Assembly (NCBI GenBank): GCA_965262715.1
Contig: OZ253553.1
Span: forward strand, 2,112,001 to 2,176,000
From: Bdellovibrionales bacterium
GTDB taxonomy: Bacteria; Bdellovibrionota; Bdellovibrionia; Bdellovibrionales; JAUICD01
Length of the DNA stretch: 64,000 nucleotides
Reading direction: 5' to 3'
This document shows, in pieces, positions 1-64,000 of this stretch. Numbering within the stretch: the stretch's first letter is position 1; each line of letters starts with the position of its first letter. The notes under the pieces were generated by a model, which saw only the letters and a program-made list of their open reading frames with translations, was not told where the DNA came from and did not search any database. Made by a program: the position numbers and the translations under genes.

Positions 1-141
1 CAAATCAAAACATACATCACTATCACCAGAATTTACTAAAGATACTAAACCTCGCTCATCAAAAGTGGTCTCTTGAGCTACAGAAATAAAAGTGAATAAT
101 AAAAGATATATCATAAAAAATGGTTTTAAATAATGGCTCAT
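1..141 (-). CDS. N-terminus of a secreted hypothetical protein (runs off window start)
   Basis: ATG at 141 with GGAG SD; open to base 1: MSHYLKPFFMIYLLLFTFISVAQETT, signal-peptide-like. Confidence 0.6.
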   Translation of the reverse strand, partial: MSHYLKPFFMIYLLLFTFISVAQETTFDERGLVSLVNSGDSDVCFDL

Positions 142-418
142 TTTTTCTCCTTGATATGCATATTTGAAGAATATAGATATTTATTATTTTATTAATGTCT
201 TTAACTGAAAATCAACTAAAATACTTCATTAATTGATAGACTAAAGTCTTCTAGACTAGATAATAATAAACTGCTGTTTTTATATAAATTGAATAGACAA
301 ATGTCCAAACAGGTAACAGTATAATTTAATCTTCTCTGTCTTTTACTCAGATAACCAGATCAACAACAATAAAATTTTTTAGTGAACATCAAGAAGCAAA
401 TGACTATAACCAACTATC

Positions 419-1525
419 CTATTCTTCAATAACTTGAAAACCATCAGCAGCCTCTGTAACTAAAAAATATCTAATGTAAGAAGTAATATCTTCTGTAAGA
501 GTTCCATCTGAACTACGAAACTCAATAGAAGCACTAGATATAGATTCTAATTTCAGTATCCTTCTGGGTATTGTTCTTGATTCAAGATCAACAGAAAGTG
601 TTACAATATCTCCAAATTGAACACCGCTATTTTCATTTATCTCAAGTATGGCATTGTTTTCATCTATTATTTCTACAACTGTAGCTGTAGTTAAAGGGGT
701 AGACAATCTAGCTATACTACAACGATTGCGATAATTTCTTACTCTCGTTCCATAAATATTAAAAATATCGCCTTCTTGAATATAATGGGATCGACCTAAA
801 GGAATTTGTATTTTATTATCCCACCACTCAATCACAGTACTTGTTATTAATTGCTGTTGTAAGAAGCCTTGCTGTCTTTTCCGTTCATATTCATTTCTTA
901 GTTGTTCATAGCCATTTTTTACCGCTTCTTTCACCGCATCTGCAATAGCCACAAAGGAAGATATTTCAACTCCTCTAGACAGGTCATCATTATTTGACTC
1001 AGGATCAGTTATTATGCTTTCTCTACCTATCTGAAAACTTATAGAGGTACCAATACCTCTAACTGGATCAAGTGATGGTGTTGAATTGTTATACCTTTGT
1101 AAAAGAAATGATAGCTCCAATCTTGTCGCGTCTCCTCCTAATTCAAAGGCACCTCTCAAGCTATCATTATTAAAGGTTACACCTCGACCAGGAGTTTGAT
1201 CAAAGTCTTCAACGCGTATATTGAAAATATAATCAGGACATATATGACTAGCTTTCTCTACCATATCTACTTCTTCCATTAAAAGTTTTAAAATATCACC
1301 CCTGCCACTATACGCTGCTGACATAGCCGCACTCCTAACAAGTTCATCAGTTACACCTACTTCTGATTCTAACAGATAGATGACATGCTCTATGTCACCA
1401 TTTTGAACAGCTTGTAAAAAACTCTGATTTGAATCATCAGAAGCTATCTCTTGGGCCACACCCTTTGAAGCAACAATAAATAATAAAAGGAATATCACAG
1501 AAAGATTTTTAAGTAACAAGTTCAT
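419..1525 (-). CDS. Secreted hypothetical protein with ankyrin-like N-terminal repeats
   Basis: Signal peptide; AVQNGDIEHVIYLL and AAYSGRGDILKLL resemble ankyrin repeats; AGGAGG SD. Confidence 0.55.
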   Translation of the reverse strand: MNLLLKNLSVIFLLLFIVASKGVAQEIASDDSNQSFLQAVQNGDIEHVIYLLESEVGVTDELVRSAAMSAAYSGRGDILKLLMEEVDMVEKASHICPDYIFNIRVEDFDQTPGRGVTFNNDSLRGAFELGGDATRLELSFLLQRYNNSTPSLDPVRGIGTSISFQIGRESIITDPESNNDDLSRGVEISSFVAIADAVKEAVKNGYEQLRNEYERKRQQGFLQQQLITSTVIEWWDNKIQIPLGRSHYIQEGDIFNIYGTRVRNYRNRCSIARLSTPLTTATVVEIIDENNAILEINENSGVQFGDIVTLSVDLESRTIPRRILKLESISSASIEFRSSDGTLTEDITSYIRYFLVTEAADGFQVIEE

Positions 1526-1736
1526 TTTTCCTCCTTTTATGAGATCTATTAGAGGTTAAGGATATAATAATGTAAAAAACAATCAAAGCAAAGGATAGTA
1601 TATGTATCTAAAAAGCTATAAATTTTTAATATGTCTTGGTGGATTCAAGTTGTAAGTACAACTCCTTGCATAGTTGTTTAAAGGGGGTTAGAGGAATACT
1701 CTAATCAATAGCTTTACATAACGAAAGGAGTATTCC

Positions 1737-2690
1737 ATGAGTAAGTACACTCATCTAACCCAATGTGAGAGATACCAGATTTTAGCTTTTTTGCAAAGTG
1801 GAAAATCAATAAGTTCAATTGCTACTCAGCTAGGTCGAGATAAAAGCACCATATATAGGGAATTGAATCGCAACAAAGGTTTGCGAGGTTATCGTCCTCA
1901 ACAAGCCCATGAAAAAACGGTTTATCGTCTTCAAAACTCTCATAGACATATAAAGATAACACAAAAAGTCATTAATAAGCTTGAGAGGTTTCTTCGTGAT
2001 CGTTTGAGTCCGGAACAGATATCCGGTTTTCTTAAACGAAAAGGTTTGTCTATAAGTCATGAGAGTATTTATCAGCATATTCTTGGAGATAAGCAATCAG
2101 GAGAAGATCTCTACAAATTTTTAAGATGTCAGAGGCAACGGAAGAAGCGATATGGTACAAGTAGATTTGATAAAAGGGGTCAGATAAAGAATAGAGTGAG
2201 CATTGATAAAAGGCCTAAGATAGTAGATAAGAAGAGTCGGATAGGAGACTGGGAAGGTGATCTAATGATAGGTAGACATCATAAAGGAGCTTTAGTCACT
2301 CTGGTAGATAGATGTTCTAAGAAGACGAGGATTGTCAAAATAGAATCTAAGAGATCTGAGGCAGTTTTTCATGCTATTTCTAAAGCTCTTAAAGGAGAGG
2401 TTGTTCATACAATGACTTTGGATAATGGTAAAGAATTTTCGTGTCATGAGAAGATCAGTGAATATACCGGATATAAAGTTTATTTTGCACATCCTTACAG
2501 TTCATATCAGAGAGGTTTAAATGAGAACACGAATGGTTTAATCCGTCAGTATTTTCCAAAGAAGACAGATTTTAGAGAAGTCACCTCTAAGGATGTAAAA
2601 AAGGTTGAGTTTCTTTTAAACCATCGCCCTCGAAAGAGTTTAGGTTTTCTAACTCCTAATGAGTTTCATAGACAAAAGATGGTTTGCTGA
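1737..2690 (+). CDS. IS30-family DDE transposase
   Basis: N-terminal HTH (IATQLGRDKSTIYRELNRN); GDWEGD, DNGKEF, RGLNENTNGLIRQYFPK motifs. Confidence 0.95.
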   Translation: MSKYTHLTQCERYQILAFLQSGKSISSIATQLGRDKSTIYRELNRNKGLRGYRPQQAHEKTVYRLQNSHRHIKITQKVINKLERFLRDRLSPEQISGFLKRKGLSISHESIYQHILGDKQSGEDLYKFLRCQRQRKKRYGTSRFDKRGQIKNRVSIDKRPKIVDKKSRIGDWEGDLMIGRHHKGALVTLVDRCSKKTRIVKIESKRSEAVFHAISKALKGEVVHTMTLDNGKEFSCHEKISEYTGYKVYFAHPYSSYQRGLNENTNGLIRQYFPKKTDFREVTSKDVKKVEFLLNHRPRKSLGFLTPNEFHRQKMVC

Positions 2691-2759
2691 AGTTATTCAT
2701 AGTTTATCCATTTAATTTTACTTATATATAATAACTTCTGAAAATGCTTATTTGACAGC

Positions 2760-2835
2760 TTGATGTTTATGGCAAAGGATCGTTCTTCCGCAGAGCTTTA
2801 GCTCGAGGACTACGAGACTTTGCCATAAACATCAA
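2760..2835. repeat. Hairpin repeat family B copy inside IS30
   Basis: TTGATGTTTATGGCAAAG/CTTTGCCATAAACATCAA stem with CTTCCGCAGAG...CTCGAGGACT core. Confidence 0.8.
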
Positions 2836-3337
2836 AATACATTCATTCAAATTAAATAATTTACTATAATCTTTCATGATAATTAAAACTTTGTTGAAAT
2901 ATTAATCTTAAAATGATACAACTTTTAAAAATATCTATAAACATAAAAGAGTTGCACTTGTGATTTGAAATTACGAAATATTATTAGTACTACATTGGCA
3001 AGTTAACTGAAGCGGCGTGTTACCTCATAATAGATTGTTACCAAGAGTTTGCTTTTAAGAGTTGAGTTATTCATTTATTTTTCCTTTGTTTATTGTATAA
3101 GTTGAGTAATCTAAAGAATTCATCCGTTACGAGGTGGTTTGAAACCCGCTCCTGTAAGCCGATCTCGAGGCGACTACCCTCTTCCTTTGCAAAGCATGGA
3201 AACTGTTTGTTTCCTTCTTGACGCCCGAAGCCTGTCATAACTCTAGATCATTATATTAAGGTAAGTTTAAATAGTAGACTTAGCATTTTTGAGACCGCTT
3301 CTAGTACTACATTGGCAAAGTTAACTGAAAATGAACA

Positions 3338-5359
3338 TTACTCATCCTCTGTAGGTTTTTGTGACGTTTGATTGGTTGTTTGATCTTTGGCTTGTTTAAG
3401 TGTTTCACTAAAAATATCACCAATACTCGTTTTATCTTTAGATTTTGCTTTATCACTATCTCGTTTTAAAGAATCACCTTGTTTTTTAAACTGATCTAAT
3501 TTTGTACTTAAAGCAATTTTCCTTGCTTTCTTATCAATACTCACAACAACAGCTTGTAGAACATCGTCAACTTTCAGATGATCTTCAATTTTTTCAGACC
3601 TTGGTTTATTATGAAGTTCACTGATGTGAATCAGTCCTTCTAAATTTGAAGTTATTTCTACGAAAACTCCAAAATCAACAACTTTGATAACTTTAACTTT
3701 GTGCTCACTTCCAATAGGAAAGTTTTTGTCTATATCTATCCAAGGATCAAACTCTAATTGCTTAATACCTAGACTAAATCTTTCATGCTCTACATCTAAA
3801 CCTAAAACCACAGCTTTAACACTATCACCTTTCTTAAATAACTCTGAAGGATGATGAACTCTCTTTGTCCAAGAAAAGTCAGAAATATGAACTAAGCCAT
3901 CAATATTTTCTTCAATACCAACAAAAATACCAAAATCTGTAACAGATTTAACTTCACCTTGAACAATAGTCCCTGGTTCATAGATCTTTTTTAATTCTTC
4001 CCAAGGATTTGCTTTTAGCTGCTTCATTCCTAAGCTAATACGTCTATGCTCAAAATCCACATCTAAAACAACAACATCGACCTCTTCGCTAACAGATACA
4101 CATTCTGAAGGATGTTTGATACGTTTTGTCCAACTCATCTCACTGATATGAATTAAACCTTCAATACCATCTTTTAATGTTACAAAAGCTCCGTAATCAG
4201 CTAAGCTCACAATGCGTCCCTTCACCTTACTACCAGTGGGAAAAATATCACCCGCCTCACTCCACGGATCAGGTTGAAGTTGTTTCAACCCTAGACTAAC
4301 TCTACCAGTTTTTTCATCGTGCTTAAGAACTTTAACATCTATTTTATTTCCAACTTCTAATATTTCTGAAGGATGCTTAATACGCTTCCAGCTCATATCT
4401 GTAATATGCAAAAGACCATCAAGCCCTCCAAGTCCAATGAATGCCCCATAATCTGTGATATTTTTGATAATACCTGTAATAACATCCCCTATCTTAATGC
4501 TATCTAATTTGTTGTATTGCATTTTTAATTGCTCTTTATCCTCCTCTAATAGAACGCGACGAGACAGCACAATATTACCACGTTTCTTATTAAATTTAAT
4601 TACTTTTAGCTGTAGAGTTTTTCCAACAAAATCATCCAAGCTCTTTACAGGTCGCACATCGATTTGGCTGCCTGGAAGAAATGCCTTCACTCCAATATCA
4701 ACGCTCAAACCACCTTTTACTTTCGCAACAACAACCCCTTCAATAGTCTCCTGATTTTCTGCGGCTTGAGAAATATCATTCCAAGCTTGTAGGACATCCG
4801 CTTTATTCTTAGATAGAACTACCATACCATTTTCATTTTCTAAACGTTCAATATAAACTTCAATCTGACTACCCATTTCAATAGTCATCTCCTTATCTTT
4901 ATCTGATTGAAATTCATGTATAGGAATAAGACCTTCAGACTTATAATGAATATCCACTAAGACAAAATCCTTTTGAATATCAATGATAACACCTTTTACA
5001 ACATCTCCTTGTGAAAAATGACTCTTATATTCTATTTCAAACAGTTGAGCAAAGTCTTCTGAAACTTCAGAAGTCTGAGTAAATAATTCTGGATTATCTT
5101 TAACATTTTTATCTTCAGTATTTAATATTGAAAGTACTTTTTCTTTTTCTATTTGACTTATGCTTTTTTTCTTAGGTAAGTCATCGGATTTTCCGTGTTT
5201 ATGAGATGCTTCCTGATCTGAAGATGAAGCATCTTGAGAAGCATAATCTTTTATATTTTTATGAACACCTGATAGCGAATCAACGACAATGTCCTCTTCA
5301 GAGGTAGATTGAGTTGTTTTTAAGTTTTCTGTTGTGTCTTCTGTTTCTGTTATAAGCAT
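3338..5359 (-). CDS. rpsA: 30S ribosomal protein S1
   Basis: Six S1 repeats (DYGAF..., GLLHITDMSW); long acidic N-terminal extension. Confidence 0.97.
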   Translation of the reverse strand: MLITETEDTTENLKTTQSTSEEDIVVDSLSGVHKNIKDYASQDASSSDQEASHKHGKSDDLPKKKSISQIEKEKVLSILNTEDKNVKDNPELFTQTSEVSEDFAQLFEIEYKSHFSQGDVVKGVIIDIQKDFVLVDIHYKSEGLIPIHEFQSDKDKEMTIEMGSQIEVYIERLENENGMVVLSKNKADVLQAWNDISQAAENQETIEGVVVAKVKGGLSVDIGVKAFLPGSQIDVRPVKSLDDFVGKTLQLKVIKFNKKRGNIVLSRRVLLEEDKEQLKMQYNKLDSIKIGDVITGIIKNITDYGAFIGLGGLDGLLHITDMSWKRIKHPSEILEVGNKIDVKVLKHDEKTGRVSLGLKQLQPDPWSEAGDIFPTGSKVKGRIVSLADYGAFVTLKDGIEGLIHISEMSWTKRIKHPSECVSVSEEVDVVVLDVDFEHRRISLGMKQLKANPWEELKKIYEPGTIVQGEVKSVTDFGIFVGIEENIDGLVHISDFSWTKRVHHPSELFKKGDSVKAVVLGLDVEHERFSLGIKQLEFDPWIDIDKNFPIGSEHKVKVIKVVDFGVFVEITSNLEGLIHISELHNKPRSEKIEDHLKVDDVLQAVVVSIDKKARKIALSTKLDQFKKQGDSLKRDSDKAKSKDKTSIGDIFSETLKQAKDQTTNQTSQKPTEDE

Positions 5360-5613
5360 ATATTCATCAAACTCCTTTTCATAAAACTATAATTAACAAA
5401 GTGGTTATAAAAGTTATATAACAAAGTCTCATTTTATCTTCTTAAAGTCTAAGAGTCACCTTCTAAATAATCCTTTATTTATCAAATATTAAAATAGTTA
5501 AAAAAGCAAAGGTCTTCAAATGACTACCTTAGTATTGCATTGCCACTATAATATAAAAGTTAATCTCCCTTATTTTACACCACTGTTATTTATTGTACTA
5601 AATTGCCTTGAAG

Positions 5614-6264
5614 TCAATGAGTTCCATCAGCTGACATACCAAACATTTCAATCTGTTTAGGCCGTTTTACTATTTGAACAAATTGAAGAGACTTTGAATT
5701 ATTAACTTGTCTGAATCTTTCTAAAGAAAATTTATCAGAATTATTTTCTCGCAATTTCTTACAAAGATGAACCATAAGGTATCCACAACAACGAGCATCT
5801 TCTTTAGCTCTATGAAAACCCTCAGACGATATATTTAAATAGTTGACCAATGTTTTTAACTTATAATTAAGTAACCCCGGAAAGACATTTCGCGCCATAG
5901 CGCAAGAATCAAAAATTAATCCTTGAGGAGCCTTTGATTCAAACTTTTTAATATCAGAGCTTAAAAATTCGAAGTCAAAAGGAGCGTTATGAGCTACTAG
6001 AATATCTCTACCACAAAACTCTGCAAAACCACCTAATACCTCATCCACAGAAGGCTTACCCTTTACCATCTCATCTGTAATACCTGTAATCTGAGTCACT
6101 TTTATAGGAATATCTCTTTTAGGATTAACTAAAGTGGTATAAGTGGAAGTGGGATGCCCATCTTCAAATCTCACGGCAGCTATCTCTGTGATTTGATCCA
6201 TTCCTGCTAAAAAACCTGTTGTTTCAATATCAAAAGCAACAAACGATGGTATAACATCTGACAT
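5614..6264 (-). CDS. DEDDh 3'-5' exonuclease (DnaQ/PolC-exo-like)
   Basis: FDIETTG, VAHNAPFD, HRAKEDA motifs. Confidence 0.9.
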   Translation of the reverse strand: MSDVIPSFVAFDIETTGFLAGMDQITEIAAVRFEDGHPTSTYTTLVNPKRDIPIKVTQITGITDEMVKGKPSVDEVLGGFAEFCGRDILVAHNAPFDFEFLSSDIKKFESKAPQGLIFDSCAMARNVFPGLLNYKLKTLVNYLNISSEGFHRAKEDARCCGYLMVHLCKKLRENNSDKFSLERFRQVNNSKSLQFVQIVKRPKQIEMFGMSADGTH

Positions 6265-6440
6265 AAATATCCCTTTTTTATTCCATTATGAAATGCTTTC
6301 TTAAAATACTTTTTGTACCCCTGGCAACTTTCTGATAGTGATTTTTGCCACAAAGATGGTATCATACTTCATTGCTACAATCGTCAATCTCACTTAAGCC
6401 CTGTAACAAGACGTGTCATTAATTTACTTATCTATATGCC

Positions 6441-6469
6441 TTGACTTTAATCGGGCTTACCACTATAAA
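6441..6469 (+). promoter_or_regulatory. Putative sigma70 promoter of ssb
   Basis: TTGACT-17 nt-TATAAA. Confidence 0.55.
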
Positions 6470-6534
6470 AGCGTTAAAATAAAGAGAAAGCAGTAAGTTT
6501 AATTTATTATTATTATATTGTAAGGAGGTTTTTA

Positions 6535-7008
6535 ATGAGTCTCAACAAAGTCATGATTATAGGCCATTTAGGAAGTGATCCAGAGTTACGTCAAACAACA
6601 AGTGGGCATTCTGTTACTAGATTTAATATTGCCACTAATGAATATTGGAAGAGCAAAACAGGTGAACAAAATGAAAAGACGGAATGGCATAGAATTGTGG
6701 CATGGGGCCGTTTAGGAGAAGTCTGTCATCAACATCTCAGTAAAGGCAGGCAAGTTTATATTGAAGGGCGACTGCAAACTCGTTCATGGGAAGATAATCA
6801 AAATATAAAAAAATACTCTACTGAAATCATTGCCTCTACTGTTCAATTTTTAGGTGCTAACGAGCAAAAAAGTATGCCAAATACAACAACAAACGCTCCT
6901 TCTTATGAGGATAAGTCATTTGAGCCTTCATTTGATAATACTCAAGCGAACAATAATGCCCCTGTAGAAGACAACAGCAAAGCAGCAGCAGAAGGAATGC
7001 CTTTTTAA
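6535..7008 (+). CDS. ssb: Single-stranded DNA-binding protein
   Basis: [24 protein letters not shown], acidic tail ending MPF. Confidence 0.97.
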
Positions 7009-7138
7009 AATATGTTGTTGTTGTAAGTAAAGCACTAATAACCTAAACAACCAGGTCAAAAGTCCATCTGTCTCAAACTTTTAGACACTTATGTAAAAGA
7101 AGGTGGGTTCATTTCATTAATCCCTTCTCGATGATATT

Positions 7139-8824
7139 TTAAGTTTTCTTTCTCTGATAAAAGCTTAAAATGACTATCAACATCATTAAAATTATTTGTA
7201 ATAATGGGATATATTTCCCAAAACGTGTGAATAGAGTTAATGAAGGCTGCCCTGCGTAAGAAATTTCAAACCTTTCTGCCCATTCTTCTCCTGGAAGGCT
7301 TTGTTGCTTCAGAATTGTTCCATCAGCTAAAATAGCTGATGAGATACCTGTATTGGTCGCTCTGATTAAAGGCCGCCTCACTTCAATAGCTCTTGCTAGT
7401 GTCATGTAGAGATGTTGGTAGTTCTGAAATATATAAGGACTATTAGTAAAAAATTCATAGACTTTTTTAATTGGTGTATAAGTATTTCTATACCAAGAAT
7501 CATTAGTGACGTTAACGATGATTTGAGCATTTTGTTTTGCAAGCTCCGTAGAGAAATAGGGATAAAGACCTTCATAACAAATCTGTACTCCTAAAATAAC
7601 ATCTTTATCTTCCAACTTGAGTACTGTCGGACCTAGACTTCTAGAAAAATCAGATACCTGTGAAAACACTACTGAATCTTTAAAGTAAACAAAAGGTATT
7701 GGTAAATATTCTCCAAAAGAAATTAGAATAGATTTTCTATGTCTTCCTAAAATATTGCCATTGCCATCAAACAAAAAGGCTCCATTATAATACTTACCAT
7801 CTTCATCTTCTGAGAAAGCTCCTGTAAGAAGAGAAACTTTATTCTTCAAAATAAATGATTTTAATAAGTATTCACTTCTTTGATCTGTTTCTATTTCAAA
7901 TGGAAAAGCTGTCTCAGGCCAAACGATCAATTCTAGATTGTCAATTTGATTTAATAAGTCTTCTGTCAAATTAAAATACTTTTGATAAATATATTCGTTT
8001 GGATACTGCCTAATACTACCTATATTAGCTTGAACAACTCCTACATTAAGTGTTTTATCTGTAAAGTTCCATGCTCTTTCTTTAAGCTTTCCTGTGACAT
8101 TAAATAACACAAGCAGAAGAATAAGAACAACAATATGAATAACTGCTTTTTTTTGATTTATTAAAAAATCAGCACTCCATTGAAATATTCCTTTTATTTT
8201 TTTTAAAGAGTTAGCGTGTAGGCTTTTTCTTGAAGTATCATTCTTAACAAGAAGAAAAATCCATAATATATATCCATTAACAAGAAAAACTAGAGCACTT
8301 AAACCTTCAAAACCAATCGTGTCAGCCCATTGATACATAGGCCATTTTGTCCAAAATAAAGGATAACCTAAGTTCCAGTAAAACACTTTAGGAGAAAATC
8401 TTTCTAGAAGAACAGTTATAATAGCTAGAAAAAGTAATGAGCTTTTTAGACTAAAGGCTATTTTTTTACGAATCAAATGCCATATAAGTCCTGCGACAGG
8501 AATATGAAGATTTTGTGTAATGCAAAATAAAATTAAAATAACAAGTCCTAAGCCCTCAGAAACATCTCCAAATTCTATAGCTGTATGAGTTATCCAATGA
8601 AAACCAATAAGATTTATAATAAATTGAGTGAGCCATCCATAGAAAAAAACTCTCCCTCCAGACAAGTCTTGATGAATCCATATATACCAAAGGGGAGTAA
8701 GACAAAAAAACAAAGCCCAAGGTAAAAATGGAATATAACTTGTACTAAGCAAAATTCCTGATAGAATAGATAATAAAACAGCTAACATGAGCTTATTAAA
8801 AGCTAAAAAATAAATAAGATACAA
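7139..8824 (-). CDS. lnt: Apolipoprotein N-acyltransferase (start may be ATG at 8788)
   Basis: TM N-terminus; WPETA, K..L..FGEY, QICYE, TNDSW, RATNTGISS. Confidence 0.93.
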   Translation of the reverse strand: MYLIYFLAFNKLMLAVLLSILSGILLSTSYIPFLPWALFFCLTPLWYIWIHQDLSGGRVFFYGWLTQFIINLIGFHWITHTAIEFGDVSEGLGLVILILFCITQNLHIPVAGLIWHLIRKKIAFSLKSSLLFLAIITVLLERFSPKVFYWNLGYPLFWTKWPMYQWADTIGFEGLSALVFLVNGYILWIFLLVKNDTSRKSLHANSLKKIKGIFQWSADFLINQKKAVIHIVVLILLLVLFNVTGKLKERAWNFTDKTLNVGVVQANIGSIRQYPNEYIYQKYFNLTEDLLNQIDNLELIVWPETAFPFEIETDQRSEYLLKSFILKNKVSLLTGAFSEDEDGKYYNGAFLFDGNGNILGRHRKSILISFGEYLPIPFVYFKDSVVFSQVSDFSRSLGPTVLKLEDKDVILGVQICYEGLYPYFSTELAKQNAQIIVNVTNDSWYRNTYTPIKKVYEFFTNSPYIFQNYQHLYMTLARAIEVRRPLIRATNTGISSAILADGTILKQQSLPGEEWAERFEISYAGQPSLTLFTRFGKYIPLLQIILMMLIVILSFYQRKKT

Positions 8825-9033
8825 CTTTAGTGCACAGCATTACAGGTCCTTTACTTGCTAAATCAAAAGAACAAAAGTAGTCGTTCATGGTTCTCTTAAC
8901 TCTCAAAATACATTTTCTCTTTCCAAATAATTTGAAAATAAAACTCAAAAAGCTTGATAATATCTTTCCATTAGGGTTTATTTTGAGGTTAAAATATAAA
9001 TAACTATATACAAATACAAGAAGAGACAGCGCA

Positions 9034-9669
9034 ATGTTAGAAGACACATTTCCATGTCCTAGATGTCACACAGAAAATACCAAAGGCAGTATAGACTGCC
9101 ATGCATGTGGTATTGTCTTTTCTAAATATTCTATCAAACAATCAAATACTCAACAAGCACAACAACGTCAACAAGATTTTAGCTCTTTAAAAGATCAAAC
9201 TTCAAGACCTGATGAATTTCCTTCTCCAATTCAAAAAACAAATTCCGCCAATCTACAACTTCAAGAACTATGGCAAAAGGTTATGGAAAATTATAGCGAT
9301 AAAGACGTGCATGAACAATTTATTAATAAAGCAATACAGCTTGATAGCTTAACCTACGCTTCTGAACAATACCATAACATTTTAAGTTCTCACCCTCATG
9401 AAGAAGTGGCAGAAAAAATGCAAAAACGCATCACTTTTTTAGCTATGACAATTATGACTCCTGAACATGCAACTGAACCCGAAGGATTTCATCTTGGCAT
9501 TTCCGGTATCATCACCATTCTAGGTGCCATGTTAATGGGAGCAAACTATGTGTTATCAGATCTACTCAAAAAATCCTCTTTAAACCCTAGGCTTCTTGAA
9601 ATTTCTGGAGCAAGTATGATCATCATAGGAGTCACATTTATCTTATTAAAAAAGAGATCTAAATCATAA
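9034..9669 (+). CDS. Zinc-ribbon membrane protein
   Basis: CPRC...CHACG; two C-terminal TM helices. Confidence 0.7.
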   Translation: MLEDTFPCPRCHTENTKGSIDCHACGIVFSKYSIKQSNTQQAQQRQQDFSSLKDQTSRPDEFPSPIQKTNSANLQLQELWQKVMENYSDKDVHEQFINKAIQLDSLTYASEQYHNILSSHPHEEVAEKMQKRITFLAMTIMTPEHATEPEGFHLGISGIITILGAMLMGANYVLSDLLKKSSLNPRLLEISGASMIIIGVTFILLKKRSKS

Positions 9670-10626
9670 CTTGATACAGGCTGCTTGATGTAAGTTTTCC
9701 ATTTCGACAAGCAAAGGAGTTTGCTTTTGACATTCCTTTGTAGCAATAGGACAACGAGGGTGAAAAGCACAACCTTTAGGTAAATCAATCGAACTGGGTA
9801 TATCTCCCTTCAAAACAACTTCACTTTGGTTTTGATGAGGATCAGGTACTAAAATAGCAGACATTAAAGCCTTTGTATAAGGATGTCTAGGATTTTTATA
9901 AATCTCTAAACCACCTGCTATCTCCACAATCTTACCTAAGTACATAACAGCCACTCTATGAGAAATATGTTTAACTACTTTTAGGTCATGGCTAATAAAT
10001 AGGTAAGCCAATCCTAACTTTTGTTGCAGATCTTTTAACAAATTGATAATCTGAGCTTGAATAGAAACATCTAAAGCAGATACCGGCTCATCACAAATAA
10101 TAAATTCTGGATCAACAGCTAAAGCTCTTGCAATACCTACCCTTTGCCTTTGTCCTCCAGAAAGTTCATGAGGATAACGAGAAATTATATTTGATTGCAA
10201 GCCCACTGTTTGTATAAGCTCTTGCACTCGATCCTGATGATCTTTTTTAGAGGTATAAAGCTTATGGATAATAAGAGGTTCTGAAATAATCTGGCCTATC
10301 TTCATTTTAGGATTTAAACTAGAATAAGGATCTTGAAAAATAACTTGCATTTTTCTTCTAATAGTTTTTAAGTCCTTAATATTGGTAATATCTTCCCCTC
10401 GATAATAGATTTTTCCCTTTGTACAATCTAAAAGCCTCAAAATACACCGACCTAAAGTAGACTTTCCACAACCTGACTCCCCCACTAAACCTAATGTTTC
10501 ACCTGCTTTGATATTAAAAGAAACCCCTAAGACAGCTTTTACACTTTCAATTTTTCTTGAAAGAACTCCAGATTTAATAGGAAAATATTTGTGCAAATTC
10601 TCAACCTTAATAAGAGGTGCTTTCAT
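9664..10626 (-). CDS. oppF: Oligo/dipeptide ABC transporter ATPase (OppF/DppF-like)
   Basis: [28 protein letters not shown]. Confidence 0.9.
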   Translation of the reverse strand: MKAPLIKVENLHKYFPIKSGVLSRKIESVKAVLGVSFNIKAGETLGLVGESGCGKSTLGRCILRLLDCTKGKIYYRGEDITNIKDLKTIRRKMQVIFQDPYSSLNPKMKIGQIISEPLIIHKLYTSKKDHQDRVQELIQTVGLQSNIISRYPHELSGGQRQRVGIARALAVDPEFIICDEPVSALDVSIQAQIINLLKDLQQKLGLAYLFISHDLKVVKHISHRVAVMYLGKIVEIAGGLEIYKNPRHPYTKALMSAILVPDPHQNQSEVVLKGDIPSSIDLPKGCAFHPRCPIATKECQKQTPLLVEMENLHQAACIKL

Positions 10627-11681
10627 TTTACATCACCTATTGGAAAAAAACAGGCTGCTTTATGCTCCCTTCTTTCAAAAGCCATAAGAAGAGGTTTGCT
10701 TTCTAAACAAGTTTTTTGAACTAAGTGACATCTATCTTGAAAACGACAACCTACTGGTAAGTTTTCAAAACTAGGAACTATACCAGGAATAGTTGTGAGC
10801 TTCTGATAACTCTGAGATGACTGCAGTGGAGGTATAGAATCCAATAATCCTTTTGTATAAGGATGCTTAGGATGAATAAATATCTCTCTCACATTCGCAT
10901 ACTCAATAAACTGACCTGCATACATTACAGCCACTTCATCACACATTTTCGAAACTACACCTAAATCATGAGTGATAAGGATCAGAGACATTCCTAGCTT
11001 ATCTTGAAGTTCTTTGATGAGCCTTAATATCTGAGCTTGAATTGTCACATCAAGAGCTGTTGTCGGTTCATCTGCAATCAAAACATCAGGATCACAACTA
11101 AGAGCCATCGCAATCATCACTCTTTGCCTCATGCCTCCTGATAACTGATGAGGATATTGCTTCATACGCCTTTTGGCCTCAGAAATACCTACAAGATTTA
11201 ACATCTCAACAACTTTATTATGGACATCTTTTGTGCTCATATTAGCATGATGTGATAATACCGCCTCTGCAATTTGATCCCCAACTGTAAAAACAGGATT
11301 TAATGAATTCATAGGTTCTTGAAAAATCATAGAAATGACATTCCCACGGAAAGCTCGCATTTGCTTTTCTGTTAACTTCAAAAAGTCTTTACCCTTAAAA
11401 AGAACCTCTCCATTTAAAATTCTACCAGAAGAAGATAGTAGCCTCATAATAGAAAGAGCTGTAATTGACTTTCCACAACCTGACTCTCCTACAATACCAA
11501 CACTCTTACCTGCATCTAAAGAAAAGCTTACATTATCTACAATTGTTGTGAGGTGATTTCCCCTAACAAAACCTACCTTTAAGTTTTTAACAGTCAATAT
11601 AGGCATATCTCTTTCCATAACAATCATCCTTCTTTCTGTATCAAAGAAAATAGGAATTGCATAACCAGAATTTTTTAACAC
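10623..11681 (-). CDS. oppD: Oligo/dipeptide ABC transporter ATPase (OppD/DppD-like); true start probably an internal ATG
   Basis: [24 protein letters not shown]. Confidence 0.9.
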
Positions 11682-11726
11682 CCTTGGATATTTTTATTTT
11701 AAGATGGAATAAGGCTCATGGTCTAT

Positions 11727-12836
11727 TTATAAAAGACTAGAAAAATAATGCAAAACTGATGGGCTTGACCAATTTGCTGTTGAAGCCACTTTTCTAATTA
11801 ACTTATGTTCCTGATTTAGAATATAACTTTCAGGCAACTTCCAAGTACCCCATTTTTTTGCTAGCCCCTGCCCTAAGTCATGCAAAACAACAACATTAGG
11901 AGTGGATACTTCAAAAGCTTTTATAAAATTGATAATATCCTTTTTATTATCATCCATAGAAATAGCTAAAATTTTCACTTGACCTTGAAACTCATCAACA
12001 AGTTCCAACATAGATCCAAATTCTTCCACACAAGGAGCACACCAAGTTGCCCAAAAATTTACAATTGTGATATCTCCTCTAAATTCAGATAAAGACACTA
12101 AACGATCATCTGTCACACTGGGAAGTGTAAAATCTGACGCACCAAACTGTTCTAATCGAGATAAGACATCTTGACTATCATTTGGAATGTTTTCCTCTTG
12201 ACAAGAGCGGACAATAAATAAAGCTGCCACAATCAGAGCTATCAAAATAAGACCTATAAACCAATAACGTTTGACTTTTTCTAATAAGCCAGTATGAGCA
12301 GGCTTTGAAGGTGCTTGCTTAGAAATAGATACATCTTCTTTAACTTCTACTTCCTTAGCTTCTTTTATTGTTTTAACCTCAGTCTTTTTGGCATCTATTG
12401 GTTTTTTAGATACATCATCCACTTTCTTTGTCTTCTTATCCAAATCTTTTTTCTGATCTCGTGTCAAAATTAAATCTGGTTCTACCCATTCAATAAAAGC
12501 CATAGAAGCATTATCTCCAACACGCTCAGCACATTTGACAATACGAGTGTAACCTCCACTACGATCAAGAAACTTAGGCGCTAATCTATTTACAACATCT
12601 GATATTAATGCTTTATCAGGATATTTGGATAAAAGCCGCCGGTAAGAATTCAGATCTTTTCTCTTACCTAAGGTGATCACCCGGTCAGCATGCCTTTTCA
12701 ACTCCTTAGCTTTAGCTAAAGTTGTTTTAATACGTCCATACTTTATCAAAGAAAAAACTAGATTCTTTAATACAGCCTTTTTTTGATTATAACTGTGACC
12801 AAAACTTTTGCGGCCTACTAAAACTCTATGTCTCAT
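11727..12836 (-). CDS. rplQ: 50S ribosomal protein L17 fused to TM helix and TlpA/ResA-like thioredoxin
   Basis: aa1-120 L17 (IKTTLAKAKE, GGYTRI); Lys/Glu linker; TM; NFWATWCAPC. Confidence 0.88.
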   Translation of the reverse strand: MRHRVLVGRKSFGHSYNQKKAVLKNLVFSLIKYGRIKTTLAKAKELKRHADRVITLGKRKDLNSYRRLLSKYPDKALISDVVNRLAPKFLDRSGGYTRIVKCAERVGDNASMAFIEWVEPDLILTRDQKKDLDKKTKKVDDVSKKPIDAKKTEVKTIKEAKEVEVKEDVSISKQAPSKPAHTGLLEKVKRYWFIGLILIALIVAALFIVRSCQEENIPNDSQDVLSRLEQFGASDFTLPSVTDDRLVSLSEFRGDITIVNFWATWCAPCVEEFGSMLELVDEFQGQVKILAISMDDNKKDIINFIKAFEVSTPNVVVLHDLGQGLAKKWGTWKLPESYILNQEHKLIRKVASTANWSSPSVLHYFSSLL

Positions 12837-12885
12837 TTTATTTATCTCGTTACTTTACTGATTTTGCCTGTCTATATCTCATAAC

Positions 12886-14067
12886 TTAACTAGGGGTTTG
12901 ATTTGGATCTTGGCCCTGCCCCTGGCCCTGCCCCTGGCCCTGGCCACCATCATGTCCTTGTTGATTTTGATTAATGTCATCATAGTTATAATGACTGAAT
13001 TCATTGGCTTTACTACGCATATCTGAGGCGTTTTGTCTCATCTTCATTGCCATATCATGATGTTCCATAACTTCAGGAGAAGGAGGCCATCCCTCAATCC
13101 TCATCCCTAATTCTAAATTCATATTTGATAATATCTCTCTAATTTCATTTAAAGATTTCCTACCAAAATTCTTTGTCTTTAACATCTCTGCCTCAGATTT
13201 TGTCACAAGCTCTCCAATATAACGAATATTAGCATTTTTTAAGCAATTTGCACTTCTTACAGAAAGCTCTAAGTCATCTACTGATCTAAATAAGTTTTGA
13301 TTTAACTCAGGAACAGATACCTCTTTAACATATTCTTTTGCTTCTGAAGCTTCATCAAAATTAATAAAAACTTGAACCTGTTCTTTTATTATTTTAGCAG
13401 CTAAAGTACATGCCTCATCTGGCTTTAAAGATTTATCTGTCCAAACTTCTAATGTAAGCTTATCATAATCTGTCCTCTGTCCAACTCGAGCATTGTCAAC
13501 ATAGTAATTCACTCGACGAATAGGACTATACAAGCTATCTACAGCAATAAACCCTACTGGTAAATCTATCTTCTGATCAGAGAATAAAACATAGCCCCTA
13601 CCAAACTTACAAAGAATCTCTGCGTTAAACTTTCCATTTTGTCCTAATGTGCATATATGTTGCTCTGGATTAATAATAGAAATTTTATCTGTTTCTTGAA
13701 TATCCGACGCAGTTACATTGCCAGGTCCAATCTTACTGATTTTTAAAGTAACAGGCTCAGAAGTGTACTGACGAAACCTCACCTCTTTTAAATTTAAAAT
13801 AATATCAGTGACATCTTCTAAAACATCAGGAATAGTTGTAAATTCATGTAAAACTCCATCAAATCTTACAGCGGCAACAGCTGACCCCATCATAGAACTT
13901 AATAAAACTCTTCTAAGAGAATTCCCCAAAGTGACACCATAACCCCTCTCTAAAGGACTGATCACAAATTTTCCATAACTATCAGTCAGTGTGTCATTAT
14001 CCACATGAAAAGACTTTGGTTTAATAAGCTTCTTCCAAAATTGATTATAATGTTCTTGAATTTCCAT
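12886..14067 (-). CDS. rpoA: RNA polymerase alpha subunit
   Basis: PLERGYGVTLGNSLRR, LELSVRSANCL, NFGRKSL; C-terminal GQ-repeat tail. Confidence 0.98.
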   Translation of the reverse strand: MEIQEHYNQFWKKLIKPKSFHVDNDTLTDSYGKFVISPLERGYGVTLGNSLRRVLLSSMMGSAVAAVRFDGVLHEFTTIPDVLEDVTDIILNLKEVRFRQYTSEPVTLKISKIGPGNVTASDIQETDKISIINPEQHICTLGQNGKFNAEILCKFGRGYVLFSDQKIDLPVGFIAVDSLYSPIRRVNYYVDNARVGQRTDYDKLTLEVWTDKSLKPDEACTLAAKIIKEQVQVFINFDEASEAKEYVKEVSVPELNQNLFRSVDDLELSVRSANCLKNANIRYIGELVTKSEAEMLKTKNFGRKSLNEIREILSNMNLELGMRIEGWPPSPEVMEHHDMAMKMRQNASDMRSKANEFSHYNYDDINQNQQGHDGGQGQGQGQGQGQDPNQTPS

Positions 14068-14265
14068 AGAAATCTCCCTAAACTTTAAAACCCTTTATAT
14101 TACATAAAAGACTATAAAAAATAAACCACCCCTTATTAATACACACCCTCTATTTAAATTGTCCCTTTACTTTTCAAAAAACCTATGTGACATCTGCAGA
14201 TCCTTGTCATTTCACTATTTCTTTCTCAAACTTATGTTAGAAAATTATCATTTATACACTTTATC

Positions 14266-14892
14266 TTATCTAGAGTAAAACTCTACAATCATATTTTCTG
14301 CAATGGATAAGGTAATTTGATCCCTTTCAGGTAATCTTCTTACCCCACCTCTAAAACTTTTATGTTCTACTGATAACCAACCTGGTATTTCACGATTCTT
14401 TGCAGATTCCATAGATACTAAAATTTTAGCCTTATCTCTGCTTTTTTCCCGAACTTCTAAAGTATCACCTACTTTTAATAATAAACTTGGAATATTTACA
14501 CGTTTTGTATTTACTAAAAAATGATTATGCCGAATCAATTGCTTAGCTTCTCTTCGACTAGAAGCGTAACCTAAATTATACACTACATTATCTAAACGCA
14601 TCTCTAACTGTCTTAAAAAATTAAGTCCCGTATCTCCTTTCATTCTATTTGCATTATAATAATACCTTCTAAATTGTTTTTCAAAAACTCCATAATACCT
14701 ACGCACTTTTTGTTTTTCTCTTAACTGTAGTGAAAACTCAGAAAATTTTAGTCTCTTTTGACCTGCCTGTCCAGGAGGATAAGGACGTCTCTCATAAGCG
14801 CATTTATCTGTGTAACAACGAGTGCTCTTTAGAAAAAGCTTTTGCCCTTCTCTGCGACATAATCTACAAACACTTTCAATAATCTTACTCAC
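14266..14892 (-). CDS. rpsD: 30S ribosomal protein S4
   Basis: CRLCRREG, QLREKQK, LEMRLDN. Confidence 0.98.
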   Translation of the reverse strand: MSKIIESVCRLCRREGQKLFLKSTRCYTDKCAYERRPYPPGQAGQKRLKFSEFSLQLREKQKVRRYYGVFEKQFRRYYYNANRMKGDTGLNFLRQLEMRLDNVVYNLGYASSRREAKQLIRHNHFLVNTKRVNIPSLLLKVGDTLEVREKSRDKAKILVSMESAKNREIPGWLSVEHKSFRGGVRRLPERDQITLSIAENMIVEFYSR

Positions 14893-14924
14893 TCAGTCTC
14901 TCCCCTATTCTTATAAAAACAATT

Positions 14925-15308
14925 TTAAACTCTTCTGCGTTTCGGAGGGCGACACCCATTATGAGGAACAGGTGTGGTATCTCTTATAGTCAGTATTTTT
15001 AATCCCAAATTAGCAATAGAGCGAACAGCAGGTTCTCGACCTGCGCCTGCTCCTTTTAAAATCACATCCGCAGACTGCATACCATGATCCATTGCTAACT
15101 TAATCGCATCTTCTGTGGCCATTTGAGCGGCAAAAGCTGTCCCTTTCCGGCTACCTTTGAATCCAAGTTTCCCTGCGCTTGACCAACAAATAGTCCCACC
15201 ATTGACATCTGCTACAGTAATAATAGTGTTAGAAAAACCAGATTGAATATAAACTTTTCCAATAGGTGTAGCTTCTCTTTTAGATCTTTTCTTTACAGGT
15301 TTACTCAT
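14925..15308 (-). CDS. rpsK: 30S ribosomal protein S11
   Basis: [20 protein letters not shown]. Confidence 0.98.
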
Positions 15309-15318
15309 TTATTATTCC

Positions 15319-15696
15319 TTATTTAGTAGCAGTCTTTTTATTGGCAACAGTCTTTTTTGCTCCCTTACGAGTTCTGCAATTCGTCCTTGTATTTTGTCCT
15401 CTAACAGTTAACCCCTTTTTATGACGTATACCTCTATAACAGTTTAAGTCCATAAGTCGCTTTTTAGCCATGGACGTTTCTTGCCTTAAATCTCCTTCAA
15501 TTTTATAAGAACCTTGAAGAAGGTTTCTGATTTTTGCCACATCATGATCTGTTAAATCATCCGTCCTCAATGAAGATTTAATCTTTAATTCCTGACATAT
15601 TTTCTCAGATGTCTTTCGACCTATTCCATGTAAATAAGTTAAGGCAACAACAACTCTTTTGCTTTTAGGTAAATCAACACCACTTATTCTTGCCAT
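15319..15696 (-). CDS. rpsM: 30S ribosomal protein S13
   Basis: [25 protein letters not shown]. Confidence 0.98.
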
Positions 15697-15735
15697 TTAA
15701 AACCCTCATTCGCTTCACTCAAAATAAACTGGCCT

Positions 15736-16110
15736 CTGTTTCACTAAAAATGAACCAGCCTCTGGCTGTTTTTGGATAGTCAGCCTGAAGACTCGCGTCT
15801 TCAAGAAAATGCTGACTATCTCAAAAATCCGTTCATTTTTAGTAAGGAGACTCCCTTCGTTCTTTTACATCATGTTAAGGAAATCTTTTTCTTTATTTTC
15901 TATCTTCCCTACTACCTCTTCCCCTTACAAATTATCCCAAATCTTTATTATAGCTCGTAAAAAATTGATGTTTTAAGTTAAAGACGAGATCTTCCGCAGA
16001 GTGATCGCCACCAAAGCGATCACTCGAGGACTTCGAGGCTTGACTTAAAATATCAATTTTCTGCTCTTTCAAAGATTTTTTCCCTGTTTTTTCTAAAAAA
16101 ATAACCATAA
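15736..16110 (-). repeat. Composite structured element (A 15736-15884 + B 15961-16060)
   Basis: Nested stems, GCCTCTGGC hairpin, CATCATGTTAAGGAAAT box, B hairpin. Confidence 0.85.
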
Positions 16111-16111
16111 T

Positions 16112-16663
16112 CTAACCTTGCCTCTGCTTATGTTTAGGGTTCTCACAAATAACCCGAATTACTGTCTCACTAAAAATGAACCAGCCTCTGGCTGTTTTTG
16201 GATAGTCAGACTGAAGACTCGCGTCTTCAAGAAAATGCTGACTATCTCAAAAATCTGTTCATTTTTAGTAAACAGATACTCCCCACCTTTTAACATCATG
16301 TTAAGGAAATCCTTAACCTATTCTCACTAAAAATGCCTCTTGCCTCTGGCAACTTTCTGGCAATGACCCCGACGGCTAAAGCCCTCGGCAAATAGGTCAT
16401 CGCCTAGAAAGAATAAGGCATTTTTACTAAGGAGAAACTCCTCATTCTTTTAAACCATGTTAAGGAAACTTCCTCCTTACAAATCACTCTAAATCTTTAT
16501 TATAGCTCGTAAAAAATTGATGTTTTAAGTTAAAGACGAGATCTTCCGCAGAGTGATCGCCACCAAAGCGATCACTCGAGGACTTCGAGGCTTGACTTAA
16601 AACATCAACTTTCTGCTCTTTCAAAGATTTTTTCCCTGTTTTTTCTAAAAAAATAACCATAAT
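16112..16663 (-). repeat. rpmJ 3' tail copy + A + variant A + B
   Basis: rpmJ tail at 16112; A at 16162 and ~16318; B at 16517-16608. Confidence 0.85.
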
Positions 16664-16714
16664 CTAACCTTGCCTCTGCTTATGTTTAGGGTTCTCACAA
16701 ATAACCCGAATTAG

Positions 16715-17626
16715 CTGTCTCACTAAAAACGAACCAGCCTCTGGCTGTTTTTGGATAGTCAGACTGAAGACTTGCGTCTTCAAGAAAATGCTGACTATCT
16801 CAAAAATCTGTTCATTTTTAGTAAACAGATACTCCCCACCTTTTAACATCATGTTAAGGAAATCCTTAACTGATTTTTATCTTTCTCCTCGTTTAACCTT
16901 GCCTCTGCTTATGTTTAGGGTTCTCACAAATAACCCGAATTACTGTCTCACTAAAAATGAACCAGCCTCTGGCTGTTTTTGGATAGTCAGACTGAAGACT
17001 TGCGTCTTCAAGAAAATGCTGACTATCTCAAAAATCTGTTCATTTTTAGTAAACAGATACTCCCCACCTTTTAACATCATGTTAAGGAAATCCTTAACTG
17101 ATTTTTATCTTTCTCCTCGTTTAACCTTGCCTCTGCTTATGTTTAGGGTTCTCACAAATAACCCGAATTACTGTCTCACTAAAAATGAACCAGCCTCTGG
17201 CTGTTTTTGGATAGTCAGACTGAAGACTTGCGTCTTCAAGAAAATGCTGACTATCTCAAAAATCTGTTCATTTTTAGTAAACAGATACTCCCCACCTTTT
17301 AACATCATGTTAAGGAAATCCTTAACTGATTTTTATCTTTCTCCTCGTTTAACCTTGCCTCTGCTTATGTTTAGGGTTCTCACAAATAACCCGAATTACT
17401 GTCTCACTAAAAATGAACCAGCCTCTGGCTGTTTTTGGATAGTCAGACTGAAGACTTGCGTCTTCAAGAAAATGCTGACTATCTCAAAAATCTGTTCATT
17501 TTTAGTAAACAGATACTCCCCACCTTTTAACATCATGTTAAGGAAATCCTTAACTGATTTTTATCTTTCTCCTCGTTTAACCTTGCCTCTGCTTATGTTT
17601 AGGGTTCTCACAAATAACCCGAATTA
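16715..17626 (-). repeat. Tandem array 4 x 228 bp (A element + rpmJ 3' 50 nt)
   Basis: Units start 16715, 16943, 17171, 17399; near-identical. Confidence 0.95.
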
Positions 17627-17690
17627 CTCCAGATCTTTTGATGATTTTGCATTTATTACAAATAGGTTTAACAGATGGCCTTACTTTCAT
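17577..17690 (-). CDS. rpmJ: 50S ribosomal protein L36 (not in ORF track)
   Basis: Manual translation [37 protein letters not shown]. Confidence 0.97.
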
Positions 17691-17806
17691 CACTAAAATA
17701 TCCTTTAAAAATAACCTAAGCTAAAAAATGTAACATAAAAAATCTTAAAATGACAAGCTTTTATATTTGCAATCTTCTACATTTTTGCAGTATAAAAACC
17801 ATTTTC

Positions 17807-18475
17807 CTAAATATCATTCATCTCATTTGTTTTAATTGTAATAAAAGGTTTCTCAATTCGAGCAAAAACAGCTTCTTCACTGCCTTCCCCATTTACCTCT
17901 AATAAAAGTCCATTTTTTTTATAATACTCAATCAAAGGAGCTGTCTTTTCAATATACACCTCTAATCTCGTTTTTACAACCACTTCACTGTCATCACTTC
18001 TTTGAAAAAGTAGACCTCCACAATGAGTGCAATTGTTGTCTTTTGAAGATACATCATCCACATGAAAAATAGCTTCACAAACTCTACAAATACGCCGGCT
18101 TGTTAAACGGTGCACCAAGACTTCATGAGGAACAGTTAAAAAAATAGCCTTTTCCAAAGTAATACGTTTTTCTTCCAATAAATGAGATAGTCCATTAGCT
18201 TGTGCTATTGTTCTTGGGAAACCGTCCAATACAAATCCCTTAGATATATCTAAGTGCTCAAAAACTTTATAAAATAGTTCTAAAACAATGAGGTCTGGTA
18301 CATATTGGCCTGCATTAATGTATTTTTTAGCCTTCTGACTCCAACTAGAATTCTCCTTTAAATATTTACGGAAAAGACCCCCTGTAGAAATATGATGTAT
18401 TCCATATTTTTTAGTTAAATTGGCAGATTGAGTGCCTTTACCTGCACCTGGAGGACCAAAAAGGAGTATCTTCAA
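17807..18475 (-). CDS. adk: Adenylate kinase
   Basis: GPPGAGKGTQ, LDGFPRT, Zn-lid CxxC...CxxC. Confidence 0.97.
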   Translation of the reverse strand: MKILLFGPPGAGKGTQSANLTKKYGIHHISTGGLFRKYLKENSSWSQKAKKYINAGQYVPDLIVLELFYKVFEHLDISKGFVLDGFPRTIAQANGLSHLLEEKRITLEKAIFLTVPHEVLVHRLTSRRICRVCEAIFHVDDVSSKDNNCTHCGGLLFQRSDDSEVVVKTRLEVYIEKTAPLIEYYKKNGLLLEVNGEGSEEAVFARIEKPFITIKTNEMNDI

Positions 18476-19776
18476 TATTGCACCCTTCTACTCTTGATCT
18501 TATAACCCTTAATAAAGCCGTCATATTGCACATTTAAAAGATGAGATTGCACTTGTTGCATAAAATCTAAACCTACACCAACTAAAATAAGCAAACTTGT
18601 CCCACCAAAATAAAATGGGATTCCAATTTGATTACTTAAAAGCCCTGGCAAAATACAAACAGCACTCAAGTAAACAGCCCCTGCTGTATTGACACGGTTT
18701 AATACTTTTTGAATATAATCTGAGGTGTGCTTGCCTGCTCTAATACCAGGGATAAAACCACCATGTTTTTTTAAATTCTCGGCAACATCATTAGGCTTAA
18801 ATACAATCTCAGCATAAAAAAAGCAAAAAAAGACAATCAATGCTATAAACAAAATATTGTAAATAGACCCTGAAGGCTGAAAAGAATCTCTTAAATTAGC
18901 TATGATCTCATTATTCGTAAAACTTGCTAACGTTGCAGGTAACATCAATAAGCTACTGGCAAAAATGGGAGGAATAACCCCTGAAAAGTTAATTTTTAAT
19001 GGTAAATGAGTCGTTTGCCCACCCATACGAGTAGCTCTTTGTGAATATTGAATAGGGATACGCCTTTGAGCTACCTCCATCCAAATGATATATCCTATCA
19101 CTCCCAACATAAATAATAAAAGAATCAACATAAATAAAGCAGTCATCTGTCCTTGTTGCACAAGATTGATCATAGAAACAAATCCACTAGGAATATCAGC
19201 AGCAATTCCAGCAAAAATAATCAATGAAGCTCCATTGCCAATACCCTTTTCTGTGATCTGCTCCGCAAGCCACATAATGAAACATGTACCAGCTGTTAGA
19301 GTGATAACAGTCATTAATTCAAAAGGAACCAACCCCACATTTGGTGAATTCACAAGAGGTATGCCAGCCTGTGTTGTTTGGCTTTTGATAAAAGTGCTCA
19401 TGCCATAGCCCTGAATAATAGCTAACAGCACCGTGCCATAACGCGTATACTGATTGATTTTCTTTTGACCTTGTTGCCCTTCTTTTTTTAACTGCTCTAA
19501 GTAAGGAACAACCGCTCCTAAAAGCTGAAAAATAATAGAGCTAGAAATATAAGGCATGATTCCAAGAGCAAAAACCGAAAAACTCTCTAATGCCCCACCT
19601 GTAAAAGTGTTTAATAAACCAAAGATGCCAGCACTTTGTACAATGAACTCTCCAACAGCACTATTGTCTGCGCCTGGAGTGGGCACATGAACACCAATCC
19701 TGTAAATAACTAATATCCATAAAGTGAAAAGCAGCCTTTTTCTCAAAGCTTCATTTCTAAGCAGCCCTTCTATCAT
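18472..19776 (-). CDS. secY: Preprotein translocase SecY
   Basis: FALGIMPYI, GIGNGASLIIFAGI, FIPGIR. Confidence 0.98.
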   Translation of the reverse strand: MIEGLLRNEALRKRLLFTLWILVIYRIGVHVPTPGADNSAVGEFIVQSAGIFGLLNTFTGGALESFSVFALGIMPYISSSIIFQLLGAVVPYLEQLKKEGQQGQKKINQYTRYGTVLLAIIQGYGMSTFIKSQTTQAGIPLVNSPNVGLVPFELMTVITLTAGTCFIMWLAEQITEKGIGNGASLIIFAGIAADIPSGFVSMINLVQQGQMTALFMLILLLFMLGVIGYIIWMEVAQRRIPIQYSQRATRMGGQTTHLPLKINFSGVIPPIFASSLLMLPATLASFTNNEIIANLRDSFQPSGSIYNILFIALIVFFCFFYAEIVFKPNDVAENLKKHGGFIPGIRAGKHTSDYIQKVLNRVNTAGAVYLSAVCILPGLLSNQIGIPFYFGGTSLLILVGVGLDFMQQVQSHLLNVQYDGFIKGYKIKSRRVQY

Positions 19777-19817
19777 AAAATGATCCCTGTAGCCATCATA
19801 AGCCTTGCCTTTCTTAT

Positions 19818-20330
19818 CTATCTATCTTTTTTTTCTTCTTTTCCTTTTATTTTCTTGACCACTCTTCTTATAGCAACGCCTCCAGCATCTTTAATAATAG
19901 ACTCTGCCGCTAAACTAAAGGCATCTGCTTCTATATGAAAAGCCCGCTTCAATTCGCTTTTACCCTTTAAGATTTTGATAGGTTGATTCTGCTTTCTAAT
20001 CAACCGAAGTGCTTTTAAAATAGAAGGAGTTATTTTATAAATATCTCCATTAGACTTAAGACCTGCCACTGGCAAATCTGCAACTTTGTCTAAAGAGACA
20101 ATTTGAAATTTGATCTTAGAAATAGGAGTAAAACCAAATTTAGGCAACCTCTGCCAAAGAGGCATTTGCCCTCCTTCAAAAGTAGCCCTACTTGAGCTGC
20201 CTGAACGCGACTTTTGCCCATTATAACCACGAGCTGCTGTTGTACCCCAACCAGAACTATTTCCTCGCCCTATCCTTTTTTTTCTAAAAGTAGACTTCTT
20301 CATAGGTCTTAATTCAGAAAGCAATGACAT
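19818..20330 (-). CDS. rplO: 50S ribosomal protein L15
   Basis: GRGNSSGWG, FEGGQMPL. Confidence 0.96.
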   Translation of the reverse strand: MSLLSELRPMKKSTFRKKRIGRGNSSGWGTTAARGYNGQKSRSGSSSRATFEGGQMPLWQRLPKFGFTPISKIKFQIVSLDKVADLPVAGLKSNGDIYKITPSILKALRLIRKQNQPIKILKGKSELKRAFHIEADAFSLAAESIIKDAGGVAIRRVVKKIKGKEEKKDR

Positions 20331-20357
20331 TATTTTTTACCTACCCATTTGTTATTA

Positions 20358-20558
20358 TTAATTCTTACATACACTCACATCTAAAAGATGTTGTACCTTT
20401 AATACCTGTCCTCTTAAAGATGGAGCATCTAAAAAAACTCTTTGAGAACCTATTTTCTTCAAACCTAAACAACGCACAGTTTCTTTTTGCTTCTTTGTAC
20501 AACCTATTGTGCTTTTTATAAGCTTGATTTTAAAAGATTTCTTATCACTTTGTACCAT
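20358..20558 (-). CDS. rpmD: 50S ribosomal protein L30
   Basis: KLIKSTIG, LGLKKI; gene order. Confidence 0.93.
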   Translation of the reverse strand: MVQSDKKSFKIKLIKSTIGCTKKQKETVRCLGLKKIGSQRVFLDAPSLRGQVLKVQHLLDVSVCKN

Positions 20559-20576
20559 TTTGCATTTCCTATTTTC

Positions 20577-21059
20577 TTATAAATGAGCCACTCCACGTTC
20601 TTTTATGACTTCATCTGCATCTCTAAGCTGCTGCAAACCTTGAATTGTAGCTCTGACCGCTGCATGAGGATTTCTTGTTCCAACACACTTTGTTAAAATA
20701 TTTCTTACACCAGCTACCTCTAAAACAGCCCTTACAGCACCTCCCGCAATCACTCCTGTTCCTGACATAGCAGGAAACATAATGATCTTAGCCACACCAT
20801 ACTTACCAATCACCTCATGCGGAATTGTACCCTTTTCAACAAGCACTTTATAGCAATTGTTCTTAGCAGCCCTTCCTGCTTTACCAATAGCTACAGGTAC
20901 TTCACTGGCTTTTCCAAGACCAAAGCCAATCTCTCCATTTTTATTGCCTATAACAACAAGAGCTGAAAAAGAAAACCTACGACCTCCTTTTACAACCTTG
21001 GCAACACGATTAATGCTCACTACACGTTCTTCAAATTCTTGTGTTGTTTCACTTGCCAC
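20577..21059 (-). CDS. rpsE: 30S ribosomal protein S5 (start set to GTG 21059)
   Basis: [24 protein letters not shown] before GTG. Confidence 0.96.
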
Positions 21060-21071
21060 GAAAACCCCTTT

Positions 21072-21761
21072 CTGTTTCACTAAAATGCATCTCGCCTCTG
21101 GCGATTTTCTGGCGGTCAGCCTGAAGGTTCACAACTTCAGCAAGTAGCTGACTGCCTAGAAAACCTGATGCATTTTAGTAAGGAGAATCTCCTCATTATC
21201 TAACATCATGTTAAGGAAATCTTTTTATCTTCATTCCCTTATCTTTTTAGTTAGTATCTCCTATTCTTTTCCTTATAAACTTCTTAAAACTTTAACCCCA
21301 CCTGTTTCACTAAAATGCATCTCGCCTCTGGCGATTTTCTGGCGGTCAGCCTGAAGGTTCACAACTTCAGCAAGTAGCTGACTGCCTAGAAAACCTGATG
21401 CATTTTAGTAAGGAGAATCTCCTCATTATCTAACATCATGTTAAGGAAATCTTTTTATCTTCATTCCCTTATCTTTTTAGTTAGTATCTCCTATTCTTTT
21501 CCTTATAAACTTCTTAAAACTTTAACCCCACCTGTTTCACTAAAATGCATCTCGCCTCTGGCGATTTTCTGGCGGTCAGCCTGAAGGTTCACAACTTCAG
21601 CAAGTAGCTGACTGCCTAGAAAACCTGATGCATTTTAGTAAGGAGAATCTCCTCATTATCTAACATCATGTTAAGGAAATCTTTTTATCTTCATTCCCTT
21701 ATCTTTTTAGTTAGTATCTCCTATTCTTTTCCTTATAAACTTCTTAAAACTTTAACCCCAC
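21072..21761 (-). repeat. Tandem array 3 x 230 bp (A element + rplR 3' 18 nt)
   Basis: Identical units at 21072, 21302, 21532. Confidence 0.95.
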
Positions 21762-22106
21762 CTTACGAGCTGCATCTGCTAACTCCTTAATACGACCATG
21801 ATAAAGATAACCACCCCTATCAAACTTTACTGTAACAATATTCTTTTCTAAAGCTATCTTAGCAATCTTCTCTCCAACAGATCTAGCTGTTTCCTTATTG
21901 TTTTTAGGTTCCTTCAGTGATGAAACAAAACCTAATGTTTTTTTCAATTGATCGTCAATGATCTGAGCATAAATATGCCTATTAGAACGAAATACAGCAA
22001 GCCTTGGCCTATCAGAATGTCCTTCTATTTTTTTCCTAATACGCGCTCGACTCTTTAATCGATTCGTTACCTTTTTAGTCGTTAATCTATGAATCTTTAA
22101 TCTCAT
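21744..22106 (-). CDS. rplR: 50S ribosomal protein L18
   Basis: [28 protein letters not shown]. Confidence 0.97.
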
Positions 22107-22146
22107 CTTTCACTGTTTCCCTTGTTTTTTCTAAAAAAACAATACA

Positions 22147-22686
22147 TCACTTACCACCTGTCTTTCCAGCTTTCCTTCTAACTACTTCGTTTGTGTATTT
22201 AACGCCTTTTCCTAAATAAGGCTCAGGTGGCCTAAAAGCTCGAATTTTTGCAGCCACTTGCCCCACAACTTGCTTATCCGGTCCCTTTATATGAATCGTC
22301 GTCTGCTTTTCAACATTTGCTTCAATATGCTCAGGCAAGTCTAAAATAATAGGATGACTATATCCTAAATTCAATTCTAAAGACTTCCCTTTAACCGATG
22401 CCCTATAACCCACTCCTTTCATTTCTAATGTCTTTGTCCAACCCGATGTTACACCTATCACAGCATTTTGAGCCAAAGACCTATAAAGTCCATGCAAACT
22501 ACGGCTTTCTTTAGATTCATCCTTACGATCAAATAAAATAAAACCATCCTTAACAGATGCAGTGATAGCAGAGTTCATCTCAATAGTCTGAGTTAACTTA
22601 GATCCTTTCACAGTAACTTTGTTGTCTAAAATACTTACCTGAACATTAGAATTAAAAGATACCGGTGCTTTACCAATCCTAGACAT
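22147..22686 (-). CDS. rplF: 50S ribosomal protein L6
   Basis: MSRIGK, GVGYRA, RPPEPYLGKG. Confidence 0.97.
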   Translation of the reverse strand: MSRIGKAPVSFNSNVQVSILDNKVTVKGSKLTQTIEMNSAITASVKDGFILFDRKDESKESRSLHGLYRSLAQNAVIGVTSGWTKTLEMKGVGYRASVKGKSLELNLGYSHPIILDLPEHIEANVEKQTTIHIKGPDKQVVGQVAAKIRAFRPPEPYLGKGVKYTNEVVRRKAGKTGGK

Positions 22687-22707
22687 AATAAACTACAAAG
22701 TTCTTCA

Positions 22708-23091
22708 TTACCAAACCTGAATGAGAACCTCACCTCCCACATTCTGTTTTTTCGCTTCTTCCCCCGACATCACACCCTTACTAGTACTTAAAATAGAAAG
22801 GCCATACCCAGAACGAACTTTAGGTATACTCTGGACTCCAGCATATTTTCTCAAACCCGGCTTGCTTATTAAACGAATCACATTGATTAAAGGCTTTCTC
22901 TGATGAGTGTACTTTAAATAAATGCGAAGCATGCCCTGCTTAGAGTCCTTGGCCTCAGCAAAATGCCTGATAAAGCCCTTCTCTTTCAAAACCATCGCTA
23001 CAGCCTTCCTCATATTAGAACTAGGTATATCTACCTTATCATGGTTTGCCATCTGAGCATTCCTAATACGAGTGATAAAATCACTAATCAC
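22708..23091 (-). CDS. rpsH: 30S ribosomal protein S8 (start set to GTG 23091)
   Basis: DFITRIRNA, ISKPGLR, STSKG, GGEV; AGGAG SD. Confidence 0.95.
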   Translation of the reverse strand: MISDFITRIRNAQMANHDKVDIPSSNMRKAVAMVLKEKGFIRHFAEAKDSKQGMLRIYLKYTHQRKPLINVIRLISKPGLRKYAGVQSIPKVRSGYGLSILSTSKGVMSGEEAKKQNVGGEVLIQVW

Positions 23092-23106
23092 TTCAAAAAC
23101 TCCTAT

Positions 23107-23210
23107 CTGTCTTACCAAACATCTGACCCCTCACGAGGCAAGCCTCTCGAGGTCAAGCTTCCAGCCACTTTCTAGCAGTCAACTGAAGTAGCTGATTACC
23201 AAAAATGCTT
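23107..23210 (-). repeat. Degenerate family A copy
   Basis: CTGTCTTA end, AAGCCTCTCGAGG, TTTCTAGCAGTCA..GTAGCTGA. Confidence 0.6.
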
Positions 23211-23221
23211 TTTATAATATA

Positions 23222-23407
23222 TCACCAGCTGGCTTTTATAACTCCAGGAATCAACCCATTGCCAGCCCTTTGTCTAAAACAAATACGGCACATTGCAAAT
23301 TTACGCATATAACTGCGCGGACGACCACAAAGCTCACAACGATTGTATTTCCTAACTTTAAACCTCTGCTTTTTTTGAGCTTTAGCAATCATTGATTTCT
23401 TAGCCAT
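23222..23407 (-). CDS. rpsN: 30S ribosomal protein S14 (Zn-binding type Z)
   Basis: [23 protein letters not shown]; 61 aa. Confidence 0.97.
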
Positions 23408-23432
23408 ACTGTTCTCCTCAAAATGACCCAAC

Positions 23433-23612
23433 CTTCTTCACTCAAAATAACCTAACCTCTTGAGGCAAGCCTCTCGAGGCGAGCCTCTGGTTGCTTTCTA
23501 GTAATGACCCCAAATAGCTAAAGCCCTTAAACAAATAGGTCATTGCCTAGAAAAAATAACGCAATTTGGTAAAGAGAATCTCTTCATCCCTTCGCATCAT
23601 GTTAAGGGAATT
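23433..23612 (-). repeat. Family A copy (variant with extra hairpins)
   Basis: CACTCAAAAT, GCCTCTGG, AATGACC/GGTCATT stem, CATCATGTTAAGGGAAT. Confidence 0.8.
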
Positions 23613-23736
23613 ATAATATCTAACTGCATCAAAATCCGAAGATTACCTTCATTTTTTTACAAAATGTCAGGAAACCCTTATTCACTTAAAACACGAATCT
23701 CTAGTCACTCTTTCTTACTCTACCTTTACTTACCTG

Positions 23737-24282
23737 TCATACTTTTTTAAAAGGCATACCCAAAGCACTTAATAAAGCCAGTCCTTCCTTATTTGAAGGA
23801 GCTGATGTACATACCGTGATATTCATTCCTCGTATCTGATCAATCTTATCATAGTTAATCTCTGGAAACACAATTTGCTCCTTAAGTCCCATATTAAAGT
23901 TGCCCTTACCATCAAACCCTTGTGGAGAAATACCTCTAAAATCTCGCACACGAGGCAATGCTAAAGAAATTAACCGGTCAAGAAAAGACCACATTTTTTC
24001 CCTTCTTAAAGTTACAAAAGCTCCAAGCGGCATGCCCTTTCTTAATTTAAAGTTGGCAATAGCCTTCTTTGCTTTAGCAATACAAGGCTTTTGTCCAGTC
24101 ATAAATGCTAAATCCGACTCAATAAAAGGCACTGTCTTAGAGTTTTTAACAGCCTCCTTACCAGAACAAACACTTACTACAATCTTTTGCAACTTAGGGA
24201 TCTGCATAGAAGAACTATAAGCAAATTGTTCCTTTAATTTTGTCTTTACCTCTAAGTTGTATTTTTCCTGCAGTCGATTCAT
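23737..24282 (-). CDS. rplE: 50S ribosomal protein L5
   Basis: TGQKP, LPRVRDFRG, FPEINYDK. Confidence 0.97.
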   Translation of the reverse strand: MNRLQEKYNLEVKTKLKEQFAYSSSMQIPKLQKIVVSVCSGKEAVKNSKTVPFIESDLAFMTGQKPCIAKAKKAIANFKLRKGMPLGAFVTLRREKMWSFLDRLISLALPRVRDFRGISPQGFDGKGNFNMGLKEQIVFPEINYDKIDQIRGMNITVCTSAPSNKEGLALLSALGMPFKKV

Positions 24283-24327
24283 AATATTTCTCATCCACAT
24301 TACTTATATTTCTTATAACAAACCCTA

Positions 24328-24356
24328 ACATTAACTGATACAAGCTCAGTTGTCAA
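24328..24356 (-). promoter_or_regulatory. Putative sigma70 promoter of rplE operon
   Basis: Minus strand TTGACA-17 nt-TAATGT. Confidence 0.5.
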
Positions 24357-24373
24357 AATTGTCAAGTCATTTA

Positions 24374-24510
24374 TTTTCACTTAAAATGAACATGACCACT
24401 TATCTGACATCAACCCGAAAATTGCATCATTAGCAAATAGCTGACCGCCTAGAAAGAATGATGCACTTAGGAAAAAACATCTTCATTCTTTTATACTATG
24501 TTAAGAAATA
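24374..24510 (-). repeat. Degenerate family A copy
   Basis: TTTCACTTAAAATG...GCAAATAGCTGACCGCCTAGAAAG...ATGTTAAGAAAT. Confidence 0.7.
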
Positions 24511-24548
24511 ACTTATTTTATCTACTACTAATCTTTATAAAGAACAAT

Positions 24549-24584
24549 AAAAAAAGGTAAGCCTTAGCTAGCCTACCCTTTTTT
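24549..24584 (-). terminator. Intrinsic terminator
   Basis: Minus strand GGTAGGC/GCTTACC stem followed by T run. Confidence 0.7.
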
Positions 24585-24624
24585 AAATCACAATTATAAA
24601 AATAAGTGTTTTTAAAACTATATT

Positions 24625-25221
24625 TTATTGGTCATCATCGTCGCCATCATCATCAGAAGCAGGTGGCGTTGGTTCTAATCTAGCTACAGCATCACTATCT
24701 AATACCGCCTCTGCTAATTCCGCGCCTGCTACATTAGTATCTTCCTCATCACTTAATATACCTTGAAGTGCATTATAAGCATCTTCAGTTACAGTATGTA
24801 ACGTAAAGACTCTGTCGTTATCATCCTCAGTATCATGATGTTCCACGAGAACATAAAACTTTGCTTCCTCCGGATCATCTGTTGGTGAAGCCGCCTCTGC
24901 TGGTGGAGGTGTATCTCCTGGTGGAGCTGGTGTACCTTCTGGTGGAGCTGGTGTACCTTCTGGTGGAACTGGTAGAGCCACCGGTGCATCCTCTGCAGCA
25001 AGATAAAGTGTTCTTGTGTCATCACCTTCTATAGCGATTTCTTGATCAAAATCAACATTATATCTTACATCTTCGTAGTCAAAATGTAGGGTATTGGTAT
25101 TTTGGTTTAAATTATAATTAATTATGGTTGGTCCCTCTCCATCAGAACCACCACGATTTGCACACCCAAAAACTGTGATAGTTAAAAGCACCGCAGTTAA
25201 TAATAATATTTTATTTTTCAT
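24625..25221 (-). CDS. Acidic lipoprotein with PPEGTPA 21-bp repeats
   Basis: Lipobox VFGC; GGAGG SD before ATG 25221. Confidence 0.75.
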   Translation of the reverse strand: MKNKILLLTAVLLTITVFGCANRGGSDGEGPTIINYNLNQNTNTLHFDYEDVRYNVDFDQEIAIEGDDTRTLYLAAEDAPVALPVPPEGTPAPPEGTPAPPGDTPPPAEAASPTDDPEEAKFYVLVEHHDTEDDNDRVFTLHTVTEDAYNALQGILSDEEDTNVAGAELAEAVLDSDAVARLEPTPPASDDDGDDDDQ

Positions 25222-25623
25222 TATAACCTCCAAAGACTAAAGTAGTTGAATTTTTAATCAAGTTAAAATAAACAAACCAATTAGAGATTGTTATTTCAAT
25301 TTAATTAACACTTCTAAAAAATGAATATCTTATCCTTCAAGGGTAATCTGACATATTTTAAGTAGGCAAGAAGTTTTTTTATAAAGTCTTGTTATTTCTA
25401 AAAACAAACTGGTAATAATGCGACACGTCAAATCATGCAATGTTTTTTACCTTGCAGGCTTTAACTCTAACCTATTTTATTTTCAGTGATCATTATTTTA
25501 TTGATCAGTAAAAGTAAAAAATATTAAAAACTATTTAAAATCAATGACTTCTATTGTAACTCTATTGTCACCATATAAATAAACCCAAAAGTATAGGCAA
25601 ACTACATTAACAAGAAGAGTTGA

Positions 25624-27126
25624 TTAGTCAGGCCAGCTCAAAATCAAATCGTGTCTTTTTTGCAAGTGAGGCATTTGTTGTTGAGCTTTCCTTTGCTGGC
25701 GGAATAATTTGTCTCGAATAGACTCTATACTATAATACTCCGGATGGCCTTTTAGAAGTTTAGGATTATTGGTCAGTTGGACATCAAGTGAATTTAATTC
25801 TGCTTGCAAAGTTTGTATTTTTTTACTTATCTTCTGATACTCTGCTATTTTATCACGACCAAGGACATTTTGACGGTCACAATAAGCTTTTTGAGCTAAA
25901 CAAGCATTGTTCCTACTGGATGTTTGATAACTTAAACGAGAACACTGTCGATAAAGTTTCACATCATCTCTTAAGGAACAATTTCCATACAAAATAGCTT
26001 GAAAATGTGAAGGATCTAAAAGAGAATCATCATTCTCATCATCGAAAACATTACCCCATCGAATACCATGGCTTGATAACATACTATTTTCTTGAACCAC
26101 ACGGCAATCATAATTTGGTGCATAACGCTCTTCAAGATATTCATCCCATAAACCTAAAAGATGTATTATTTCATGTGTTGTAGATGAACAGTGCATATTC
26201 ATATGATAGTATTTAGCATTCCTGAGTGCGTAACGAGAACCAATTTGAATAGAATGTTTTGGCATACAAGAATCAACCTGATAAGCATCTTCAATGACAA
26301 TTTCTAATATTTCTCCATGAGGTCCTCTCATTTTAAGATTGGCCTCACTTATACAAGGTCTGACTTTTTCTTCTATGTAATAATTATGCATTTGATCAAT
26401 TGGCACAGGTATATCTCCATCATACCAAAGAGAAAAATGAACAGAGAACTTTAAAGTCACAAAAGCTTTATAATGATTTTTAGATTTTCTTTTTATCTTA
26501 TAATAAATATAAGGAAGAATAGTCGACTGAACTGGAGTGATAATAAAATGTTTTTCCTCTCCAATTTTGTATTCACTACAAGACCCTTCATCTTCTAACC
26601 TCTGTAAAAGATTAACAAGCTCAGTGCTTATGTAATGTGGGGATGCATTATTCTCCAATAAATGCTCAGCAAAAGGTGTTATCAAGTTTGGATTATGTGA
26701 CACCATTACATTCACTAAAGATAAAACCCTATCACGGACAACCGCATACTCAGCTTGCATATCCTGACAACTGCTTTTTTCTTCATCTGTTAGAGCTTCA
26801 CAGCTGATAGGTACTCGATTGTATTTGTTAAGTTCATTTTTTAAACCTTCTAGAATAAATCGCAAACACAATGTTCCTTTTTCATTTAGAATATGCAGAA
26901 TTTGATTATATTGAGATAAAGACCCATGAGTAACAAGTTGTACAATATCTGTACTATAACAAACACCTGGGTCACAATTAGAAGTTAATTGTGTTGCTAT
27001 CTTACTAACTTTTTCTTCTGTAAAAATAAGAGGTGAATGAGAAGCAAAAACCAGACATGAAACACTAAAAACTTTTATAAGATAAATACAACAAACTATC
27101 CATTTCAATCTCATTTTCAATTCCAA
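25624..27126 (-). CDS. Secreted putative zinc metallopeptidase
   Basis: HEIIHLLGLWDEY; signal-like N-terminus; Cys-rich. Confidence 0.7.
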   Translation of the reverse strand: MELKMRLKWIVCCIYLIKVFSVSCLVFASHSPLIFTEEKVSKIATQLTSNCDPGVCYSTDIVQLVTHGSLSQYNQILHILNEKGTLCLRFILEGLKNELNKYNRVPISCEALTDEEKSSCQDMQAEYAVVRDRVLSLVNVMVSHNPNLITPFAEHLLENNASPHYISTELVNLLQRLEDEGSCSEYKIGEEKHFIITPVQSTILPYIYYKIKRKSKNHYKAFVTLKFSVHFSLWYDGDIPVPIDQMHNYYIEEKVRPCISEANLKMRGPHGEILEIVIEDAYQVDSCMPKHSIQIGSRYALRNAKYYHMNMHCSSTTHEIIHLLGLWDEYLEERYAPNYDCRVVQENSMLSSHGIRWGNVFDDENDDSLLDPSHFQAILYGNCSLRDDVKLYRQCSRLSYQTSSRNNACLAQKAYCDRQNVLGRDKIAEYQKISKKIQTLQAELNSLDVQLTNNPKLLKGHPEYYSIESIRDKLFRQQRKAQQQMPHLQKRHDLILSWPD

Positions 27127-27415
27127 AAAGTAAAACCATCACCTGAAGTCATTCATTGTACTTATTTAATAACTTAACAAAACCAGTAATATCACAAATA
27201 GTTTTAATCCTCACCTATCATTTCTGGAGATATTTTACCAACATTTAATTTGAAAGCCAAATTTATCTTAATATTGCAAAATACAAAGCTTATTTTTGAG
27301 ACTGCTTCTAAATAATATCCAAACATAAATTGTTCTTATAATTTTTATAAACATTTTATATATGAAGCGGTCTCAAAAATAAAAGTTTATTCAACTCCGT
27401 CAAGAACATAAAAAC

Positions 27416-27514
27416 ATGACTGTTGCACAAGCTGCTAGGAGATTAGGAGTAAGTGATTCAGCTTTGAGAAGATACATTTCTGAATATGAACAAAAACATG
27501 GTCCTATCCCTTGA
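27416..27514 (+). pseudogene. IS3-like OrfA HTH remnant
   Basis: MTVAQAARRLGVSDSALRRYISEY; follows a MITE TIR at 27364. Confidence 0.5.
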
Positions 27515-27703
27515 AGACAATAAGGATGACATATCATTAATTTGAAAGTTCTATTTAAAAAGCTTTTTATCTTAAAACAGATGAAACCAATCCATTTTAA
27601 AGCAGATAATGGAAGCAGGTCCTTTATTTGTAGTATTTACACCTATGTAGACAAATTATCTTTTTATGCTTTTAATAACTAGAAAAAATATCTATGAAAG
27701 TTT

Positions 27704-28768
27704 TTATGGCACTTCTATTAACAGTTGCTCTATTTCTCGTTTTATATCTTCGGTATTAGGAATGGTGGCATCTTCTAAGTTTTCATGCAACCCAACCCCA
27801 GGAACATTCTGAGATGCTAAAACTCTAGGTCTTGCTAAAAGTTCATAGAACAAATCATTAGTAATACGATAACTTAAGTGTTCTGCAAAATTTGTTACTT
27901 CTGTTTCTTCATTCACAAAAAGAATTCTTTTTGTTTTTGAAGCAGACTCTTTAATCAAAGACCAATCATAAGGATAGATCGAACGTAGATCTAAAACTTC
28001 AATAGATATCCTATCATTATTGTTTTCTACCATTTTAGTAGCTTTTAAACACATATTTACCATTCGGCCATAAGTGATAATAGTAATATCTTTACCTGTC
28101 TTGACGATCTTGCCTTTTCCAATAGGAATAGAGAAATATTGCAAATTCGGCCAGTTAGGAGTCCATGCCTTTCGAGCTGTACCAACAGGCGCATCAATGC
28201 ATTTTTTTAATTCATTTTCACTTTTAGACTCACCAGGAATAAGCTCTTTACCAGAGACTCTTAAAAGAGCTTTGGGCATTAAAAACATTACAGGGTTAGG
28301 ATCTTCAATAGCAGCAATCATAAGACCATAAGCATCCAAAGGCGTACTTGGCATCACAATTTTCCAGCCTTGAATTCTAGACGCCCATGCTTCAAAACTA
28401 TGACTATGATAAACAGAACCATGAATGCCAGCACCAACAGGCGTCATCAACACAAGAGGTAAATAAACTTGGCCATTTGAACACCAATGTGTATTGCCAA
28501 CAATTTTAAGAAGATCTATGGTATTAAAAATATAATCAACAAATTGAATTTCTGCAACACAGCGATCTCCTGTCATAGCAATACCGGCAGCCATTCCAAC
28601 AATACCACGTTCATCAAGAGGTGTGTTCCATGCAGTTTTCAATCCTTGGGTCGCTGTAAAAACTCCGCCCAAAGGAGGACCCACATCCTGCCCAAAAATA
28701 TCTTGGACTTCTAAATGCTCCTCTCCATAATGCAAAGCCATCCGAATGGCCTGAGCCATATTTGCCAC
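27704..28768 (-). CDS. 2-oxoacid dehydrogenase E1 beta subunit
   Basis: GQDVG..GGVF, NTPLDE, AEIQFVDY, HSHS, DLRS. Confidence 0.9.
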   Translation of the reverse strand: MANMAQAIRMALHYGEEHLEVQDIFGQDVGPPLGGVFTATQGLKTAWNTPLDERGIVGMAAGIAMTGDRCVAEIQFVDYIFNTIDLLKIVGNTHWCSNGQVYLPLVLMTPVGAGIHGSVYHSHSFEAWASRIQGWKIVMPSTPLDAYGLMIAAIEDPNPVMFLMPKALLRVSGKELIPGESKSENELKKCIDAPVGTARKAWTPNWPNLQYFSIPIGKGKIVKTGKDITIITYGRMVNMCLKATKMVENNNDRISIEVLDLRSIYPYDWSLIKESASKTKRILFVNEETEVTNFAEHLSYRITNDLFYELLARPRVLASQNVPGVGLHENLEDATIPNTEDIKREIEQLLIEVP

Positions 28769-29026
28769 TTTATGCTCCTATTAACTGAAAAACATATGAT
28801 TACAAATTGTTATTCTATTATTATGTTTCTATGTAAACAAGAGATAAATTCTTAATTATATAACAACTTAATAATGACTCACATCGTAGATCATGATATT
28901 TGCTCTTTTTTAGAAGCCATCTCAAAAATAAAGTCTTGTAGTATTTGAAAGATTGAATTACAAAATACAAAATATTACTTGATCTCTAGATAATAAAAGT
29001 AAGAAACTATATGCGAGGTGTAAAAA

Positions 29027-29995
29027 ATAAAAATCTTCATCTTCACATTTATCTTTATTTTCATCTTCACCTATCAGGCTAGAGGAACTTGTGATTTTAA
29101 TCAATATTCAGGTGATGTGGGTTTAGGTATCATCAACGGTCATCAAATATACACCCTATTTACAAGACATGTAAGCACGCAAGAGGCGGACGATGCTAAA
29201 TCTTTCATGGAAACAAACACCTTAAGTGCAGTTGTACATGTACTCAATGCAACTATTGACAAACACCAAATGAAAATTCAATCTGAACACTCTAAAGTTC
29301 AACAAATAATAGAACTACTTGAATCCGAAACAATTGATTGGGTAGGTATTGAAGCCGCACCAGAAGATCTACAAAGAACATCTCTTGCCACTTTAGTTTC
29401 AGTATATAGAAATGACAGAAACTCATTGAATAACTTTAATATTCATCCTCAATGGGATCAAAATAAAACTGATAAAATACTCCATCTCTTATTCCCTTCT
29501 ATTGTTATTGCTTATGCTCAAAATTCAGCGATCTTTCAAGGAGTAAGAATCGTTCCACTTGAAAATCATGAACAAAGAGCAGAAGGTTTTGAAATAGAGT
29601 CACGAATAAACGCTCAAAAAAACATTCTTGCTGATTTCCTCCACACAAGGTTGATCACACTATCCCAATTTCAAACAATTGAAGCTTTTTTCTTAGATCG
29701 ACTTTATAACATTATTAAATCAAATTCTAATAGTGAAATTGAATCAATTTTAGAAAGCCTTCAAGAAGAAGCCCGCGTCGCTGTTAATACCTACTTAGAT
29801 CAAATCAATGAATTTGTACATTTAAAGGAGAAACGCAGCCAAACAGCCGCCATATCTATATCTCAACAATCCGGTAATGGGCTAGTTATTATGGGACCTT
29901 CTCATGCCAAAGATATAGAAGAATACTTAACAGCATCCTGCCAAACTATTTCACCTATAGACGAAGATAGTCGTACAGCTATCAAAATAGAATAG
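29027..29995 (+). CDS. Secreted hypothetical protein (paralog of 47007-48011); start uncertain
   Basis: Frame open from 29024 with a hydrophobic leader; IYTLFT.H and IDWVGIE motifs. Confidence 0.65.
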   Translation: MKIFIFTFIFIFIFTYQARGTCDFNQYSGDVGLGIINGHQIYTLFTRHVSTQEADDAKSFMETNTLSAVVHVLNATIDKHQMKIQSEHSKVQQIIELLESETIDWVGIEAAPEDLQRTSLATLVSVYRNDRNSLNNFNIHPQWDQNKTDKILHLLFPSIVIAYAQNSAIFQGVRIVPLENHEQRAEGFEIESRINAQKNILADFLHTRLITLSQFQTIEAFFLDRLYNIIKSNSNSEIESILESLQEEARVAVNTYLDQINEFVHLKEKRSQTAAISISQQSGNGLVIMGPSHAKDIEEYLTASCQTISPIDEDSRTAIKIE

Positions 29996-30021
29996 TAAAA
30001 GCAATGTTACCGGTCCACCCA

Positions 30022-30050
30022 TTGAAATTCTAATAAATATGTCTTACAAT
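30022..30050 (+). promoter_or_regulatory. Putative sigma70 promoter of pspA-like operon
   Basis: TTGAAA-17 nt-TACAAT. Confidence 0.5.
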
Positions 30051-30114
30051 AAATTCTACGCATTCTAAAACAATGTTATGAATATATTAATTATATGAAC
30101 ATATAGGATGATAG

Positions 30115-30465
30115 ATGTCTGTATTCCAAAGGTTAGGTAAAGTTATTTCAAGCCATATCAAGGACTTAACCGATAGGCAGACAACACAAAATCAGTCTTT
30201 CACTGAACATTATGAGTATCAAAGAGTAAATACCCATTCAAATCACAATCACATTGATGAAAAAGAAAGCCTATATCGAGCTAACCTTGAAGTTGACACA
30301 AGTACTAATATTAAAGATATTCGCACTTCATATAAAAGTTTAATGAAAAAATACCACCCAGATCTTCATGCTTCAGATCAAAATAAGAGAAAAACAGCAG
30401 AGCAAATAACAAAAAAGTTAAATGAAGCTATGAATTACTTTGAAAAAAAATACAAAAAGCAGTAA
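30115..30465 (+). CDS. J-domain protein
   Basis: KKYHPD, LNEA; PspA-like N-terminal helix. Confidence 0.85.
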   Translation: MSVFQRLGKVISSHIKDLTDRQTTQNQSFTEHYEYQRVNTHSNHNHIDEKESLYRANLEVDTSTNIKDIRTSYKSLMKKYHPDLHASDQNKRKTAEQITKKLNEAMNYFEKKYKKQ

Positions 30466-30508
30466 GAATACTTAAAAAGTAATCAGACAACTAAAGAAGG
30501 AGTACTCA

Positions 30509-30916
30509 ATGAGTGACCATTTTGAAAAAGTAAAAGGTTATCTACAAGAATTAGGTTTTCTTCCTATCAAAGAAAACAAAACAAATCAAATAGTTGTTAT
30601 AGAAGATGAAGAGCGAGGTATCAAAAACCTTATTATTGACTGTGAACCTCCTATTTTGATCTTAGAACAATTTATCTTTGATCTGAAGGAAGATGCTCCA
30701 AAAGAAACACTAAGAAAGCTTTTACAAATGAATCGTAATCTGGTACATGGGGCTTTTGTGATTGATGACTCTGGTAAAAAGGTTCTTTTTCGCGACACTT
30801 TACAACTAGAAAACCTGGATCTCAATGAAATCGAAGCCTCAATCAATGCTTTAAGTATTGCCATGGTTGAAAACTCAAATGAAATAGTAAGACTTGCAAG
30901 AAATGAAGGAGAATAA
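30509..30916 (+). CDS. YbjN/CesT-like chaperone-fold protein
   Basis: LLQMNRNLVHGAF, FRDTLQLENLD; lies before pspA. Confidence 0.7.
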   Translation: MSDHFEKVKGYLQELGFLPIKENKTNQIVVIEDEERGIKNLIIDCEPPILILEQFIFDLKEDAPKETLRKLLQMNRNLVHGAFVIDDSGKKVLFRDTLQLENLDLNEIEASINALSIAMVENSNEIVRLARNEGE

Positions 30917-30918
30917 AA

Positions 30919-31629
30919 ATGTTAAAAGCGTTTAAAAGATTATTTAAAATGGCAGAATCTGAGGCTCATTCTGCAATTGACAAGTTTGAAAACCCGATCA
31001 AGATGACAGAGCAAGGCATTCGAGATTTGAAAAAAGACCTTGAAAACGGTATTAGAAGCCTTGCTCAAGTCAAAGCATTAACAATCCGATTGAAAAAAGA
31101 TGCAGCTGACAAAAAGCAAATTGCAGCAGATTATGAGCGAAAAGCCATGTTACTTCTAGAAAAAGGTCAAAAAGGTGGTATGGAAGCAGGCGAGGCTGAT
31201 CGCCTAGCTAGTGAAGCATTAGCTAAAAAAGAAACTGCTTTCACTCAGGCAACAACAGCCTCTCAAGATATTGTGAACCAGGAAAAAATGATAGCTCAAC
31301 TTGAATCCAACATAAAAAAACTCAAATCCCAAATTGGACAGTGGGACAATGAACTTATCACTTTAAGGGCTAGAGCAAAAGTTGCTTCATCCACAAAGAA
31401 ACTCAATCAACAGCTTGCACAAGTTGATTCAGACAGCACCTTATCCATGCTTGAAAAAATGAAAACTAAAGTACAAGAAGATGAAGCTTTAGCTGAATCG
31501 TATGGTGATATGGCCATGCTTGAAAATAACATTGATACAGAAATCAATAAGGCTTTAGCAGGCCAAGCCAACTCAAAAACATCTGACTCCTTAGCATCAC
31601 TTAAAGCTAAAATGGGTATCAACAAGTAG
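30919..31629 (+). CDS. pspA: PspA/IM30 family protein
   Basis: FKRLF, ENPIKMTEQGIRDL, coiled coil, LKAKMG. Confidence 0.9.
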   Translation: MLKAFKRLFKMAESEAHSAIDKFENPIKMTEQGIRDLKKDLENGIRSLAQVKALTIRLKKDAADKKQIAADYERKAMLLLEKGQKGGMEAGEADRLASEALAKKETAFTQATTASQDIVNQEKMIAQLESNIKKLKSQIGQWDNELITLRARAKVASSTKKLNQQLAQVDSDSTLSMLEKMKTKVQEDEALAESYGDMAMLENNIDTEINKALAGQANSKTSDSLASLKAKMGINK

Positions 31630-31640
31630 GAGAGGCTTTT

Positions 31641-32264
31641 ATGATATTTGTTACACTTATAATTTTAATTATCTTAGCAGTAGCAGCTTATTATTTTTGG
31701 ATACGACCACTTAAACAACTTGAAGCTAAAAACTTACCTAAACCTTATGAAAAAGACGAGCTTCGCATTGAAAATGTGGGTCCTGGTGCTGTCATACGTC
31801 TTACAGGAATTGGAAAAGACATGGATGAATTTGACTTAAAAGTTATTTCTAAACACACTTATCGCCAAGTTGAGTCAACATGGTATGAATTAGAATGCGA
31901 TAAAGGTGAGGGAAAAGTCTGGCTTGATATGGAAGAAGACGACGAGTTAGAATTAGCTGTGGGGCTTAAAAAGCTTAAGTTGCGAGATTTAAATATCACA
32001 AAAGAAGATCTTATTCGATTTGACGACGATGAAGATGGCAGTTTTGAATTTGAAGGTGATAAATACTGGCTTGAAGATTCAGATGCTGCTGTATTTTACC
32101 GTTATAGTAATGATAAGGAAGCTGAAAAATTATATTATTGGGATTTTGAAACAGAAGATAGTAAAAAATACATTGGCATTGAAAAATGGTCTGACAATTC
32201 ATACGATGTCACTTATAGCGAGCCTATTAAGTCTTCTCAAGTGACTGTTTACACATTAGAATAA
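31641..32264 (+). CDS. DUF4178-like membrane-anchored protein
   Basis: N-terminal TM; WYE, YWDFE, IEKW; operon context. Confidence 0.6.
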   Translation: MIFVTLIILIILAVAAYYFWIRPLKQLEAKNLPKPYEKDELRIENVGPGAVIRLTGIGKDMDEFDLKVISKHTYRQVESTWYELECDKGEGKVWLDMEEDDELELAVGLKKLKLRDLNITKEDLIRFDDDEDGSFEFEGDKYWLEDSDAAVFYRYSNDKEAEKLYYWDFETEDSKKYIGIEKWSDNSYDVTYSEPIKSSQVTVYTLE

Positions 32265-32279
32265 ACATAAAGAGAGTTC

Positions 32280-33140
32280 ATGATTGATTTTAGTAGTGAG
32301 TTTATTTCAGGAATTATCTTTTTAGCTTTAAGCGTCTTTTTATTTATCATTTCTAAGTACGTTAAAGATATTCTAACACCTTATCAGCTAAGAAGACAAT
32401 TAGACACCAAACAAAATGTTGCAGTTGCAATAAGTCTTGCAGGCTATTTAATGGCTGTTGTGATTATTCTTCTAGGGGCATTTTTAAGCCCTTCAGAAAG
32501 TCTTTTAGGTGATATTTTGGAGTTTATTCAATATGCAGTTCTTGGAATTGCTCTTCTTAATATATCTCGCATCATTAATGATAAATTCCTTTTAAGAAAA
32601 TTTTGTAATGTTAAGGAGTTAGTTGATGATCAAAATGCAGGTGCTGGTGCTGTAGAGTTTGGCTCTTATATTGCCTCAGGTCTTGTAATTGCAGGCTCTA
32701 TTCATGGACAGGGAGGTGGCTTGCACACAGCTTTAGCCTTTTTTATTTTAAGTCAAGGAGCATTAATCGCTTTTGCATTTCTTTATAATTTTATCACTCC
32801 ATTTGACGTTCAAGATGAAATTGAAAAAGACAATATAGCCGCTGGCGTGGCCTTTGGAGGCACTTTAGTGGCTTTAGGCATTATTCTATTAAAAGGAACT
32901 GTAGGTGACTTTATTAGCTGGCAATACAACCTAACAAACTTTTTAGTTAGTGTCATTTCTAGTCTGATCTTTTTCCCAATTATTAGACTTCTATTAGATA
33001 AGCTGCTTATTCCGAAAATTGACTTAAATCATGCAATAGCACAGGACAAAAACCTTGCCATTGGAATTCTTGAGATGACAGTTGCTGTTTCTTTTGCTGT
33101 GATTATTTACTTTTCAATTGATTTTGATCTATATTTTTAA
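32280..33140 (+). CDS. DUF350 membrane protein (tandem domains)
   Basis: Repeated N.A.(G/A) motifs (QNVAVA, QNAGAG, DNIAAG, KNLAIG). Confidence 0.8.
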   Translation: MIDFSSEFISGIIFLALSVFLFIISKYVKDILTPYQLRRQLDTKQNVAVAISLAGYLMAVVIILLGAFLSPSESLLGDILEFIQYAVLGIALLNISRIINDKFLLRKFCNVKELVDDQNAGAGAVEFGSYIASGLVIAGSIHGQGGGLHTALAFFILSQGALIAFAFLYNFITPFDVQDEIEKDNIAAGVAFGGTLVALGIILLKGTVGDFISWQYNLTNFLVSVISSLIFFPIIRLLLDKLLIPKIDLNHAIAQDKNLAIGILEMTVAVSFAVIIYFSIDFDLYF

Positions 33141-33734
33141 AATTTGAGCATTTGCAATCACTAAATCTTTTTCGATAAAAGCAATGCCATTCCCTTTATA
33201 GTCTTTTGCTTGAAAGCAAAAACTATATGCATCACTTTGTAACAAGTTCCAATCAAAAATACAAATATGACTTATAAAAAGAGAGTCATTACCTGGAGGT
33301 ATGCACTTAAAGGAAGCCTCTTTGGCCACCCATAAAAGAGCATTTACTGGAGCTTGCTGCACTTCTTCTACTTGAGAGAGACGATCTATCAAACCAGGTT
33401 TTACTCGTACAATTTGTTCAATATCAAGTCCTACAGAAATATTAAGCTTAAGAGAAAAAATGAATCCTCCTAAGATTTTACAGTGAGAAATAGAAATAGA
33501 AGCAAGATCAGCCCAAGGTCGCTTTCCAGGCATTAAAAGCTTTTTTCTGTCTGCTCCAAGATGAACAACCTTTTCTAGATGATTTGACAATATTTTCCTT
33601 AATTTTAAGCGTTCTTGCCAAGTGGGCCGATCAAAAAAATGGAAATAACAATAGGGGCAGCTACCCCAATACATAAGGTTGATCTGTCTAAATTTATCTA
33701 TTATCTTTTTTGTTCTACACAATAAATCTTTCAA
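33129..33734 (-). CDS. 4'-phosphopantetheinyl transferase
   Basis: SISH, VGLDIE, WVAKEASFK. Confidence 0.85.
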   Translation of the reverse strand: MKDLLCRTKKIIDKFRQINLMYWGSCPYCYFHFFDRPTWQERLKLRKILSNHLEKVVHLGADRKKLLMPGKRPWADLASISISHCKILGGFIFSLKLNISVGLDIEQIVRVKPGLIDRLSQVEEVQQAPVNALLWVAKEASFKCIPPGNDSLFISHICIFDWNLLQSDAYSFCFQAKDYKGNGIAFIEKDLVIANAQILKI

Positions 33735-33829
33735 AATATTCCCTTATAATAGCTATTTATGGGTTTTAACACTTATAAGTTGATTTTTCACCAAAAAGAT
33801 TTTTTACTGACTCTTGCAAAAACAACAAG

Positions 33830-34504
33830 ATGAACTATGATTTAAGAATGCCAAAAAAAGAAAATCAAGACCAAAAAAAGCCATCTAACAATACCACAAA
33901 GATTATAGGGATTCTTATCGCTTTTTCAATGCTCTGTTTTATCACATCATGCTTTATGAATATGAATACAGATTCAGTTATAAAAGAAAGTATCCCTATA
34001 ACAGGCGGTGAAATTGGGCCTATTGAAGTGAGCAAAGACTATTCTGTTTACAATGTGCATGTTGAAAAATATCTTAACAATAATTCATGGAGTTTTATTG
34101 GAGGGGATGTCTTAGACCAGGATAAAAATTACCTTTTTGGATTTGGTAAGGAGCTTTGGAAAGAGTCAGGCTTTGATTCTGACGGACGATGGGCAGAACA
34201 AGACACAGATATGAACATTAAAATTACATTTAACAAGGCTGGTATTTATTATCTTAGATTCAATGACGAGTCAAGCAATACAGCTACTTCAACAACCAGT
34301 AGTTTTAATTCTCAATCTAATCGCTTATCAGGCTTGCAGGTGACAGTATCGCCTAAACTTGGTAGTTCTTTAATACATTTTATCTTAGGATGTATTGCAC
34401 TCATAACTGGAGTTGGTTTATTTTTATTTAGTCAACTTACAGCTAAAGAAAATTCATATAACTTAACTAATAGAAACTCTAGGAATAATTTTTATGACTT
34501 TTAA
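33830..34504 (+). CDS. Membrane protein resembling the C-terminal part of DUF4178 proteins
   Basis: GFDSDGRWAE, GIYYLR; two TMs. Confidence 0.55.
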   Translation: MNYDLRMPKKENQDQKKPSNNTTKIIGILIAFSMLCFITSCFMNMNTDSVIKESIPITGGEIGPIEVSKDYSVYNVHVEKYLNNNSWSFIGGDVLDQDKNYLFGFGKELWKESGFDSDGRWAEQDTDMNIKITFNKAGIYYLRFNDESSNTATSTTSSFNSQSNRLSGLQVTVSPKLGSSLIHFILGCIALITGVGLFLFSQLTAKENSYNLTNRNSRNNFYDF

Positions 34505-34757
34505 AAAAAATAAGATCTCCAAAAATGAAAAAGGTAGCGCAGTAATTATATTATTGATTGTAATGTTCATTTTTATCTATTTTTCAGCCTTTTCCTGTAG
34601 CCGTAGAGGCTGGGGTTACCCAGGTTACTATGGCTATCACTATGGGCCATCTTTGTGGTATTGGGGTAGTCCCTACACTTATAATAGGCCAAGTGTTCGT
34701 TCCGGAAGTGTTGGTGGTCCTCGTCATCGCGGTGGGGGTTTAGGTGGTGGAAAGTAA
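34494..34757 (+). CDS. Small Gly/Tyr-rich membrane protein
   Basis: TM then SVRSGS...GGGLGGGK; overlaps both neighbours. Confidence 0.7.
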   Translation: MTFKKNKISKNEKGSAVIILLIVMFIFIYFSAFSCSRRGWGYPGYYGYHYGPSLWYWGSPYTYNRPSVRSGSVGGPRHRGGGLGGGK

Positions 34758-36288
34758 ATCCCAAAACAAAATTCAAAAGTTTGAATCCATTGTCTTACTT
34801 TTAACTGTATTCATAGTAGGCCTATGCACAATTGTTTATGAACTTCTTATCGGAAGTGTCTCTTCTTATTTTTTAGGTGACAGCATCACTCAATTTTCTA
34901 TCACCATTGGTCTTTCTATGACAGCTATGGGAGTTGGAACTTTACTCTCACGTTATATTGAAAATAATCTGATCCGTTATTTCATCTTTGTTGAATTTGC
35001 GCTTGGTTTTATTGGAGGGCTTAGTGTTCCTATTTTATTTGTAGCTTACACACACACTTCAATATATTACCCGATCATGGTTTCTATGATTATGATAATT
35101 GGAATTTTAATAGGACTTGAAATTCCTTTGCTAACTAGAATTATGGAATATTCTTACTCTTTAAGAATAAACATTTCAAATGTTCTTTCTTTAGATTATT
35201 TAGGAGCACTGGTAGCCACTATTTTATTTCCTTTTTTTCTTCTGCCTTTTTTTGGAATTTTCAAAAGCTCTATCATAACGGGAGGAATCAACCTGTTAGT
35301 TGGTATTTTTAATCTCTATTACTTCCAACATCAACTTAGAATTAGAAACATTAAAGCTCTTCGTTTTATAAGCGCAAGCATAATCACAATTATGATTGGG
35401 CTTTTTATATTTTCTCAATTTTTGATCAATGCATGGGAAACCACAATTTATGAGGATAGAGTTATTTTTTCTCATCAATCTAGATATCAAAAAATCGTGC
35501 TGACAAAAAACAAAGAAGATATCAGGTTATATCTTGACGGCAGCCTTCAGTTTTCATCTATTGACGAATATCGCTACCATGAAGCATTAGCACATATCCC
35601 TCTCTCTTTAACACCTTATCGAGAATCTATCTTGATCCTAGGAGGTGGAGATGGCCTTCTTGCAAGACAGTTATTAAAATATTCAGATATCCAAACTATT
35701 ACAGTAGTTGATATGGACAAAGAGGTTACAAGGATTGCAAAAAAGCATCCTCTTCTATTAGAAATCAATCAAAACAGTTTAAATAACAAAAAAGTTAATG
35801 TGATCAATAATGATGCTTTTAAATATTTAGAAAGCACTTCTCAATACTATGATATTATCTTAGCTGATCTACCTGATCCTAAGAATACAAGTTTATCTAG
35901 ATTGTATAGTCGAGAATTTTTTAAATTGATCAAAAAACGTTTAAGTAAACAGGGAATTTTTGTCACGCAATCAACAAGTCCTTTTTTTGCTAAGAAAGCT
36001 TTCTGGTGTATTCATGAATCCATTAAATCTGCTGGATTTCATTTTGTAAAACCTTATCATGCTTACGTGCCATCTATGGGAGATTGGGGTTTTGTTATGG
36101 CTGCAAACAGATATTTAGATATTGATAATATGAATTTAGATGTACCTACACAATTTTTAAGTGCTACTGAGATAAAAACTTTATTTTATTTTCCAAAAGA
36201 TTTAATTTTAAATCAGGTTTTGTCAAGTTCTCTTAGCCGTCCAAATGTGTTAAATTATTATTTGGAAGGCTGGAAGCATTGGCATTAA
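34744..36288 (+). CDS. speE: Membrane-fused polyamine aminopropyltransferase (spermidine synthase-like)
   Basis: 7 TM + DEYRYHE, LGGGDG, DLPDP, LYSREF. Confidence 0.9.
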   Translation: MVESKSQNKIQKFESIVLLLTVFIVGLCTIVYELLIGSVSSYFLGDSITQFSITIGLSMTAMGVGTLLSRYIENNLIRYFIFVEFALGFIGGLSVPILFVAYTHTSIYYPIMVSMIMIIGILIGLEIPLLTRIMEYSYSLRINISNVLSLDYLGALVATILFPFFLLPFFGIFKSSIITGGINLLVGIFNLYYFQHQLRIRNIKALRFISASIITIMIGLFIFSQFLINAWETTIYEDRVIFSHQSRYQKIVLTKNKEDIRLYLDGSLQFSSIDEYRYHEALAHIPLSLTPYRESILILGGGDGLLARQLLKYSDIQTITVVDMDKEVTRIAKKHPLLLEINQNSLNNKKVNVINNDAFKYLESTSQYYDIILADLPDPKNTSLSRLYSREFFKLIKKRLSKQGIFVTQSTSPFFAKKAFWCIHESIKSAGFHFVKPYHAYVPSMGDWGFVMAANRYLDIDNMNLDVPTQFLSATEIKTLFYFPKDLILNQVLSSSLSRPNVLNYYLEGWKHWH

Positions 36289-36601
36289 CAAAAGTATAAC
36301 AACTTATATTTCTATTGAAATGATGAATCTCACATTATATAACTTTTAAAAATATATAATATTTTATAGCAATAAGAAGTACCTTATAATGACTATCTAA
36401 GTTTTTAAGCTATTTTTAAGATTTTTTAAGTAATCTATAGTTTTCACATTAAATGCCAGATACCTAGACATAAAACCTTTTTTATGCGCATTCTCTTAAT
36501 AAAAACTTCTTCATAATAAAAGCCATCTAGTTGATTACTTTATTTCTTTATTTCTAGACAGATAAGTCCTAGTCTATTCATAAACCCTAAATTTTTATAA
36601 T

Positions 36602-36874
36602 ATGGGTTTTATCTATCTATCAAAAACTAACGGTGATTTTATGAAAAATATAAAGTTTAAGAGAATTTACTTAATAGAACTTATTATTGCTGTTACTATT
36701 TCTGTCGCAATAGTCAGCATCTTTTCGTTTAAATATCTTACACAAGTCCATAGACAATATATAAGGCATAGTAAAATGTTTATTGAAACTCATCAAAGAA
36801 TTGACCTCCTTGAAGAACAATTAAAAGAAGGGTGTCTAAAGTATCATAAGAATATTAATCCAACTGAATTATAA
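36602..36874 (+). CDS. Small protein with pilin-like N-terminal helix
   Basis: YLIELIIAVTI resembles a prepilin motif but lacks the canonical G/F site. Confidence 0.45.
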   Translation: MGFIYLSKTNGDFMKNIKFKRIYLIELIIAVTISVAIVSIFSFKYLTQVHRQYIRHSKMFIETHQRIDLLEEQLKEGCLKYHKNINPTEL

Positions 36875-37380
36875 ATAAGAATCCACCCATCTATTAAAAT
36901 AATGATCCTGAGGTTTGCCCTGTACAAACAAAGCTTTACCTAGATAAAGTAAATGTAAATGCAGCTTTATAATAAACCTCTAAGACCTTACCTCAAAAAG
37001 GGAGAAAACACCTCTTTTTAACACTATCCATCATAAAAGCTCTTTTAATAACGATGTGAAGTATAAAATATTTTTAGATTGATATTCTCAAAAATAGCAC
37101 ACTTTTAATGTTTTTTCTTGCATATTTTATGTCTTCTTGAAAGACTAGCTTGTTTTAAATACTCTCTGTGAAACACTCAATCAGAAGCACTTCCACTATG
37201 TATTATTTAAGAATTATTTTAATCCTAATAGTACACCAATTTTAAAAATATCTATAATCATAAAAAGTTGCGTTTATAATTTGAACTTATGTTATAATGA
37301 TATGAATTTAGTTTGACATATCTATGTAAAAGTTAAGACCATTAAAGTAACAGTTTAAATCCATATCTTCTTGATTAAAT

Positions 37381-38196
37381 ATGAACCAGCTTTTTTACAA
37401 AGATATAAGATGTATTCAGATTTCCTTCATGGGAGTTCTTTTTAGCTATGGTGTCTTAGTATTTGATTTCTCTCTCCTATGGACACAAGTAGTTATGACA
37501 TTTATTACTGGTCTTATAACTCAGTTTTTTTGGATAAAGAAATTCAATTTAAAAATAAACAGTCTTTTAAGTGCTATGATCACTTGCTTAAGCCTTGCTC
37601 TTTTATTAAGAAGCTATAATTTGTGGATACATCCTCTAGCAGCCTTTATTGCCATTAATTCAAAATTTATGATTCAATATAAAAGACAACATCTCTTTAA
37701 TCCATCTGCTTTTGGAATTTTTATTGTCTTATTATTAGAAGGAGCTTGGCTCTCTCCTGGGCAGTGGGGATCTAATGTGTCTTTAGCTATATGGATGGTT
37801 GCTTTTGGGTGCCTTATTGCTAGCCGAGTTCATCGTATGGATACAGCTTGGTTATTTTTAGTATTCTATTTAGGAGGACTTTTGATGCGAAATACATACT
37901 TAGGTTATGAAATGCCAGTTTTTTATCATACAGCTTCAAATGGTTCCCTGCTATTGTTTGCTTTTTTTATGATCTCCGATCCTAAGACTTCCCCAAATCA
38001 CTTCATAGGTAAAACACTATTTACCCTTTTAGTGGCTTTCACTGCTCTTATTTGTAATTACTATTTTTATATACAAAATGGCTTAATTTATTCCTTAGTA
38101 TTTTGGTCTTGTTTTATTCCTTTTTTAAACTATCAATTCTATGCAAGTCCTTTTCAGTGGAAAATAGAAAAAGAAAGCAATAAAGTTTTAACTTAA
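37381..38196 (+). CDS. RnfD/NqrB-like membrane protein
   Basis: HLFNPS, FFMISDPKTSP. Confidence 0.8.
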   Translation: MNQLFYKDIRCIQISFMGVLFSYGVLVFDFSLLWTQVVMTFITGLITQFFWIKKFNLKINSLLSAMITCLSLALLLRSYNLWIHPLAAFIAINSKFMIQYKRQHLFNPSAFGIFIVLLLEGAWLSPGQWGSNVSLAIWMVAFGCLIASRVHRMDTAWLFLVFYLGGLLMRNTYLGYEMPVFYHTASNGSLLLFAFFMISDPKTSPNHFIGKTLFTLLVAFTALICNYYFYIQNGLIYSLVFWSCFIPFLNYQFYASPFQWKIEKESNKVLT

Positions 38197-38219
38197 AAGA
38201 AATATTTCTAGGAGGAAAA

Positions 38220-39569
38220 ATGAGAAGGTCTTATATTTTGATAATCTATCTACTCTTATCTGTTAATAAATCTTATGGCTTCTGTGGTTTTTATGTAGCT
38301 AAAGGAGATTCAAGTCTTTTTAATAAGGCTTCTCAAGTGGTTTTAGTACGAAATGAAAATAAAACAGTCATAAGTATGCTCAATGATTATGAAGGATCTT
38401 TTAAAGAGTTTGCATTGGTGGTTCCTGTTCCCTCTATTTTGAAAAAAGAGCAAGTTAATGTTGGTAATAACAAGCTCTTTGAAAGGATCGATGCTTTTAC
38501 AGCTCCTAGGCTCGTTGAATATTTTGATAAAGACCCCTGTGTCACCCCAATAGTACTTAGAGCTGCTAAAAGAGCTAGAGGGGGAAGATCCGCTAGGAAG
38601 AACAAGTCTAAAAAAAGATCCTTAGGTGTCACAGTTGAAGAAAAATTTACAGTTGGAGAATATGATATTGTTATTTTATCAGCAAAAGAATCCCAAGGCT
38701 TAGAAACGTGGCTGACAACAAATAAATATAAAATTCCCAAAGGAGCTCATAAAGCACTTGCGCCTTATATTGCACAAAAAATGAAATTTTTTGTAGCTAA
38801 GGTCAACCTTGGACAACAAGCCAAAACAGGCTTAACTCATTTAAGACCTATCCAGTTTGCTTTTGAGTCAGAAAGATTTATGCTACCTATCCGTTTAGGA
38901 ATGCTAAATGCTAAAGGATACCAAGACTTATTTGTTTATGTATTAAGTAAAAAAGGGCGCGTAGAAACCACAAATTATCGGACAATAAAAATCCCGACAG
39001 ATATAGATATTCCAGTTTATGTTAAAAATAAATTCTCTGACTTTTACAAAGCACTTTTTGAGACACAAGTAAAAAAAGAAAGAATGAAAGCTATCTTCAC
39101 AGAATATTTTTGGGATATGGGTTGGTGTGATCCTTGTGCTGCTAATCCTTTAACTCAAAAAGAATTAAGACAATTAGGTGTTTTTTGGATTAACAAAAAT
39201 ACAAATCCATCTCATTTTTCTAATCCTGGTCCTTTTAGAAGAGGAGGTCAAGCTCAACCAGTTAAAGTCACTCGTCTTCACCTTCGTTATGACCATAAGA
39301 CTTTTCCAGAAGATCTGATGTTCCATGAAACAGATGATAAAAAGAATTTTCAGGGACGTTATATACTCCGACATCCATGGAAAGGGTCCTTACAATGTGA
39401 AGCAGCTCAAAGATATGTTGAAAATCTTCCCTATCGCCAAGAAAAAGAGGCTCAAAATTTAGCTCAACTCACAGGATGGGGTATCAGCGAAATCAGAAAG
39501 AATATTGACTTTTCTGCTCCTCCCTCTAAAAAACCTAAACATCCTTGGTGGAAAGATCTATGGGAATGA
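38220..39569 (+). CDS. DUF2330 secreted protein
   Basis: FCGFYV, APRLVEY, LPIRLG, FQGRY. Confidence 0.85.
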   Translation: MRRSYILIIYLLLSVNKSYGFCGFYVAKGDSSLFNKASQVVLVRNENKTVISMLNDYEGSFKEFALVVPVPSILKKEQVNVGNNKLFERIDAFTAPRLVEYFDKDPCVTPIVLRAAKRARGGRSARKNKSKKRSLGVTVEEKFTVGEYDIVILSAKESQGLETWLTTNKYKIPKGAHKALAPYIAQKMKFFVAKVNLGQQAKTGLTHLRPIQFAFESERFMLPIRLGMLNAKGYQDLFVYVLSKKGRVETTNYRTIKIPTDIDIPVYVKNKFSDFYKALFETQVKKERMKAIFTEYFWDMGWCDPCAANPLTQKELRQLGVFWINKNTNPSHFSNPGPFRRGGQAQPVKVTRLHLRYDHKTFPEDLMFHETDDKKNFQGRYILRHPWKGSLQCEAAQRYVENLPYRQEKEAQNLAQLTGWGISEIRKNIDFSAPPSKKPKHPWWKDLWE

Positions 39570-40050
39570 TTCAATATATCAAACAAAGTGCTGATGACAT
39601 TTTCTAAATATTTTTACTTTGCAAACATAAGCTTAATTAGAAGTTATTATCAAGGAGCTTGTTGTTCTTCGGCAAGTTGTTGAAGTTTTTGTTTAACAAA
39701 TCTCTCATGACTATTTTCATCATAGTGTGAATCATCATAATCATAAAACCTATCTATTGAAAATAACTCTGACTAAAGGTGTTAAAGTTTCACAAAATTT
39801 AATACAAGTAATATTTTAGCAAGCTGACTAAATAACAGAAGATAGAAAAGGAACTCTCTATAAAAGGTATTACAAGCTCACGTGTTTGTAATATAAATAT
39901 TCTTAAAGAGGAATTTTAACTAAAAACACTTTTTTATGGCTTTATAGTTAGAAAATATTTATTTTAGATTGTGCAATCAGGTAGTTTTTTATATAGTAAG
40001 TGATGTAATAATAGACATCTTTAACCCATTCACCATTAACCAAAAATAAA

Positions 40051-40608
40051 ATGAACCTATTAGATCAAATATTGAATTATAACAAAAGTTGGGCGAAGGA
40101 AAAGCAAGATACAAACGGCTTTCTAACACAAAATCAACACCCTTCATGCTTATGGATTGGCTGCTCTGACAGTCGTGTGCCAGAATCTATCATTTGCGGG
40201 ATGGATAGTCAGATATTTGTTCATAGAAATATTGCTAACCTTATAGCAAAAGATGATCATAATTGCTTAGCTGTTATTGAATATGCTGTTGATATCTTAC
40301 ATGTACCCCATATCATTGTATGTGGACATTACGACTGTAAAGGAATACAGATGGCAATGAACTCTAATAACGTGGATAAAGGTAACCATTTAAATATATG
40401 GATTAACAATATAAAACATATCCTTGATGGTTGTTCAAATCATAAAGATATAGTGAAAAAGAATGTTTTATATCAATTAGACACTTTAGCCAGTTTACCT
40501 GTTGTACAAAAAGCCAGACAACGTGACCATCAATTAAGTCTACATGGTTTGGTTTATGACCCTCACACAAGATTACTTAAAACTATTGATGCTTTAAAAT
40601 ATCTGTGA
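40051..40608 (+). CDS. can: Beta-carbonic anhydrase
   Basis: GCSDSRV, HRNIAN, CGHYDC. Confidence 0.93.
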   Translation: MNLLDQILNYNKSWAKEKQDTNGFLTQNQHPSCLWIGCSDSRVPESIICGMDSQIFVHRNIANLIAKDDHNCLAVIEYAVDILHVPHIIVCGHYDCKGIQMAMNSNNVDKGNHLNIWINNIKHILDGCSNHKDIVKKNVLYQLDTLASLPVVQKARQRDHQLSLHGLVYDPHTRLLKTIDALKYL

Positions 40609-40915
40609 AAGCTTACTGCTAAGTGTGCTAGTTGCAAAAGAAAGTTAAGCAATTACAATAAGTTATAATAATAAAGAAAATAATCAAAAGTTGTAACAAG
40701 CAAAAATTGAAATATATAAGCTGCTTATGCATTATAATATAGATAAAGAAAAGCCTTCATAATAAGTATTTTGTTATTGAATTTCTCTAAAATATATGTA
40801 ATTATAGCTCTTCTACTTTTTTATAAAAAAGATAGATCACTCAATATGAAATGAAGTCGAGGAATTATTAACAAATTAAAATTACGAAGTTTCTATACAA
40901 TATGAAGGTGTCATC

Positions 40916-42379
40916 GTGAATAAAAAAATAATAGGTATGGGAGTTAAACATTTTTATTTTAGAGATGAACAAGTAAGCCTTTATTCATCAAGTGATAATG
41001 TATCCTTAATAGATGGAGATATGATTTTATTCTCCCCAAAGTTTTTTAACTATCCCCGTATCAATCAAAACCAGTTTGATGGAGAGCAATTACTGACAAA
41101 AGATCAATCTGCTCTTTTTCGAGATGAATTTCAGTACTGGCAAATTGAAATGGAAATTGCAATTAAAAAAAAGAAAACTATTTTTGTTTTTTGTGAACAA
41201 CCAAAAAGATTTTATTTTTATTCAGAATCTCTTATATGTCCCGATTTCTTCATTGGCTCTCTTCTTCTTTTAGATTTACCATACTTAAAGAGATACCGCC
41301 TTGTTTCAGGAAAAGAAATTAAATATCACAACAAAAATACTATCTTAAAACCTCTTTGGGAAAATTTTCACAAATACTTCTGGCATAAAATAGCTTTTCA
41401 AAAAAAACATTTTTCAGAGAATGTGTATTTTGTTCCAAAAACTTTTAATCCAAAAAATGAAGAATCAGAAGTATTTGGTGGAATTATTCGCACATCCTAT
41501 GGCGGATTTGTAGTTGTTCTTCCTGCAATTAATTTCAAACATCCAGACTTTGTAAGCGAACTTCAACATTCAAAAACTGGCATACAAAACATGTATGATG
41601 AAGAAAAGTTACTAGATCTTTCACATCAACTCATACAACATATCATTCAAATAGACTATACACTTAAAAGCTACTATACTTTAACTCCTGCTCCTGCATG
41701 GTCTAGTCAAGATGAATTTAAAATAAATACTGCTTCTAAAATAGAAAAAGACATAAGCAATTTACAAACTAAAATACAAAAATTAGATCAAAATAGAACC
41801 CATCTTGAAAAACGCTTAGAGAGGGAAAAAATACCTCATAGACTTCTTTTTGAAAATGGCAAACCTCTTAGAGAAGCTGTTATAAATTGCTTGAAGTTAA
41901 TCGGATTTAATAATACCTCATGTTATGATAAACAAGTTCAATTTGATGTGATATGCAAATCCGAAGAAGGGACATGTTTAGGTGAGGTTGAAGGTAAAGA
42001 TAATAAAGCTGTTGATGTAAATAAAATTTCTCAATTAACAAAAATGCTTAAAGATTATATTGAAAATAAAAAAGTAAAAACACCGTTAAAGGGAGTGATC
42101 TTTGGAAACGGATATCGATTTGAAGAACCAAATAAGAGACCAAATCAATTTACCAATGAGTGCATCAAAACTGCTAAACAACAAAATATCTCTCTTGTCT
42201 GTACAACAGACTTATTTTATATATCACAATATTTAAAAAATCATTTAGACATTAGCTTTGCAACCAAGTGCAGGCAAGTTATCTTATCAGCTAAAGGAAT
42301 GGTTTCATTTGAGTCTATTTTTAAACAAAGATCCTCTGATCAAAAACTATCTCCCACTTCTAAAAACCCTCTTATTTAA
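40916..42379 (+). CDS. Hypothetical protein: coiled coil + C-terminal PD-(D/E)xK-like domain
   Basis: FDVI...LGEVEGKD...KGVIFGNG. Confidence 0.55.
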   Translation: MNKKIIGMGVKHFYFRDEQVSLYSSSDNVSLIDGDMILFSPKFFNYPRINQNQFDGEQLLTKDQSALFRDEFQYWQIEMEIAIKKKKTIFVFCEQPKRFYFYSESLICPDFFIGSLLLLDLPYLKRYRLVSGKEIKYHNKNTILKPLWENFHKYFWHKIAFQKKHFSENVYFVPKTFNPKNEESEVFGGIIRTSYGGFVVVLPAINFKHPDFVSELQHSKTGIQNMYDEEKLLDLSHQLIQHIIQIDYTLKSYYTLTPAPAWSSQDEFKINTASKIEKDISNLQTKIQKLDQNRTHLEKRLEREKIPHRLLFENGKPLREAVINCLKLIGFNNTSCYDKQVQFDVICKSEEGTCLGEVEGKDNKAVDVNKISQLTKMLKDYIENKKVKTPLKGVIFGNGYRFEEPNKRPNQFTNECIKTAKQQNISLVCTTDLFYISQYLKNHLDISFATKCRQVILSAKGMVSFESIFKQRSSDQKLSPTSKNPLI

Positions 42380-42431
42380 TAGTGTAAGTGAATTTAAAAC
42401 TTTAAGAGGAAGATGTTATTATAAATATTGA

Positions 42432-42941
42432 TTAAGCAGACACTTTTAATGAAACACATTTATGAAAAAATTTCTGTAGAGGCACTTTTAAATCAATGTG
42501 TTGAGAAAAAATCTTATAAGTCACATCACATAAGTCATTAAGTTCTCTTAACAATGTAGTTTTAATAGGAGCTTGTTCCCATATTGCAAAAAACACAGGG
42601 GCTTTGTTTGCCTTAAAAATATTGTAGGCTAATTCAAAAGCACTACTTTCACTCAAAGCTGTTCTTATAACAATAAATGCCTCTGCTTGATCTATCAAAT
42701 TTAATCTATAGTCACGGAAGTTTTTAGGTGTAAATTCTTTTTTCTGATCTTGCTCAAAAAACTGTTTAAAAGAATCTTGTGACTGTGCCTTAAGAGGTGT
42801 AAGAAATCTCAGTGGTAAATTTTGTTTTAGATCAGATAAAGTATCCATTACACTTTGAATTCGACAACAATCTTCTTTACTAGATTGAGTAAATGGTTGA
42901 CGTACAAAAACATTAACATTCATAAACACTCTCTTGAACAA
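42432..42941 (-). CDS. Nucleoside 2-deoxyribosyltransferase-fold-like protein
   Basis: VFVRQPF, IDQAEAFI, SESSAFELAY. Confidence 0.45.
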   Translation of the reverse strand: MFKRVFMNVNVFVRQPFTQSSKEDCCRIQSVMDTLSDLKQNLPLRFLTPLKAQSQDSFKQFFEQDQKKEFTPKNFRDYRLNLIDQAEAFIVIRTALSESSAFELAYNIFKANKAPVFFAIWEQAPIKTTLLRELNDLCDVTYKIFSQHIDLKVPLQKFFHKCVSLKVSA

Positions 42942-42977
42942 AAATTTATGATTTTTAAAATATTACTAAAATAATTA

Positions 42978-43304
42978 GAAGCGGTCTCAAAAATAAAAGT
43001 TTAATAAATATTGCCAGAAATTCATAACTTTATCTAACTATAATATATCTCTGTGTTCACCTTCGTCTATAAACGTTTGTACCTATTACCTCTAATTTCT
43101 TATATAAAAGGGCTGTCTTCCTCAAAATGAATCACGCCGCTGGCGTGCTTTCTGGCACTAATCCGATGGTGAAAAACCATCGGATTAGTACCTAGAAAGC
43201 CTATTCATTTTGAGTAGAAGCCATCTCATGGGCTGTTTTGTATAATGCAAAACTGGTATCTTTTTTAAAACTTTTCTCTCTAGGAGCATTTTTGAGATGG
43301 CTTC
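42978..43304. mobile_element. MITE family C (TA-flanked) carrying an A element
   Basis: TIRs GAAGCGGTCTCAAAAAT / ATTTTTGAGATGGCTTC; A copy ~43113-43216. Confidence 0.8.
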
Positions 43305-43708
43305 TAGATACATATAGTCTTATTATAGTCGACTTTTACACATCACGACAAATAGATATTATTATAAAAATATAATCCTTGACCACAAGTATTGAGTTTA
43401 TTTGTTTAATTAACCTTGATCTCAACTTATATACAGACAAAAGAATAGTACGAAAATGCTAAGATTATTAAACCTTATCTCAAAAATACTTTCAACATCT
43501 ACATTTTAAGACAGATTCTTCACCAAAAATTGCAAGAATAGATTGATATAAATTGTATCTTAGAACTTTATTACTGAAATTATACAGATTACGATAAGTA
43601 TATAATCTGGTTACATACTTGCCATTTTGATTTATTAGCTCTCTATGATCTAAAAATAGTTAATCTTCAATATCAAACGACATAGAGTTTGTAAAATATA
43701 AGATTCAT

Positions 43709-45838
43709 TTAATTATTATTATAACTTTCCAAAATGGTATTAGGGTAGAAATATGAAAGAATATCTTGGGAGTTCCATGGAGTATTAATATCATTAGGAA
43801 CAATAGCACCTTGTGAAGGGCTATTGCTATTGTCATTCCACCCATTACGAGCTAAAGTATAACTAGCAATCTGAGGCATCCCGTATCCATGACCACCACC
43901 GTTAACATACTCATCGCAAGATACATGACTAGGAATTGTCCTAACAGCTGACACAGAGCTAGCAAAGTTCTTGACTGTTCTATCCTCTACACAAGCATGA
44001 TATTGTGTATATGCTGGTTGCCCTCTGTATGTTAAAACTAAACCTAAAGTTTCTGCAACAGCTTCCTCAAAGCGAGGATGCTGTCTTCCTATCCCTGGAT
44101 AGTATTGAAATCTAGTTGTCGGACCAACATCCCAAACACGGTTAAACATACGTGCTCGTCTTGCTCGATTGAAGCCAAAGGAACGGGCAAGAGTTGCCTG
44201 TGCTTTTAATGCCTCTATAGGACTATCTCCACTTCTAGCCTCTTCAGAAACTACAGACACAACATATTGCTCTACAGGAATGTCATTGATCAAACTCCAT
44301 TCCATAATAGCGTCATCTATATCATCCTCATCCATATTATTATCATTTGTTCTTCGAGCCATTCTCATATAAAAACCACCTAGATAATCACGATCCACCT
44401 TAATATTTGGATATCCCCATCTAACACGAGTTGGCTGCCCTGAATCCTCAACATGAATTTGGATATACCCTGATAAACTTAAAGCATCCCCATGCACCAA
44501 ATTACCTAAAGTATAACTTTCCCATTGCGCACTTTCATTCTGTCTGTACTTAATTTGATTTTCTACGCAATCAGGTTCATTAGGACAATTGATATTCATC
44601 TCAATCTCTTGAACACCCTCAACCAAAAGTATCCCTTCTGTTGACCCAACTTCGTAAATTTCTATTCTAAACCCTTGAGGATGAGACAGAGATAAATATT
44701 GTTGATCTTGCTCAGTCGTTCTAGAATAAGCAGGATCTCCTACCGCCAAAGGAAAGAGCTTTACTTTGAATGTGGATTTATCCTCCATAACAAAATTATC
44801 AATAGCATCTCTAAACTCCCCTGCACCAGCTGAATAATTAGCTCTTCTCGTTCTTACTCTTCTTCTCGATCTTCTTGCGTTTCTTGGTGCTTCTGATAGT
44901 CTTATCCTTCTTGTTTCTGCTACTTCAACACTAGGAGTTAGCACAGTGTAACCTTCACAGCCCATCTTAGAAGGAAAAGAACATAGAGCATTTCGAATAA
45001 AATTCTCCCTCTCTATAGGATCCCTTATTAAACATGGATTTCGAAAAGACATTGTATAATTATTAGCTTTATGACAACGTTCTAATTGGTCTCTATGTGA
45101 AATAGCTAAGGCAAGCTGCTCTAAATCACGAGGAAAAGTAGTAAACCATCCCAAACGCTCTTCCATATAAGGATAGATAGCACCATTTCTTGCTAGATCC
45201 CTCTCTCTATGAGTGAGCAAAGCCCACTCTTCAAGAAAGATTTGCGTTCTAATTGTGTCGTATTCACGACTACGTCAATCTATCCCTTCAATTGCTTCTG
45301 CTGTTCTGGCTTCTATACGAGCTTTGAGCTGTTCATCTAACCTTCTATACATCTCTCTTCTGTTATCATCTATCTCTTCAATGATCCTAATAGGTTCATG
45401 AAACATAGGGTCTATTAACGCCATTTCTTCTGGTGAAAATCTCACCTCAATATCTGTAGATGAAATAGTAGGGTCATATCTATAATAGTCTTTATTTCTA
45501 TCACGAACATTACGTTCTCTTGCACTTTCTCTCTCATAAAAGATCTGATAGGGATGATAGCCATGCCTAGTACCTCCTCCTATCCATGCCACAGCAGCAT
45601 CATTAAGCTTTGATTTCAAATCATTATCTTTTTTAGCTGTCACCTCAACATTTACATTTTCCCAATTTGCCTCAGGGTTCAACCAACGTTCTTCTATAAA
45701 AGTTTTCAGTTTTTGATTCATCTCACGTTCTAGCTCCAACTGCTCTTCATCCCCACTACCAAACCAGCCTTGTGCATAAACTTTAACAGACACTATCTGT
45801 AACTGTAATAATAAAACCAAACAGAAAACCCTTAACAT
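43709..45838 (-). pseudogene. Secreted SpoIID/LytB-domain gene interrupted by one in-frame TGA (45275-45277)
   Basis: Two track ORFs share a frame; EALKAQATLARS and GHGYGMPQ motifs; signal peptide only in upstream part. Confidence 0.7.
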
Positions 45839-46145
45839 AAATACCTCTCTTTGTTTAAAATGTACTTTTTAAAAAATTTTTATAATTGTACAAGATAGTA
45901 GGTTTTTAACAACGCGAGCTATATTCAACTGGAAAAATTCAGACATACTAACTTAATACTAAATAAAAAAACACACCTAGGAACTCTTGTCAAAAAATAA
46001 CACTATGTCAAAAATTAGAGAAAACTTAAACTGAACTGATTTCCAGATAACCGGGTTGCTGGTTTCCCGAAATATCAGAGATTAAAAACCGGAGCAATTT
46101 AGAAGCGATCTCAAAAATAAGTTTTGCATTTTAAAATATTTGAGA

Positions 46146-46300
46146 TAGAGTTATGGCAGGTTTCTGGAATAGGCCTAGGCCAGTGTCTTAGGAGACAAGG
46201 ATTTTATAAAGTACTTTATTCTATAATAAGTTTTTAAAATAACAGAAGTACAAGGCACGGGGGTTGCCTGTTGCCTATGGAAATACCTGCCATAACTCTA
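46146..46300. mobile_element. MITE family E
   Basis: Perfect 16-bp IR TAGAGTTATGGCAGGT / ACCTGCCATAACTCTA. Confidence 0.75.
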
Positions 46301-46344
46301 TGGTCTTACATTAATACAAGGTCAGTTAATAAGCAGTTATGAGC

Positions 46345-46815
46345 CTACATTAAAAAGGTATCAAGTATAAGACCTATTAACTCAGCAGCTTCATCAGCAA
46401 TTCCTGGACACTTACTCTCACGAGGTCCTGCAACATTTAAAATCTTAATATCAGATGTTTTAATCCATGCACAAATTGTAGGCACATTAACATCTTTTTT
46501 AAGATCAACAACCATATAAGGTTTTGATAATTTATAAGCCCAATCAATAGTTTCCTTTGTTCCTCCAAAAGGTGCTTCACGAGTTATAATCAATGTGCCA
46601 TCAGAGTCCTCAACATTTTGACGTGTCCGATCAAGATAATTCTTTGTTGGCATTTCCTTTAAAAGATAGTGTGTGGGAATAAGGCCGTCTTCAGCACGTC
46701 TTCCAGCTGGACACCATCCTCCACATAGAAACTTATATTTTAAAGCAGCATCCAGCGCACCACGATCAACACCTGTCTGCCCTCCAGAAATAATCCTTGT
46801 CAACATAACTCTCAC
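46345..46815 (-). CDS. SLOG-family putative molybdenum carrier protein
   Basis: IISGGQTGVDRGALD, RTRQNVEDSDGT, LNVAGPRES. Confidence 0.88.
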   Translation of the reverse strand: MRVMLTRIISGGQTGVDRGALDAALKYKFLCGGWCPAGRRAEDGLIPTHYLLKEMPTKNYLDRTRQNVEDSDGTLIITREAPFGGTKETIDWAYKLSKPYMVVDLKKDVNVPTICAWIKTSDIKILNVAGPRESKCPGIADEAAELIGLILDTFLM

Positions 46816-47006
46816 CTACTTTTATCTACAGGTTATTCAAAGAAAATTGCATCTTATTAAAATATATATGTCTTTCCTACCATTATAAATGACTTTAACA
46901 ACTATATTTTACTACAACGAAACATATGAATAAGATAAATATGTTTTTTATGCACATTATTTCTTTGCATAATCTCAGTAAATAAAGCAAAACTTCCTAA
47001 AAAGGA

Positions 47007-48011
47007 ATGCCTACTATGTATTTAAAGAAATTTTTATATGCATCATGTATTTTTTATATAGTAGCAGGTTTATTTAACCTTCAATTGGTATTTGCCTATA
47101 CAAAATATTGTAGTTTTTCTAATTTAGAAATAGAAGGTGTCGAAGTAGCTCTGATTGGTGATAGAAAGATATACACTTTGTTTACAGGGCACTTGCTTGC
47201 AGAACATATAGAACCTCTTAATATTATTGGATCTCATGGACCAGAAGAGGCTATACCTCTCTTCAATCAATTGCTTGAAGAATATCAAGAAATAATCGCA
47301 TCTGAACAATCTGATGCTCAAAAAATAATAGAACTAGCTCAATCTGAAAAGATCGATTGGATTGGTATTGAAGATTACAATAGATACGCTTCTTATGCTG
47401 ATAGAGATGTAAATGATAATTATTTAAATGATCAATACTTGCTTCAAAAGACAGTACGTTATTTAAGTTTTAGAGATTTTATTAGCCCACTCAATCATTT
47501 ACCTGGTTGGAATTCAAATAAAACAACTCAGTTACTATTTCTTATTTTTCCTGCTCAGGCTATTATTCGCGCAAATCATCCAGAAGTTTTTCGTAGGGTG
47601 AAAACATATCCGTTAGAAAATCAGAGTTTAAAAACTGAAACAATGAGCAGAGCAAACAACGTCTTTTATTGGGATAGATTTATTCTTGAAGACACTCGCA
47701 TCACATCTTATGAATATTCACAAGTTTGGTCTTTTATAAAAAAAGCCCATCCTCTAAATCCAATCTCAAATGAAAGCCTTGATGCTCTTCTCAATATGCT
47801 TGAAATTAGAAGAGATGCTCGAGAAAATATGAGAAATTCTATAAAAGCATATAATGATTTTATATCACTCATTCCACAACGTGGCGCAAGAGTTGTTCAA
47901 TCTGTTCTCAACTTACCTGGCAATGGACTTATAACTTTTGGAGCATTCCACGGACCTGGTGTTAAGCGAGGCTTAATAACTGCTTGTCGAAATGGAAATG
48001 GTTCACCATAA
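47007..48011 (+). CDS. Secreted hypothetical protein (paralog of 29 kb gene)
   Basis: IYTLFTGH, IDWIGIE, WNSNKT, GNGL..FG..H. Confidence 0.7.
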   Translation: MPTMYLKKFLYASCIFYIVAGLFNLQLVFAYTKYCSFSNLEIEGVEVALIGDRKIYTLFTGHLLAEHIEPLNIIGSHGPEEAIPLFNQLLEEYQEIIASEQSDAQKIIELAQSEKIDWIGIEDYNRYASYADRDVNDNYLNDQYLLQKTVRYLSFRDFISPLNHLPGWNSNKTTQLLFLIFPAQAIIRANHPEVFRRVKTYPLENQSLKTETMSRANNVFYWDRFILEDTRITSYEYSQVWSFIKKAHPLNPISNESLDALLNMLEIRRDARENMRNSIKAYNDFISLIPQRGARVVQSVLNLPGNGLITFGAFHGPGVKRGLITACRNGNGSP

Positions 48012-48137
48012 CTCTCATGCATGTTTGTGCAACAAAGTCGACTCTGATTGCAATATACCAACCTACTCGACTGCCTGATTATTGAAAGAAGAAGACTTAA
48101 CTCATCTGAACTTTTAACATTATTTGTAAGATGGCTT

Positions 48138-48875
48138 CTAAAAAGCCCAACCTACACCTACAAGCGCGTAAAAAGAGCTTAAAACCAATTTAACATCGTC
48201 AGTCTTTATTGTATCATTTTGACATATAACACTCTCTTCTCCTAAATTACTTGAACAATTAAAGCCAGGACTGAAAGAAGATAGATCATATCCAACCTCT
48301 CCCTTAACAAACAAACCAGGAGGTATTTTTATACCTGCTTCTATACCTGCCATACCACTTGTCCTGATAAATTGCTTATGAGTTATTTCAACTTCTTCAC
48401 TAACCCCTTGATCCTCAAAAGAAGCCTTAATATTCAAAGACCTCCAAATGTCTAAAGCCAAAAGTGCTCCTAGAAAAAAAATCTTTGTATTGATAACTCT
48501 ATAACGTCCTATTAAAGATATTCTATGACCACTCATTTTAAGTTTATTCATACCCTCTACATCATAATCTTTTTCTGGTAAAAAAGAATATTGATATCTC
48601 ACACCTATACCAAACTTAGAAAGAGCAAGTGGAGGGCTAAGAAACACATCTCCTCCAATAATCAATGGCCCTTCATTTTTACTTTTCCAATGGTCCTCAT
48701 TACCAGCATTGAATTTTGTCAGATCAAGATCGCTTTTAAACTTAAGAGCAAAATGACCTGAAACATCAAGAGCTATAGCTCCATAAGCCGATAGAGGAAA
48801 AATAGTTATAACTACAATTATGTAAAACATATTCAACCATTTTCTTAAATAAAGTTTAAAATTAAACATAAACAT
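48138..48875 (-). CDS. Outer-membrane beta-barrel protein
   Basis: Signal peptide; alternating strands; C-terminal GVGWAF. Confidence 0.7.
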   Translation of the reverse strand: MFMFNFKLYLRKWLNMFYIIVVITIFPLSAYGAIALDVSGHFALKFKSDLDLTKFNAGNEDHWKSKNEGPLIIGGDVFLSPPLALSKFGIGVRYQYSFLPEKDYDVEGMNKLKMSGHRISLIGRYRVINTKIFFLGALLALDIWRSLNIKASFEDQGVSEEVEITHKQFIRTSGMAGIEAGIKIPPGLFVKGEVGYDLSSFSPGFNCSSNLGEESVICQNDTIKTDDVKLVLSSFYALVGVGWAF

Positions 48876-48889
48876 TCCCCCTGATCAAT

Positions 48890-49630
48890 TTAGTTTCTAG
48901 GTCCAAAAAGACACTCTCCTAATCTTACTATAGTAGCTCCCTCTTCTATAGCTACTATAAAATCTTGTGAAGTTCCCATAGAAAGTTGTTTGAAGTCCTC
49001 CCCTAAAAATGAAAACTGCTTCTTAAAACGATTTAATAAACTTTTGAGCTCCTGAAAATATACTTTAGAATCTTCTGCATTTTGAGTCAATGGTGGTAAT
49101 ATCATCAGCCCTTTACATTTTAAATGCCCATATCCTTGATGTTCACATTCTTCTAAAAAAGTAAATACACTCTCTAACTGATCAACAGTAAAGCCTTGCT
49201 TTGAAGTTTCATGAGAAAGGTTCACTTGTAAAAGAATATCTTGAGTTACACATTTTTTCTGAGCTATTTGATGGCCTTGCTTTAAATGCTTAAAACTACT
49301 CATTGAATGAACAAGATAAACATTTCCTATAACAAATTTTAACTTATTAGGCTGCAATGAGCCAATAAAATGCCATTTTAAATGAGGAAAATACTTTTGA
49401 CGTTCCATAAGCTCTTGAGCGTAATTTTCACCAAAGTGTTTATGCTCGTCATTAGATGTAATTTCCTTCAATTTATTTAAAGGCTGTTTTTTTGAAACAG
49501 CTAAAAGTAAAACAGACTTTGGGTCTCTGCCAACCTGTTTACAAGTCAATTCAATCTGTTTTCTTAAACTTGTAAGGTTTTTCTTAATATCAGATATGAT
49601 ATCTTTCATACATTCTTTCTCCTTACACAA
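48890..49630 (-). CDS. yggS: PLP homeostasis protein
   Basis: AVSK, FGENY, WHFIG.LQ, LSMGTS, VRLG. Confidence 0.93.
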   Translation of the reverse strand: MCKEKECMKDIISDIKKNLTSLRKQIELTCKQVGRDPKSVLLLAVSKKQPLNKLKEITSNDEHKHFGENYAQELMERQKYFPHLKWHFIGSLQPNKLKFVIGNVYLVHSMSSFKHLKQGHQIAQKKCVTQDILLQVNLSHETSKQGFTVDQLESVFTFLEECEHQGYGHLKCKGLMILPPLTQNAEDSKVYFQELKSLLNRFKKQFSFLGEDFKQLSMGTSQDFIVAIEEGATIVRLGECLFGPRN

Positions 49631-49853
49631 ATTAACTAGAAGTCATTTTAAAAATAAATTTTTGTATTTGAAAATATAATAGACCTGAATCCATCGCCCT
49701 TCACTATTATCTTATTTTATTCTAGAAATCTGGCAAGCCGACAAATATACAAGTTCATCTGTTAAGCAAAAAATTGCAGTTTTTAGAAAAAGTAAGATAA
49801 AGATACATATATTTCGATCTGTTTGTAGGCAATATTGGACATTAGAGCTTGTT

Positions 49854-50477
49854 TTATGAATAAAGTATTCTTTCTACGTTCCAATTATTCTCCTTTAAAA
49901 GTCTTTCTAATAAATTCCGAGGAAGCCCCATCACATTATTCACCGAACCCTCAATATGATCAATAAAACTATCTTTTACAGACTGAATGCCATAAGCTCC
50001 AGCTTTATCCAGACAGTCATCTGTCTTTACATAAGAGACAATATCCTCTAAAGAAAGGGGCTTAAAGTGTACTTTTGTTGTTTCAATTCCAGTAACAACT
50101 CTGTCTAAATGATCCCAGAGACAAAGACCTGTTTTAACTTCATGCATACATCCTGAAAGCCTTTTTAAAAAATCAATAGCTTCCTTTTTCGATCTTGGCT
50201 TGCCTAAAGTACAGTTTTGAAGCACGACCAAAGTATCGGCTGATAGTAAAAGGTAATTATGTCGATTTTTGAGATAACCGCTATCTTTAAGAGCCTTTGA
50301 CTTTTGTCTAGCTATATCCTGAATTGCAAGGTCTAAACTCATGTTTTTGCTTAATTTTTCCGATATTTCTACAGGGCATGTACAAAATTCAAATCCCCAT
50401 TTATTTAAAAATTTTATTCGTCGAGGTGACTGAGATACCAAAATAAGATGAAGGTGATTGGACATTAATTTAGACAT
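49854..50477 (-). CDS. maf: Maf nucleotide pyrophosphatase
   Basis: SQSPRR, ADT, GKP, DKAGAYGIQ, GLP. Confidence 0.93.
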   Translation of the reverse strand: MSKLMSNHLHLILVSQSPRRIKFLNKWGFEFCTCPVEISEKLSKNMSLDLAIQDIARQKSKALKDSGYLKNRHNYLLLSADTLVVLQNCTLGKPRSKKEAIDFLKRLSGCMHEVKTGLCLWDHLDRVVTGIETTKVHFKPLSLEDIVSYVKTDDCLDKAGAYGIQSVKDSFIDHIEGSVNNVMGLPRNLLERLLKENNWNVERILYS

Positions 50478-50507
50478 AGTACCTTACATACCATATAGGA
50501 GTTTGAA

Positions 50508-51410
50508 ATGGGAGAGATAATGCTAATAGGTGCCTTACTTCTTGTAGGCACTAGCGTTTACCTTATTGTGCATCTTTTTTTAAGTGCAAATGACGATGTC
50601 CCTGTTATGTCATGGGACTCGGATGATGACAATCCCAATAAATCCAAATCTAAGTTTATTGAAGTATCCCGCAACCTCGTGCATCGATTCTGTATGAAGT
50701 TTGCAATTAAAGTAAAGTTTCCAGGATACAGAAAAAAAGTAAAGCAAAAAATCACTACAGCAAGGTTATCTTCTGAAATTACTGTCGATGAATTTATAGG
50801 AATGCAAATCTTATGGGGCATCCTTTTTCCTTTGTTATTATTTTTATTTAACTTCACACTAGAAATGGGTTATAACCCTGTATTTATAATTATATGCGGA
50901 CTTGCTGGTAGTTATTTTCCTCATCTCTATGCCAATGCAGAAAAAAGTAAATGCTATACTTCAATTATAGCTGATCTGCCATTCTTTATTGATCTTTTAT
51001 CTCTCTCTACAAAAGCAGCAGGTATGGATTTTATCACAGCCATTCAAAGAGTGGTCGATAAGGCTGAACACTCGGTGTTTGCAGATGAGCTAGCCACTGT
51101 CTTAAAAGATATTAAAATTGGATCTTCGCGAAGGGATGCGCTAAAAGCTTTAGCAGATAGGTTAGATATACATGAAGTCACTAGCTTTGTTGTAATTGTC
51201 ATTGATGCAGAAGCAAGTGGTCAGAGTGTAGGAGATGTGCTTGCACAACAATCCATACAAATGAGACTAGAACGCCTCATGCGTGCAGAAAAAGCAGGAG
51301 CTAAGGCATCTCAACTTATACTCATTCCAATCATGCTATTTATACTGCCCGCTGTTCTCATTATGATTTTAGGACCCGTTATTTTAAGCTTTTTCTCTGG
51401 AGGACTCTAA
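50508..51410 (+). CDS. tadC: TadC-like T2SSF membrane platform protein
   Basis: LPFFIDLL, GSSRRDAL, AEKAGAKA...LIP. Confidence 0.85.
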   Translation: MGEIMLIGALLLVGTSVYLIVHLFLSANDDVPVMSWDSDDDNPNKSKSKFIEVSRNLVHRFCMKFAIKVKFPGYRKKVKQKITTARLSSEITVDEFIGMQILWGILFPLLLFLFNFTLEMGYNPVFIIICGLAGSYFPHLYANAEKSKCYTSIIADLPFFIDLLSLSTKAAGMDFITAIQRVVDKAEHSVFADELATVLKDIKIGSSRRDALKALADRLDIHEVTSFVVIVIDAEASGQSVGDVLAQQSIQMRLERLMRAEKAGAKASQLILIPIMLFILPAVLIMILGPVILSFFSGGL

Positions 51411-51763
51411 TGTTATCTCTTACACTTAAAAACTCTACTCGAAAAGAAGTCCTAGCAACTCATGTAGAAAAAGCCAATAGCCTATTTAGCAGAATGAAAG
51501 GACTCCTGGGAAGATCTGGCCTAGAGAACCATCGCACCCTCTGGATTTCAAACTGTAATAGCATCCACACTCTTTTTATGAAATTTTCTATTGATGTTAT
51601 TTTTGTCAATAAAGACCTCATTGTAAAAGCTGTATATAGAAATATTAAACCTGGCCGTTTTATTCTGCCTATTTGGGGGGCATCTTCTGTATTCGAATTT
51701 TCTTCAAAAGCACTCAAAAACAAAGCCATTGAAAAAGGAGATCAACTAGATGTGGGGCATTAA
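51410..51763 (+). CDS. DUF192 protein
   Basis: RMKGLLGR, SIHTLFMKFSIDVIF. Confidence 0.88.
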   Translation: MLSLTLKNSTRKEVLATHVEKANSLFSRMKGLLGRSGLENHRTLWISNCNSIHTLFMKFSIDVIFVNKDLIVKAVYRNIKPGRFILPIWGASSVFEFSSKALKNKAIEKGDQLDVGH

Positions 51764-53384
51764 GGTTGTACTTGGCCTAAAAACAAGTCAGGTTTATGAG
51801 CTAAAAGACGGCAAAAGTATAATAGGTCGACATGAATCTTGTAATATTCATATTTCTCATCCTGGCATATCAAGAAAACATTTCGAAATTTTACTTAGAG
51901 ATAACGAATTGATCTTAAGAGACCTTAATTCAATCAATGGAACATTCATAAATGGCGTTTTGATTAAACAACCAACTCTGCTCACTCCAGGGGATAGAAT
52001 TTCTTGCAATAACATTATTTTTGAATTTAACAAAATGGATTACTTACAACCTCTCCATAAAGAACCAAAAGTATCTCATATCAATCAATCACCTATGCTA
52101 CATCCAGAATCATTTCACGATGGATCATTGTTACCAGGAAACATTGATGGAAATTTAGCTCTTCAAAATCAACAACAAACACTCGCACTCACAGAAGAAA
52201 AATCGAAGAATATAAACGACCCTGTAGCTAATTCTCCATTTAAACCATTACAAGACTACTTTGAAAATGTAGTGATGCCAGGAGTGTATCAATTAGCCCA
52301 ATGGGGAGAGTTTAGGTGGGTCTTAGGAGGATTCATTCTTATCTACATTATTTTAATCACACTACTTTCTATTTTTCCCTTAATGCAAATCTCAAGAGAA
52401 AGAATTTTAAAAGAAAGCCAGCTGAGAGCTGTAGAAATTACAAAAAATCTCGCAAGAAACTATGGAAGTGCTATACGTCAAGGCTTATCTTCTACGTTTG
52501 TTGTTAAAGAAGAACGATTACCAGGCGTAGATACAGCAATGATCATTTCAGCAAATGATGGACATATTTTAGCTCCTGCTAGAAAAATTGGAGGCCATGC
52601 TGATCTACCATTCATTCACAAAGCTAGAGAACAAGACACCTTAGTTGTAGAAGAATTGCAAAATAATACAATAGGAGTCAGTGTTCCTATACGTACAATA
52701 AATCCTGAAACAGGAGATAGTGTTGTTACAGCTTTTTCTGTATTGATCTATAATGTAAGTCTTCTAAAAAACGAAGATGTTGTCAGATTAATTGTACAAG
52801 TTTTATCTTTTGCTTTTTTGATAGGACTTGCTTTATTCATTTTGCTGTATAAATTAATTGAATATCCTATACAAGAACTCAACGTACAAATAGATAAAGC
52901 GCTCAAATCAGGAGATAGCGAAATTGAAGTCAACTTTAGATATCCTGCAATCCAAAAACTCATTACAAATATCAAAAGCGCATTATCTCGTATCGCAGAA
53001 TCAGAAGATATAAACCCCTCTTCTCCAGAAGTTGGCGTAGAAGAAGAAGCTCAAAGTCTAATTCAACTTATAAAAACAGAGGGATTAATTTTAGACGCAA
53101 GTGGTACAATCATCGCCATAAACTCTCAATGTGACAATCTTATTGCAGAACATGAGACTTTATTAAACAAAAATATCTCTGATATCACAGATCAAGCCTT
53201 GCAACTCAATTTAAAAGATCTTTTTCAAAGAGCTATTTCCCAGCAAGGTCAAACAGTTGAAAATGAACTTGAGTTTTCTGGAGTTAATTACACTATTGAG
53301 GCAATGTGCGTCTTAAGTGGAAGCACTCCTAAATTTGCAATTGTTATTTTTTCTAATCAAGAAGGAGCAGGAGGAGATTTTTAA
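51750..53384 (+). CDS. FHA-domain membrane protein
   Basis: IGR...ISRKH...DLNSINGTF; two TMs. Confidence 0.85.
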   Translation: MWGIKVVLGLKTSQVYELKDGKSIIGRHESCNIHISHPGISRKHFEILLRDNELILRDLNSINGTFINGVLIKQPTLLTPGDRISCNNIIFEFNKMDYLQPLHKEPKVSHINQSPMLHPESFHDGSLLPGNIDGNLALQNQQQTLALTEEKSKNINDPVANSPFKPLQDYFENVVMPGVYQLAQWGEFRWVLGGFILIYIILITLLSIFPLMQISRERILKESQLRAVEITKNLARNYGSAIRQGLSSTFVVKEERLPGVDTAMIISANDGHILAPARKIGGHADLPFIHKAREQDTLVVEELQNNTIGVSVPIRTINPETGDSVVTAFSVLIYNVSLLKNEDVVRLIVQVLSFAFLIGLALFILLYKLIEYPIQELNVQIDKALKSGDSEIEVNFRYPAIQKLITNIKSALSRIAESEDINPSSPEVGVEEEAQSLIQLIKTEGLILDASGTIIAINSQCDNLIAEHETLLNKNISDITDQALQLNLKDLFQRAISQQGQTVENELEFSGVNYTIEAMCVLSGSTPKFAIVIFSNQEGAGGDF

Positions 53385-54367
53385 TGAATGATCTAAGTGC
53401 TTCTTTCTTTATTGAAATTATCAACGGCAAGAACAAAGGCAGCAGATTTCAAATTGTTTCTAAAAAAGTTTCTATCGGTCGATCAAAAAACAACGACATC
53501 GTTTTAGATGACCCTAAAGTGTCAAGAAATCATGCTGCTTTATACATCACACCAGAAGGATTGCAAGCTATTTGTCTTAATCCAGAAAGAAAAATTTTTG
53601 TAGGTAAGCAAGATGTAAAAAATGCAATTTTAGAATTACCATCAATCATTCTAATAGGAAATACAAAACTTAAAGCTACAATGACCAGTAATATGCCATC
53701 TCATCTACCTATACCAGTACCTCCAAGTAATCTACAAACAGGATCTTTACAAAATCTACAATCCAACACTCTACAAAATAACAATCAATTAATGACCTTT
53801 CAAAATGAAGTAAATCATTCAAGCTCCTCAAAAAAAATGAACTTTTACATCATTATTGGAATCGCGGGTTTGCTTATGTATTTCTTATTTTCGTCTAAAC
53901 CTAAAAAAGAAGAAGAAAAAGGTCTTGTTACTTCTGAACAACAAGAAAAGCAACTAGCCTCCATTCAAGAAAAAGTACAAGCTATTTATACTATAAGAAA
54001 CAACAAAGGTAGAAATACCAAACAATACAAAGAAGCAGAATCTCTATTTATACAAGGATTGAGAGATTATAGAGAACAAAATTATTTAAGAGCAATGAGT
54101 TACTTTAATGGAGCTTTAGCAATTTTTCCTCAACATGTGCTCTCACAACGTTATCTACAAAAATCAAGAACAAAACAAGATAAATTAATACAATTGAACC
54201 TGCTAGCCGCAAACAGGCATTACGAACATAAACAATATAGACAAGCGATGGCTAGCTATGGACAGATTTTACTTTTAGTACAAGACAGAACAAACAAAAT
54301 ATATCGAGAAGCTGCAGGGCGCAGAGAAGAGTGTGAAGCAATTATACAAAGCTATGTGTATAAATAG
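53384..54367 (+). CDS. FHA-TM-TPR-like protein
   Basis: IGRS...VSRNH; TM; helical C-terminus. Confidence 0.85.
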   Translation: MNDLSASFFIEIINGKNKGSRFQIVSKKVSIGRSKNNDIVLDDPKVSRNHAALYITPEGLQAICLNPERKIFVGKQDVKNAILELPSIILIGNTKLKATMTSNMPSHLPIPVPPSNLQTGSLQNLQSNTLQNNNQLMTFQNEVNHSSSSKKMNFYIIIGIAGLLMYFLFSSKPKKEEEKGLVTSEQQEKQLASIQEKVQAIYTIRNNKGRNTKQYKEAESLFIQGLRDYREQNYLRAMSYFNGALAIFPQHVLSQRYLQKSRTKQDKLIQLNLLAANRHYEHKQYRQAMASYGQILLLVQDRTNKIYREAAGRREECEAIIQSYVYK

Positions 54368-54383
54368 AAGACCGGAGATATAA

Positions 54384-56561
54384 ATGAAAGTATTAACTTT
54401 ATATCATTCTCATAATCAAGTTGCAGAATACAATATACAAGACAGTCAAGAAATTATTATTGGCAGAGGTCAAGATTGCACTATTAGTATTGATGATCAT
54501 GCCATTTCTCGAAAGCATTTACGTATCTTTTTTGAAAATAACCACTGGAATATTGAGTGCATCTCAAGACTAGGCCAGCTTAAAGGAAATGATGGCCATG
54601 TCTTTTCTCAGAAAAAAATAGATACAGATTCAAATTTTGAGTTTTGGATGGCAAATTATAAGGTCTGTATATCAGATGCTACCACTCAAAAGTCTACAGA
54701 TGATAATAAAGATATCTCAAGTCCTGAAAACACATCCCTTATGGTACTTCCAGATCAAGATCAAAAAGATGATATGTCAAACGATCTAGCAAATTTGAAT
54801 GCTGACAATATAAATAATCTTGAAAACTCACAGCTTATTCCATTAGAAGACAATATGGAAAATAATAAAAGTTTATCTAGCACGAACTCATCAAGCGCAT
54901 CACTTCATGTACCTGATGAAAAATCAAGTGTTCCAAGTAACGAAGATAGTCAAAGAACTCAACTTGTTCAACAAGGAGTACACTCAGCTCACTTAGAAGC
55001 TAGGTTAAAGGTTTTAAAGAAAATTGGTGAAGAAGAACAATTCGTGTTAAAAGGAACAAAATGGGTTATTGGTCGATCAAAAAATTGTGAAGTTTTATTA
55101 AATCATCCCAAAATCAGCCGCACACATTGTGAGATTATTTATATAGAAGATGAGTATTATATTAAGGACCTAAAAAGCGCAAATGGAACATCTGTTAATG
55201 GTAAAAAGATCAGTCATCTTCAAGCTACTCTCTTACAATCTAATGATCATATTCATATAGAAGATTTAATGTTATGTTTTGAGCTTTATAATACAGACAT
55301 AGAAGAAAAACTTAGCGATTTAAATTCTGAAAAAGAGATCCCTCACTCTCCGACAATAGATGCTCCTTCAGGTGCTCCTTCAGGTCCTCCTTCACACGCT
55401 CCCTCAGATGCGTTTGTAAATACACCTAATAATTCATCACTTCAACCTATCAATAATCAAGTCCCAGGAGTTGTTCGCATTCCTTCAAATGTTAAAAATA
55501 AAAAATTTAATAAGAAAAAACTTATTCGGTTTGCTGTCATTGCTTTAATAGCTACCATCGGTTATATTTCAATTTTTGATGACTCACAAGAAATAAGCTC
55601 TAAATCACAGCCTTCAAAAAGTAATTTAGATGGAGATGAATTTGAAAAACTAACACCTGAACAAAAAAGTACTGTGGTCAATAGTTACAAAGTGGCAAAA
55701 GAGTTACAGAATCAAAGTAAGTTCAGAGTGGCCCTTACAGAAATTCAAAAAATCCATGCGCTAATATCTTCATATAGAGACTCTAAAGATATTGAAAAAA
55801 ATTTAGAAGCATCCCTTGAAACACTGAGGCAAGCTGAAGAAATAAATCAAAGAATAGAAGAAGAACAAAGATTAAAGCAAGAAGTAGTAAGGATTATCAA
55901 TCGTTGTAAAAAAGAAGCTCAAACTTACACAGACCTCACACGCTTGCAAGACTGTCTTCAACCAGCAATAGAAAGAGATCCAGAAAATTCAAGCTATCAA
56001 TCATTAATAGAAGAAATGAAGGATAAAATTATCAAAGAGGAAATGAGAAACAAAAATAAAGCAAGATATTTAGCAAGTGTAAGATCAGGAAAAAAGCTTC
56101 ATGAAAAAGCTGAATCTCTACACGATAAACAACAACTATTAAATGCCATTGATGCTTATCAAAAACATATAAAATCTAAATATCCTGACCCAAGTAAATT
56201 AAAAGACAAGTCAAAGATGTCAATGGATCAAATACGTAAAACCATTACTGATAAAATCACTTTTTATCAAAAGAAAGCTGATGAAAGAATAAAAGCAAAG
56301 GATCATAAAGGTGCTATTTCACTTTTGAAAAAGACATTGGAATTAGATCCATCTCTTGTTTCTTCTAAAAAGAAAATAACAGAATATTCAATAACGCTTA
56401 CAAAGCAAATGAAGATTTTATACTCAGAAAGCATATTAGATGAAAGCTTAGGACACCTTGAAGAGGCTAAGGAAAGATGGAGAAAAATATTCAAACTGGA
56501 TGTTTTAGATGGAGAATATTACAAAAAAGCCAAAATCAAATTAACAAAATATGAACTATAA
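54384..56561 (+). CDS. Double-FHA-TM-TPR protein
   Basis: Two GR..SR.H motifs; TM; TPR-like C-terminus. Confidence 0.85.
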   Translation: MKVLTLYHSHNQVAEYNIQDSQEIIIGRGQDCTISIDDHAISRKHLRIFFENNHWNIECISRLGQLKGNDGHVFSQKKIDTDSNFEFWMANYKVCISDATTQKSTDDNKDISSPENTSLMVLPDQDQKDDMSNDLANLNADNINNLENSQLIPLEDNMENNKSLSSTNSSSASLHVPDEKSSVPSNEDSQRTQLVQQGVHSAHLEARLKVLKKIGEEEQFVLKGTKWVIGRSKNCEVLLNHPKISRTHCEIIYIEDEYYIKDLKSANGTSVNGKKISHLQATLLQSNDHIHIEDLMLCFELYNTDIEEKLSDLNSEKEIPHSPTIDAPSGAPSGPPSHAPSDAFVNTPNNSSLQPINNQVPGVVRIPSNVKNKKFNKKKLIRFAVIALIATIGYISIFDDSQEISSKSQPSKSNLDGDEFEKLTPEQKSTVVNSYKVAKELQNQSKFRVALTEIQKIHALISSYRDSKDIEKNLEASLETLRQAEEINQRIEEEQRLKQEVVRIINRCKKEAQTYTDLTRLQDCLQPAIERDPENSSYQSLIEEMKDKIIKEEMRNKNKARYLASVRSGKKLHEKAESLHDKQQLLNAIDAYQKHIKSKYPDPSKLKDKSKMSMDQIRKTITDKITFYQKKADERIKAKDHKGAISLLKKTLELDPSLVSSKKKITEYSITLTKQMKILYSESILDESLGHLEEAKERWRKIFKLDVLDGEYYKKAKIKLTKYEL

Positions 56562-56668
56562 CCTTAGGTTTATGACCAGTTAGCTTTCTTTTTTTCTGGG
56601 ATCTCGCAGTCGGGCAAGCTGTTTGTTTTGAGCTTTAAAGTTATAAGTCTATATCAAATCCAATACAG

Positions 56669-57604
56669 CTATAAGGCTGCATTTGTTTCATCTAGATAGA
56701 GCCTTGTTTGTACAGAGCAGGCATTTGGATCATTATTTAATAGATGGGTTGGATAAACTTGTCCTTCAATATATTTACTTCCAAAGTCTCCTCTTTTTGA
56801 AAAGAGTTCTCTATAAAGTTCTTGTCGAAGGATTGGATCTTCATTTAGATCAAGTTTATGTAAAGATGATCTTTGTGTATACATAATGGATCTTACTACT
56901 TCTTGTTCATGGTCTCGGTCAAGATCAGCATGTCCTAATTCATGAAAAAGAAATATTTCTTTATTAACAATAATGTGTCTGCTGTCAAAAAAAGTGCCCA
57001 TAACTTCAAAGTTAAAATTTCTTGCTAAACGACTAACTTGCCTCCAAGTTTCACTATCTGACCTATAAAAAAGAATCTTGATAGGATAATCAAACTCTTC
57101 TTTGCCTGTAATTTCGTTTTTTATAGTGAGATATCTTTCAATATAAGGTAAAAACTCAGGGTGTGTTTCTGCATCTGCCCATGTTTGACGGAAATCAGCT
57201 ATACAACTTGTAGGAACAAGTTCGGGAAGGAAAATAGGCCAGAAGCGTTTAGACCAATCAGCATTAGCGTCTAATGCCGCATCTCTTGCCATTAAATATT
57301 CTGTCATCTCTTCATTTCTGTTTTTAAGAGCCCAATAAAAAGCAGTTCGCCCAAAGCTGTCTGGTTGGTTGATATTTGCTCCCATCTCTATAAGAGCTAT
57401 TGCAATTTCATTTTGCCCAAAAATAATTGCCTCATGAAGAAGAGTTACTCCTTCTTCATCTGATGTATCAATATCTACTCCAGTAAGTAAAGACTCTACT
57501 ACATACTCCAGATCACCTCTAAACATTGCATTAGACATATCATGGTCTTGAGCATAAACAAAACTGTTCAAGTATAAAAATAATAAAATATAAAATAACT
57601 TTTT
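56669..57604 (-). CDS. Secreted ankyrin-repeat protein with HExxH motif; start uncertain
   Basis: GVTLLHEA, GRTAFYWA ankyrins; HELGH. Confidence 0.7.
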   Translation of the reverse strand, partial: KKLFYILLFLYLNSFVYAQDHDMSNAMFRGDLEYVVESLLTGVDIDTSDEEGVTLLHEAIIFGQNEIAIALIEMGANINQPDSFGRTAFYWALKNRNEEMTEYLMARDAALDANADWSKRFWPIFLPELVPTSCIADFRQTWADAETHPEFLPYIERYLTIKNEITGKEEFDYPIKILFYRSDSETWRQVSRLARNFNFEVMGTFFDSRHIIVNKEIFLFHELGHADLDRDHEQEVVRSIMYTQRSSLHKLDLNEDPILRQELYRELFSKRGDFGSKYIEGQVYPTHLLNNDPNACSVQTRLYLDETNAAL

Positions 57605-57859
57605 GATAAAACATCCTTACTTAAAAACTATTTTTTAAATTTCTAGTTTTTGAAATAAACAATAACCTGTATCGTCGCCTAAATTCCTTCTTAATCAACT
57701 TTGTAGAAAATTACATTCTACCTTAACTACCTTCTCATTAAAGCACAGCTAATCACTTTTCTTTTAATACGTATTAACTACCCTTACAATTAAATAATAT
57801 GTAATTAAGATAAATATAAAGCTTCCATTATAAAATAAGGTTTATAACTAGATAAGCTT

Positions 57860-58140
57860 TCTTTATTCCAGTATCTGGCAAATAAGGCAATACCTAGAAA
57901 GCCTGATCATTTTTTAGAAAGAAGATACCCTTCGTTTTTTTACACAATACTAAAGAAATTGGTTTATTTCCTTACTTTATCTCACACTTCCTCTCTTTAA
58001 CAAATCATCCAAATCTTTATAGCAAAGTACAATTTGATGCATAAGCTAAACGACGAGACCTTCCGTAGAAAAATTCCCGGTGGCAATTTCTCGAGGACTT
58101 CGAGGGTTTAACTTATGCCTCAAATCAAAGCTTTCAAAAA
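57860..58140 (-). repeat. Degenerate composite A+B element
   Basis: CCTAGAAAGCCTGAT, CCAAATCTTTAT; B at 58033-58124. Confidence 0.65.
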
Positions 58141-58207
58141 TGTTGTTCTAGACATCCTATTGCAGAAAGCGATCAAAATAATACAGATTAGATGTTAAAA
58201 ACAAAGG

Positions 58208-58555
58208 CTATTTTTGCATATAGGAAGCACCTTCAAAAACTGCACCTTCTTCAATCTTAAGGCTAGGAGTGGTCACTGTGCCCTTAAGTATGGCAGGTGG
58301 GTGCATTACAACTTGCTCTTGAGCAAAGATATTACCTTTTACAGTGCCAGAAACAATGACAGTATTAGCTTCAATCTGTGCCTCAACATCAGCACCAGGA
58401 TCTACCACTAAAGTGTCTTTTGTGAATATCTCCCCACGAAATTTTCCACCAATGCGCACAACACCCTCAAAAGTCAAATTACCCTCAAAGGTTGCTCCCT
58501 TATCTAATAAGGCAGTGACATGATGAAAATCTTTATTGTTTGTTATACCTGCCAT
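58208..58555 (-). CDS. Bactofilin
   Basis: FEGNL, IGGKFRGEI, LKIEEGAVFEG. Confidence 0.92.
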   Translation of the reverse strand: MAGITNNKDFHHVTALLDKGATFEGNLTFEGVVRIGGKFRGEIFTKDTLVVDPGADVEAQIEANTVIVSGTVKGNIFAQEQVVMHPPAILKGTVTTPSLKIEEGAVFEGASYMQK

Positions 58556-58623
58556 TTTCTAACCTGTTTTTAAAATCAAAAAATTTATTATCTTTTATAA
58601 GTTTACTGATATTTACATCAATA

Positions 58624-58639
58624 TGTTCCACGTGGAACA
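58624..58639. promoter_or_regulatory. parS: parS site
   Basis: Perfect palindrome TGTTCCACGTGGAACA downstream of parB. Confidence 0.9.
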
Positions 58640-58640
58640 T

Positions 58641-58990
58641 TTTTCACTCAAAATAAACCAGCCTCTGGCTGTTTTTGGGCAATGACCCCGATGGTCTTAC
58701 GCCATCGGAAAATGGTCATTGCCTCAAAAATCCGTTTATCTTGAGTAGAGAGACTCCCTTCATTTTTTAACAAAATGTTAAGGAAATCGTCCTTTTACTA
58801 TCTTCTTCTCTCTCCTGCAAATCACTCCAAATCTTTATAACTAAAAAAAGAGTTGATATTTTAAGTTAAAGGCGAGATCTTCCGCAGAGAGATCGCTACC
58901 AAAGCGATCTCTCGAGGACTTCTCGCCTTAACTTAAAATATTAAATCATTGCCTCAAAAGATTTTCCCTTGTCCTTTCTAAAAAACCCCT
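58641..58990 (-). repeat. Composite A+B structured element
   Basis: A 58641-58788; B 58853-58944. Confidence 0.88.
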
Positions 58991-59071
58991 TACCCATCCA
59001 CTTTGAATAAAAAGATAGCTCTTTTATCTTACTTACATTATATTAAGGAAAATTTCCTCCTACTTATCTTT

Positions 59072-60016
59072 TTATGCTTTTACTGATGAAAGCTTCTCCG
59101 AAATAGCAGTTAATTGCTCATTAGAGTAATATTGAATAATGATTTGCCCTTTTCCATCTTTATGATGAATCACTTGTACCTTTGTGCCTAAACTTTTTTG
59201 TAAGTCTTCCGCCATCTTATGAATGATATTCCTTGTTAAACTTGCTATTTTTTTCGATGATTTAAGGTTAGCATGAGATGTCCTGTCAAGATTCTTTTTA
59301 ATTTCTGCCAATCTATGAACACTTAACTGTTTTTTCACAACTTGATGTGCCAATTGTTTTTGCCGTTTTGTATTACTTATACCTAAAAGCACTTTGGCAT
59401 GACCACTTGATATTTTACCCTCAGAAATAAGTTTTTGGACCTCTTTATCTAACTTTAATAAACGCAAGGCATTCGTGATAGTTGTACGGTCCTTACCTAC
59501 TTTTTGAGAAATATCTTCCTGAGTCATTTTGTGCTTTGATAACAATTCATAATATGCCAAAGCCTCTTCAATGGGATTTAAGTCTTCTCTTTGAATATTC
59601 TCGATCAAAGCAAGCTCTAAACCTGACTTCTCATCTATTTCTGTACCTTCTTTTATAATAGCTGGAATAGTTTTCAACCCAGCCATTTGACTAGCTCTCC
59701 ATCTTCTTTCTCCTGCAAGAATTTTAAAAGTAGAACTATCTGCCCTTTTGACTATAACCGGCTGTAAAATACCTTGCTGCTGTATGGAATTTGCTAATTC
59801 TTGCAATTTTGCTTTTTCAAAAACCTTTCGAGGTTGCGTTGTACCAGGTACAATCTTATGCAAAGCAATATTCCAAATACGTAAATCTACATTTTTATCT
59901 GTTGGTTCTATAAAAACATTGGCTTCAAACAAGCTATCTAAACCTCTTCCAAGAGGTTTAGATAGTGCCTTTCTAGACCTATTAGCTTTTTTGCCAATTT
60001 TATTTGTATTTAACAT
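59072..60016 (-). CDS. parB: Chromosome partitioning protein ParB
   Basis: LGRGLDSL, AGERRWRA, LIENIQREDL. Confidence 0.96.
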   Translation of the reverse strand: MLNTNKIGKKANRSRKALSKPLGRGLDSLFEANVFIEPTDKNVDLRIWNIALHKIVPGTTQPRKVFEKAKLQELANSIQQQGILQPVIVKRADSSTFKILAGERRWRASQMAGLKTIPAIIKEGTEIDEKSGLELALIENIQREDLNPIEEALAYYELLSKHKMTQEDISQKVGKDRTTITNALRLLKLDKEVQKLISEGKISSGHAKVLLGISNTKRQKQLAHQVVKKQLSVHRLAEIKKNLDRTSHANLKSSKKIASLTRNIIHKMAEDLQKSLGTKVQVIHHKDGKGQIIIQYYSNEQLTAISEKLSSVKA

Positions 60017-60858
60017 AATTGATCCTTTTTTGCTTGAGTCATTTTAATTGGTTTTTGCAATGAAATTGAATCGCTATTTTGAATTTGTTCATCTAACTCT
60101 TCTGCAAGTTTCTGATAACAAATCGCTCCAACAGATCTAGAATCATAATCAAAAATGCAAAGTCCATGACTGGGAGCTTCACTTAACTTAACATTTCTAG
60201 GAATAACGCTTTTAAACACTTGCTTACTAAAATGCTGATTGGTTTCAGCAATAATTTGATGAGATAACCTATTTCTGACATCAAACATGGTAAATAAAAT
60301 GCCTTGCATATTCAGTTTTGGATTGAGCTTTTTCTTAATCAAGCTGGCTGTATTAAGAAGCTGGCTTAACCCTTCCAATGCATAATACTCACACTGCAAA
60401 GGGACTATAAACGACTTAGCAGCTGTTAATGCGTTGATAGTCAATAGATTAAGAGAAGGAGGTGCATCTATTAAAATATAATCTAAAAGACTGTTTTTAG
60501 AGGGTTTTTTACTTTGATGTTTCATAAAATGAGAGATGCTATCTGATAATAAGTGCTCCCTACGAGATATATCAACAAGCTCTACCTCAGTTCCTGCAAG
60601 ATGAGAGTTAGCAGGAACCAGACTTAAGTTGGGAACTGAAGTCTCCATCATTACATCAAGAAGAGTTTTTTGACCAATCAGAACATTATAAATAGTGTCT
60701 TCTTTTCTTATACCAAGACCGCTAGAAGCATTAGCTTGAGGGTCCATATCAATAAGCAATATCTTTCGACCTAAACGTGCAAGTCCAGCCGCAAGGTTGA
60801 TGGCAGTCGTTGTTTTGCCTACACCTCCCTTTTGATTCACAATACAAATAGATTTCAT
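60010..60858 (-). CDS. parA: Chromosome partitioning ATPase ParA/Soj (start set to ATG 60858)
   Basis: NQKGGVGKTT, DMDPQAN, QCEYYALEG, EAPS. Confidence 0.96.
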   Translation of the reverse strand: MKSICIVNQKGGVGKTTTAINLAAGLARLGRKILLIDMDPQANASSGLGIRKEDTIYNVLIGQKTLLDVMMETSVPNLSLVPANSHLAGTEVELVDISRREHLLSDSISHFMKHQSKKPSKNSLLDYILIDAPPSLNLLTINALTAAKSFIVPLQCEYYALEGLSQLLNTASLIKKKLNPKLNMQGILFTMFDVRNRLSHQIIAETNQHFSKQVFKSVIPRNVKLSEAPSHGLCIFDYDSRSVGAICYQKLAEELDEQIQNSDSISLQKPIKMTQAKKDQLC

Positions 60859-60988
60859 AATACAACCGCATCTTGTTTCAGTAAGGAGAATACCCTTGTT
60901 CCAAAACAACCTCCCCTACTCTAATGAACTTTAGAATCACTTTTGATGACACGCAAGTGAATTTTAAACATATTTAAGTAAAAGTAAG

Positions 60989-61341
60989 CATTTCCTTAAT
61001 AGGCACTTTTAGTGAGACAGGTTCCCTTAACATGATGTTAAAGGACAAGAGGTATCTGCTTTACTCAAAATGAACGGATTTTTGAGGCAACAACCATTTT
61101 CCGATGGCGCAAGACCATCGGGGTCATTGCCCAAAAACAACCAGAGGTGTGAGAGTGTATTGTTTTTTAGAAAAACAAGAAAAAATCTTTGGAGTTATGA
61201 TTTGGAGTGATTTGTAAGGGAGAAAGAGAAGAAGATAGTAAAAGGACATTTTCCCTAACATTTTGTTAAAAAATGAGGGGTACCTCGTTTACTAAAATGC
61301 ATCAGTTTTTCTAGGCAGAGGCGAAATGCATTTTAGTGAAA
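60989..61341 (+). repeat. Rearranged family A copies in reverse orientation
   Basis: TTTTAGTGAGACAG end at 61020; A at 61021-61148; internally deleted A at 61251-61341. Confidence 0.8.
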
Positions 61342-61350
61342 AGCGAAACG

Positions 61351-61366
61351 GGTTCCACGTGGAACA
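61351..61366. promoter_or_regulatory. parS: parS site
   Basis: GGTTCCACGTGGAACA, one mismatch from the other site. Confidence 0.85.
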
Positions 61367-61473
61367 CTCTAAGTAAATACTATTTTTATAAGAAACAACA
61401 ACTGCTTACACCCTTCACCCTATCATAAACACCTCCTTTTGTTATAGTCACTCCTATTAATAAAAGCGAAAAG

Positions 61474-61893
61474 TTGCCTAGGTGTCATGTACACCACAAT
61501 CATCCAGGGAAAGAATTGCTCAAAAATGGAGCTGATCCAGATATTAAGGATAGTCAACTTCGAAGTGCCTTAATGTTTGCCAGTGCTACAAGCTTTATCC
61601 CTGGAGTAGAAATTCTTATTGAATATAACGCTGATGTAAATGCAAATACTGCTATATCTCCAGAATCAGACCTAGCTATAAGAGCTGCAATGAGACGCAC
61701 AAAACTTGATGAGTATCTCACTTTCGATCCAAATAACTTTATATCACCTATGATTTGTGCAGATATAATAGATATTCTAGTAAGTCCTAATAATACTGAA
61801 AGGATTAGAGAGATACTCTCAGAAGCTGGAGCTGATGCTCTGTCAGACAATACTGAAATAACAAGTTACCATATAAGTCGATGTCTGGGATAG
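61474..61893 (+). pseudogene. Ankyrin-repeat fragment, probably 5'-truncated
   Basis: ELLKNGADPDIKD..SALMFA; weak TTG start. Confidence 0.55.
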
Positions 61894-61918
61894 AGCTGGT
61901 GGTTCGAGACAGTTATTA

Positions 61919-62272
61919 GAAGCCATCTCAAAAATGAATGCTCCTAGAGAGAAAAGTTTTAAAAAAGATACCAGTTTTGCATTTAATTTATTTCACTCAA
62001 AATGAATAGAAGACAAGCCTTTTATACAAGAAATTAGAGGTAATAGGTACAAACGTTTATAGACTTTTACTGAAACAGCACGATTCCCTTAACATGATGT
62101 TAAATAATGAGGAGTATCTCGTTTACTAAAATGCATCAGGCTTTCTAGGTCAGCTATTTGCTGACGATGTGAATCGTCAGGCTGACTACCAGAAAGTCGC
62201 CAGAGGCTAGCCTCGAGAGGCGAGATGCATTTTAGTGAAAATAGATTAAACTTTTATTTTTGAGACCGCTTC
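61919..62272. mobile_element. MITE family C (TA-flanked) carrying an A element
   Basis: TIRs GAAGCCATCTCAAAAAT / ATTTTTGAGACCGCTTC; inverted homolog of 42978-43304. Confidence 0.8.
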
Positions 62273-62323
62273 TAGATTTAATTCTCATTTTTTTGAAAGT
62301 GCTTCTTAAATTACCTGGTGCTT

Positions 62324-63169
62324 TTACTGCCAACCTGTACTATCATCACTATCTGAAGGAGGTCTTGAGTTATTATTTGAAATAAGCCCAGCCAGACGTC
62401 CTGAACTAACACCTTTACAAAAACGATGTCTATGAGATACTTTACGTAAACCATCAGCAAAATATTGATAACGCGAACCCTTAAACCCAAAAATTTGAAC
62501 ACTCCGGTAGTGTTCAGCAATTGGCCCTACTACAGCAGATCTCTGACCTAATGCAGCAATTACAGGCTTTAAAGTACTTTGTCCACTAACAATATACGAG
62601 TTATATGGTGCCTTATCTAATAAACTTGCTAAACTGTCAAGGTCACGATAAGTGAGCTTATTTTTTGAATAAAGTTTTTCTAAAGCATCTTCAGATTCTC
62701 TGACGGCTTCTCCACAATACTCCATCAAATAAATATCTGGTTCATCCGTTCCATACAATTTCAATATTGCGCGGCTATCACCACTGCGACAAACAGCTTC
62801 TTGGCAGTAATCTTGTAAATGAATTATACGATCTTCTATAAAACCTAAGATTTGATCCCCATGAGGTACTTCATCATCTGCATTTGTCACACCTTCACCA
62901 CTACAAATATATTCTCGTTTCAATTCAGATAAGACAGCTACAATAGAGGCCACTCCATCATCATCAGTTAAGGTTTGTCTTTCGCATTCTGTCTGACCAT
63001 GATTACAAAAAACAAAGTTCAATTTGACATTATCACCATCTCTTTCAATACCACTTAGACCATGTGGTTCAGATTGACCTTGTGTCCATCCTATTTGACT
63101 GACTATAAGTAAAGTGATTCCAAAAAATATAAGATAGAAGTATTGATTCATTGACAGTTTCATTTTCAA
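62324..63169 (-). CDS. Secreted hypothetical protein
   Basis: Signal-like N-terminus; 281 aa. Confidence 0.65.
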   Translation of the reverse strand: MKMKLSMNQYFYLIFFGITLLIVSQIGWTQGQSEPHGLSGIERDGDNVKLNFVFCNHGQTECERQTLTDDDGVASIVAVLSELKREYICSGEGVTNADDEVPHGDQILGFIEDRIIHLQDYCQEAVCRSGDSRAILKLYGTDEPDIYLMEYCGEAVRESEDALEKLYSKNKLTYRDLDSLASLLDKAPYNSYIVSGQSTLKPVIAALGQRSAVVGPIAEHYRSVQIFGFKGSRYQYFADGLRKVSHRHRFCKGVSSGRLAGLISNNNSRPPSDSDDSTGWQ

Positions 63170-63525
63170 TCCTTTGATACTTTACTTCTTGTACTTTTAA
63201 ACTTCGAGCGCGCTTTACTAGCAGGTTGCCTTCTATGTTTTCTAATCTTCTTATAAGACAGTATAGCATTAGAAGGAATGCCCAATTGTATTCTTCGGCC
63301 TATTCTCTTATTCATTTCTTTTTTTAGATGTGGAGTTAACTTGGAGTTTTGAACTTCGATCAATGCATTATTTGTCTTAACTTGATACATGCCATTTTTA
63401 TAAGACTGCACAGCCCCATTTATATGAATATAAAATCCTGCAAAACTTTGCTCTGCTAAGCTTAGAAAAAAAAAGATAAAAAATGAAAGAAGACTTATTA
63501 CAAGTGCTTTTAATGTTTTCATCAC
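63166..63525 (-). CDS. Secreted basic hypothetical protein
   Basis: Signal peptide; RQPAS motif near C-terminus. Confidence 0.65.
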   Translation of the reverse strand: MMKTLKALVISLLSFFIFFFLSLAEQSFAGFYIHINGAVQSYKNGMYQVKTNNALIEVQNSKLTPHLKKEMNKRIGRRIQLGIPSNAILSYKKIRKHRRQPASKARSKFKSTRSKVSKD

Positions 63526-63619
63526 AGAACCTTTGATATCAATACAATGTATATATATCGATCAATATGATTGAAAACTTTAGCTATTTGATATATTTTA
63601 GGTTTCTATTGAATGCGAT

Positions 63620-64000
63620 TTATTTATTACTTCTATTTTTTGATTTTGGGCCCTTATCTTTGATTAAAGGTTTTCGATCCAAACGGCTATCACTATTATC
63701 AGCATAAGAAGCCTTAACCCAAGCTTCTAGTGTAGTTTTTGGAAACTTTACTACATCTTTAGTCAAGTTAAAGTCTGACTGCCCTGTATTCTTTTTAATC
63801 AGATGAAACCCATGTTCAGAAGAAACTAAAGTTTCTTCACATATCTGTGTTACTAATTTATCTTGAGATTTAACTTTCGATATAATTTCATCACGAGCTT
63901 CTATATCAAAACTAATTTTTATCCCATGTTTTTTATAAAAACTATCTTCAAACTTTGTGATTTCTTTATAACAAAGAAGTTTATTCTTCTTTGATTTGTT
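63620..64000 (-). CDS. C-terminus of a protein entering from window end, possibly ClpX-like AAA+ small domain
   Basis: Frame open for 126 codons to TAA: FEDSFYKKHGIKISF...LIKKNTG...WVKASY. Confidence 0.55.
   Translation of the reverse strand, partial: NKSKKNKLLCYKEITKFEDSFYKKHGIKISFDIEARDEIISKVKSQDKLVTQICEETLVSSEHGFHLIKKNTGQSDFNLTKDVVKFPKTTLEAWVKASYADNSDSRLDRKPLIKDKGPKSKNRSNK

What the first reader, a model, noticed from the sequence alone, without database searches (positions are those of the whole stretch)
15736..62245. Dispersed family of multi-stem non-coding elements with compensatory covariation
Seen: about 19 copies of a ~150-nt element (15736, 16162, 16318, 16715, 16943, 17171, 17399, 21072, 21302, 21532, 23107, 23433, 24374, 43113, 57860, 58641; reversed at 61021, 61251, 62083). 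Sequence differs but the fold is kept. Outer stem: ACTAAAAATGAAC/GTTCATTTTTAGT, ACTAAAATGCATC/GATGCATTTTAGT, CTCAAAATGAAT/ATTCATTTTGAG. Side hairpin: CAGCCTCTGGCTG, TCGCCTCTGGCGA, TTGCCTCTGGCAA. Middle stem: GATAGTCAGC/GCTGACTATC, GGCAATGACC/GGTCATTGCC. A variable apical hairpin, a TAACATCATGTTA palindrome and a fixed terminus (GA(A/G)ACAG) complete it. Copies follow the direction of neighbouring genes. Inference: a structure-selected non-autonomous mobile element or structured RNA that I do not recognise. G-U evidence for strand is mixed, so an ssDNA fold is as plausible as an RNA fold.
Basis: partly seen in the sequence, partly recalled or inferred. Interest (0 to 1): 0.88.

Follow-up and report, generated by a model that had tools for sequence, protein, structure and literature searches.

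The report
Fold-selected selfish DNA repeat, mover unknown
A 150-base folded DNA repeat has copied itself hundreds of times through the genomes of one genus of Bdellovibrionales bacteria; it seems to spread as folded single-stranded DNA with one exact end, and no known type of transposase could be matched to it.

Summary
In detail: 18 of 19 listed copies match a model, and the stems co-vary strongly. The family is genome-wide: 458 hits here, 753 end motifs in congener G001, and no true match outside this genus among 121 genomes of the order. No Rfam match. The scan noted it before at other places in this genome.

New here:
(1) The fold looks like DNA. In the relative, 189 of 193 apical tetraloops are C-GNNA-G on one strand, and wobble pairs are rare.
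(2) The left end is joined exactly. The right end carries variable flank and resolves by homology, giving nested, chimeric and tandem copies without a regular target duplication.
(3) The left end abuts stop codons, ribosome-binding sites, tRNA ends and both parS sites.
(4) G001 has seven identical dispersed copies, but no reverse transcriptase, Y1 or IS110 gene was detected; the IS91 search had no positive control.
(5) Other Bdellovibrionales carry their own structured repeat families.

Orientation does not follow genes genome-wide. Best reading: a non-autonomous, one-ended, single-stranded-DNA copy-and-paste element whose mover is unidentified.

The parts
15710..15735 (+). Left stub of an older copy, cut at its side-hairpin loop, into which the 15736 copy is joined; lies just upstream of the rpsM ribosome-binding site (gene on -)
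   Evidence: sequence; 28 of 46 nested junctions in the genome fall at this same position
15736..15883 (+). Full element copy (left end CTGTTTCAC, three-way-junction rod, right end ATGTTAAGGAAA)
   Evidence: CM 163.5 bits
15958..16061 (.). Second hairpin repeat family carried in the right flank of the element (again at about 16512-16612); approximate limits
   Evidence: sequence; de novo families FAM3/FAM5
16162..16309 (+). Full copy
   Evidence: CM 151.3 bits
16319..16468 (+). Full copy of another stem subtype, head-to-tail behind the previous one
   Evidence: CM 128.2 bits
16715..17628 (+). Tandem array, period 228: four copies (16715, 16943, 17171, 17399), each followed by about 80 nt of right flank; the repeat starts exactly at the element's left end. 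The 302-codon ORF over it has no NCBIfam hit and is probably a by-product of the repeat
21072..21761 (+). Tandem array, period 230: three copies (21072, 21302, 21532) plus 82 nt of flank that includes the last codons of rplR; the outer left end abuts the rpsE ribosome-binding site
23107..23240 (+). Decayed copy between rpsN and rpsH; below both models; right limit approximate
   Evidence: by eye; absent
23433..23610 (+). Diverged copy with an expanded side hairpin, between rplE and rpsN (rpsN 23222-23407, -)
   Evidence: CM 60.5 bits
24372..24509 (+). Decayed copy upstream of rplE
   Evidence: HMM 51 bits; CM 25.1 bits
43113..43250 (+). Variant copy; the rod is kept and the right end is replaced by another hairpin family
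   Evidence: CM 78.5 bits; sequence
57875..57961 (+). Right-hand part of a copy only
   Evidence: HMM positions 66-150
58624..58639 (.). parS-type palindrome, directly abutted by the left end of the 58639 copy (motif identity recalled; parA/parB lie at 59072-60909)
58639..58786 (+). Full copy
   Evidence: CM 151.5 bits
61019..61177 (-). Copy with an altered left end
61250..61344 (-). Copy with the middle stem deleted; its left end lies about 7 nt from the second parS-type site (61351-61366)
62084..62243 (-). Full copy with a doubled side hairpin
   Evidence: CM 117.1 bits

Best explanation
A non-autonomous selfish DNA element that is read as folded single-stranded DNA and spreads by one-ended copy-and-paste. 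The copied tract runs through the element and on into the donor's right flank (a G-poor tail of about 14 nt, often more). The far end is resolved against the target by homology or microhomology. A target inside an older copy gives a chimera; a target to the right of the donor gives a tandem (element + flank) array; a target to the left deletes the DNA in between. INFERRED: the strand ending ...GTGAAACAG-3' folds as ssDNA with DNA mini-hairpin loops and serves as template for a target 3'-OH. Only well-folded copies get copied, which is why the stems co-vary. Repeated leftward events, pruned by selection, leave the end resting against the next indispensable feature (stop codon, ribosome-binding site, tRNA end, parS). 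NOT SHOWN: the protein that makes the ends. My best guess is host replication or repair polymerase switching template, perhaps fed by breaks from the many Rpn nucleases; IS1634 transposase is second.
For: Mobility: seven identical cores at dispersed G001 sites with different flanks. None in G001's rpsM-rplE stretch, where this window has 13 copies. At two sites shared with a 91%-identical sister species the junctions are kept while the interior stems are swapped. End asymmetry: in the arrays of this window the repeat begins at the left end; among 94 isolated loci 23 share only a right flank with another locus and 7 only a left flank (p = 0.005). In nested events the stub and the remainder fail to pair in 5 of 6 (G000) and 12 of 18 (relative) cases, and donor flank visibly replaces the target's middle-stem arm at L302 and L304. 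No regular duplication: 8 of 130 singleton loci have a long one, and short k-mers show at most a small excess over permutation. DNA fold: 189 of 193 tetraloops are GNNA and all 193 are C-G closed on one strand, 0 on the other, and only 116 are GNRA; GCGNNAGC occurs in 185 of 231 copies, the mini-hairpin DNA motif, whose RNA counterpart is much less stable (PMC13037366, passages). Core helices hold 2317 Watson-Crick, 47 + 28 wobble and 48 other cells. Boundaries: left end 0-6 nt after a stop at 12 of 89 loci against 2.5% expected; 12-18 nt before a start at 11 of 82, none at 20-30; within about 4 nt of a tRNA end at 7 of 35 genes, on both strands; next to both parS-type sites, which are DNA features. 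No RVT_1, Y1 or IS110 gene detected in G001.
Against: No mover was identified and nothing was tested at the bench. In G000 itself the loop signal is weaker: 70 of 105 tetraloops GNNA, 56 of them GNRA, 48 C-G closed. G000 has an intact group II intron RT and a retron-like RT. G001 is 90% complete by markers, and a distant RT or HUH protein, or one on an unassembled replicon, could be missed. The IS91 search rang in no control genome. The A-rich bulges lie on the strand opposite to the stable loops, and the analogous G003 family has its loops on the other strand relative to its ends. Rpn genes are not enriched beside the element (8 of 39 against 246 of 973), and G007 has a repeat family with no Rpn hit. 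Some abutment is forced where the ancestral gap was tiny (rplR-rpsE in G004). Start codons were called by a simple rule. Gene conversion between copies could produce part of the covariation.
Confidence: 0.55

Rival explanations
1. A SINE-like retro-element: the folded strand is an RNA copied from its 3' end by a reverse transcriptase in trans (group II intron protein), by target priming or template jumping from tRNA and mRNA ends.
For: A fixed 3' end with a variable 5' side, variable duplications and extra junction bases fit target-primed reverse transcription. Loops in G000 are mostly GNRA. Junctions sit at tRNA CCA and 5' ends. G000 has a group II intron and a deleted derivative.
Against: G001, with 753 end motifs and recent identical copies, has no RVT_1 candidate at all. 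73 of 189 GNNA loops there have a pyrimidine at position 3. Wobble pairs are no commoner than plain mismatches. parS junctions cannot come from RNA ends.
Confidence: 0.15
2. A MITE moved by a resident DDE transposase, most plausibly of the IS1634 family, which makes long variable direct repeats.
For: The ends are weakly inverted (TTTC(A/C)CTAA against TTA(A/G)GGAAA). IS1634-like genes occur in G000, G001 and the sister contig but not in G003. Their duplications here are 38-337 bp, like the flank lengths in the arrays. Seven IS1634 copies carry the subterminal 10-mer TAGTGAAACA, identical to the element's left end. PMC2266710 (passages) says no mechanism is known for these long repeats.
Against: All IS1634 termini read begin CCTGA(G/C)TT and do not match. 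The right end is not fixed. 122 of 130 singletons lack a long duplication. Frequent element variants break the shared 10-mer. A DDE enzyme gives no reason for a selected internal fold.
Confidence: 0.12
3. A host-selected cis element (terminator, RNA-stability element or protein-binding site) whose copies are each kept folded by host selection.
For: The side hairpin scores as terminator-like. Copies often start right after stop codons. Tight operon gaps prefer one orientation (30 against 14). 10 of 35 tRNA genes have a copy nearby.
Against: Positions are not conserved between congeners. Copies break four-helix-bundle genes and a CRISPR repeat and nest inside each other. The terminator-like score is the same on both strands. 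No genome-wide orientation rule.
Confidence: 0.08
4. An old repeat whose apparent covariation is made by mechanism rather than selection: conversion between copies and intra-hairpin template switching keep the arms matched, with no dedicated mobility.
For: Orthologous copies show wholesale interior replacement. Stem alleles are recombined in many combinations.
Against: It does not explain exact left junctions at new sites, conserved bulges and the three-way junction, or strand-specific C-GNNA-G loops with free middle bases.
Confidence: 0.1

Closest known systems
REPINs moved by RAYT (Bertels and Rainey 2011, PMC3116915; passages read)
   Same: About 100-150 nt, hundreds of extragenic copies, compensatory changes in a ssDNA hairpin, insertion into or next to existing copies, tandem clusters with flank.
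   Different: No REP doublet or GTAG end, branched asymmetric fold, no RAYT (G001 has no Y1 hit; G000's only Y1 is an IS200-type gene with no copy beside it), variable right end resolved by homology.
bcr1 of the Bacillus cereus group (as summarised in Delihas 2011, PMC3184786; passages read)
   Same: About 155 bp, non-conserved positions, compensatory changes that keep a cruciform-like fold, described as possibly a special class of mobile sequence.
   Different: bcr1 has 5-bp direct repeats at each copy and is read as an RNA fold; this element has no regular duplication and carries DNA-type loops. No sequence comparison was made.
CGTC-tagged REPs and Rickettsia RPEs (Di Nocera 2013, PMC3733652; passages read)
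   Same: Abundant palindromic repeats, apparently without a dedicated transposase.
   Different: No CGTC tag, longer branched fold, almost never inside genes (2 of 178 loci).
IS1634/IS1549 family (PMC2266710; passages read)
   Same: Long variable duplications next to some copies; present in both genomes; a shared subterminal 10-mer.
   Different: Termini do not match and most copies have no duplication.
Rolling-circle elements (IS91/ISCR, Helitrons; recalled, no call)
   Same: One fixed end, leaky other end with capture of flank, head-to-tail arrays, no duplication.
   Different: No Y2 transposase found (search lacked a positive control); far end resolved by homology; no target tetranucleotide seen.

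Membership tests
REPIN/RAYT | Two REP palindromes in inverted orientation, GTAG-tagged | tested here: not met
   Consensus and fold are asymmetric with a three-way junction and no GTAG end
REPIN/RAYT | RAYT (Y1) gene flanked by the repeat | tested here: not met
   G001 0 hits; G000 1 hit, nearest copy about 1.8 kb away and partial
REPIN/RAYT | Hairpin kept by compensatory changes, extragenic, high copy | tested here: met
MITE | Terminal inverted repeats matching a resident IS | tested here: not met
   Ends read for IS30, IS3, IS5, IS256 and the IS1634 subfamilies do not match (part was cut); only a weak 9-nt inverted likeness between the element's own ends. ISfinder could not be searched
MITE | Regular target-site duplication | tested here: not met
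   8 of 130 singletons with a long one; no consistent 4-9 nt excess
SINE-like retro-element | Reverse transcriptase available in trans | tested here: inconclusive
   3 hits in G000, 0 in G001
SINE-like retro-element | Discrete RNA and cDNA intermediate | not testable with these tools
   No RNA holder listed
IS91/ISCR-type rolling-circle element | Y2 HUH transposase | tested here: inconclusive
   0 of 5 genomes, but 0 of 14 controls; a crude HUH motif scan of G000 ORFs found none, and also missed the known Y1 gene
IS91/ISCR-type rolling-circle element | One fixed end, leaky other end, no duplication | tested here: met
IS110-derived element | IS110 recombinase in the genome | tested here: not met
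   0 in G000 and G001; rang in 6 of 14 controls
Known structured RNA (Rfam 15) | Match at gathering score | tested here: not met
   0 in the whole window; only weak hits, E 0.42-4.9, in 20900-24600
bcr1 | 5-bp direct repeats at every copy | tested here: not met

The most novel reading that the evidence does not exclude
This is the type member of a class of transposase-free mobile DNA. Short sequences fold as single-stranded DNA with nuclease-resistant mini-hairpins, act as landing pads for host-generated 3' ends, and are copied by host polymerases. Unrelated families of similar build in other Bdellovibrionales (G003, G004, G007, G011, G022) would be independent lineages of the class, and the same route might explain orphan repeats such as RPEs and bcr1. 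The fixed end would then also act as a deletion ratchet that trims intergenic DNA up to the next essential base.
Probability: 0.22. Interest if true: 0.88.

Novelty: new variant of a known kind. Interest (0 to 1): 0.62.

Why it matters
How small structured bacterial repeats without a matching transposase move is an open question (CGTC REPs, RPEs, bcr1). This family offers over a thousand natural copies with dated, readable junctions. They give a concrete model (one exact end, one homology-resolved end, DNA mini-hairpin fold) and rule out the usual movers in at least one genome with recent activity. It also warns that strong covariation is not proof of an RNA: such repeats would pass ncRNA discovery screens. 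If host enzymes alone suffice, it is a new route of selfish DNA spread and of intergenic remodelling in reduced genomes.

Tried and rejected
Autonomous parent with both ends around an ORF: none seen among the 76 left-end motifs outside element hits or the first 60 right ends listed without a left end. Hairpin as the general target: rejected; 31% of 167 left flanks against 26% of 300 intergenic controls fold at -5 kcal/mol or better, and the shifted control is equal. Pairing or templating of the right tail by the element's own interior: no consistent signal. Rpn linkage in cis: none. Four-helix-bundle genes: 6 of 11 have a copy nearby (p = 0.04), but G004's own contigs have many such genes and no element. 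Hammerhead-like core: the CTGA bases are paired and variable. Sigma-70 promoter: 0 found in 20900-21800. Presence in a second genus: G004's matches lie only on contigs C1, C4 and C11, which are about 91% identical to G000 and duplicate ribosomal genes held on C14, so I read them as a mis-binned sister species. Metagenome pattern scan: 0 of 68 loci are real (best 14 bits). Sequencing runs: no RNA holder listed; laid contigs confirm the window's sequence and show strain variation but say nothing on expression. Literature searches listed no paper on such a repeat in Bdellovibrionota; none of the 20 and 15 papers listed contained the organism term. Subscription papers and ISfinder were not searchable, and no supplements were read.
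Full report
Setting. The window is C1:2112001-2176000 of G000, a single 2.94-Mb contig with 33.6% GC. It holds the spc/alpha ribosomal operons and parA/parB. The pattern scan's main hit is a Bdellovibrionales chromosome, so I place the host in that order. ATGTTAAGGAAA). 'Relative' is the pooled set of G001 loci plus the loci, de-duplicated by sequence; it is a sample biased towards element-rich places.

1. Observation. An iterated HMM gives 458 hits in G000, 319 near full length, and 0 in the reversed genome. They cover 2.1% of the genome and 8% of non-coding DNA. A right-end motif occurs 301 times in G000, 753 in G001, 0 in G002 and G003, and 9 in G004. G004's copies lie on three small contigs about 91% identical to G000 that duplicate ribosomal genes, so they come from a mis-binned sister species. 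A covariance model matches only these three of 121 genomes of the order. The family is therefore confined to one genus among those searched. Rfam gives nothing.

Fold. An A/T-rich outer stem, a 5-bp side hairpin and a long middle stem meet at a three-way junction. An A-rich bulge leads to the apical hairpin. A spacer and the AACA-NN-ATGTT palindrome follow. In 129 non-redundant G000 copies most of the top mutual-information pairs lie in this fold. In 60 copies from three genomes (60 of 62 selected), 30 of 44 pairs show double changes, and the structure far exceeds shuffled and slid controls. Between 96 nearest-neighbour pairs there are 144 double Watson-Crick changes, 223 single changes and about 4 doubles expected by chance; parsimony on a tree needs 222 switches. 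Recombination between copies inflates that last figure.

2. RNA or DNA. Apical loops are strand-specific. In the relative, 189 of 193 tetraloops read GNNA on the minus strand, all 193 are closed by C-G, none read GNNA on plus, and only 116 are GNRA. 185 of 231 copies contain GCGNNAGC. PMC13037366 (passages) describes GCGNNAGC and GCGNAGC as extraordinarily stable DNA mini-hairpins, nuclease-resistant, found at phage ssDNA priming sites, and much less stable as RNA. Core helices contain 2317 Watson-Crick cells, 47 and 28 wobble-type cells and 48 other mismatches; from my own knowledge RNA helices usually carry more G-U. Against this, G000's loops are less clear (70 of 105 GNNA, 56 GNRA, 48 C-G closed), and the A-rich bulges are on plus.

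3. How copies arise. Seven G001 copies have an identical 148-nt core at dispersed sites, each joined at CTGTTTCAC to a different target. Five sit in the side-hairpin loop of older copies. Their right flanks differ by degrees, and at L302 and L304 donor flank has replaced the 5' arm of the old copy's middle stem before crossing into the old copy. In G000, 28 of 46 nested junctions hit that same loop position. The right end is followed by a G-poor tail of about 14 nt, which at known empty sites replaces a similar length of target, or goes with duplications of about 0, 9 or 30 nt. Of 178 loci, 48 are clusters. In both arrays of this window and several others the repeat unit begins at the left end and includes right flank, most often about 80-90 nt; other arrays break elsewhere. 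122 of 130 singletons have no long duplication, and there is no regular short one. Against the sister species, two shared sites keep their junctions while the interior stems are swapped for other matched alleles, and at a third the left junction lies about 14 nt further out. One rule covers these cases: a target 3' end is joined to the left end, copying runs rightwards past the element, and the far end is resolved by homology.

4. Where the left end rests. It lies 0-6 nt after a stop codon at 12 of 89 loci (2.5% expected), and six more ORFs run into the element and use its TAA. The right end shows far less of this (22 of 89 against 7 of 97, p = 0.001). It lies 12-18 nt before a start codon, flush with the ribosome-binding site, at 11 of 82 loci. 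It is within about 4 nt of a tRNA end at 7 of 35 genes, four at CCA and three at the 5' end, one of these a stub; my arithmetic from 241 junctions and about 1.5 million non-coding strand positions gives about 0.06 expected. Both parS-type sites of the genome have a left end beside them. Flanks are not more structured than controls. I infer repeated left-end deletions stopped by selection, or 3' ends made where polymerases stall at bound features. The parS cases favour a DNA-level process. Orientation is free genome-wide and biased only in tight operon gaps.

5. Mover. G000 has a group II intron, its deleted derivative, a retron-like RT and one IS200-type Y1 gene. None forms an autonomous version of the element; the copy near the retron-like gene is joined to tRNA-Asp. 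G001 has no RVT_1, Y1 or IS110 hit; the Y2 search was uncontrolled. Both genomes have many Rpn genes (19 and 16 PF04754, 5 and 14 PF12784), four-helix-bundle genes (19 and 14) and IS1634 elements. PMC5350276 (passages) reports that RpnA is a non-specific nuclease leaving 3'-OH ends that can prime template switching, which fits the junctions, but Rpn genes are not linked to the element. IS1634 here makes 38-337-bp duplications and shares a subterminal 10-mer with the left end, but its termini differ.

6. Wider pattern. G003 has no RT, Y1, IS110, DDE_1 or four-helix-bundle hit, yet has its own family: 63 hits in 400 kb of Rpn-biased sequence, with a conserved start, a rod with varying matched stems, mostly C-(G/A)NA-G triloops, a conserved CAACGTTCAAGG end (this element: CAATGTTAAGG) and tandem copies. 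The two profiles do not cross-match. G004's own contigs, G007, G011 and G022 show other folded repeats; G002 and G024 show none in 186 and 140 kb. I did not test covariation or junctions formally for these.

7. Comparison and verdict. It works like a REPIN (PMC3116915, passages) and resembles bcr1 and the transposase-less CGTC REPs and RPEs (PMC3184786, PMC3733652, passages), but fails the defining tests of each, and of MITEs. The likeness to rolling-circle elements is recalled, not sourced. Earlier scan notes had already called it an undescribed selfish three-way-junction repeat. The strand evidence, the end asymmetry, the boundary abutment, the recent activity without a detected RT, and the restriction to one genus were tested here. 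Verdict: real, a new variant of non-autonomous structured repeat, most likely a one-ended ssDNA copy element (0.55), mover open. Interest 0.62.

Noticed in passing
window 11727-12836 (-): Ribosomal protein L17 is fused to a C-terminal TlpA/ResA-like thioredoxin domain; orthologous ORFs in G001 and G004 are of similar length.
   Followed up: no
window 24625-27126 and G000:C1:2839000-2844000: The S10-spc ribosomal cluster is split between rplN and rplE in G000; rplN lies about 700 kb away with its own element array.
   Followed up: partly
G000:C1:2591988-2608450: Two large ORFs (1334 and 1407 aa) next to a long CRISPR array with a Cas12a-type repeat (type recalled); the element is inserted in a terminal repeat with a 9-nt duplication and the whole block is repeated.
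   Followed up: partly
G000:C1:2198524-2198955: Four tandem 89-nt altered copies of tRNA-Trp precede the intact gene, with no element involved.
   Followed up: no
G000 genome-wide; e.g. C1:566750-566907, 1186612-1186799, 602906-603041: At least six further palindromic repeat families with up to about 80 matches each; one lies inside IS30 and one inside IS5, and the group II intron is inserted in one.
   Followed up: partly
L019:14300-17250 (G001 spc operon): Where G000 has this element, G001 has 11 hits of a different, purine-rich repeat of about 100 nt, abutting ribosome-binding sites and accompanied by a duplicated rplR 3' end; no Rfam match.
   Followed up: partly
L251:7596-7830 and others (G003): A separate structured repeat family with DNA-type triloops, a TAGCG(T/A) motif recalled from plasmid single-strand origins, and a sigma-70-like right end in some copies.
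   Followed up: partly
G004 contigs C1, C4, C11: About 80 kb of contamination from a sister species of G000 in the G004 bin.
   Followed up: yes
IS1634 copies, e.g. G000:C1:738961-740598 flanks: IS1634 elements carry a repeated subterminal TAGTG motif near both ends and make 38-337-bp target duplications.
   Followed up: partly
G000 and G001 four-helix-bundle and Rpn genes: Often flanked by CCGG-containing heptamer repeats; four-helix-bundle genes are multi-copy in G000, G001, G004, G021 and G025.
   Followed up: no
window 1737-2690 (+): One of 27 IS30-family transposase genes in the genome.
   Followed up: no
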